From Perkinsus chesapeaki ATCC PRA-425 (lineage: Eukaryota; Protista; Perkinsozoa): a stretch of DNA of 52,443 nt. Below, piece by piece: positions 1 to 52,443 of the stretch; the stretch's first letter is position 1, and every line of letters begins with the position of its first letter. A model generated the notes under the pieces. It saw only the letters and a list, made by a program, of their open reading frames with translations, ran no database searches and was not told the origin of the DNA. The stretch spans positions 1 through 52,443 of the forward strand of contig JAAPAO010000209.1 in assembly GCA_013115145.1 (NCBI GenBank). Reading direction: 5' to 3'. Both the position numbers and the translations under genes were made by a program.

Positions 1-445
1 AGCGGTTCCCCGGGATCATAGGAGTGTGAGGCTGGAAGCCTATTGTGTAACGTGGCAAAGATGCACCTGAAAATCAGAAGCTAAAATCCATACTAAAAGT
101 GACAGTATTACTGAACGAGGAGTGCCATGGAGAGCTCTGAATGACAGGAAGTCGTGCTCCATTGTAAAGGGGCCGAGGAAGAGCTTGATGAGACGTCGGG
201 TGCGCCGCGAAGGAAACGTGGTTCTGAAAGATGAGGGGAACTCGGCTTTACCCTATAAGTTAACGTGGCACGGAGGAGTTGCTATTTGAGAACAATTGGG
301 GAATCTACCCGGCAGTACCGGTTATGCCCCATCACATAACCCCTATGAATATCTCACCCGCACGTTAGTCTGCTCGCTCTGGTCAGTCCCTATCAGGTGC
401 CCTTGCTCCTCGGCACTTCCTCGATGGGCCGATTGAGGGCCCTGA

Positions 446-1000
446 TTAGTGAGAAGAATCAATCAACAACGAGGCGGACAGGCTCAATGAGATGTTCCTA
501 TGTATACTGACCTTGGTTGTCTCTCGCTTTGTGAGAGATGCTCTAGCCGCTGATGCTTCTGTTGCGTCGAGAAGAGAACTTCGCTTCCGTCGTGCTTGGT
601 CAGCAGACTTGACCTGATCAGCACGTTCCACCGACAAAGAAGCTGTGTACGTCGAGTAAAGCCAGTACATCTGGGCACCACATTCCAGCAGCTTCCAGAC
701 AGTCCATAGTCAAGTTCACTTGGGACACAGTGAGCTCCTCGGAGCTTGCCAAACACGTTGCCAACGCCATATATCGGTGGAACATCTGTAAGTGAATGTG
801 ATCATTGGATCTACTCACGGCACCCTTGTGCGTTGAAATGATTCCCGCAAAAGATTGGATAGAAACACCACAGCCTTACTTCTCCTTTAGTAAAACCGCT
901 GAGTGTGGGAGATTGGAGGAAGTTCGAGGGTCCCGTGCTGGTACCAGCGGCCAGCTAGCGGATCGTAGTCATGAGACATGAAACGCGCTGACGGGAGCCC
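446..1000 (-). CDS. Probable fragment of an intron-containing hypothetical gene (boundaries uncertain)
   Basis: Open frame DVPPIYGVGNVFGKLRG...SERQPR bounded by an acceptor-like 'cttacag' (~790) and a donor-like 'gtcagt' (~505). No recognisable motif. Confidence 0.22.
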
Positions 1001-1115
1001 GAAGACCCAGCAGGTCCGCAGCTGCAAGGTGAGAAGCTAAGATGATGTATTGAGACATCAACTAGGCCTCACGGCTACAACTGCTGAGCTGCCAGGCCCA
1101 ACCACACTCTTGGCG

Positions 1116-1410
1116 AAAAAAAAAGAAAAGGGGGGAAGCAGGGATACCGCTGCGTGATGCAGACGGTGCGTAACCTGAGTTCCGACCCTGCCACCGCGGC
1201 ACTAGTGGCAGTGCTTCAAAAGTCGCCAGCCGTCTAGCTCAAGACGGTAGTTCAAGCGCGCTGCGCACACTTCGTCCCGGTCCCATTCCACCGCCGAAAC
1301 CGTCGGGCGACGCTCCGGTTTCGGGGGAATCTCCATAGTGCGCAGGCTGCACAGCGCAACCGCGCGTCAGCATTCACCAGGTCGCTCCCACTGCTGTTTT
1401 ACGCGCGTCG
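1116..1410 (-). ncRNA. Candidate structured Pol III ncRNA, possibly RNase P RNA-like
   Basis: Nested stems seen by eye: 1188-1194/1205-1211, 1230-1235/1242-1247, 1256-1260/1361-1365, 1261-1268/1338-1345, 1294-1301/1317-1324. On the minus strand: CR-III-like UGGAA (1286-1290), CR-V-like GUCGGAACUCAGGUUA (1171-1186) and a T-run terminator (1116-1129). The family call is tentative. Confidence 0.3.
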
Positions 1411-1540
1411 AATCCTACGGATTTAACCTGGAATTAGATTAAGTTTGCAGGTAAGAGGCAAGAGACGTTTCCGCAAGCGTACGGCATGCTGGGCGAAGCC
1501 TCGCTTCATCTGAAGTGATTGCGGCTCCTGCTAACTCCCA

Positions 1541-2030
1541 CTATTGAAGCGCAGCTACTTCTCCTTCCCTTTTAGCATTACCGCTCACTCGGAGTTTCTT
1601 CACTTCTGCACGAATCCGCTTCTCTGCCAAAACGCTTTTCCCGCTCGAGGTTCCCTGGGATTGGCTTCTCAGAGGCAGCCATCTGTGATTAGCCAAAGTG
1701 CCTACTTTTCCTAAGCTCGTTGTCTGTCTCTGCTTTATGGCATCGGCCGTCGGCAACTCCTAAAACTAAAGTGTACTGGACTCCCTAGCGCCATCGGAGT
1801 CTCACTGGCTTTAACCCGCTCGAGGCTGCGCTCTCGTCTCTCCTTACGCTGCTGCGAGCGCTCGAACGACCCGACCCGTTCCTTCTCCTCGAGATCGTCG
1901 GCTTCTATGGCTGTCCGCACCCATAGTGCCTATCATAGCAATCCGAGCCGCTACGATGTTCAGTCTTACGTGAGCCTCGCTACTCCGTTTAAGAGCCTCG
2001 CGGACCGTTCGCTGTTTAACGAGCTCCGCG
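1541..2030 (-). pseudogene. 5'-truncated spliced host gene abutting the retroelement fragment
   Basis: Frame AELVKQRTVREALKRSSEAH joins ALWVRTAIEADDLEEKER... across a 40-nt GT-AG intron (gtaagact...atgatag). There is no host 5' part; the sequence upstream is gag-protease. Confidence 0.35.
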
Positions 2031-3546
2031 GATGATCCGCGGTGCCGCGGCGGATCCGTGCCATTCTGCGGGATATATATAGAAGTCCGCGGGCACCCGA
2101 ATCAATTAGAACTTGAACACGAGCCCCGGGCCCTGACTGCCTTAGAATCGCATCAATCGAGGGATCTCCTGAGTTGATCTCATTTAATCTCCTGATTTCG
2201 TCATCAGCGTCTCGAAGAGTGGCTATCTTCCCAAACTTCCGGTTACTAGTAGCCTGAGAGTTGGAACCATTGGGAGTAGATGAAGTACACGAACCATTAC
2301 CTGCATTAGATGTCGTTGATGAGGGCGCGCATGACTGACCATTAGCAGTTGAGTCGTTCTTCTGGCCGTTCTCTTCTGGTGATATCAAACCTTTACGTAC
2401 CAGCCATTGAAAACGTGCTGGACAGTCTCGCTTGATATGACCAAACTTGTGGCAAAAGTAACATTGCCTAGAATCTCTACTCGAGGTAGCCGAAGACTGA
2501 CCATTTCCATTCGCCAATATAGATAAAAGCTGCTCAACTCCTGAACTATCAATAACCTTGACCTTATCATTAGATTTCTCCAATGGGTCGGGCCTAATAC
2601 CATAATTGCGATCTTCCCAATAGCTTAGGTCTTTAGCCAGAGTCTCTAAAGATCGATGGTGAGCGTGAGTTGGATTAACTACCTTCTTATAGTCACTGCG
2701 TAGACCGTCAATAAAACGTTTAAGAATCTCGGACTCGCTGAGGTTAATATCGATACATCTACCAGCGCTCACCATCTTCTTTACACGTTTATGATAACTT
2801 GTTATCCTTCCAGCAGAACCTTGCTTCAGACCATCAAAGCAGTCTCGCCAGCGCACTGGATCCTCAGTGGCTTGATACTTTTCAATCATAAACCTCTCAG
2901 TCATGCTCAGCTTAGTGACGATATCAACTTCCAGAGCCATAGATCTTTTCAAAAAGTCGAAAATGTCAGATAGAACTCCAGCATCTACGGCTCGGATAAG
3001 AAATGACCAACATGTTTCAGCGTCCAGACGATAGATACGCACCACTTGTGAGAATGAACGTACCCATGCCGACACAGGTCTTGAATCATCTTCTCCAGCA
3101 TATTGCACAGCATCAGGTATAGGCAACTGAGCAGTAGCGGTAATTCTCTTAGTATCAGCACCATGACTATCAAGAGCAACAGCACCACGTAGATAGTCAG
3201 AAATATATGAGCGACCTTCCGAGTGACCATCAGATACAGGTACCGCTACTTGTTGTGGTATAGCCGCCAGTGGCGTAGATGTCAAACGAATCTGGTCAAC
3301 CAATTCTCGTTGAGTTAAGCGATCAGCCAAACCTAATGACCTTTCAGCTTGTTCCAAGCCTCCACTCCGAAGATATCGTATACTGGCCCCTGGAACACCT
3401 GATGAACCTGATAGATGTTGTAGTGCACCTCGATCTCCAACTTGTTGGCCATCACCGCCAACATTACCAAGATTTACCATAGAAGGACTCGTAATACCAT
3501 TGATTGGAGTCGTCGGAACCGGAGTATTCACTGCATCGGGTACCAT
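1966..3546 (-). CDS. gag: Retrotransposon Gag with zinc knuckle plus truncated aspartic protease (526 aa ORF; last ~20 codons read into host sequence)
   Basis: CYFCHKFGHIKRDC (CX2CX4HX4C), capsid-like FIDGL region and VLIDSGA protease motif. Intronless in an intron-rich genome. Confidence 0.85.
   Translation of the reverse strand: MVPDAVNTPVPTTPINGITSPSMVNLGNVGGDGQQVGDRGALQHLSGSSGVPGASIRYLRSGGLEQAERSLGLADRLTQRELVDQIRLTSTPLAAIPQQVAVPVSDGHSEGRSYISDYLRGAVALDSHGADTKRITATAQLPIPDAVQYAGEDDSRPVSAWVRSFSQVVRIYRLDAETCWSFLIRAVDAGVLSDIFDFLKRSMALEVDIVTKLSMTERFMIEKYQATEDPVRWRDCFDGLKQGSAGRITSYHKRVKKMVSAGRCIDINLSESEILKRFIDGLRSDYKKVVNPTHAHHRSLETLAKDLSYWEDRNYGIRPDPLEKSNDKVKVIDSSGVEQLLSILANGNGQSSATSSRDSRQCYFCHKFGHIKRDCPARFQWLVRKGLISPEENGQKNDSTANGQSCAPSSTTSNAGNGSCTSSTPNGSNSQATSNRKFGKIATLRDADDEIRRLNEINSGDPSIDAILRQSGPGARVQVLIDSGARGLLYISRRMARIRRGTADHPRSSLNSERSARLLNGVARLT
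3529..3545 (-). promoter_or_regulatory. Putative primer-binding site TGGTACCCGATGCAGTG
   Basis: Begins TGG (complement of tRNA CCA) 1 nt after the LTR CA. The priming tRNA was not identified. Confidence 0.5.
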
Positions 3547-3710
3547 TGTAGTGAATTATCCGAACCCAATGAAATACAATCTTGAGAGAAGAACTTGACT
3601 TTTTACGTTCATAAAATTGCATTACAAGGCACTAGCGTCACGTTATGCACAACACAGAAAATGGGACAATTATTGTGGAATGAGGTATCATATCTGGGAC
3701 AATCTCTACA
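3547..3710 (-). repeat. 5' LTR, 164 bp
   Basis: Minus strand starts TGTAG at 3710 and ends CTACA at 3547 (perfect 5-bp terminal inverted repeat). The PBS follows one nucleotide later. No second copy seen. Confidence 0.65.
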
Positions 3711-4960
3711 CGGCCAGCATGGCGAACAGGCGCCCCTACGAGCGATGAGGATAACCTCCCGCCAACTCCGACCGATACGGCTGTCTGTACACGACAGTAC
3801 ACGCAGATCCCGGCGGGGTCACCCCGCAAGAGAAGTTGCCTGCTGATGAGCTTCTAGTCTAGAAGCTCATCAGCTAGAAGTTCTAGAGCATCCGGTGTAT
3901 GCTCCGAAGGCATTCGCAATGCAAGACGATCTCGTTGATCCTCGGCCGGTCCACGATCTTCCCCCTAAGCCGAAGCCTAACGTTTACTCTAGTCCATTCG
4001 GGCCTGCCGCCGCTATGGAGGGCCAGTAGCTGTGATATAGTAGGATGATGAGGTGTAGCTCATCGTCTATTCTCAAAGCACCATTCTATTTTGTACTCTT
4101 CGGATAGATCTCTATTATATATAGTTTACATTACCAAGTTCTGTTGTGCACCGAGTGCTGCTGCACCACTAAACCTGAAGACTTATTGGTAGGACATATA
4201 GAGCTAACTTGGTAATGTTATATAAGTGTATAAGGGTGGTCATTCCCTTATATTAACTGTGAAGCTCTACACACCGTGTTTACTCTAGAGTGGAGGATCT
4301 GGATTGGTTTCTCAAGAAGTCGGTGGAACGCGCCTCGGAGCGCGGATCCGGGTATATTGGTCCTATTTATGTGCAATTGGTTGAGCAGCTTACAGCCCTG
4401 GGCTGTGAAACATGGTATGCTTGGGGATATCATGGACGTATCGCAGAGTTATCATGGAGACCTTCAAAACTTAATGACGAGTGAAGGAGTGGGTGTTGCC
4501 GAAAGCAACTGATCTCTGATGAGGGGTTCAAGTGAACTTAATGGTGTGTTGGATTGCTCAACTCCCTTCGCCAGAGCAACGTGCTCATTACATGGCTCAT
4601 GCAGCGTACCGTTTTCTGAAGGGTAACTTTTACTAAAAGTCTTTTTGAACTTGGTACGGGATGACTTAAAGGTCCTTTGGCTCCACTAGAGTCAAATCCC
4701 ACAAGAACGAGAAATAGGAACTGTCGACCATGACAAACGCAAAGCTGTGATCTGGTCTGAAAAGCCCTCACGAAAGGCATAGAACAATTGGTGGATCGCT
4801 CTGCGTGTGACGAAGCCCTGGGCGGAACCTACGTAGCACGGGATCAGGCACAAGATGAATCGAACATAGAGCGTATGAATATTGAGAGATTATCTCCACT
4901 TCAGAAGCTCTTCTTGATTCCAAGGTGGTATTTGCGCCTATTTGTTCAATGACCATGATT
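3711..4960 (+). pseudogene. Outer-arm hypothetical gene, left copy: 5'-truncated by the LTR and frameshifted
   Basis: Homologous to the right copy but starts at the LTR edge. Carries 14-nt (~3808-3821) and 29-nt (~3858-3886) insertions. Confidence 0.5.
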
Positions 4961-5059
4961 GTAAGGTGAAATCATCTTGGTAGGATTGACACGACCGACA
5001 AAGAAAGTTGTACTCGATCTGCACCAACTGAAGGAAAGGTGAGATGTTGAGATAATGAT

Positions 5060-6134
5060 TTACTCCTGCATCAGCGACGATATCATAGCCCACAGCAAGC
5101 TTTTGTTGGATGAGGGTAAATCCCCGCGGATATCGGCAAGACCCATGCCAAGAAGATTCCTCTCGTTTACGAGGCTAGTTTTTCTTCGAATGGTTTTTGG
5201 GGTGTTGAAATAATATCCTTCGAAGAAGCCACTTCCCTCAGGATCTCCACCAGATTTCACGATATCTCTGTAGGACCGAACCGTCGTAGAACCTTTTTTC
5301 CTGTTGAAGCAGCTGACCTGAAAGATTGGTGATGCTCACCGAATGAGGGTTTTCCGTACCACTAAAGACAACTGGCATATACGCTGCGATTCCCCAGCGT
5401 AAGCGTCAGAAATGAGGTTAACCCATGGAAAGCCTATCTCGACCTCAGGGTCCACATCAAAGGAGAAGAGTTTGGCATAAGCGTAGTCAGCGTACAGCCA
5501 AGGCTTATACGTTTCAAAATCATCCCATATCGTCAAGTTGTTATCGACTGTGAACCTGAAAAGACAGTGAACGCGAGCAACGGAGCTTTCCACTCTTTTG
5601 TTACATGAACGGCGCGATCACAGCATCCGGTCCAGAACCCCTCAGTGATCTGGTGGCGATAAGCATATCTCTAAGCGTTTCCCACTCCTTCCCACGCAGG
5701 TCGCGCCCCTCTTCCGAAACCACAAAAAGAAACCCATGTACTTTATAGGCATCAATGATATCTTGGGCATAGAGTACAAATTTCGCAACATCTGATGTGC
5801 TGTCCACGAAGTCAAAGATACTGAGTGCCAGAAGAACCGTAGATACGCCTTCAAAACGCCGAACAACATTCCGAATATACGAAGCGTTGAAGGAGGGGTT
5901 AATGCGGATAGAGCCATCACGTAACACACTACCGCCGAGGTATACAAATTCTGTCACTGGGAGACGCTGGGAAATTCTGCTGAGGGAATTAACGTCAGAG
6001 CCAGAGTCGAGGACATCCGCAGCAGTGAGGAGCAGAGCAGCTTCCCGACGATAAGCAGCGCGTTTCGGGCAGTAGCGAAAAGCGATGATGCTACCAATAA
6101 GGAGGGCCAGCGATGCTCTGTAGAAGTGGGACAT
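5060..6134 (-). CDS. Secreted chitinase-like (GH18-fold) protein, probably non-catalytic; 3 exons
   Basis: Hydrophobic N-terminus. Two clean introns (49 and 41 nt) restore the frame. C-terminus GYYFNTPKTIRRKTSLVNERNLLGMGL...SLL resembles the GH18 barrel end. DxDxE is replaced by HGFLFVVSEE. Confidence 0.55.
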
Positions 6135-6924
6135 GGAAGTAAACCTACTGAAGAATATGAACTAGACATCACCCTGGCTCGACAAAGAACTGACGGCTTG
6201 CAGGCCTCCTGTCCAAAATCCTGACCAAAAATCTGTGAATCTGGTGGATCCACCCCGATCGAATGAGTTGGCACTATAGCCTGAAGCACGTATCAGCTGT
6301 GTGGCGGGTAGCTACGCCCGTTCGCGTGCCCCGCGTGTCAGCTGGCGAGATGTTGCACAGGGTTCCTGAGCTTCTGGGCATATCTCCCAGCAGCGGGCCT
6401 CTCTATGCGCAGTCACCCGGGTTTCGACAACCCGAACTTAGCTGTAGCCGGATACGTGAACTCAAATCGATAATTCTGATAATTAGGGATTGACCAAAGG
6501 GGCGTTAGCCTCGAGCACTAGAGAACGTAACAATCAGACTAAGTGTAAAAAATGCTACTCCATGCGAAGGGTGAACCAATCCCCCATTGTGACCAATACA
6601 GCTTGGGATCCCAATCATTCCTCTTGCCAGCCCTGGCACGCATGGGATCGGAAAGAGCAGCGCGACATACGAGATAATCTGGGGCCTACGTGCTCCCTGA
6701 AACCATGTTAAGAGATAGATATCATGGTAAAGAGGCTCGTCGAAATGAATAGGATGAACGACCATGGCTCATTATCAATATGAGGAATAGTAACACATCA
6801 GCCACAGTGGCCCTGGCGACCCAGCGGCGTCGAAAGAAACGCGTATGGCCAATGGCTAAACTATGAGGGAGGGAGCCAATGAAAGAGCGTAAATAGGCGG
6901 GGTGTGGAAAGCCGGGTGAGGGCC

Positions 6925-9427
6925 TGACTGCGCATAGAGAGGCCCGCTGCTGGGAGATATGCCCAGAAGCTCAGGAACCCTGTGCAACATCTCGCCAGCT
7001 GACACGCGGGGCACGCGAACGGGCGTAGCTACCCGCCACACAGCTGATACGTGCTTCAGGCTATAGTGCCAACTCATTCGATCGGGGTGGATCCACCAGA
7101 TTCAGAGATTTTTGGTCAGGATTTTGGACAGGAGGCCTGCAAGCCGTCAGTTCTTTGTCGAGCCAGGGTGATGTCTAGTTCATATTCTTCAGTAGGTTTA
7201 CTTACATGTACTTCTTCTACAGAGCATCGCTGGCCCTCCTTATCGGTAGCATCATCGCTCTTTGCTACTGTCCGAAACGCGCCCCTTATCGTCGAGAAGC
7301 TGCTCTGCTCCTCACTGCTGTGGATGTCTTCGACTCTGACTATGACTCTAATTCCCTCAGCAACATCCAGTGACAGAGTATGTATACCTCGGCGGTAGTG
7401 TTTTACGTGATGGCTCTATCCGCATTAACCCCTCCTTCAACGCTTCGTATATTCGGAATGTTGTTCGGCAGGTGGAAGGCAAATCTACGGTTCTTCTGGC
7501 ACTCAGTATCTTTGACTTCGTGGACAGCACATCAGATGTTGCGAAATTTGTACTCTATGCCCAAGATATCATTGATGCCTATAAAGTACATGGGTTTCTT
7601 TTTGTGGTTTCGGAAGAGGGGCGCGACCTGCGTGGGAAGGAGTGGGAAACTCTTAGAGACATGCTTATCGCCACCAGATCACTGAGGGGTTCTGGACCGG
7701 ATGCTGTGATCGCGCCGTTCATGTAACAAAAGACTGGAAAGCTCCGTTGCTTGCGTTCACTGTCTTTTCAGGTTCACAGTCGATGACATCTCGACCTCCA
7801 CGCTATGGGATGATTTTGAAACGTATAAGCCTTGGCTGTACGCTGACTATGCGTATGCCAAACTCTTCTCCTTTGATGTGGACCCTGAGATCGAGATAGG
7901 CTTTCCATGGGAAAACCTCATTTCTAACACTTACGCTGGGTTTTCGCAGCGTGTATGCCAGTTGTCTTTAGTGGTACGTAAAACCTTCATTCGGTGCGCA
8001 TCACCAATCTTTCAGGTCAGCTGCTTCAACAGGAAACAAGGTTCAACGACGGTTCGGTCCTACAAAGATATCGTGAAATCTGGTGGGGACCCTCAGGAGA
8101 CTGGCTTCTCGCATGACTACTTCGAAGGATATTATTTCAACACCCCAAAAGCTATTCAAAGAAGAGCTAGTTTTATTAAGGAGAGGAATCTTCTTGGCAT
8201 GGGTCTTGCCGATATCCGCGGGGATGTACCCTCCCCTACCAACACAAGCTTGCTGTGGGCTATGATATCGTCGCTGATGCAGGAGTAAAAGAATTATCTC
8301 AGCATCTCACCTTTCCTTCAGTTGGTGCAGATCGAGTACAACTTTCTTTGTCGGTCGTGTCAATACCTTACAATCATGGTCTTTGAACAAATAGACGCGA
8401 ATACCACTTTGGAATCAAGAAGAGCTTCTGAAGTGGAGATGATCTTTCAATATTCATAGGCTCTATGTTCGATTTCTCTTGTGCTTGGTTCCGTGCTACG
8501 TAGGTTTTGCCCGTTTTTGTATGTAGGGCTTCGTCGCACGCAGAGCGGCCAACCAATTGTTCTATGCCTTTCGTGAGGGCTTTTCAGACCAGATCACAGT
8601 TTTGCGTTTGTCATGCTCGACAGTTCCTATTTGTCGTTCTTGTGGGATTTGACGCTAGTGGAGCCAAAGGACGTTTAAGTCATCCCGTACCAAGTTCAAA
8701 AAGACTCTTAGTAGAAGGTACCCTTCAGAAAACTCGGCGATACGTTCGTGATATCCCCAAGCATACCATGTTTCACAGCCCAGGGCTGTAAGCTGCTCAA
8801 CCAATTGCACATAAATAGGACCAATATACCCGGATCCGCGCTCCGAGACGCGTTCCACCGACTTCTTGAGAAACCAATCCAGATCCTCCACTCTAGAGTA
8901 AACACGGTGTGTAGAGCTTCACAGTTAATATAAGGGAATGACCACCCTTATACACTTATATAACATTACCAAGTTAGCTCTATATGTCCTACCAATAAGT
9001 CTTCAGGTTTAGTGGTGCAGTAGCACTCGGTGCACAACAGAACTTGGTAATGTAAACTATATATAATAGAGATCTATCCGAAGAGTACAAAATAGAATGG
9101 TGCTTTGAGAATAGACGATGAGCTACACCTCATCATCCTACTATATCACAGCTACTGGCCCTCCATAGCGGCGGCAGGCCCGAATGGACTAGAGTAAACG
9201 TTAGGCTTCGGCTTAGGGGGAAGATCGTGGACCGGCCGAGGATCAACGAGATCGTCTTGCATTGCGAATGCCTTCGGAGCATACACCGGATGCTCTAGGA
9301 GCTCATCAGCAGGCAACTTCTTTTGCGGGGTCTGCGTGTACTGTCGTGTACAGACAGCCGTATCGGTCGGAGGTGGCGGGAGGTTCTCCTCATCGCTCGT
9401 AGGAGCGCCTGCCCGCCATGCAGGCCG
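6925..9427. repeat. Right arm of the large imperfect inverted repeat
   Basis: As for the left arm. The spacer 6416-6924 is unique sequence. Confidence 0.95.
7206..8288 (+). pseudogene. Frameshifted copy of the chitinase-like gene
   Basis: ATG at 7206. A 13-nt deletion relative to the left copy gives an in-frame TGA at 7371-7373. Downstream exons and introns are conserved. Confidence 0.7.
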
Positions 9428-9620
9428 CTCACCAGGCAGCTCACCTGCGCAAAACCATCTAGTCGTTAGGGAATAGTACTATGCACACTACCTAAGGCGC
9501 AGGTTTGTATGGCGCGATTTGCCTGGCGATCTTCTTCCGTCTCGCCTCCACGTAGTTCCCAGGTTTTGCTGCTATCGTCAAAATAATACCGATTCTCCAC
9601 ACCAACCTGAGCACAGAATC
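8374..9620 (-). pseudogene. Outer-arm hypothetical gene, right copy, with a 163-bp internal deletion (5' end lies outside the arm)
   Basis: Spliced frame VENRYYFDDSSKTWELRGG...ALG|ELPGERPAW...LPPPPTDTA. The segment equivalent to 4451-4613 is missing at ~8730. Confidence 0.4.
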
Positions 9621-9968
9621 ATACAGCCCCGAGGATACACATGCGTCCCAAGTGAATCGATTTAATAGTAAATATGAACATAGCACTGAAATAGAACAGA
9701 AAGCTCCATAGGAGATTCACGCCAGAGGAAGATGTGTCACTTATTTCAAGGGTTGGAGCTGCTCAGCGAGCCGCTCAACCTCACAGATCTATTGTGAATA
9801 AGGAGCTGATATGACAGCGAAAGCTACTATAAAGTTAGTCGTATTACTAACCATATATATATAGATAAGATAGAGTAGGGATGAACCCACTTATCAGAGC
9901 AAATACGAAACCCATACAATCGACCTAATAACCTCCTCCGACTCATGAGATACTATTATATAACGTAA

Positions 9969-10640
9969 TCAAGTATTGCTTTCCATAATGACGACGAACG
10001 TGGAATATGCATGTGGTCGTCTAAGGACTTTGGCGAGCCGGCATCGATTTTTGTATGTCCTGGCATTTATTAATGCCTTTTCTACGCTGAGTCGAAATTT
10101 GGATGGATTCCTACCGAGAAAGACTATCAGATATTTCGAAATTGCAAGCAACATTGTTAACCCCAATACTTCTCCCTTTTGTATGACCTCTCGACTTTCA
10201 ACGCACATTCCTCCCAGCCATCCGGTGAATGTATTCCAGAAGCCATGGACGTGCATGCAGGACTTCCCTTCATCCGCCTCGTTTCGAGGGGAGGACGTCA
10301 TTATAGAGGTGAATGTAAAGCTGAGATTATGGTTCAGAATCCCTACGGCGTAGGCCCCACGCTTCCAGTAATATGGATCAAAAAGAGCTGGTAAAGATAT
10401 GCACGGTCCACCAAGCTGCTTAGCTCTGACCGAAAGTGTTAGTAACTGCCAGTGAGGGGGGCATTCCACAGAAGTTTCAAAGCGTTAGAGAGGATGACGG
10501 GCACAAGACCGGATTTAGTTCATTGAAAATAAGGCACCTAATACAGGTCGAATATCATGGCCTTTGTGGCCATTCCCCAACAGAGGACCGATTCCAAGCC
10601 TCCAAAGTGGACAACTATTCTCTCTTGGATAATCATTAGT
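9969..10640 (-). CDS. Hypothetical intron-containing gene (structure uncertain)
   Basis: 166-codon open frame with internal GT-AG intron-sized segments. No recognised motif. Confidence 0.3.
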
Positions 10641-11000
10641 GTATCGCCTGAGCTGTCGCACCTAGCACTCCTTGGTTGGCGACTAGTGAAAACTCCGGAC
10701 GAAAAAGTTGGTAAATGAATTTTGAAATCAATGGGTTGATTTCGGTTATAAAATAAGAGTTTTGTATGGAACCATCTGAAGATAAAAAGCTGTACTAAAG
10801 CTTTTACATCACTAAAAAAGATAACATGCGCGCTACAACCTATGATACGTCCGAATTTTGCTCCTGCACTAAAGGTGCGTTAGGAAATACTTAGACAACG
10901 TAAGTGCGCAAGATGATTCGGGCATGTTCCGCGATTCCGGCGGAAACGGATCTTCACCCTTTGGCAGAAGCAGTTCCTTGAGTTTAATTTTCAGCAAAAT

Positions 11001-13389
11001 ATGTCACAGCGGGAGCCGCATCGTCGTGTAGATGACAGGGAAGGTATTTGGGAAGGGGAAAAATGCTCAGCGGCGATGTCGCGAAAAATCTTACTCACCT
11101 CGCGCTCGTGCGTTTAGGAAGAACACCGATGAAGAGGCTTGCTAGCAGCAGTAGTTATAACAAATACAAACGCGTTATGGTGGGTTTCGAGTGGGGAGTG
11201 TCTTTTGAGCGCTCTGGTCAGGATGCATCCTTGCTGGACGAATTTGGTCTGTCGACGAACTTGGTAGGCAAATTGGGGCCATTGTGTGGTGAGCTGGTGA
11301 CGATCAGGAAAGGGGATCTCAAGTGCATTCTCCGAGCTATATGTGGATGATACAGCAGCGCCGCCTAGATGAGGCCAATGAAGGTCACTTGCCTACAAGG
11401 GTTCAATTAAGCAAATTACTGTGTCAGTCTATCCCTCAGCGCACCGGGAAGAATCAGGATACTCCCTGGAGTGGGTGGGCGGGGTAGGCAAGCAGCGAGG
11501 CGGGATTCGGTTAGTAGTTAGCAGAGCCCACGAATCCCCGGTCTGGAGCGAACTGCCAGCGGAACGGCACGGGTGTCGCTGCCGTTTATGCAGCGGAACA
11601 ACTCTTACAGTTCGGGAGAGCATTCTATACCGTATTTCGCTCGGGACGGCAGAGTAGGTTGCATTAGTGGGCGGCTAGCGAGAGATACCTTAGGTAGGAG
11701 CGCTGGGCAGGGTTGGTGATCGGCAAACAAGGGGAAGGAACAGCCTTGGCAGCTTCTCCTCGTCGAGCATGGTGTCCCCCAGTTTGGCGATGACAAAATC
11801 TTACGCTTCGCCGTCGGTATGATTCTGAGCATCTCGGTTGCGGTGAAGCTCGGTTTTGCATGGGCAGGAGAGCAGCTCGACGATTTTGTCCTCAACTAGC
11901 GGGATGAACGGGGGTGGAGCTAAGCAGCTTTTGGCAGCTTACGGAGTGCCTCATCATCGCCAGGCAAGAGGAGACGAGTTTAGCTTCGACGTGAGGGGGT
12001 ATCAGTGAAATTATTGCAACTGAGGGGCATTCAGGATCGAAGCTTGGCAGCCAAGAAAACGAGAAGTACTGAGCTGGCGATTCCCGAGATTAGTAGGACG
12101 GGTTGAGGCCTACTGGTGAGTAGCTAATCTTGCCCAGATTTCAACAAGGAGAGCTCCGTTGACCAGAGCAAGAGTAAAAAAAGGAGGGACAGCATCAAAA
12201 TAGAGGATGAAGAGGCGGTTGCTGGTGAAGGGCTCCTGGGGAGATTGCCGTTTTAGGAGCCATTCAGATGCGTGCGGCTGTCACCTTTGTGGGACCTTTA
12301 TGCAGTACCGGCTGCGGGGCAGGAAGAACGAGGACAACAGCGAGGAACTAGTGGCTGATATTTGGTGTAGATCTGCTCAGATTGGTCATGCTGAGTGGTT
12401 GGTGGCTTAGGCACTGGGGACGGGGGAAGCAGCGGTGGCAATGAGATACAGGCGGGAAAGGGCGCTCATTATGGCCAAGAACCGATGGGATCGGCGATAC
12501 AATTGACGAAGGGCTTGCAATCCCTCATTGAGATATTGGAGTCCGATACCGGAGGCGGCTCCAAAGCTGGCCTCAGCCAGTCGACTATTGATTCTATTGT
12601 ATGCCATAGGTGAGACTTCCGAATAAGAAAATGGCGATGTGTGTCTCGGTACCTTTATTGCTGAGTGTTGGAGTATCTTTTAGGCTTCTGCGGTTGGGGT
12701 AGATTCTCTTTGGATCTCTTTGGAACTTTTATGCCTTCATGGGCATGTATTCCAACCTCGCAGAAATGTGTTTTTCGAAGACCGAAAATTTTCATGTTTT
12801 TGGAAATTTTGAAGGAGAGATTTCGAAAGACAACCTGACGACGGCTGTTCTCCTCCCAACGACTCTCTATGACTCCCTGTGTGTTGGGTATCAAATTGAA
12901 AGCTCCATCCTGTCCCCGCGAAGAATTGCCTTGCGGCAATGGTGATAACTGAATTAATTAATTAGCATACTGACAGTTATATTCATCATTTATAATAGAT
13001 TATCTGATACTTATGTATTTCTATATGTAATAATATAATATGAAGAAATCTAATACCTTCATAACCCGCCACAGCAATACTCCTACACTGGCCATAGTCA
13101 GCCTGGTCGAAGGGGGCAGGTTGCTGCACAAGAAAAAGTGATATATACATTGTAATTGCTCTCCTAGGTACGACAGTGATATTAGCGGTGTAAAGTGTTC
13201 GGTATGCATGGATGAGCTCCGAAACGGAGATGTTGTCAAATGCCTTCCGTGCCTCCACAACTTCCACGCCAAATGGTGAGCCGAAACTTAAGCTGCTCTC
13301 ACTTGCACTTCAGTATTGACCACTGGCTTCGAGTGAACCGTCGATGCCCAGTTTGCAAGTACAACCTGGCTAGCTGTTTAAGAGTATAA
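11001..13389 (+). CDS. RING-H2 E3 ubiquitin ligase, multi-exon
   Basis: Spliced C-terminus GLSQSTIDSIVCH...CSVCMDELRNGDVVKCLPCLHNFHAKCIDHWLRVNRRCPVCK is a C3H2C3 RING. The start codon and middle exons are less certain. Confidence 0.85.
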
Positions 13390-14660
13390 TTCTGATGGAA
13401 ATCAGTGCTGCTTTAACTTGTTATCATTTCCTTTATTTCCCCTCGGCCAGTCTCAATCGTTTACTATTGTTATTCTATCACATTGTGGAAGTCCGCATTT
13501 CGTTGCCTATCTAAAGTGTCAGCCGGCCAATCCGATATTTCGGATACCCCTAATGGCAAGGGCGTTCACCCTATTTCTAGCGTAGTCCCTATTACTTTTA
13601 TAATTTCGTGGCGCGTGAAGATACTCCGACATGACGATGACAGAAGTTTCATGTATTAGGCTTGGGCAGTTGCGTCTGTTAATTAGCCTTAACCTTGGAG
13701 GTTTAAACGGAAGGCCAGCTAATCACGGTGGCAAATAACGTGCTAGCTGAATCTCTCAAGTTTCTGCTGTATAAGTTCTGCCTCGGTGCTGCTCTTCAGG
13801 ATCGGTCGCAATCTGTCTCTAGGACCGTGGTGTTGGTAGCACGGTTATAGAATTGTTAATAACAATTTAAAGAGTGAAGTGTCCGTGAAACTAAGTTGTC
13901 TCTTGCAGCTCATTTTCCCTTGAGCTTTCCCTCCCCTTAACAACGCTCATCGGGCAGTGATAGCGTGCCATGCCGGAAGGTTCACGGTAGGCTACGGATT
14001 GCTGCGTAAAAGTGCCATTTTCTAGCGTGTCTCAGGTATTACGATCCTGGCCGGCAACTGCTGCTGAGCCTCTTCAGTAGTGGTGACACGGTAAGTGATG
14101 GTCCTACCTTGAGATCTTCAGTAGCGGGCCTCAGACACCCGGGCATCACCACCAAGGCTCACTTGCGACGCTGGGAGAACAGCACCATCATTCCTATCAC
14201 CAAGATGACAGTGGGCTCGACTGGTTGAGAACTTTGACGTAGGCATGCATACTGTGGCGTTGCCAGTGGTCGTTATTACTATTAGTTCCTACAATTCCAT
14301 TTTACTATTTTTGACACTTGTTATATAAGTATTATATGATTCACTTTGATCTCATCCTTATAAGTGTGTTAGTGATGTAACTTGCGATTTACTGGAGCCA
14401 AATATCACTACCATACAAACTACTCTAGAGTTTTTATTAAAGACGTTGCCTTGTCTCTGTGAAAGCGAGTACTTCGGATACTATACCTTTCAGAAATCCA
14501 CTCCGCGCTTAAGGCCACCAATGATGTCCGTATTCGCGAAGATGATTTTGTATTCGCGAAATTAGTAGCCTTAAGCGTGAAATAGATTTCTGAATGGTAT
14601 AGTATCACTTTGGAATAAGCAATTAATGCCCAATTATAAATCAATGTCTTCTATATCAGA

Positions 14661-15521
14661 ATGGCTATGAGGACCTTGTAATGAGATAACGTGCTATCTG
14701 GGCAGATACGTGGCAATGGCCTTATCAGTGTTGTCGGTGCTGTCTCCATTGCCTGACTTCATGGAGATGCTCAGAGCTAAACGTGCCAAGGGCTCGGCAC
14801 TGCCCTACTCTACGCTGTTCACACAGGTAGGTTGCTGCACTTCACAGGCTAGTTCGACTTGGCCGTTGTCCTCCCTCAGGCCTACCTTTGGGTTTGGTAC
14901 GGGTATCTGACAGCTCATTGGGACATCGTTCGCATCAATCTCCTCACGGTGCTCATATCCGCCTTTTATGTGGGGGTCTTCGCGTCATATGACATCCGCG
15001 TTATCAGCAAGGCTGCTACGTTGCTGTCGGTGATGGCAGTGGTCGTCGGTGCTTTGATATGCAATACTAGCCTCACCGATATGAAGCTGAAGGTCGAGGT
15101 GTTCGCCTACTGTGCTACAGCTTTAAGCATTGTATTGTGCATCGCACCAACTCCCCAGATCGTCACTGTTGTGCGCTCTAGGTCGCTGGATGGCTATCCT
15201 ACTGCTTTGACGGTAGCCAGCTTCATCTCGTCGTGTCTTTGGGCTCAGTGCAGCATTCTCATGCACTCTCTTCCGTACTTGATCCCGAACTTGGTCGGAG
15301 TGATACTTAACGGTGGCCAGCTCGTGGTGGTCATCTGGGTGTATACCAACCCCGATCCGGATCCATTGGTCATCTCTCCGACGACGATGTCACCTGAGGA
15401 ACATGCGGCAGAAATCGTACCGCGTTTGATTAGTCAGGCGAAGAGCCGGAGGAAAAGCGAGATCTTTGGAGAGGGCGACAACTTCACGGTCTATGGAAGT
15501 GTCTTTACAGCATATGACTGA
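14661..15521 (+). CDS. SWEET/MtN3-family sugar transporter
   Basis: Two MtN3-like repeats (SPLPDF...SALPYSTLF...LWVWYGYL; APTPQIVTVVRSRSLDGYP...LW...IPNLVG...GQL) and about 7 hydrophobic segments. Exact start uncertain (14661 or 14716). Confidence 0.85.
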
Positions 15522-15686
15522 TGAAGCTCTGACTTATCGAGGCGACTTTACCATTACGACATTTGTTTGTTGTGATCCTTTAATTTACGTTGTGACCAGC
15601 ACTCAGTATTGCGCCGTCAATTCGACTTCGGGCAGCGGGTCGATTAGGTCTTTTTTTCTGCTTAAAAGCCTCTCACTATCATCATA

Positions 15687-17266
15687 ATGCTATCGGCTAT
15701 CATTCTGTCCGCGATGTTCAGCTGCCAGTTGGCTTTGGTAGCACTCTTCTCCACTCCGCTTTTCCACATTCTCACGCAGGCTCGACTACTCTTGGATCCC
15801 CCCAATCTCGCCACGGAAGCTCTGTTCGCCAGAGTCGGCATGGCTAGCGACAAGTGGCTCGTGGAGGCGGCGTGCCGAGGGCCTAGAAGCCGCTTTGTGC
15901 GGTTACTGAAGCGCGACACGAACGATCTGACAGCCGCGGAGCGCCTCACTTTATTCTGCAGCTTCGTGAAGACAGCGCCAGCGCCTGAGGACAGCATGGT
16001 CAGAACTGTGTGCAATATTGGCGGCAAAAAACAGACGACGAAACAATCGGTCACCTTCTTCTTCTCCGACCACCGAGCAGCGATGACGTTCGCTAATGTG
16101 TGGGGCAACTACCGTAACTTCCGCACGCCGAAGGCGCTGTCTGCGGACGTGCCCACCGACATTGCTCAGAGGCAGGAGCTGGAGACCTGGGAGGAACTTT
16201 TGGAAAAGGCCAGAATTAAGGCGATGGATGCTGATGATGAAGTAAGTGATTTGTTGGAACGAATCGGTTTGAGAAAATCCGCTCTCATATGTGCGTCCTG
16301 ACGATCAAGGGACCTGCTCCGCCTTGGCGAAGATGTTCGGCTGCCAAAAATTTCCGCCCAAATTCGGCGGTCACTTACCGCGATCGATGCCTTGCTGCTC
16401 GCGTCTGCCGCCTTTCCCTTCTTCATTACTGATTGTTGCCTGTACTGTAGGTAAATCTGGGCACACCGGTGAAGTTCGTGACAATTGGCGACTCTGAAGA
16501 CAAGTTCGTGCTGACCAGAGCTTATCGTTTAGAGGATGCGAGGATAGCTCGAGTTGTGGAGCATCGGCCTTGGCTGTGGGACATAAAGGAGGACTATGCC
16601 TGTGGTGACGTGGTCGAGGAGGGCGGCACAGTAACGGCGATGTGCATCCCAAAGGGGGGGACAGATGAGAACACAGTGAAGCTCACGTTCCATTTTAACG
16701 ATTTGCAAGATGCTTCGAAGTTCAAGCGGAGATGGGGAGCCCCGCTCCGAAGTGAGCTAAAAGAGGGAGAGTCCGCTGCACCCGTGGACGGGCATCCGCT
16801 CTTTGTTCTGCCTGGGCTGCGTGCTGACGACTTGGAGGCGGTAAGCGTTGAATCTGGTGTCAGTTTTGCTTACTGCAGTTTGACTAGGATGGGGATGACC
16901 GTGGTGAAAGTACTCTTGAAGACGGGCGGGAGGGTAGTGCAGTAGTGCCGTCCTCTCCACACGTGCCCGCGGCGGAGCATCAGGCAAGACCTGATCAAAT
17001 GTGTCGACGAGAGATGGTTTGGACAGGTTGACGCGGTCCCTGAAGACACCATTGAGAATCAGCCAGTGGCGGACTACCCCACGCCAGACGGAGTATATGA
17101 AGCCTAGCCGCCCCTTTCCTGTGACATATCCTACTTTCAGGAGACACAGCTAGATGATGAGCTACCGAGCTGGTTGTTCCAAGAGGGCCTTTCACTACCA
17201 TCGCCTCGCCGGCCAACAGACCAAGATCGGCTGTATGAAGATCGCTGGTTCCCTTCAATCCGTTAG
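15687..17266 (+). CDS. Cluster gene A: predicted secreted protein with two Cys/WG modules
   Basis: Signal-like MLSAIILSAMFSCQLAL. Modules end FFFSDHRAAMTFANVWG and FHFNDLQDASKFKRRWG. Paralogous to the N-terminus of gene B. Confidence 0.7.
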
Positions 17267-17649
17267 CGTCCTCAGTCAATATTTGACTAAGACAGTTCGA
17301 GCCAGTGGAATGCAACATCATCCTCCTTCTGTAATCGTGCACTCGTACGGGACTTCCTGTCCCAGTAGGTCAGTTATCACTTAACCCAGCAACGCTCTCG
17401 ATTATGTCATGCCCCTATTGTTGTTGTAGTCACAGTTGTGTGCTGTGGAAGTTGTTCGCTAAAGTGCACGAATGCTAGGTTGTGTTGGTCAATGTGAAGT
17501 TGGCAGGCAGGCCCTCCGGCGTCTCTAAGGCTCGGCATCCCACGAGCTGTCGCTCGTAGCCATACTGCACCTGGTGCACACTGTCTCCCGGAACCCATAC
17601 GTGATCGTCTGTTTGTAGTTGTTTTGTCTGGTTCTGTCATTACATTAAG

Positions 17650-20600
17650 ATGTTGATGTCACCGGGCCTTCGGGCCCTCCTACTTATCGCCGCATCGCTG
17701 GCGAGAGGGGTGAGAGATACGTCACAAAAGCGGAACGGGGATGCTTTCTTTAGATACAGGCGAAATTAGATCCGCCGAATTTAGCGGCGAAGGCGCTCTA
17801 CGCGCACATCGGGGACGATCCGGAGAAGTGGGAAGTCCTGACGGCCTTCAAGCGTGGAGGAAGTCGGGCAATGAGAGTGAAGACCAGAACCAACTTCACT
17901 GATAAGACGTTCCAGCCTTACTATTGTAGCGTGGCTCAGAGGGCACCGGCGGAGGGCTCCAATGTGGCCACGACGCTCTGCAACAAGCCTGGTGGGAAAC
18001 CGGGAGATAGACGACCGGTTCACTTCCACTTTCCGACGCACGAGGATGCTGTGGAGTTCGCGAAGGTTTGGGGCAACCTGAATCGATATAAGACACCGGT
18101 GGAGCTGTCCAAAGAGATACCTGATGAGGAGCAGATTCATGAGGATTGGGATGAAGTTCTTAATCGAACTCGAGCAAACATTGTTGAGACGGACGGCATG
18201 GTAAGCTCTTTCGAAAGCCTTTGACTGATCAGTCTTGCTTAGGTGAATTACGCTTGGCCACTGAAGTTCGTGAGAATCGGCTCCGATGCCGATAAGTTCG
18301 TAGCGACCCACGCATATCGGCACGAGGGAGCCCGTGTGAGGCTGGTGAAGCTGGCTGAGCAGAAGCCGTACCTGTGGGACATACAGGAGACCTTCTACTG
18401 TGACGAGCTGCCGCCGGACCCCTGGGGGAAATTCGTTGAGACCAAATGCGCACGACCGAACAACCTGGAAAAGAAATATCTGTTTGTGTTCAACTTTGAC
18501 ACGCAGGAGGATGCTGCCTATTTCGCCAAGCACTGGGGAGCACCTTTCCTTGACACTAAGAAGGAAGAAGATTCTGAGGTCAACGTGGCCGACGGAGCGA
18601 AGCAGGCACCTGCGCGTGAGCTGGAATCCGGTTACAAGGCGAATTACGGTGGTCTTGCTGGAGATGGGGGACATGCCGACGGTGAAGAATCTGCAAGGAG
18701 CTCTACTGTTTATGACATGAAGAGCAATGTTGGTGAAGCGGGCGAGTGGGCTGGCAGTGAAGTGAAGCCACCGGTGTTCGGGGAGATGGGAGGGGCTGTG
18801 GCCAGCGGCGAGAGCCAAGCTGATGGAGAGAAGTCTGGCTCGACCCCTGAGGACACCGAACTGGGCAAGGTAGTTGTAGAAATTTTGACGAGGTTTACTT
18901 GCTAGTTTTTCAGGAGGAATCAGGACACACAGTGCCGGAGGAGTGGGAAGCTGACCAGGTAAGATAGCTGCCGACAAGGGAGAAAGGCACGAGAGCCCTA
19001 TTAAATGTTGCTCGAGATGAGGCGCGCGAATTAATCTCTGAGCAATTCAGTTTGCTCCCGGCTGAACACAGATTGCGAAGGTACCACCGCCTACTATCGA
19101 CGAGCATGATGATGCTGCTGCTGGCAACGAGGAGGGCAGTATCGATAATGAAAAGGAACTTGTGGTGAGCATAGAAGACTTCTGCCATTGCTCGTCGCAC
19201 CAGCATCAACATTGATAACCGTGTGCTTTGGACTAGTCAAACATTCGAACATCGTTTTTTCGGGAATGTCATGGTCCAGGACTCTGTCGTGTTTTAGGTG
19301 GAGCCCTCCGATTCGGATCAGCCAGTAGAGAGATGGAAGAAAAGCCAGGTAGGCTACTCGTACGGTACTAGATACGTGAAGGACACTAGTAGAGCCTGTA
19401 AAATAGTTTGCTTTAAGCCTACGGCATTTATCTGTGACGTAGAGACGAATCCTTATCAGTGCAGCGTTGGAAGGGACCTAGGGAGGATTCCATATCGAAC
19501 TGCTCAGGTCGATGCTCCTCATCGACCGGCTGATCTCGACGACTCGGAGATTCTGGAGGAGCAACAGTCGAAGGAGGCGGACGGTGCATTGCCGCCACAC
19601 GAGTCGCCTACGGAGAGCGGTGTGGATGATACGGAAGAGGAAGGCGTCGGAGTTGATGGCGGCGTTGAGGTAGGCTCATCTAGAGCCCTTTGTGGTTGAA
19701 CTCCGCGATCAGGAGAACGTTGAGTCTCCTTCCACGGCTGATCATTGGGAAGCCAGCAAAGTGAGCATGGAGTCTACGGGCCGCCGTTGTCGGTAATCAT
19801 TTCGTTTCAGGTATCCGACCCTTTGATTCCTAAGAGTGACGCGTCGGAGCAAGGAGATGAGGACGACGAGGGTCTGCCCCCACCAGTCCTACCGTTCGCC
19901 TCGGACGAGGCTGATGGTTCCACGGAGAGTGCAAGTAGCGACGCTGAGCAGGTACGGCAGAGCTGTAGCGACCAAGCGTGCTTTATCCTTGTCCATCAGT
20001 CTCCCGAGTCTTCCACCACTGGGTCGTCATCGGCACCCGCTTGGTCGGCGGGGAGTGTAGATAGTCCGACGATCCCAGATGTAAGTGAGAGGGGGGGTTA
20101 AGAAGAAAATGCCCGCCTGGAATCAGGCCGTAGATCCACAGTATGCAGAGTACAGCACTCCTGAGCCTGCTGGATACGGAGACATGGAGGACACCACGGT
20201 AGGACGTGACTGCAGAAGAGGCTCTTCTATGGCCTTTATTCCTAGGATCTCAACCACGACAAATTCCCGACCTTTGATGAGCAAAGCGACGGCGCTAGCC
20301 AATTTGGCAAGGAGCATACAGCCGCGCAGTCGGGTTATGAAGACGCAACTGCGAAGGATTCAGCGGTGAGCTCAGACTTGTATGGTTCAGTTCTAAACTG
20401 GTAGAGATGTACCATCGCAATCTCCGCATCTCAAATTGGTGTTGAATGCCTTCGGTGAAATTTGGTATGATTAATTATGACAAAGCCCGTTCGCTCCTCA
20501 GGACCCATTCGACGAGATGGAACCGATTTCTACGGAGCAGGAATCTTCAAAACATTACTCCAAGTCGACATCATCATCACCCAGCACCGCCACCTACGGC

Positions 20601-23600
20601 AATCCAGCTGCCGTCCCCGACGTGAGTTCCTCAACGGGTGTCTGACTGTTAAATCCCGGCCTTCCAGGTTCCACTGCCACCAACCTTTGCTTCGACCGAG
20701 ATGGAACAGGACCCTTCTCAGTTAGAGACGGACGAGGAGGAGGGCATGACGCAAGATGCCGATGACGAGGAGGAGGAGGAGGGCATGACGCAAGATGCTG
20801 ATGACGAGGAGGAGGAGGGCATGACGCAAGATGCTGATGACGGGGAGGAGGAGGGCATGACGCAAGATGCTGATGACGAGGAGGAGGGTGCTGTTGACGC
20901 TTTCAAAGACAAGGTAGCTTTAAATCCTCTTTACTTTTTATTATCTCCATCTTGTTCGGTTTCGGCTCCAAAGCCAGATGATACGTAGAGCGCTGAGCGT
21001 GATTATGGAGGACTAGAAATTCGCTCCCGTTGTGAAATTTCCGGCCGGTCATTGTTCACCAATTTAGCTGATGGGTTAGTAACGTCGCAGTTCTGCATCG
21101 CTTAGGAGCCTGAATCAATCATTCCGGTGGCGGAGCCTACAGTGGAAAGGAGGCTACAAGGCACCGAAATGGAGGACGTTGCTGAGGAGCCTACTGCTAA
21201 CGAAGAGACGTCGGAGAGCCAAGACGGTGCAGCCGAGAAAGAGGAGGAGGAGAACGATGTCCCTGAGGGTCTGCCAGAATTCGGAACTAGCAGCGATGTC
21301 GCCGATGACCAAGTAGCCGGGACTCGGTGGTCGTGGTTCCGCGGTGATAAAGATGCTGTTTCAGAGCGATCAGATCACAAGGCTTTCTTCCGGCGTTGAC
21401 GAGGACTTTTCGCCTGGGGACGAGGTGGGGGCCTTCTGCGATGCAGACTTGTGGAATTTGACAATCATTAGGAGCAGGCTGTCGAGGACGGACCGGAGCT
21501 GAAGCAGTTCTCTGACGATAACACTGACAACAGCGCCGCGGAAGTAAGGAAGTTGACAGCACCTCACAGTGGCATTCCCCGCCAACCCCACTAACAGGAC
21601 TTTAGCGCCGGGCTCGATTAGGGGGAAACATCGTTGGCTCTATACCAGGTTTTTTTCAGAGCATCCTTGACACTGAAGCTAACAGTAAAGATCAACTTGA
21701 AGCGGACTCGGATGCAGTTGATTGGGATAACGAAAAGGACGCAGAGGAGATTCTGGACACTGGTGGAGCCTCCGATGATCAGGAGGTAGCAGCGCCACTT
21801 CGCCATCTCTGCTGCACTGTCCCAATCCTAGGGTGGCCAGCTGCAACGACTTGCAACTTCGGTTGAAGCTGATACGTCATTCGTGCCAACACAGCAGGTG
21901 AGGAGGAGGCGAGTTCGTGTCGAACAGAGAACTTGGTCGTTGGCTGGTTAGGCTGGGTTCGGCACTTGTCGAGAATTCCGCCCGAAGCACAGCTACAGGC
22001 ACGGCAAGATCACCGCTTTCGATACACAAGGAAGGAGATTCAAAGTACCTCGCGGTCTCCTGCGCAGCCTCCAGAGTGGGGACTGTGTTACCATTTTAGG
22101 TTCGTCGGCGTTACAATGGAGAACCAGAGACTGCGTCCTGCGAGGCGGTGGCCGTTCGACCGAAATACCGCGAGGATCTGAACGACTGGCTCATCCCGGT
22201 CCAATGCCGCTTCATTGGCATTAGTGGTGTCGAGACTGTCGAGGGGAAAATAAGATGCGACTCAGAGTACGAGGCGAGGACTCTGGCTAAGGAATGGGGA
22301 GGCTTTGACGTAAGTCCGGAAGGTCCGGGGTTCGAATCCCACGGCCTGCAACTCAGGATCCTTCTTGGGTGCCCGGCCCGCCTCAGATGCGCGATTTGAG
22401 CAGCATGAGGCTGCCGGATGGATCCGACAGTGGCAGTGGCTACTGGTATTCATACGCCGGCGGTTCATGGGGAAACCATGATGAGGTGAGGATGTAAAGT
22501 GAACGACGGCTGATGTTGTGACGTTCAGGCACAGAACCTCGCGACACCTCTAAGCCTAGGAATAGCGGAGGTAGGCCGGGAAGGTTTTGATGATACGAGC
22601 TGGTTGATGAAGGTTTTGAGGGATTGTATATTTCGATAGAACTATGTNNNNNNNNNNNNNNNNNNNNNNNNNNNNNNNNNNNNNNNNNNNNNNNNNNNNN
22701 NNNNNNNNNNNNNNNNNNNNNNNNNNNNNNNNNNNNNNNNGATATGTGTTGATAGAAATGATATGTGTTGATAGAAATGATATGTGTTGATAGAAATGAT
22801 ATGTGTTGATAGAAATGATATGTGTTGATAGAAATGATATGTGTTGATAGAAATGATATGTGTTGATAGAAATGATATGTGTTGATAGAAATGCGTCATC
22901 ACTGCCAGTGATTCACTGGTGAATAATGCCATCATTCAGTCGTGTAATAAGCTCGTTGCCGACTTCTCCAAAGGCCAAGCGGATGACATCGTAGACTTTG
23001 ACATGAAGACCAGAAAGCTTACGGTAAGGCTCGTCAGTGCGAGGATCGAGCAGCTAGATGGTTGTAGATCATCCCAACTAATATGATGCTTCCATTGAAG
23101 CTCCAGTGCAAACCAGTAGATGTCCCTCCAGAAGGGAAGGGGGCGACTTGGCTGGTCCGCGTAGATTGCAAAGATGCAGGAGGTAAGCCCCAGATTTCAT
23201 CGGTCTACCGAATTAAAGCCTTTGTATTCAGGTCACGGACGGTCTGGAGGAGGAGTTGTTATCTGTGGTAATCGCGCTGATGCTGAGCAACTGTCGAGCG
23301 TTTGGGGTGGCTTCCACGTAGGAGACATCTTCGCAGGGCTCTTCCAGGAACTGCGTGTCAGGGCGGTGGCGAGAGTCGGTCAGAAGGTGGCGTGCGAGGG
23401 GGGAGCTCCTCGCATTCGTCGGGGTGGTTCCAGCATGTGGTGATGTATCGAAAGGAGGAAGTGAGAACGACGACGACAACTCCGACTACCACGACCACAA
23501 CGACCACTACGCAGCCTCCGAGCAGATCGTGGTGGTACCAGTTCAAGCACTTTGAATGGGCTGGCTTCCAGACGGTAGCGGCTCCCGAATGCCACTGGCT

Positions 23601-26600
23601 GCTGCTGAACCTCTGCATCTTAGGCTGTGACGACTACTACTACAACCACAACCACGACGACCACTGCTCCGACGACAACGACAACTACCGAGAGAGTGAG
23701 TTGGTGTGTTACTCATTACCACTATCGGTTTCCTACAGTCCTTCTTTGGGAGCTGCCAAGAGGTGATGCCGATGTCGAACTCGAAGCTGATGCCACAGCA
23801 AATCGCTCACTTCGCATTCGAGAACCGTGGCCTTTCGGTGAGTCCGTCGCTGTTGTCTAGCACAATTGCCCGTCTCGCTTCCAATTGGCGCAGGAGAGCT
23901 CTTAAGTTTGAAGCACTTTTCACGTACACACGCCCTTATATTACAACATTGATGTCTTTCAGGTCTTACCGTGGGGAACTAAGGAAGGCCGAGGTCACAT
24001 GATGAGCTGTGATCCGGTCCGTGCGCCTCCTACAAAGCAGAAGGATGGTCGCTACAGAGTGTCAGCCAGCTGCTACTCAGCGGCATCGGCCTCTTCAAGA
24101 GCTCATGCTGAGAGCGAAGAGGAGGGCATCGTTTGTGGCTCGTATTGGGATGCACAACTCCTTGCTGTTATGTGGGGGGGTTATGAAGCTGTAAGTGATG
24201 GGAAATGTTGCTCAGAGCTATCAGTCCACTGCATAGCAGCTCATCGGCTTTTAATCTTGAGAATTCTGCGATGGATGCCGCGTTCTGAAATATAGTGTCG
24301 AGGAAACCACGCGCTCCTACACGTGGCTCTGTAAGGCAGCGTCGAGTCTTCTTCCTCTTAGCAAGCGCCTCCAACAGAACCGCCGCCAACTACGACAACT
24401 ACAACGACCAAGGCTCCTCGAGTCCACAAGCAGCAGTCTGCCTGGTGGATGGTGCACACTTCTGGCGGGTACACGTGGAACCACCCGCCCACGGTGAGGC
24501 TCTGATAAGTCAGAGGGCTGGTCAGCGGCATACTGCATCCTTTCAGCCGAAACCGACCACAACAACTACCACTACCACCACAACGACTACTACTCGCAAG
24601 CCCAGGGTGAGCGAAACCGAGCTGTCTGTCAGCGTTTGGACGGTGTGCATCAGACGAGGTACCGCACTTGCGAAGCCATGCGTCCGGATTGGGCCAAAGG
24701 TGACCAGCTTGACGAACTTGTTGACATCGTACCGCAAGGGCGGCAACTCCAGGTGGGATATCCTGCCTTGTAAGATAGCTGATGCCCGTTCGACAGGTGC
24801 GCCCGTACCTCGCTAAAGGGCTGCTCTCACTTACATGCGACCAAGTGACGGAGTTACCCACTGAAGATGAAGACGATCAATGGTCGGTGCCGGTGAAGTG
24901 TGGAGACTTGGAAGGTGCAGCGCGCAGATGGCTGCTGCCCCCTGAAAGTTTCCGTATCGATGTCGATAGGTCAAGGATTCATCAGCCAGGGTAGAATACG
25001 GTGTGCCTCCTATTACGACGCTCAGCTTCTGGTTATGCAGTGGGGTGGATACACACCGGTGAGCCTCACTACGTAGCCTCTGCGACGTGATAGTCTTTCG
25101 CCAGCCTACTACGACCACAACGACGACGACGACCACTACCACGACGACCACCACAACTACTACAACGGCAGCCAGAGTTCACCAGCGCTCTTGGGGCTAC
25201 TACTTCTCAGGATACGGCTCTCACTCTCAGGCAGTTGTAGGGCTCTTAATGTTGGTGTTATAATGCTACTCGACTGTGTTAGGCGCCACAGACCACTACG
25301 ACCACCACAACAACGACGACTACAACCACGGCAAGAGCTCAGCAGCAGCAGCAGTCGTGGTATAAATACTTCTCATCAGGATACTGGTCCCACTCTCAGC
25401 AATCTGTAGGCCAACTCTAGGGCGTGCATCGGTGTTATCCTTATGGTAGGCTCCTCAAACCACGACCACCACTACTACAACGACAACCACAACGACCACT
25501 GCTGCTCCGACAAAGGTATCTGCTAAACAAAGGTTCACTGAGTTGACGGGTTTGCTTCAGGGCCGCTTCGGTAGCTGTGTAACGCTGCAGCAGGGGCGAG
25601 AAGTGGCGATGAGTAGATCGTACGAATCTTTAGTGGATGCGCTACCATCAGCTCGAGAGCTTATGGTAAATCCTGATAGGAGTGGTACGCAGCTTATATC
25701 TCTACGCCAGGTTATGCCGAGAGGCGCTCATTATGCCCGCTCGATGTTCTGTGATAGAGTACGGCGCAAACCGACGTCATGGCAAGGACAATGGTACGTT
25801 CCCGTGAACTGCCAAGATGAGAAGCGTAACGCCTCAGCTGATTGGACCTACACCATTTTGTTGTGCGCAGATCCTGAGAACTCGGGCGACAGCAACGTCG
25901 TGTGTGGTTCGTACTGGGAGGCTGAAATGTTTGCCATTCTGTGGGGTGGCTACAAGCCGGTGAGATGAAGAGCAATTTCCGGCCAAAAACGATGGTCTTG
26001 TAGGGTCGTTCAAAATTCACTTGACAAGATAAATTCCTCGCCGCGTTTCGTACTCTTGCTTCTTCGAGGGGATGAATAACCCTCTGGCGACCGCGTCAGA
26101 AATTTCAGAGGCTTCGCTCGAGATTTCCATGATCCTTTCTATGCTAAGTTGTGCGCACATGAGGGGGAAATTTTCCAAAACGCATGTAGTTGCTTTGCCT
26201 CAGGAATTGCCACCAACGACAACAACTACCACAACCACGACCACCGCTCCTACTACCACAACAACCCAGGCTCCGACCAATAACGTGGGATGGTGGGGAG
26301 GATTCAGGCAATACCTCTGGAAGGTAGGCGAGCAATGGCTCCTTCCGTGTGATGCAAGTGATTCATTTCAGGCCTCAAGCTGGTCCGAGTCCACTTCAAA
26401 TGAGAAGGAAGCTCCGAAACCATTGCCGACTGCTCCGTCGGTCACTGCTAGACAGCAGGTGAGCGGCCAGTATCAGGCGCCGGGGGGCGATCTACTCTGG
26501 CAGACCCGTTTTCCGAGCTGCACAGCTGCCCGGAGAGAATTCGCGCCGCAGGGTGAAATGGACGAGGTCGTTGAGCTCTCGAGCGACGAAAGGAAGACTG

Positions 26601-28508
26601 TTACTGTAAGCAGGTTCTTCAGAGGATCTGAGTTGCTATCATTTTTTCATCAGCTGACACCCTATGGCTTCCCGGGCTCTGTTCAATTGTCTTGTGATGG
26701 CGTCGATGCCGGACCGAGCGAGTGGGAGAAGAGCGGCAAATGGCAGGTTAAGACGAACTGCCAAGATGAGAAGGGTGCGGGGCTTCCATGGAGCTCAAGG
26801 GGATCAGTAGCCATCGTAGGTTTGGATACCCCCACTGCCTACCGAATAGTCTGCGGCACCTACTGGGATGCACAATTCCTCTCAATCTTATGGGGAGGGT
26901 ATCAACCGGTGAGCACAGCGATCTGCTCACGGCAGCTGGGAAAGACTTTTGCGTTCACGTGCAGGCTGAAATGCCAGCAATGCCTCCCACGCCGCCAGTC
27001 GCTGACACACCGTCGGCCCAGCAGGGGTCTTCTTCCAGCCATGGCGGAATGTTCCACTTCAGTTGGAGTGGCTTCTCTTCGGTAAACAGAGGTTGACGAC
27101 CTCCTATCATATCGATGCTCGCTCAGGAATCTCAGACCACTACAACAACGACGACCACACCGCCCCCGCCAGCTCCAACAGCCGCGCCTGTGCCGAGTAG
27201 CTCCAGCGGTGGTTGGTTCCATTTCGCTCAATGGGGTGCCTCGGTAGGCGTCTGCCTAGTATAGCAGTACCGTGGTGATTTAATTTGCTTCTCTCAGTCC
27301 TCAAGCTCAAGCAGCGGTGGAGATCATCACATTATGACTGCACCGCCGGACGAGGCTATGGTAAGATACAATAACCAGCCGGCGTTCCTATGGGCATGTC
27401 CTCCATAGGTCCCCTTCGGCAGCTGTTCACAGCTGCAGCGGGAGACCAGCCCCGGTGTGCCTGACCAGCTCCTCGACGTTAAGACTGCTGGAAGGCTGCT
27501 TACAGTACGATCGAGGATGCTACGCGGCGTCAATAACTTTCTTTCAGATTCGAGCCGCCCATGAACAGTCGCAGCTCCTAAGGCGGTTGACGTGCGACGC
27601 TGTGAACTCGAGTCCGGTACAGAACAGAGGAGGAGATGGCACATGGAGAGTCCGTGTTGGCTGCCACGAGAACTTCGGTGAGAGCTGCGTGTATGCGTTG
27701 ATCGGGATGTACGTTCGATTTCAAGGTGCATCAAATGTTATCAAAGGAAGCATCGTTTGCAGCAGCTTCTGGGACGCCCAAATGCTGTCCGTCTTGTGGG
27801 GTGGTTTCAGCCCCAGACCAGTAAGGCATCCGCAACCGAGCGCTCTCTCCCATCGCTATGGCTTCAGGTACTCCCTCCAGCCAATCTCCCAGTGCAAGGT
27901 GAGTAGCTCTTATCTGCGATATTAATGTACTTCTCTGACCAGGTGCTTCTGGTCTCCTCCCTCACTACCTCAATATCCGAATCACCAGGCTGGGCTCGGC
28001 GGTGGTGAATCGTATCGGCGTCGTAGAGCCTAGCGAAGAAGAGCGTGTGAACTGGCATGAGATGCATCTTCTCTATGACAGTCTGAGGTGAGGAGGTTGT
28101 CCGGCTTCTGCCACCCAAGAGAAAGATTAGGGCGCTCCTTATGCTTGCTGGACAGGTCGGGAGAGAAGAACATCTGGGGAGAGACGCTTGATGGCAAGAA
28201 AATTAACATCATGTTCGACGAGCCGGGGATGGCAGAGCTTCTTATGAGGCAGCTCTCTGGACGAGTCCGCGAGGTAAGATGGCTTGAAGAGAGCCGCGGC
28301 ACCTACGAGAGCGTTTCAGGTTACCACCGATATCACCCGCTTCGCCAAGTCACTTGGTACAAGGGCTGCCTCCAATGGCCGACGGTCACCGGTGCCCACT
28401 CAGAGCCACGGAGAAAGGCGGAATGGTAAGGAAGACCGCTCATTTTTCCTACGGCTTACGCTGTACTGTGTCAGGCTGGAGCGTGAAAAGGGTCACGAAG
28501 ATAAGTAG
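17650..28508 (+). CDS. Cluster gene B: very large predicted secreted mucin-like protein (2 WG modules, acidic stalk, 7 WGG modules with Thr stalks, C-terminal shared domain); could be two genes
   Basis: Signal MLMSPGLRALLLIAASLARG. In-frame spliced exons were traced by eye across most of the span. 3' end approximate; spans an N-gap. Confidence 0.55.
20731..20889 (+). repeat. Coding tandem repeat, 4 x DEEE(EE)GMTQDAD (33-39 bp units)
   Basis: Repeated gaggagggcatgacgcaagatgc(c/t)gat. Confidence 0.95.
22648..22740. other. Assembly gap (N run)
   Basis: Ns in the sequence. Confidence 1.
22741..22892. repeat. 19-bp minisatellite (gatatgtgttgatagaaat) x8, running into the gap; intronic
   Basis: Eight identical units with no spacers. 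Confidence 0.97.
23466..27165 (+). repeat. Multiple (ACN)n poly-Thr coding tracts (~23466, 23627, 24380, 24555, 25108, 25290, 25460, 26215, 27135)
   Basis: acn-rich runs inside short exons. They read as poly-Val on the opposite strand. Confidence 0.9.
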
Positions 28509-28988
28509 AAAGTGATTGCTGTCAAAATCGTCCAGTATATTGCAATGCCAGCGGTTGCAAGTAGCCTGGCCAGTTGTCAGTTGTTCGGATGTATTCCTGG
28601 TGTCCCATGTTGTACGGTCATATCTAGATGTGCTTACATACACTGGCATTGGGTTGGTTAAGGGAACCGAAGTATACAGCGGTTTCTATGCTCTCGTTCG
28701 GGCAGCGCATTCTGGCAAAAACACTGTACTTTATCTCTATCTCCACGAGGTCCGAATTCCCGTCGGGAAATGTCCAAGTCGAGTTCGCAATATACCCGCA
28801 CCGGGTTCATTGCGATGACCGACTTTAAGCCGATACGAGAACCCGGAAAACTCAATAAGCCCGAAAACGGAGATATATATTACCACTCAGACGAAGGTTA
28901 ATCGTTGAGGCTCCAGGGATGATTTTTCTTCGTACAGGCTTACGCTATATGATGACCTCGTTATTAAGCTTTGTTTGTTGTCTATATA

Positions 28989-31900
28989 ATGCACTGTTGG
29001 CTATTAGCCATCGCCCTTCCCATAGTAGGAGGTAGCGATGATGTTTACGAGGCGGTGAGCTAACAATCCTCAATGCCAAAATCGCTGTTATTTTTCGGTT
29101 CAGAAACCAATGGAGGAGAAGCTTTCCAATGCTATGTGGGGCGCTCTGCTGGGGCCGGACGGGCATCTCAATGTAGGAATATTCATGCTGCTAGGTTATC
29201 GTCATTGCCAGGCTCTTGAACCTACCAATCTCGACAACGGAGAAGCGTCCGCTCCGACCAGCAGCCCTCTGAGCCCGGAGGAGATCGCTGAGGAGCTAGC
29301 ACTTCCTGCAGACCAGACTGATGAGGCCATGCAGCAGACGACTACAAGCACACCGCAGCCTGCTGTACCAGAGACGACATCAACGACTGCGGCCCCTACT
29401 AGTGGAGATAAGACCGTGCCTCAGGTGAGCGGTGCCCCAGCTATGAGATTCAATGATTGTCCTCATGGCAGGACCTTGAAGCCTTCGTGACATCTCTCGG
29501 CCCTGCGGAGCTCCGCGTGAAAGTTGTCCTCTTTACCGCTAGGGTGGGCAGCACAGAATTTGTAGAATTCTTTCTCACTGGGATTCTCAGGACTGCAAGT
29601 CGTGCGAGGCTCTCCAGGATATTCGAGATGAGGCTGACAGGTTGTTTTCAGACGAGTAAGGATCGATCATGCCTCGTAGGCAACTTCTGGACTCTTCTAG
29701 GTCGGCGGACTTTATGCCAGTTTCATGGGAGTCACTGTACTGCGAAGATCACTCTCTCAACCAGCCAGGTGGGCAAGCCCATTCCAACTTCTCCGGTATA
29801 TTCCTCTGCTAACGCGAAGTCGTCACGTCTTCTTGGTTTCCCCATCCTTTACCTATTCGGAAGGGTGCCGGAGTCCAGGATGAAATCATCAAACACGCGG
29901 CTTCAGGTCCCGACAAAGCATTTTGCGATGCCGCCAACGTAACCACCTTACCGGAGCTCCGCCTCTTCGTCGTTGATGAGGAAAACCAACACGTTACGCT
30001 GGCTGCGAAGTAGCTAATGAAGCGGCCATCAGCCGCCACTGTTTCGGATCAGGTTCGACACTACCAAGCCAACTGCAGCGCAGCTCCGAGACTTTGTACG
30101 TCAACGAGCGGTGAGCCCGGGGATCAGCTTGACACTGAGGAGGAGCGACTCCTTGGCTAGGCGATTCCCGATAAGATCGAAACGTGCAAGAAGATAGTTC
30201 ACCCTGTGGATGGCAAGCAGGAGCTGGTGATGACGCAAGCACAGCAGGGATGGATTTGGGTAGGACCTGCCGAGGTGATGCGATGTGGCTAGTGCTGTAC
30301 TCAGTACCGTGGTGAAGGGAGCGAAGAGAAAGATCTGATAGCCGAGAAATGCAACGGAGGCGGCGCGGTAGAGCTAGATGGAGACCCGCCCAGTTTGCTG
30401 GTCACATGCAAGGCCGGGGAGGTCACCGTGACCTGTGATAGCAAGGAAGATGCGGACAGAATGCAGCAGCTACTCAACGATGCGGTAGGTTTATGAGGCT
30501 GTGAATCCGGGCAGTTGTCATTTATAGGCACCAATGAGCACGTCGGCGGCTTCAACAACGGAGTCTATGCTACCGACCAGCACCACTGGCGCGCCTGTTG
30601 TTGAAGAGAGCCCGGATGCTCAAGCCGACGATACCACGGAGCGGGAGGGAGAGCCGGCTGCTGATGATGAGGATGAGATGGCCGAAACGCCGGATAGCAG
30701 CTCAGAGGCGGAGGCGTCGACGAACGGACAGAAGGAAGAGGGTTCGGTAGAGAAGGAGGCTTCGGAAGGAGATAGCAGCGAGGCTACCAGTGACGAGCAT
30801 GCTGATCCGCCCGAGGAGACAGAGGATTCGGCTACAGCACAGGATGAATCGACGGCAACTCCGGAGAGTGAGACAGAGAGCCTCGGGAGCGTCGATGATA
30901 GCACGGGAGAAGATATGTCCGTGCTGGAAGGACCAATCACGACGGAGAGCGCAGAGGGTGCCGATGGGGAGATTCCTGAGGAGGGACGGACAGAGAGCCG
31001 GGGAGAGTTTCCCACTGTGGGCGAGGATGGTGTTGATGATGAGATATCCGAGCCGTCGAATAATACAGACGAAGATATCCAAGAGAAAAACGATCAGACT
31101 ACACCCGACGCTCAGGAGACTGAAGTGAGCGGAAGCGAAGAGAAAACCGATGATAGCAATCTCGAAAATACATTAGGAGTGGTGTCGCCACATGAGCCAG
31201 CAGAGAGTGATGAGAAGAGTACGAATGAAGATATGACCGCGCCCGACATTGAAGAAGCTGATACACCGTCTGCGGAAGAGATGCAGTCAGCCGAGGATGC
31301 AATGACTGGCCTTAAAGAGCTTGAAAGTTCATTCTTACCACCAGATCTTCCTACGGATCTTTCACAACCCAATGAAGCCATTCAAGACGATTCTCGTGAC
31401 AATACTGCTCTCGGAGAGGCAGCTGGATCGGATGGAGAGAAGTCCGCTGTTACTGTGCTTGATGAGGGCGGCGTGCCCGTGCCACCGGCTGACGATTTCG
31501 TTTTAACGAATGCAGAAGAGCCTAGCGAAACGGTGCCAGAGCCTATTACCGATGCTGTCATACCGGGAGAGAGACCCGTCGGCTATCCAGATGCTCCGCA
31601 AAGCAGCGAAGAACCTGACGATGTTTCCGGGGGAGCTCCATCTGAGAATAATTTGGTAGAGGATGCGCCTCGTCTTCAGACTGAGGAGATAGACTGGCGG
31701 CCAGACCTCCCGGACGTGCCAGATTTTTTGGATCACCGTACTGAGCACGAAGAGTTACCGATCGTGAGATATACAGTTTGCTCTTTCATTCGTGTTAAAG
31801 TGATGCGTATCAGGTTACCGAAGACGAAGATGAAGCTGCCGATGATGATGATGATCAGCCTTTGAACCCATCGGACAATCCACTGAGCGAGCTGGGGGCC

Positions 31901-33124
31901 ACCGACGAACCAACGAGACTTCATTCCGGACTCGATCCTGTAGAGGATGTGAAGAATGCGACAACTGATGATTCCGGAGATTCTGAGGACAAAGATGATG
32001 ATGATGAAGGTGATGGTGATGGTAAGACTAGCTGATGATGTGAAGTTAGCCGATGAGTTCACAGTAGGTGGCGATGATGAGGAGATTTCAGTGGACGACT
32101 CTGATGAAGATGAAAACGACGACGAGATGCCAGTTCTTAACTTTGATAAGGAGGATGAGGAGATCTCCAAACAGAGCACTGAGGAGGATGATAAAGACGT
32201 GGCACCGGCATCTGATATTGACGAGAATGGCGACGATGATGAGATCGATGGAGGTGCCGATAATGGTGACGAGGACAGAGGCGCACATTCGTCAAACGAA
32301 GAGAATGCTAAAAGGCTCCAAGGAGCCCGGACCCTTCGAGGAGTGATACCCACCGACGATCCCACTCCACCAGGATCGCAATTTTCATCGTTCACGTTCA
32401 CGTCTCACACATGGTCATCAAACGACCCTTGGCATGGTGAGCTGAAATGCTAACAATCAAGCGGGGTAATGGATACCTGATCAGGCACACTACCACCGAT
32501 CCTACCCGGTGAAGTCGGTGGCGCGCCGAAGATGATATTCTCAAATCCTTCCTCGGATGAACGTAACCACTCCACGGAGGTAAGCCGGACATGCGAATAG
32601 CTACCCACCGCTATAGCGGTTTTTACTGCATCATTGAAATCTGCACTATAGAAGCGAACATGCTTGGTATACACCACGCTCTTCACATACAGCCTGTCTG
32701 AGCGGTATCTCTCTAGGAGCACCTGAGAGTAGTCTCTCTGTCTAGCAGACGGGTGCACTGTTCTGAGGTTCCCCGCAGAAATGCAATCTAAAACGGTCTG
32801 AGTCCCCGAGCTGCTTGCTCTCAGGTTAAGATCTTGGCCGATACCATGCGCATAGTCCTCCAGCACGTGGGGGCATCAATCGTCGGAGAGGACATCTCGG
32901 GGAACAGTGTCGTCATTTACTTCCCCACGGATGATGCCGCACATGAGGGTTTCGGCCTTCTGAGCTCTCGCATCCGCAACGTAGGTTCTCGTAAAATGAA
33001 GCTTCTACGGCACTTGGTTGTTTTCCACTTCAGACGGAATTCTATCGAGATGGATAACAAGTCTTACTATCTCAAGAAGTACACCATTGCGGAAGCCTTT
33101 TTATCTTTTATTAACTTTTACTAA
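28989..33124 (+). CDS. Cluster gene D: predicted secreted acidic low-complexity protein with a Cys module and the shared C-terminal domain
   Basis: Signal MHCWLLAIALPIVG. 443-codon E/D-rich ORF at 30534-31865. Module end VTCDSKEDADRMQQLL. C-terminal IVGEDISGNSVVIYFPTDDAAHEGFGLL. Confidence 0.6.
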
Positions 33125-33191
33125 CTGGCTTGAGCTTCATCTTTCCATCAGTTGCTTTACCACTGTCTGCTTACATGTTGATGTCGCGCGG

Positions 33192-36100
33192 ATGAATGTA
33201 TCCACCATAGCTGTTCAGTTCTCAATGCCTTGCACGGCGGGATTTCAGCTGTTGGTGTTGTTAAGCTATGCTCCGCTCGTATACCCCATTCCTTATCTTC
33301 ATTGCTGCTATAACAAGAGGGGAGGTAAGAGTGTGGCAAGATGCTGGCTGCTCTAGGCTTCTTTCCTAGTATCTATTATAGACAGTCTCTGAGTGCCGGG
33401 TGTGAGTTTACTTATCTGCATCTGTAGGGATACTGTGATCTAATTAATACTGTATAATATATTATAAGTACGTACGTTAAGGAGGATTATAGAATGTGCC
33501 AGGCTTCATCAGGGGCTCTCATATAGCATTAAAGAAACGTGGAAACGACCACCGGCCTCCCGCAGCTTAGCAGACGGCTGAGGAGCATGCCTTTCTTTTC
33601 AGACTAGAAGTCACCCCGATGGTGATCTTGGCCCAGCTGTTGCAGACATCCCAGGCATGCCGGAGATACCTAATCTCAATTTTGGACAGGATATCAATTT
33701 GCCGGAGGCCAAGCCGATGCCTCCTGTTGAAGCCGGGCCACAGCCGTCAGGACAATCTCTCCCTACATTCACTGACGCTGCTGCGCCAGCGGTTAGCCGT
33801 CTGTCTAGCGGTGTGGAGGAAGATGAGGTATGTCCAACGAGCCAAACAAAACTCCAACCGCCGCCGCATCTGTGATCTTCACGTCATTCCCAGGCGCAAA
33901 GCACCGGTCCCTCTGCACCACGAGAAGAGTTCCCAGTGATGGATACGAACCCCACAGCTTCTACCGACCACTCGGTAAGCTCCAAGCCGCATATCACACT
34001 AATGCTTCACCTAATTATTAGGTCCCTTCTGAAGCTGAAAAGCAACAGTCGTACGACGCCATGGCACGTAATGAAGTTGACGAGTTGGCCCCAGAGCCCC
34101 CGACTGACGAGGAGGAGATGATGAGCTACTCGGTTGGAGAACCTGCACACGCATCTTCTGATGTTGCTCAAGAGCTGGTGAGCGAAGATCATCTTGAGTT
34201 CCGTTTTCGCTCGTAGCTGCCCGCGTTTCATTGCTAATGCGGCATTAGCAATGCCGTACATTGCATTGTTGCAATTGTTGCCGTAGCATTAACAATTGAT
34301 GTCATTAATAATGCCTATACTTTTAGGCTCCCGAGCAGGAATTTGAAACACCCGAGGTGGACCCTGCCCAGGTGAGTTACCGGGGCACGTCGCGATCTGT
34401 CTGATACATCTTCTAAGACTTTTAAGCGGCTTTGGCGCAGTAGGTAGCGCGTAGGTCTCATAATCCTAAGGTCGCGAGTTCGATCCTCGCAGGCCGCATT
34501 TATCCCAACGTGCTTTCTACTTCAGAAGCACGTTGCTAACCCCATTCCGTGCACGGACGAAACACCTGTCTCGGATGATGAACAAGCTGGCCAGGTTGCG
34601 GAGAGCTCTTCTAATGACGAGGAGGGCACCGTCGCTGACGAGACCGTCAACCCTGTAGTTCCCGACGACCCGGATGCAGAGGACGAATCCGATCATATGG
34701 AGAGTGAAGACTCGACCGAAGATGACGATGCACTGATGGATAGCGATGACGTTGAGGGAAAGGACAATGGGAATGAAAGCTCAGCTAGCAGTGCTAACGA
34801 TGAAAACGAGAGTTCGCCTGACGATGAAAGCGCGGCTGATAGCAATGAGGAGACAACGGCCGATAACGACGATGAGAGCGCGGCTGATAGCAATGAGGAG
34901 ACAACGGCCGATAACGACGATGAGAGCGCGGTTGCACACGACGGAGAAAGCTCTACTGAAGACGAGGAGGAAAGGCCCACTGATGAAGGCGAAGAGACTG
35001 AGGAAGACAAAACCGAAGCTGGGTCGCTGCCTAAGGTGAGTTGGGCTGGTTAACAGTGTCAATAAATCAATAATGTTAGGCTGACCAAAAGGCTGTACTC
35101 TCTGTTTGCCCATTCGTATCGATTGATCACGGTGAGCTTGAGCTCGCCAGCAAGATCGAGCCGGCTTTCAAAAGAATCGAGGTAGGCATAGCGAACATAC
35201 TACGGTTAGCATAGCGTTCCCTTCCTAGGTGGAAAACCAAACCTTGCTGTTCTGCGGGAATGCGCACGCGAACTCGGTGGCCGTGTCTGGCTACAGTGCC
35301 GTAGCGATGATGTGTTCCAAGGACGCCGAGTCGGATCAAGAACTTAAGGTTGCTGTGCTCTGCAGAGAAAAAGAGTTCGCCGAGTCACTCATTGCTGGAT
35401 GGAACTGGGACACTGATGAGGTACCGAAATCTACACCTGCATGCTGCCGATGAGGGTGTTCTGTCCCAGGTGAGCTCAGACGGTGAGAGCGACGCAGCTG
35501 ATGCATCTGAAGAAGATGACGAGGAAGCAATCGAGAAGGCTGAAGACGACTCGGCCGACGAGGATGGTGATGAGGCAACAGGAGAAGCACAACCCCAAGA
35601 TAACGATGATGAGCAGCCAACAAGCGACGGTTCAGACACCGTGCAAGAAAATAGCGCGGCAGAACCCCAGATGACAACTGTGAGTGCTACTCCAGGCGGC
35701 CGAGGTAAAGTGCAATGTTTCAGGCTGAAATCCTTGAACACTGCCCGGCAGTGTCCTTTGAGGGGCATCCCTATTCGAAGATATCCACTTTCTGGGACGG
35801 CGGCGTCATGGTGAGATTATTCTTGCTTTCAACGCGTCCAGAGAAGTTAATGCAGATCCCTCACGTCGCCAGTGAAGGAGATAAGCAAGCCTCTGACAAG
35901 ATCGAGTGCGCGGGAGCCAAGTCTCGCCACGAATCTGGCGCCCGCTACCCCGAGGTTTCGGCGCTCTGCCGGGAGCCCGGCTCGGAGGGTGCATTCGATA
36001 CCTGGGTCAGCCTCAAATGCTTCAACAAGGAGGCGGCCAACACCGTTGCGCGCAAGTGGAACACCTACTCGGTAATTCCAATTTATACTCAGTTGAAGTA

Positions 36101-37586
36101 ACAACCATGTTGTGTGTCAGGACGCCAGGATTGCTGCTGGTTGCAACACGGTTAACTTCGGAGATCGTAAAGAAACCATCAGCGAGCTGAACAGTGATCG
36201 CCGGGAGATCGAGGTGAGCCATTGTTCTGGATTCTCTGTCAACGCAGAGTAATCTTCAGTTCGTCAACGCCAGCAGCGCAGCCCTACGCTGCGACGCTGC
36301 CACTTCTCTTCCGACTGATGCCGGAGCCCTCCCCATCAAATGCGATGGAGTCAGCGTTGAGATTCTGTGCTCCTCGCGCAGTGCCGTATCCTTCCTCGCT
36401 GCCGAGTGGGACGCTCCTGTCTCCCACCCGAGGCCCTCGCCACCTCCGGACGTGCCCCAAGTAGGACATTCCAGAAGGCTGAATTAGTTACCCAGCTTTG
36501 TCGCAGGATGAGCCGGAGCTACCGCCCGCTCCTCCCTCATCGGAGCGCCGTGAGAGCGATGTCAGAGCTCATCGTGATTCACCGTTGGTGTACCGCGGTT
36601 GGCCACCACCAACTCCTAAGCCCAGCAAACAGTTCGATGCTGTCACGCCTAGGGTGGGGAATCTTCGCGATCGGATTTCTGACGGTGTTGCTTCAGGCTG
36701 AGCATGAAAGGTGCCCTCAAGCATCTGTTCTGGGCGCTGGAATTGTCGAAGTGAAGAACATCGACAAGGGAGCGATTACAGTGAGTATCTTCACGCACGT
36801 CGCTAACGGCAAACTTCGAGCGGCACCGAAATCTGGAATCACTTTACAGTCATCGCTTATCACCGGGTGCTAACTCGGATTCTTATCAGGTCGAAGTTCC
36901 CGACACCTCCTACTTCCAAAGCGTTGGTCCCCAATTGGTTACCTACGAGTGCACAGGCCTCAACTTCCCACCTCGGAGATTGGCAGCTCGCTACACTGTC
37001 CGTCAGCTCTGCCGTGACCCAGCAGTGCCTACTGCTCCCAACTACAGTCTCAGAGTATCTCTTATCTGTGATGAGAAGGGAGATGTTGAGGAGGCTGCCG
37101 ACATGTGGGGCGTCCCTGCTCCCATCAATGACGTGAGTCTCGCCTGCATTCTCCCATCGAAAGACTTTTCATCGTAAACCGCTTTCCACAGTGTTGATAG
37201 AACTAGTGAAAGTGATTTGCTTTTCAGAACTCCACGAGCATCACTCTCCCCGCTGTAGACGCTCCGGAAGGGATGTTCGTCGAGGTCGTGGACCACAACA
37301 CTGGTCATAAGCAGTACAAGCAGCTTGTCGTTAACCCTACTGAGGCGGAGAAGTCCCAGTTGCAGCAGCTCAAGCTTAATTTAAGGGCCTTGAAGCAAGG
37401 AGACAAGAGCATCATTGGCGTGGATACCGAGAACGACAAAGTCGTCATCCATACCGGAGAGAACCAAGTCGCCCAGCACATACTAGACGCTCTAAAGCGT
37501 AAGTGCCAGTAACCTGTCCTCGAGCCTGTCAACCTTACCCTTCAGATGACGCCGGTTCACTGCATGTTAGAGCAGCAGCAGCATGA
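33192..37586 (+). CDS. Cluster gene E: predicted secreted acidic protein with three Cys/W modules and the shared C-terminal domain (start uncertain)
   Basis: Module ends VLCREKEFAESLIAGW, LKCFNKEAANTVARKW, LICDEKGDVEEAADMWG. C-terminal VVNPTEAEKSQL...IIGVDTENDKVVIHTGENQVAQHILDAL. Confidence 0.6.
34426..34498 (+). tRNA. trnM-CAT: tRNA-Met(CAT), elongator type, intronic
   Basis: Acceptor GCGGCTT/AGGCCGC, D-arm GCGCAGTAGGTAGCGC, anticodon arm TAGGT-CTCATAA-TCCTA, T-arm GCGAG-TTCGATC-CTCGC. 73 nt. Confidence 0.97.
34820..34931 (+). repeat. Coding tandem repeat, 48-bp unit DDESAADSNEETTADN x ~2.3
   Basis: Direct repeats visible at 34820, 34868 and 34916. Confidence 0.95.
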
Positions 37587-37741
37587 AAGCATTAGTTTAT
37601 GTACTTGTTGTGGTGTACAGCTGTCCCAGTTGTGTGTTGTTCTGTCTGGTCAAGTTGTCGCTGTAGCGGTACGCTGTTGTGTTTCGGCTGATTCTTTGAC
37701 ACCTGTTCCGTAGACCCTTCCATCCGGCCCCTTTACACATT

Positions 37742-39423
37742 ATGATAGCTAAGGCACTCTATTGCATATCTATACTGATGACAGCCATTTCCACAGTAAG
37801 GACAGCTGCGGCGCAGTTAGTATCTTACGAATCCGTTACGTTCCAAACCGCACAAAGCTCCCTTTCACGGACTAGATGATGAGAAAAAAACAGGGCAATC
37901 TTCTCCCCTGCTCTACAGTTTGAGCGACCTCTGACATGCCTTTTCGTTTCCAGGAAAGAAGCTCTGACGACGCCCATTCTGCTGGCGAGGCCACGAAGAG
38001 CTCTTTCTTGCAGAGCTTCCAGTTGCCCGATATAAATTTCGGCGCCCTCCCTGGATTTGATTCCGCTGTCCAGAGCGATGATGCTCAGCCTCACAGGCTT
38101 TCAAGCTCAACGCATGAAGATGTGAGCGTCTCGCTGTGCTGTAAATTCCTCAATTATAATATATCAGGGAGCAGACGAAGACCGATTCCCCGTTATCTCC
38201 GGAGCCGGCCAGGCAGTTGTTGACCATGCGGTGAGCGCACCCTACTGTGATGGTGCATGGAAGCGGCATGTTCTAGGTTCCTAGTCGACCTTATAATAGC
38301 GGTATCGATTACGACGCTCTGGCCGCTAGTGAGATGGACGATGATGATGCTGCCTTGCAGGAGTTGAGGGATAACCAGAAGGAGATCCAAATGGACAGCG
38401 CCGATGAGGATGAAGAAGAGGAGGACCAGGCCGCTGCCTCTCCTCCAGTGACTACAACAAGGAAGCCTGTGGCAACCACTAGTACGATGACGACAAGACA
38501 AACAACATCGACGACGACAACGACAACAACTGCCATCTCGGAGGTTAGGATAAGATATTTCAACATCTATTAGGAGGGGTTCGTTTAGGCTGAAACGACG
38601 ACAGAAGCGCCGGCTGTGGAGTTATCTGAAGAGGATGGCGAAATCACACCAGCTGCTCCTTCAGAGGTAAGAATCTAAAGTAGATCGAGTACTTTTATTT
38701 CTTCGATGTCAGCTCGAGACCGCACCGCCCTCCGCAGAGCAGGTTGGCAATGATAAGGTTACCATTAGGGTGAGGATGGACGTGACCAGACAGCGGGATC
38801 TTACTGTTAATTTTGCAGGAAGAGGAGCACGTCAAAATAACTGGTGAAGACGAGCATCCGGTTACCATTACGAAGGTCGATAGCAGCGCGTTAGGAAACA
38901 GAACTGCGAGCGATGAGCAGAAGAAGCTGGTCGATTTATCCGAGGAAGAGGGCACCGTCGCTCCTTATCAGCACAGTTCTAGAAACGTAAGAACAGTTGC
39001 GACGAAAAGTTAATATGGTTGTGATATCAGAAGACTTCGATTCGGCCTCGAGGAAAGCTATCGATTGCCTCTTCTGCGCCTACTCACCGACTTTCACGGC
39101 AGTCAAGCGAGCTCGCCGAAAAGGAGAGCGCCGTGGTGGTTGTCAAGGACCGCAGATCTGGCAGCGTCACGAACAAGCTGATGATAGTTAATCCTACTGC
39201 AGAGGAGAAAAAACATTTAAAGGAGATTGTTCTCCTCACCCACCCATTGAGCGTCACGACCAACGCTATCCACCTCAAAACGGTCGATGGCGACTCAGTG
39301 GAGATCCGGACCACACAGTCTGGACAATCAAAGCTTGTTCTTGCTGCCTTGATGAGTAAGCAGCTTTCCTCATCCCTCTCACTCGTATGCAATCGGTTGT
39401 TTTTAGGCACCGGTAAGAAGTAG
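37742..39423 (+). CDS. Cluster gene F: short paralog of gene E lacking the internal modules
   Basis: Signal MIAKALYCISILMTAISTVRTAAA. QLPDINFG...RLSSSTHED matches E's EIPNLNFG...RLSSGVEED. Thr tract present. C-terminal IVNPTAEEKKHL...DSVEIRT...VLAAL. Confidence 0.65.
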
Positions 39424-39548
39424 AGCTTTCTCCTTGTTACCTGTGTTGCTGCCATTTTGGCGCCATGTTCGGTGTTATGTGAACCATTTTACTTTGAGTT
39501 CGAGAGTAATTAACTCCAAAACACAAGTCCCACTCGACAAGACGTAAA

Positions 39549-39989
39549 TCAAGCATCTCGCTTTCTCTTCAGTTTCGTTGACCGTTTCGTCACCTCAGCC
39601 ATCATCGATTCCACGTACGGATTAAACCCGCCATAAGACCTACAGTCAACACTCACTAACAGCCAAGAAATGCCCTACCGCCTCCCATGCAGCACAACTT
39701 GCTTCAGCGGCTCGCCCGGCTGCCGCACTTGTACATCTGTCGGCTTGCAGTCCTTGAACCCAGGAACACTCCACTCGAGCCTCTTCCGTATCTATCAAAG
39801 CTTCCAAGTTTGCGCTCGTGGGCCCTCCTCACTTACCGCTCGTTGTTCTTGCTCCAGCTTCTGCTTTGCTGTGAGCTCGGCACCTCGGCTCATAAACCGA
39901 AGCTTACTAACAGCTGTTGACAGGCCAGCAGCATCATCGACCACCGCTGCTGCTGGTGGCTCCGGAGCCGAGGCTTTGGTTTCGGCCAT
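39549..39989 (-). CDS. MPP6: M-phase phosphoprotein 6 / nuclear exosome cofactor, 3 exons
   Basis: Spliced: LSTAVSKLRFMSRG...KQKLEQEQRAIRKRLEWSVP...GRRSYGGFNPYVESMM. Matches the LS..M.FM.RG and GR.SF.GFNP.VE motifs of MPP6. Confidence 0.75.
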
Positions 39990-40128
39990 AATGGGTTTTC
40001 TGATCGTTCTGATCCTTTCCCAATAGAGCAACTCAACAGTATACATCCAAGTGTTGTTGATACTAGTGTCCTATCGTTACTCAATCTCTTACTCTCTCAT
40101 CATAATAAGCTTCGTAAACTCCCAACAC

Positions 40129-40820
40129 TTACAGACGTCTGCTTCTCATCGAACCTGTACGAGATCTCCAAACGAAAAAAACTCTACGGCAAATCCTACC
40201 AAGTGGAGGAGGGCGTACGAAGGCCCAGTCAGCTGCAATCGGCGTATCCAAAATCATCTTGCCGTTCATCCCTACAATGAGATGCTGGTTATTAACTAAG
40301 CAAAGCTGCCCTACCCGAGATGGCAGTGGCAGCCTCCGACTTGCTCTCATACTCGATCAGACAGTAGCCCTTGACGAAACCTGACAAACGAGAGCTGCAG
40401 CAGGCATGCCAACTTTGCCAGCTGACCTGTTCGTCGATCAAGATTCAAATGTAGATTGCGAACATCTCCGAATTCTTGGGCGACCTGCCAGAGCCACTGT
40501 AAAGCGCACAGCAACGCAGATTACCTCCAGCACGTCATCCTCCTGAGTTTCCTCATGAAGACCAGTAAGGAAGATAACCCAGCCTTCGATGGCTAATAGC
40601 AAAGCATCAAACGTGTTCGAAAATCCCGCCCGTCTTACATCTGGCAGGAGCGCCTGGCTGAGCGGCAGCTGAGGACTCCGAGTCCGTGTCCATTGACGTG
40701 GCACCTTCAGCGCCAGAATCGAGGGAATCGAACACACCCGACTTCCCCGAATATCTGATAGAGCGTGCGAGCGTAAGAGCGGCGGCAATCATCGTACCTG
40801 TCCTCGCTCATGCTTGCCAT
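40129..40820 (-). CDS. RBM8A: RNA-binding protein 8A / Y14 (exon junction complex)
   Basis: Spliced: [57 protein letters not shown]...ADWAFV. Exact stop uncertain. Confidence 0.95.
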
Positions 40821-41000
40821 GGCTAAAACTTTGGTGGTAGGACGGCGGCGGCAAGCGGAGAGGAAACTTACAACAAGATTTATCTGGTAAGTCACTAGAA
40901 CACTGAACCGTGAGCATGAGAGAGCAACTAGAAACAAGTACGTAGTAGATGGTGGTGATTTACGTGTAATGGACAACGTTGGTAAGGAGAGCTCAAAACA

Positions 41001-44000
41001 TTATGCAGCCGCCTTCACTGCAGCCGCGCCTTTTGGCTTTCCGCCCTTCTTCTGAAAGGACACCATAAGACAGGGATCGGGTCGCGATAATTTCACACCT
41101 GGAACTTCCGCTTCTTGAACGACTTGCCTTTCTGAGTCTTGGCCTTGGGGGCCTACCACAAAATAGGCATTTAAGCAAGCTCTCTGTTTCACCTAAAGCC
41201 TACTTCCTCTACAGCAGCAGCCTCTTCCTTATCCTGTTGCTCCTCCAGAGCTTTGGCTGCCGCCCTGCAACAGATGCTCAACTGCCAACTGATTCTCCCA
41301 TACGACTCACTCTTGCTGTTGCCTCTCGAGCTTCCGTCTCTTCTTGGATATCTTAGGTTGAGCCTTCTTCTCCTCTGGTGGTGGCAGCTTGCCCTCCTCC
41401 TGGGGGAAGTCCTCGATCACCGACTCCATGAATTCGGAGGTCCTAAGAGAGCTGCATCGAGGAAGTGGATTTATGTACCGTCACCATTTATCTTCCCCCC
41501 AGGCGTGAGTCACAGAGTCTGTCGGTCTGCGGTCTTTACGGACACCTAAGAGAGCGGTCGGCGAATGGATGCGATCGGCGTGGCCTACGTTGAGGGATCT
41601 CATTGCTGAACTTCTGAAGCTTGCAGACAAAGAAGCCATCCATGTTATGGACCTATCACCAAAAATTGGTCCAGAGCATCTCGTCCGTAAATCTGGTCCG
41701 CAATCGACCCATCCCCCGCGGAAAGACCTTCCCAAAGGTGCTGAATACTACATGAGGGAAGAATCTCCTTGAATGTTTGAGACTGGGATGGAACTGCTTG
41801 CCTCGGAAGGAGGTGAAGCCCTCAGAGCCGAAGCTGACAACGTCGTCGAAGGGAACCACACGGACATTGCGAGCCTTTAGGATCTGACAGCGGCACTTGA
41901 CAGCACTCCCTGCGAGTGAGGCTTACAGCATCGATAACCATCTCATCCTCCTCCACTGCCATAGAGCAAGTACCTAAAAAATGTCTGTCGCCGGGATCGA
42001 ACTCGCGTGCCACTTACTGTAGACTATAACTCCGCCTTCACCGGTGGTCTTCGTGTCCGCATCCACCATGTCAATAGCCGTCAGAAGCATCTCGCGCTGT
42101 AGGGCGGCATGCTCGGTGAATTCCTTAACATCTGAAGAGGAGAAATAGCCCGACCGCGTGCACAACTCCAGCCTTACTCCTCTTAACCTTGATCTTAGGA
42201 TCACGAGCGATGATACCGGAACCGCTGCAGGGGGCATCCAGCAAGACCTAGAAATGTACAATACAGAAAATTCAAAACCCAAGTACAGATTAATAAATGT
42301 TGCGTTCAAGCCAAATGGTTTAACTTTGTGTTGCATATAAAAACATAGTTTCGTTATATATGAAAACCCGAAACCCGAAACCCAAACCCGAAACTAAGTC
42401 ATATCTCTAGCAAGGACTCAACTGAATATAACAGATGCATTCCTGTAGACTACATTGTTGCGCGAGATGAGTTTAATGTCTCGTACTAGTGCATGGTTTA
42501 GCATTCCTCGAAGAAGTCGGGTAAATATAAAGTGAGGCCAAGTCCTGGACAATTCTAGTGTAAAATACTTACCCTGTCCAACTTGGGCAAGATTCCCTTC
42601 AGCTTCCGCCCATCCATGGCGGTGACGACGACATTAGACAGCCCAAGACGATGGATGTTGGCAATTAGAGCCTTGCATCTGACAGCAACACTGGAGCTAC
42701 CAGCAGCAGCGATGCCGCCTACCTGTCCTCTCTGAGATCGTTGGCGAAGAGAACGCCTTGGTTCTGCATCATCTGTCCGATATACGTTGTCTTACCACCA
42801 GGGGCTGAGACAGAGGTCGTGGGTTCGATCCCGGCACTTTGTGACTTTACCTGCGCTCATATCCAGGATAGTTTCGCCTGGTTGAGCATTGAGAGCTTGA
42901 ACTGGTACGAAGGAGGAGGCAGACTGAGAGAGGCACACAGTGCTCTCGATACATCGGAAACTGCCCCACTGTCCAAAAATTCAAACTAAGGTGCGCTGCA
43001 AGCAATACAATGCGCCCTTGCCATCAATGGTTACGCATCGTTTCCAATAGGGCTCAAGCGGTTGCGGCTCTACAGCCATAGCGCACCACGACTGCCGCCG
43101 ACTCCACATAAGTAAAGAGTGCTTCCCGTAAAGGATTAAAGCTGACATAATTTTTATCTCGTAAGCCCTTTATAGTGATACTCACTATACGGGAGCATCA
43201 ATAGTTTTGGAAACACAGAGGAGGTCGTCCAAGCCACCGTTTAATTGCTGATGTGCAGGAGGTGATCAGATGAGGGACATGAGAGCCCTCCTAGCCCGGC
43301 CGGATTTTTGAGCCTCGAACCGACTGCCCAAGAATCTCGCTCTTCTCAACGACTCGCACTGTATTGGTTTTTGTTACATAATCAAGCGGAATATATAATA
43401 TCCGTCTCAGCACAGAGTTCGAAACCCTGCAGGCAAGAATCAATTCCGTTAGAAATTCAAAGTTCGTTTAACGCCTCCTCCTCCTTCTCCAGAACCAACC
43501 TGCAACATGTAGCGTCCAGAAAGATACTCAGGCGTGGCGCCGATAGGTACTTTGGACTCCTTCACAGTCAACCCAACCTGAAAGCACCCCTCCGGATGTC
43601 CCGAACTCCCAGATGCTCTACCTTAGTCCACTCGCCAGTAGGCTCGACTTGACAACCGCGTGCGATGAGCTGCTGCGCTAGAAGTCTTCGGCGAGTCTGG
43701 ATAAAACGTCGACCCTGGCTCTTCCGCTCCGTCTCACCTACCTTGATGGTATTGGCACGAATAGTCATCGGCCTCGGGCGATCATTAGCCTCGAACAGCT
43801 GTACGGCCTCGCCAGGGGCGAACATGTCCAAAATGTACCTGGACAGACTTGACCATCCAGCGGTTTCGAGCGAACCCTACGCAGCAAGCTCCTCGTTGTA
43901 GCCGTAGTAGTTGGAGCACAACCGGGCCTGAATGGTAACAGTTGGATGCGTTTTTCTCCTCTATGGGCCATACCAGCTCCTCCCGGAGTTCCTTGCTGGT

Positions 44001-44809
44001 AGATCCCTGTTGCTTAATAGCTTGCTTGCCCGCAGCCAGCAACCGAACGACTTCCTCGAGACCTGGGAAGTGTAGCCAGTCGAGGCGACCCGTAGAGTCC
44101 AGCGGCTCCGGAACCGCCCTATACTACGTTTCTTGAGAGAAGGTATATCGACGACGGCAGATGAAGACGCAGCAGCCTCTTCAGCTTCATCGAACTCTTC
44201 CATCTGAATGGAATGCTGCGGGCATAGACAAGCTGGTCAGCCTACCGCTGCGGCCTCGTTAAGTTCCTCTTCGTCGGCCTCATCGGGGAGCTCCTCATCG
44301 TCCACGTAAGCATCCTCATCCTCACTCCCGAACCCCTCCTCCACCTCCTCCTCCTCTTCACCTTCATCCTCTTCGTCCTCGTCACGGAGTCTCTTCTTGC
44401 CAGCGCGCACCAGTAGTCCTTCATCGAGATCTTCATCGTCATCACCTACCCCAGCTACTGCCCCACAATACCACAACACATTCTACCAAGAAGGTCCTCC
44501 TGATGGTCAGCCACTTCCTCCTCCTCCTCCTCATCCTCGTCAGCAAGTGAAGCCTCCTCTTCTTCATTCGTAGCATCCTCTTCCACTTCAGTGTGTTCCT
44601 CCTCAGGAGTTTCCTCCGACACCTGACGGACGTTCCCTCTGTGTCGCACTAGTAGCAGTCCTCACCTCAACAGGTTCCTCCTCAACAAGATGCTCCTCGA
44701 TCTGTGTTTGCTCCTCCTCTTCGTCCTCGACAGGCTTCTTCTGATGAGCTGCCTTCTCCTTGTGGAGGAAGGCCTGTTGTCGTCTAGCCTTTCTAGAACG
44801 TCTTGCCAT
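41001..44809 (-). CDS. NOP2: 25S rRNA m5C methyltransferase Nop2/NSUN1, multi-exon
   Basis: Acidic N-terminus; RPMTIRANTIKTRRR; PIGATPEYLSGRYMLQ|SASSFVPV...ILDMSAAPGGKTTYI; VLLDAPCSGSG; VYSTCS; RRFFPHVHNMDGFFVCKL. C-terminal end approximate. Confidence 0.95.
42364..42394. repeat. Telomere-like tract (AAACCCG)2 AAACCC AAACCCG AAAC in a NOP2 intron
   Basis: Read directly; opposite strand is TTTCGGG/TTTGGG. Confidence 0.6.
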
Positions 44810-45216
44810 TGAAATACAGTGGACGGGAGCTGGGATGCGGGTCTCAGGGGAAAATTCAACGCGATGATTGCCACACCTTCTGACGCATGCGGTAAACCAG
44901 CGAAAATGCGAAACGTGAGTCGCTTCGCTCCGCTGCGATATCAAATTTCACCGCGCCACGAAATTTACCGGCTTAGTCCAGTCGCAGTATCTTCACGTTT
45001 CCCGAGTGTTACAGGCAAGTCGTTCTAGGTGGCTTTCGAACTGCTTCTTGCTTGCCTCGCATACGTTTTAAATTCCGGTAATGAAATTTTCAATTCAAAG
45101 CCGCGCTGTCGAATAGCAGCCTAACTGGAGTCTGAAAGGCTAGCTCTTTGTGTGGTTGCGGAATCGGACTTGTATTTGATGCAGCCTTCTTGGTGGGACC
45201 TTTGCTGCTCTTAAGG

Positions 45217-47791
45217 ATGGCCTCAACAGCTACATTGACGGTCCTCGATACGATATCGCAGTTTTATATATTATCTCCTAGAGGAGACACCATTATCACA
45301 AGGGATTGTAATACAGGGATCTTAGGTTGGACCGTGCATGATACGGAAGGGCTTGAGCTTGAGTAGCAGACTGGAGTGAGGCATCGTTCATTTCTCTTCA
45401 GTTCGCAGCGATATCGTTAAAGGCACTGCGGAGATTTTCTTCCGGAAAGCGAAATTTTGGAACGGTGGCGAGCCGCCCCCGATCTTCGTAATGAATTTGA
45501 GCCGAGGATCTCAAGTTGACCTATTTTTTATCTTTCCAGAATCTAGATGGGATATCTTACATCTATGTCAAGAGGTCTGGTCTCTACTTCGTCCTCACCA
45601 CCCAGTCGAATGTGAGCCCCATGTGGGCAATAGAGCTTCTCAACAACATGATAAAGGTCGCAGGTTCCATCCCAGGAGGCGGCATAGTCGTTTTTACTGC
45701 TAGGTCATTAAGGACTACTGCGGAGTGCTGAACGAGGAATCGCTGCGGAAGAATTTTGTATTGGTTTACGAAATTCTGGATGAGATGATCGATTTTGGCA
45801 TACCGCAGACGACCAACACGGAGGTACACAGAGCGCGGTTTTCAGGGGTAGATAGCCGCTTTTTAAAGGTGCTGCGAAACTGCGTTCACAACGAGGCTAT
45901 TATGGTATCGGAGAGCCCCGGAACGGCAACAGGAGGAGGGATACTGTCATCCCTTCCAACCTTCAATGGAAGCCGGACGATGCCCTCAACAGCGGTAAGA
46001 TACTTATGAGGTTGACTCGATGACCTAGGAGGAATCTGTATTCTAGGTTCACCGTCCGATCGGTCCGGTGGCCCAACACGTTCCTCAAGCGGCCCCTCAA
46101 GTGCCAGTGTCAGCCGCCAACTCTACTATTGCAGCTGCCCAGAGTGTCGCATCCTCAGTAGGCATTCGAGACGGCTGATGTGCAATCCAGATGTGTTAGG
46201 TTCTTTCCACGGCGACCTCTGCAGTGTCCAGTATGGCTGCTGGACACATGCCCGGGAAGGCTTCCGCTGGGGAACAGAAAAACGAGATTTTTGTGGATAT
46301 ACTAGAGCGCCTAACAGTAAGAGAAAGGGTGGCTATATAACATATATGATAGTCCGCACAACAAGACATATTATAATAGTCCAGTGTTTTATTTCAGGTA
46401 TTAATGAACGCTCAAGGGCAGGTCTTGAACAGCAGCATCGATGGTTCCATCCAGATGAAATCGTAATAACATCCTCCTCGGACTTCAGAAGTATATTTCT
46501 TTACATTTGTGACATTTAATAAATCCTTGCTATCAATTGTCATTTCAGGTATCTCTCTGGTAACCCTGAGCTTCGGCTTGCCCTCAATGACGACCTCGAA
46601 ATCCTTAGTCAGCCTAGGGAGACCGCACCCATGCCGAACTATGGTGGGGGACCGCAACAGGCGGTGATACCTCTGGATGATTGTAATAGGGACGGCTAGA
46701 GGTGTCAGTAAAGTTCTTCCACATAGGTACTTTCCATCCAAGAGTTGATCTCACAGACTTTGACTCTCAACGAATTCTCTCGTTCGTGCCGCCGGATGGA
46801 GAGTTCAGCGTGATGAACTATCGCATCAATTCGGGTACGTCGGCAGGTTCCTTGGTTATCTCCTCACGACACCTTCCAGAATTCCGCCCGCCTTTCCGCG
46901 TGACGCCGTTTGTTGATTCGGTGTCACAGTATAAGATAGAGCTGGTAGTGAAGCTGCGAGCGGAGGTAAGCCCAGTTCGTGGACTCCGGTGTAGTTTTTT
47001 ATGGATAGGTACCGGAGTCGAATTATGGCGGTAATATCCAGATGGTCATACCGACTCCCCCTGGAACTGCATCTATCAACTGTGACATGACCGCTGTTGG
47101 AGGTAAGCTTTCACGTAGAGTTGGTTGACAGTAGCTTACGGATTTTACGCGCCCGCAGCTTTAGTAGATCGTCTTGGTTGTAAGATCGAACTTGCTATAT
47201 CTGCATCTTTAGCAGTACTTCCCCTATCTGTATCGGTGGTGGGTCGGTATAATGTTCTCTTAGGTGTGTTCGTGGCTTCGGGCCCTCGAGGGATGCAGAA
47301 GCCTCCACCGGTGCAGCAGAGTGCGGACTTTGTGGAGTCGGAGCGAAAGCTATACTGGAATATTAAGAAGCTCCAAGGTGGCCACGAATGTAATATCCGC
47401 TTTTAACGTAGTCCGTAGAGGTAAGAGCCTTCTTCACAGGCACTCTCCGGGCGCGTTTGAATTTCGCTCAACCAGTAAGTGGCAAGCCTAGGATCGGCCC
47501 TCTTTCCCTCACGTTTGAAGTACCTATGTACGTAGTCAGCGGAATTCAGGTTAAGTAAGATCATTCTCTTCACGATAGTTCCCAAGATGTAATTCTGTCA
47601 GATACCTCCGAATAGCAGATCGTTATCAGAGTTTGCCGTACGGCACAATACAGGCACCCCAGGGCGGGCAGGGCAACCCGTAAGGACGTTAACTGTGCAT
47701 CGCTCCGCCGAAATTTGGTTGCATTTTTATCAGGTATCGGTGGGTACGGTATGTGACTCAGAGCCAGAGCTATGTGATCAGAATGGATTGA
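45217..47791 (+). CDS. AP4M1: AP-4 adaptor complex mu subunit, multi-exon
   Basis: ISQFYILSPRGDTII...AEIFFRKAKFW...PPIF..DGISY...SPMWAIELL...IKDYCGVLNEESLRKNFVLVYEILDEMIDFG; ends RWVRYVTQSQSYV. Confidence 0.92.
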
Positions 47792-47977
47792 TTGTCGACG
47801 GCGTTGGTTGGATGCTGACCTCCACGCACGTGTTTGATACTCCCTCGAAGAGGGCCTCCTTGTACCGTCTCCAGCTTACTACAGTTTCTACCCTTTTTGC
47901 ACGTTCTAGTTGATACCGCTCTTTTCTGTGATCGTAATTATTTCTGTTAGCTATTTATTTAACTAAATACCTGAATA

Positions 47978-50613
47978 ATGACGGAGACTCCCGAGAAAGT
48001 GACAATTCACGCTGAGGCTCCAGCGGAAATCCCGACTTCTACAGCGATCGATCCTCTGAGCACGCTCTCAGTTGAGGACGTGCTTGGCCATGAACCCGAG
48101 GAGAGCAGCAGCCCGAAGTGGTCCGACGTCAAAAGGGAGAAAATGATGCCCAGTGGAGGGATCAAGCAGTCGACTAGCACGCCTGGGCTACCGGTTGCGG
48201 AACAGTCCTTCACTGGAGCCCCATCACTGAATACGTCGGAGTCGTCGGCCAGTTGCACTACTGAAGATATCGGCGTTGGAGATGTTAGTGTATACGGTAA
48301 GAATGCTTCGCTCCGCTTGAAAAATGGTGCATGTTAGCATTTTTCAGGTCCTTCTTCCGATGCAAGCATTTGCACTTTGGGTGGTGGAAAGCCTTTAAAG
48401 AACAAGAGTTCTTGGGGAGAAGCATTATCGGCTGTAACAATCGGACCCAGAGCTGCCGGAACAATGCTCAAGGTAGTATCCTTCGACTCTTCCCTCGGAC
48501 GCTCTCGCGTGACTACTTCATACGGCGTAGAGTGGATTTCCTGTCCTTAAAAATGGAACATGTCCTCAAGGCGTGCGTATCTAAGCTCAACGGCTGCTCG
48601 CCTCGCAGTAAAGTGCTTTAGTGGAGATTCATTGGCTTCGCCTTGGCTGTGAGATTCATCTTGGACAGAGAGCTCTGCATGATCCCCCGTTCGCTCTGTG
48701 ACGATATCTCTTCAGGTTCCGCTCCGTCGTTTTATACGTCACCCTAAAAGGAAGTCGTGGAACTCCAATATGGAATCGTAAGCTGCAACCTTACCCGCCG
48801 GAAGGAACCGTTGTCTGCGGTAGGTACATCAGCGCCCTGCGTTCCGTGGGAAAGCATCTGTCGGGGATGAGCGTGAAGCGCGTGAGGAAGCTCGCCGAGA
48901 AGCCCTTGCCGAACATGATGTTGCCTAAAGGAGTGGTAGGCTCAATTGGCTTGATTTGATATTTTCTTACCATTCATCTGTTCAGTTCCGCTTCTCCCAA
49001 ACTTTGAGAATCGATGGTCACCAGGAACCCCTCCAATTGAGTAGGAATCGCTTGTGGTTTTTCTAAGTTGTCACGACAGTGTTTTTGCTCAGCCTGGATG
49101 TGGCCAAACGAAATCACTCCCAAGAGGCCCCCGGAGCTCGCCGTCCAAAAAATAGGACCCAGCATCAGTGTGTTGAAGGAGAACCCTGTTATACTGTAGG
49201 ACTTCACATTTTCTGACACCTCTAGCTATTCTCTTCAGATACGTTCCCGGAACTCCGTTCTGCGTGTGGGGTAATGGCGTTCACCGTCATATGCTCTATC
49301 TGTTGGCCAAGAGGGCGAAAGCTATAGTGTAGGAATTGCATCTGCCAACCGTGGAGCTATCTACAAATTCAGGTGCTGTATTTCTAACAACTGTTTGCCG
49401 CCGGCATGTTCATTGGAGGAAGGAGTCTCCGACGTCAAAGCGATGTAGGGCAGCCGCAATTTCTCAAATGGTTTCGGATTGGTTTGGTGCAGGTACAAGC
49501 ATTTGATTAACGATATCGGTGTGGAACCAGGCTACGTCTCTATCGCCGGTGACTCTCTGGGCGCTGGAATGGCTACTCTGGCATTAGTCTCTCTCAGAGA
49601 CGAAGGGGTAGGGTCGGTAGCTAGAGGTGTCAGAAACAAGTTCATGCTGTATTAGGTGCCATTGCCGAGCAGTGTGTGCTTGTTGTCGCCAATCACGGAC
49701 CTGGCAGACCAAGTTGACACCGACTCCGACGATATCAGTTCTTCGACCACTCCCGAAGAGGAAGGCAAAATTGTCGATGATAGCAGCGCTGAGAAGTCGG
49801 CTGAGGAAGAGGAGGCTGGCAAGAGCGACAAGGCTGACGAGGAGAAGGAGACCGGCGGCCTTGGCGAGAGCGCGGTGACCAAGCCTGTTGAGGACCAGAC
49901 GGAGACCAAGCCTCAGGAGACAGAGGAGCCTAAGGAATCCAAATCAGAGAGTTCTAAGGCAAACGGTGATGACAAGTCCAAGTCCGATAGTGAGGGTGCT
50001 GCTGAGAAGCCGGCCGAGACTGCCACCCCCGCCCCTGCCCCTGCTCCTGTCCACGAGCCCGTCGAGGAGGAGAAGAGAGAATGTGTTGATTACGTCCAGC
50101 GCGACTTGGTAAGAGACTGTCTGAGGAAACAAGACAATTTTTCTCAGATATCGAGCATTGCTCAATATTCTATCGGTAATTGCTGCCCTAACTCTCCCGA
50201 GGTTTCGCCTTACTACGCCGACCTTAGCGGGCTGCCCAACATGCTGGTAGGAGGAACCGTGCTTTCTGTTTTCTGAGTCGACTGGGGGATTTGCGGATTG
50301 TTTCAGATCCAAGCTGGCCAGGACGAGTTGTTCCTGCCGCAGATCGAGCGATTCGCTGCGAAGGTGTCTGCTATGAAGAGCCCCGATACACACTTTCAGT
50401 TCCAAGAGTATGAAGAGATGGTGAGTGTCACGCGCCACGTAATTAGTTCTAAGCCAATTGTCTGGCCAGGTCCACTGTTTCCCGTTATTCTCTTTCTGCA
50501 CGGATGAGACTGAGGCGCCTCGTCGGGCTTTGGGGACCATGGGAGCTTTCGTAGGCCATCCAATTGACAGTTATCTCGATAACAGCCCTTCTTCAGGTTC
50601 AAGAGAGCATTAA
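47978..50613 (+). CDS. HSL-family (GDXG) alpha/beta hydrolase, atypical
   Basis: AGDSLGAGMATLALVSLRDEG..PLPSSVCLLSPITDL; ADLSGLP...QAGQDE; EEMVHCF. The N-terminal exons are less certain. Confidence 0.8.
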
Positions 50614-51457
50614 GCCCATTGGAATCAACACCGATTCGTCGAACCCTTTGGCTTAGTGCGTGGTGTGCTGTTATTGTTTATTATACCCTTCTGTGGCCTC
50701 TTGACGATATTGTCTATCTAACCTAATGCTGTATAAGCATTGTCTCCTCTCCCAGCAAACCTGTGCCTATAGTGCTCTATCGTAGGTTACTGTTATCTCT
50801 TGTCTAGGATGCTGTCGAATTTGTATAAGTCTCTCTGTTTTGTGGAATATAACTAATCTGCAGACGACGAGGACCATCACCATTATTTTGGAAGCTATCA
50901 GCAATTCCTTTATTGTTCCTTCAGAGTTAAATATGTTTCGAGCGTTCAGTTTATGTTCGTCACGGTTCCTGGTGACCCCAATTTGATGATGCGTTGCGGA
51001 GGGAGCGGTGTGTGTCTGTTGTGATAGATCTTTTATTGTCTTTATGGGTGGGAAATTGTCCTGCTCCCCTATATGCGGCGGTAAATCTAAATCTAAGAAA
51101 GAGAAGCAGCCGAAGGTCATCAATGATCAAGTCGCATGTGATGTCTGCCATGCGGTACAAACGCTTCCGTGAGAAGGGGAAGGAGGGTTTTATGCCGTTC
51201 AAGTGAATTGGATTTCCTGTTTTCCTTGAACACGACTTGGGGTGTGGCGCACCACTTTAGGTCGTGGACTAACTCGGTGAAGTAGATGAAATGATTTATT
51301 TGTTACAGAATATTATGGCGCGCTAGAAATTTGCATCATTTATTCGCGTAGTTTTATTGAACCGACTTGCGCCCTCATTTGTAATATTTGTTCATTTCTC
51401 AGGCTTGGCGCTAACGTGTTTGTATGTTCAACGTGCCGTTCTGTAAATAGGGTCTAC

Positions 51458-52028
51458 ATGGTGTCAGGAGAGCGCAGGCTCAGCACAGTATCAGACCCAA
51501 CCGTGAGCCCAAAGACGGGAGTTCCAGTATTTATTTACCATACAGGTGATTTTGGATAATGTAACAGACGTGATGCCGGCGAGTAGTGAAGTCGCCACTA
51601 CAAGCATTTCCCCTTGCTCCGTGTGCCTCGATAACCCAGGAGATATGGTAGGCTGTAGCTTATGTCGCCACTGTTTGTGATGGTGCTTGATAGGTTATTT
51701 TACCCTGTGGCCACGCTGGGATTTGCCAGTCTTGCGCAGTCCATATTGCAAGTAACGAAGCTGTCGGGGGTAGTTGCTGCCCCAAATGCCGTACTGATAT
51801 CGAGCAACTTGTAGGGTACTTTACTCTGAAATTCTCCACAGTGTTTTTCCCAGGTGCGAATTGGTAAGCTGTATGATACGTCTATCCAGGGTTGTGAAGT
51901 TCCATTTTCGCGACGAAGGAAGTCTCCCCCTTCTGTGCCTCCGCCACTTGGGCTGGAGCAAGCCAAGGTAGGAATACAGATTCATCGGCTGCTTTCAGTC
52001 TCATTTTCAGGGAACTGCACAGTCATAG
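51458..52028 (+). CDS. RING-HC (C3HC4) protein; upstream exons may exist
   Basis: Spliced: CSVCLDNPGDMVILPCGHAGICQSCA...CPKCRTDI. Confidence 0.8.
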
Positions 52029-52365
52029 CTTCCGTTTAATGCATTGCTACATTCTGCGAAGACAACCCTATTCAATATGAACCGAGGGCGGCCCACCATA
52101 ATTTCACTACACCGCTTATACTATCTGAATCGATGCTCACTTTTTTATGTACTTGTAGTTGCGTTAGTGAGACTTCTAGCCACGATACCAGCATGTGGTA
52201 GACTAAGGTAACGCACGAAAAAAACTACGTAGAAACCATTGAATCAATGTCACAATATCATTGTTTAACAGACAGCCTTGGATACAATAATTCAAGCTGT
52301 TGGTATCCACCGCGGCGGTGCAAGAGGAGATACTCGTCAAAGTGCTAGTCGAGCGGGGCAACGTC

Positions 52366-52370
52366 AAAAA
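52366..52370 (-). terminator. Pol III T5 terminator of tRNA-Leu
   Basis: TTTTT immediately 3' of the discriminator base. Confidence 0.8.
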
Positions 52371-52443
52371 TGAGTGCTGTGGGGTTCGAACCCACGCGGA
52401 CCATGTCCAGTGGATCTTAAGTCCACCCCCTTAACCACTCGGG
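52371..52443 (-). tRNA. trnL-TAA: tRNA-Leu(TAA), 5' end cut by the window edge
   Basis: CCCGAGTGGTTAAGGG D-arm, GTGGA-CTTAAGA-TCCAC anticodon arm, long variable arm, GTGGG-TTCGAAC-CCCAC T-arm. Confidence 0.93.

What the first reader, a model, noticed from the sequence alone, without database searches (positions are those of the whole stretch)
15687..39423. 24-kb cluster of five secreted-protein genes built from an apparently unnamed repeated Cys/WG(G) module
Seen: about 15 copies of a roughly 60-90-aa module, often with the pattern C...W.V...C...[IV].C....A..L...WG(G). Module ends: FANVWG, FKRRWG (A); FAKVWG, FAKHWG, IRCDSEYEARTLAKEWGG, VICGNRADAEQLSSVWGG, IVCGSYWDAQLLAVMWGG, IRCASYYDAQLLVMQWGG, VVCGSYWEAEMFAILWGG, IVCGTYWDAQFLSILWGG, IVCSSFWDAQMLSVLWGG (B); VTCDSKEDADRMQQLL (D); three in E. 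Modules are separated by poly-Thr or D/E-rich stalks. Genes A, B, D and F have clear signal-like N-termini, and no obvious TM anchor was seen. I recognise no named domain. Inference: a lineage-specific extracellular system (cell wall, adhesion or host interaction) with disulfide-bonded beads on glycosylated stalks. This is the best candidate for an undescribed system in the window.
Basis: partly seen in the sequence, partly recalled or inferred. Interest (0 to 1): 0.78.

Follow-up and report, generated by a model that had tools for sequence, protein, structure and literature searches.

The report
Perkinsus secreted proteins with unnamed PH-like domain
A shellfish parasite (Perkinsus) has a row of five related genes for secreted, mucin-like proteins built from a repeated cysteine-bridged domain of about 105 residues that matches no named family. 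The domain is predicted to fold like a PH domain, and it also builds gene arrays at four or more other places in the genome.

Summary
Sixteen Cys/WG modules lie on the + strand between 15.7 and 37.2 kb: A 2, B 2+7, D 1, E 4. They are clearly related to one another, and two partial "hypothetical proteins" of Perkinsus olseni are orthologous.

Corrections:
- The module is the back two thirds of a domain of about 105 aa.
- In gene B each unit is three exons with conserved intron positions.
- B, D, E and F all end in a second shared domain without cysteines.
- The assembly gap sits beside a perfect 19-nt minisatellite with stops in all frames. It is non-coding, probably an unusually long intron. 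Continuity across it cannot be shown.

No named family matched in Pfam, PDB sequences, the ESM Atlas, a profile scan of 1.84 billion proteins or a metagenome scan.

Two independent AlphaFold models gave seven strands plus a C-terminal helix. All 50 best structural matches for each were PH-like folds, but with Z of only 6.1 and 6.8. This shows shared topology, not homology.

The family is not private to this cluster: 35 matches fall on five contigs.

Verdict: a real, unnamed, apparently Perkinsus-restricted extracellular domain family. Its function as coat, wall or adhesion protein is inferred.

The parts
15687..16945 (+). Gene A. Signal-like leader, then two A-type domains at 15789-16139 and 16451-16756, separated by an intron of about 210 nt starting at donor 16242.
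   Evidence: ORFs and translation; alignment A2; AlphaFold model of 15789-16139 with pLDDT 79.9 and pTM 0.76.
17650..28429 (+). Gene B, if it is one gene. Signal exon 17650-17709, intron 17710-17753, A-type domains at 17763-18107 and 18243-18557, acidic low-complexity region about 18560-21860, seven WGG units, then a Cys-less C-terminal domain.
   Evidence: No second signal-like stretch lies before the WGG array, and in-frame GT-AG joins from the acidic region to unit 1 exist. The single-gene reading is inferred.
21955..22309 (+). WGG unit 1. N-part exon about 21955-22045 (FGTC motif); core 22118-22309, ending WGGFD followed by GT.
   Evidence: Matches the Logan-assembly ORF P0009 (origin unnamed), 59% identity.
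22648..22893 (.). Assembly gap 22648-22740 plus a 19-nt minisatellite of 8.1 perfect copies at 22741-22893. Non-coding; lies between donor 22486 and the next exon near 22932.
22932..23317 (+). WGG unit 2. Exons about 22932-23023, about 23102-23182 and 23232-23317.
23690..24190 (+). WGG unit 3. N-part about 23690-23837; core 23963-24190, with no internal intron.
24530..25058 (+). WGG unit 4. N-part about 24530-24751; exons 24797-24914 and 24976-25058.
25552..25959 (+). WGG unit 5. Exons 25552-25664, 25710-25825 and 25871-25959. Both introns are 45 nt, in frame and stop-free.
   Evidence: Orthologous to P. olseni KAF4686147.1 (P0002).
26492..26908 (+). WGG unit 6. Exons 26492-26605, 26654-26774 and 26820-26908. 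The introns are 48 and 45 nt and in frame.
27409..27820 (+). WGG unit 7. Exons 27409-27504, 27548-27677 and 27726-27820.
   Evidence: Orthologous to P. olseni KAF4722504.1 (P0006), whose model has pLDDT 87-93 over this part.
27942..28273 (+). Cys-less C-terminal (CT) domain of gene B. Exons 27942-28088 and 28154-28273. 67-91% identical to P. olseni.
28989..33000 (+). Gene D. Signal exon 28989-29054; one Cys module (N-part 30161-30289, core 30293-30493); acidic region 30528-32450; CT domain about 32792-33000.
33600..37512 (+). Gene E (start not found). Acidic region 34448-35050; four E-type modules at 35229-35429, 35889-36080, 36266-36424 and 36926-37129; CT domain 37216-37509; stop at 37510-37512.
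37583..40026 (+). Gene F. Signal-like start at 37583; acidic and poly-Thr exon 38277-38540; CT-type domain 39115-39355. It ends either at the stop at 39421-39423, or after donor 39356 in a candidate last exon 39914-40026, which is a GPI-signal-like tail.
   Evidence: The TACTAAC branch-point match just before the acceptor at 39913 supports the extra exon, which is otherwise inferred.

Best explanation
The region is a tandem cluster of five paralogous genes of a Perkinsus parasite. They encode secreted or surface, partly mucin-like, modular proteins.

The building block is a domain of about 105 residues, found so far only in this genus. It is predicted to be a seven-stranded beta-sandwich closed by a C-terminal amphipathic helix that ends in Trp-Gly, which is a PH-like topology.
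- One conserved cysteine pair is present in every one of the 20 copies aligned.
- A second pair, one Cys in the first strand region and one in the last strand, is present in all seven WGG units and absent from all four A-type copies. This fits a disulfide joining the two strands that close a PH-type sandwich.

In gene B a three-exon unit was duplicated seven times. The copies are spaced by poly-Thr stretches (probable O-glycosylated stalks) and by a short Gly/aromatic motif.

B, D, E and F also share long acidic tracts and a Cys-less C-terminal domain. F may be GPI-anchored.

Most likely role (inferred): components of the parasite's extracellular coat or wall matrix, or adhesins. The stable disulfide-locked domains would be displayed as binding beads on extended, glycosylated or acidic spacers.
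For: Shown:
- The copies are related to one another.
- P. olseni orthologues are 50-90% identical, so the reading frames are conserved between species.
- Intron positions and phases are conserved in all units.
- Signal-like leaders are present.
- Poly-Thr and acidic tracts are present.
- The C-terminal domain is shared: pairwise E 3e-7, 9e-6, 6e-4 and 2e-3.
- The family occurs on five contigs.

Predicted:
- Two AlphaFold models made from different subfamilies both gave 6-7 strands plus a C-terminal helix.
- For both, all 50 best matches among 48,161 chains were PH-like folds (PH, RanBD, EVH1, PTB). The best were Z 6.8, rmsd 3.0 over 97 residues, and Z 6.1.
- Foldseek also put PH, PTB and RanBD first for the WGG unit.

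No named family was found.
Against: - Structural Z values are below 8, the level the tool itself calls common background. The models rest on 4 and 21 sequences, and the N-terminal half of the WGG-unit model is weak (pLDDT 48-72).
- Foldseek on the A-type model ranked lipocalins about as high as PH-like folds.
- Secretion, glycosylation and location are untested, and no transcript data were available.
- Gene models are hand-made. Continuity of gene B is unproven across the acidic region and across the gap.
- The profile used in the one large search still contained columns translated from in-frame introns, so its reach to distant relatives was reduced.
- No P. marinus protein was found. This may be a limit of the searches, not absence.
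Confidence: 0.6

Rival explanations
1. The same proteins are not coat or wall components. They are cargo of secretory organelles, or released products that act on the mollusc host (binding haemocytes or plasma lectins, immune evasion). On this reading the domain is a host-ligand binder and the family is expanding under host pressure.
For: The genes are multi-copy, clustered and diverged: 15-35% identity between subtypes. The WGG modules are only about 50-60% identical to P. olseni, while the C-terminal domain is up to 91% identical. Signal-like leaders are present. An array on contig C3203 is flanked by papain-like protease genes.
Against: There are no expression, localisation or binding data. 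Poly-Thr and acidic spacers and a possible GPI tail fit a surface or matrix role at least as well. No selection analysis was possible without orthologous DNA.
Confidence: 0.25
2. The module is a very diverged member of a named extracellular domain family, for example Ig-like/PKD or SRCR. On this reading it is only apparently unnamed.
For: 45 bacterial PKD/Ig-like repeat proteins matched the WGG profile. From memory, the stretch 'VC-x-S-x-W-D-A...G-G' looks a little like the SRCR core.
Against: The bacterial matches cover only profile positions of about 15-55. That stretch is one beta-hairpin motif plus columns I later found to be translated introns, and their scores add up over many repeats. 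No Pfam family, PKD and SRCR included, matched any module at E up to 1-10. Both models have a C-terminal helix and a PH-like topology, not an Ig or SRCR fold.
Confidence: 0.07
3. Part of the cluster is decaying or mis-assembled repeat DNA, not working genes. Gene B would then be several fragments or a pseudogene.
For: The assembly gap and minisatellite lie inside B. An intron-like stretch of over 440 nt stands where other introns are 27-80 nt. In P. olseni the gene exists only as partial models on contigs of about 1 kb.
Against: All seven units keep open exons, GT-AG borders at the same phases, and all conserved cysteines. No frameshift or premature stop was needed in any unit. Orthologous exons are conserved in P. 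olseni.
Confidence: 0.08

Closest known systems
PH-like superfold domains (PH, Ran-binding, EVH1, PTB; Pfam clan PH)
   Same: Predicted topology: a seven-stranded antiparallel sandwich closed by a C-terminal amphipathic helix, about 100-110 residues, with a conserved Trp associated with that helix. All top-50 structural matches for two independent models belong to this superfold.
   Different: There is no sequence-profile match. Z is only 5-7. These copies follow signal-like leaders and carry one or two conserved cysteine pairs, so they are probably extracellular, whereas classical PH-like domains are cytosolic or nuclear. Common descent is not shown.
Modular mucin-like surface proteins of parasitic protists (Cys-rich adhesive domains separated by Thr/Ser-rich stalks), known from apicomplexans; stated from general knowledge
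   Same: A signal peptide, arrays of small disulfide-bonded domains, poly-Thr linkers, and sometimes a GPI or transmembrane anchor. Clustered paralogous genes.
   Different: The domain here is none of the usual ones (TSR, EGF, PAN/Apple, Sushi and the like); Pfam finds none of them. Long acidic tracts and a shared Cys-less C-terminal domain are added.
Perkinsus olseni hypothetical proteins KAF4686147.1 and KAF4722504.1, plus FOZ62_019501 and FOZ63_006141 (all partial)
   Same: Direct orthologues of units 5-7 and of the C-terminal domain of gene B, 50-91% identical.
   Different: They are fragments on contigs of 0.6-1.8 kb, un-named and un-annotated. They do not show the array or the cluster.

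Membership tests
PH-like superfold (structural class) | Seven-stranded antiparallel beta-sandwich capped by a C-terminal alpha-helix | tested here: met
   Met on predicted models only. The A-type domain has strands 13-16, 23-30, 35-42, 50-57, 70-77 and 85-91, one short bridge, and helix 95-106. The WGG unit has six strands and helix 127-137. All top-50 VIA matches are PH-like, with Z up to 6.8 and 6.1.
PH-like superfold (structural class) | Structural similarity clearly above background (Z of 8 or more) | tested here: not met
   Best Z 6.8 and 6.1. Best Foldseek E 0.047-0.05.
PH domain and PH clan families (Pfam) | Significant match to a family profile | tested here: not met
   No PH-clan family at E up to 1-10 for any module, nor for P0002, P0006 or P0009.
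PH domain and PH clan families (Pfam) | Conserved Trp of the C-terminal helix packing into the core | tested here: inconclusive
   A Trp lies at the end of the helix in 17 of the 20 aligned modules. Equivalence to the PH Trp could not be checked without coordinates.
PKD / bacterial Ig-like domains | Full-length match to the domain profile and an all-beta Ig-like fold | tested here: not met
   The bacterial proteins align only to a 30-40 column stretch that is partly intron-derived. No PKD hit came from Pfam. The models contain a helix.
SRCR domain | Match to Pfam SRCR, with its 6-8 Cys pattern | tested here: not met
   No Pfam hit. Only 2-4 Cys per domain. The resemblance was recalled from memory only.
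Secreted mucin-like glycoprotein | N-terminal signal peptide | tested here: inconclusive
   Hydrophobic leaders directly after the ATG in A, B, D and F. No predictor was run, and the start of E was not found.
Secreted mucin-like glycoprotein | Thr/Ser-rich tracts that are O-glycosylated | not testable with these tools
   Poly-Thr runs of 10-20 residues lie between units 2-7 of B, and one lies in F. Glycosylation itself is unknown.
GPI-anchored protein | C-terminal small-residue site, spacer and hydrophobic tail at the very end of the protein | tested here: inconclusive
   Such a tail is encoded at 39914-40026, with a branch-point-like TACTAAC and an AG just upstream. Its splicing to gene F would need a 558-nt intron and is unproven.

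The most novel reading that the evidence does not exclude
Perkinsus has turned the PH-type sandwich, otherwise an intracellular fold, into a disulfide-locked extracellular building block. It has expanded this block into more than 50 copies in several gene arrays that make up a main part of the parasite's surface coat or wall. That would give a lineage-specific marker and antigen family.
Probability: 0.35. Interest if true: 0.6.

Novelty: new variant of a known kind. Interest (0 to 1): 0.5.

Why it matters
Perkinsus species cause major losses in oysters and clams, and little is known at the molecular level about their wall and surface.

An abundant, genus-restricted, secreted domain family would be a candidate for:
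- wall or coat structure;
- host recognition;
- diagnostics.

For protein science, a cysteine-bridged, probably extracellular PH-like domain would be an unusual use of a very common intracellular fold.

For annotation, the finding defines a domain that could be added to family databases. It also shows that short in-frame introns in this genome can pass as coding sequence.

Tried and rejected
- **Home-made gene finder:** a codon-usage plus GT-AG dynamic-programming gene finder merged the neighbouring SWEET gene with gene A and missed the WGG array. I replaced it with hand curation guided by P. olseni proteins.
- **Word-index protein searches:** searches with exons of 350 and 204 aa found nothing. 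The length window of that tool may exclude the real, longer proteins.
- **ESM Atlas:** no usable hit for either subtype.
- **PDB sequence profiles:** nothing credible.
- **Metagenome scan:** the family profile had no usable conserved stretch. With the WGG profile, 46 pattern hits were found and none was confirmed.
- **Bacterial PKD/Ig-like hits:** rejected as motif-level matches, partly to intron-derived columns.
- **CT domain as a Cys-less copy of the same fold:** not supported by the low-confidence model, which shows helices in its middle. Left open.
- **Literature:** four full-text searches found no paper describing this family. This is a limited search, not proof of absence.
- I then worked by coordinates only.
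- **Joined exons:** spliced (joined-exon) protein models were not built or searched. All searches used single exons by reference or database proteins.
Full report
**What the DNA is**

The window is contig C1185 of a 41.7-Mb, 3,544-contig assembly. It is eukaryotic, about 50% G+C, with short GT-AG introns.
- Earlier notes of this scan call the genome Perkinsus chesapeaki. I did not verify the species.
- The only true relatives found are proteins of Perkinsus olseni at 50-91% identity. This fits another Perkinsus species.
- Perkinsus is a parasite of molluscs.

Yes.
- One module used alone against the whole assembly found four more copies in gene B, at E 2e-15 to 1e-3.
- Three subtypes can be aligned:
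  - A-type, four copies of 102-117 aa in genes A and B, 24-38% identical;
  - WGG-type, seven copies in B;
  - E-type, five copies in D and E.
- Profile-profile comparisons between the subtypes are weak but in register: P 2.5e-3, 4.7e-4 and 3.3e-4.
- Modules on another contig (C3203) are hit by both the A-type and the WGG-type profiles.
- A joint alignment of 20 modules shows two invariant Cys, a near-invariant Ala and a Trp-Gly at the end of a helix.

I therefore treat all of them as one family.

**The gap**

Positions 22648-22740 are N. They abut 8.1 perfect copies of a 19-nt unit at 22741-22893. That unit carries TGA and TAG, and because 19 is not a multiple of 3 it puts stops in every frame.
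- The gap lies between a donor at 22486 and the next recognisable exon near 22932.
- That stretch is over 440 nt, whereas other introns here are 27-80 nt.
- Both flanks are non-coding, so no reading frame crosses the gap. Whether an exon is hidden in it, and whether the two sides belong to one gene, cannot be decided from this assembly.

**Gene structure**

My own gene finder was too crude. Aligning the spliced P. olseni models to the window and reading the DNA gave a clear picture for gene B. Each WGG unit has three exons:
- an N-part with an FG[ST]C-like motif, ending in phase 0;
- a middle exon (first Cys, Pro, a G-x-W-x-V-x-V-x-C hairpin), ending in phase 1;
- a last exon (a strand with the third module Cys, then a helix ending WGG[YF]xP), followed by a phase-0 intron.

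Units 1 and 3 lack the middle intron.

Five of these introns are 45 or 48 nt long, in frame and without stops: 25665-25709, 25826-25870, 26606-26653, 26775-26819 and 27678-27725. They have GT-AG ends and are absent from the P. olseni models and from paralogous units.

Between units lie poly-Thr runs and a short Gly/aromatic motif of the type G-W-F-x-F-x-x-W-G.

Further points on the gene models:
- Gene B starts at 17650 with a 20-residue hydrophobic leader and a 44-nt intron.
- No second leader precedes the WGG array, and in-frame joins from the acidic region exist. One long gene, 17650 to about 28430, is the simplest reading, but it is inferred.
- Genes B, D, E and F each end in a homologous Cys-less domain: pairwise E 3e-7, 9e-6, 6e-4 and 2e-3. 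This shows that the four large genes are paralogues.
It is preceded by TACTAAC and AG and is a candidate GPI-signal exon for gene F.

Exons were searched one by one by reference.

**What the domain is**

No named family matched:
- Pfam on 20 exons, on three database proteins and on all 20 aligned modules one by one;
- PDB sequences;
- the ESM Atlas;
- word-index searches.

The single large profile search, over 1.84 billion representatives, returned 48 proteins.
- Only three match the whole module: two P. olseni partial hypothetical proteins and one Logan-assembly ORF.
- The other 45 are bacterial PKD/Ig-like repeat proteins. They match only positions of about 15-55 of the profile, which is one hairpin motif plus intron-derived columns. 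I reject them.
- A metagenome scan found nothing.

Two AlphaFold runs were made:
- The A-type domain 15789-16139, from four sequences, gave pLDDT 79.9 and pTM 0.76, with seven strands and a C-terminal helix.
- The P. olseni protein P0006, with 20 rows of window exons and orthologues, gave pLDDT 87-93 over the module and 48-72 over the N-part, with the same order of elements.

Fold searches on these models:
- Foldseek found only weak matches: PH, PTB and RanBD first for the WGG unit, and lipocalins together with PH-like folds for the A-type.
- The Foldseek-independent search against 48,161 chains returned only PH-like folds in the top 50 for both models. These covered 85-105 residues at rmsd 3-4.5, with best Z 6.8 and 6.1.
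- By the tool's own calibration, Z below 8 can mean only a common arrangement.

I conclude a PH-like topology with moderate confidence. I make no claim of homology to PH domains.

One observation fits this fold. All seven WGG units carry both the N-part Cys and the last-strand Cys, and all four A-type domains lack both. In a PH-type sandwich the first and last strands are neighbours. This is 11 of 11 within the window only. Without model coordinates I could not check the geometry.

**Spread in the genome**

The 20-module profile found 35 matches in this genome, which is a lower bound. They lie on C1185, C3203, C3304, C3248 and C1435. Local searches of the fetched stretches show arrays of at least 5 to 12 modules at each of those loci. 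Those arrays mostly have no poly-Thr. The domain is therefore a genome-wide family and not a private part of this cluster. An unfollowed note of this scan describes a 'two-exon, two-cysteine repeat module' cluster on another piece. It may be one of these arrays, but I could not confirm that.

**How it probably works**

- Shown: conserved, spliced, open genes with leaders, paired cysteines, Thr-rich and acidic spacers, and a shared C-terminal domain.
- Inferred: the proteins enter the secretory pathway, the domains are disulfide-locked, the Thr runs are O-glycosylated stalks, and the products sit in the parasite's coat or wall or act as adhesins, at least one possibly through a GPI anchor.
- A role as released host-binding factors is the main rival and cannot be separated from this with sequence alone.

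**Novelty and verdict**

This is a real, un-named domain family found only in Perkinsus. It sits in a familiar kind of protein (modular, mucin-like, secreted) and has a predicted fold that is familiar but unusual outside the cell. I rate it a new variant of a known kind, with interest 0.5.

**Limits**

- Alignments for the models are shallow.
- The large-search profile was flawed by intron-derived columns.
- There are no transcript data.
- The literature search was limited.

Noticed in passing
window 25665-25709, 25826-25870, 26606-26653, 26775-26819, 27678-27725: Five short introns (45 or 48 nt) are multiples of three and free of stops, so retaining them would insert 15-16 residues in frame. 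They sit at conserved positions of the repeated unit and can pass as coding sequence.
   Followed up: partly
window 22741-22893: A perfect 19-nt minisatellite of 8.1 copies lies directly beside the assembly gap, inside an intron-like stretch that is unusually long for this locus (over 440 nt).
   Followed up: partly
window about 22440-22485, 23540-23600, 25170-25230, 25330-25400, 26280-26330, 27060-27090, 27200-27250: After each poly-Thr (or Ser/Gly) linker of gene B comes a short Gly/aromatic motif of the type G-W-F/Y-x-F-x-x-W-G. It is also kept in P. olseni. Its role is unknown; carbohydrate binding or cross-linking are guesses.
   Followed up: no
window 39914-40026: A candidate last exon encodes a Ser/Thr/Ala/Gly stretch followed by a hydrophobic tail and a stop, which is GPI-signal-like. 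It is preceded by TACTAAC and AG. It lies outside the finding's coordinates.
   Followed up: partly
L023/L024 (G000:C3203:5800-12700): A second array of about 12 modules of the same family, without poly-Thr. It is flanked by papain-like cysteine protease genes (about 500-1650 and 14100-15290) and an SRP54-like gene (about 2700-5300). C3304 holds a close paralogue of this array.
   Followed up: partly
window 5957-6292 (-) and 7048-7395 (+): Two ORFs on opposite strands translate to nearly the same protein, so there is an inverted duplication of at least about 340 nt with neighbouring related ORFs.
   Followed up: no
window 14716-15520 (+); 46690-47031 (+); 1969-3555 (-): Neighbouring genes: a SWEET/MtN3-type sugar transporter just upstream of gene A (Pfam E 4e-11); an adaptor-complex medium subunit fragment (E 2e-14); and a 529-aa ORF with a weak zinc-knuckle match.
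   Followed up: partly
window 20727-20887 and 34820-34931: In-frame acidic tandem repeats (36-nt unit x4.4; 48-nt unit x2.3) lie inside the D/E-rich regions of genes B and E.
   Followed up: no
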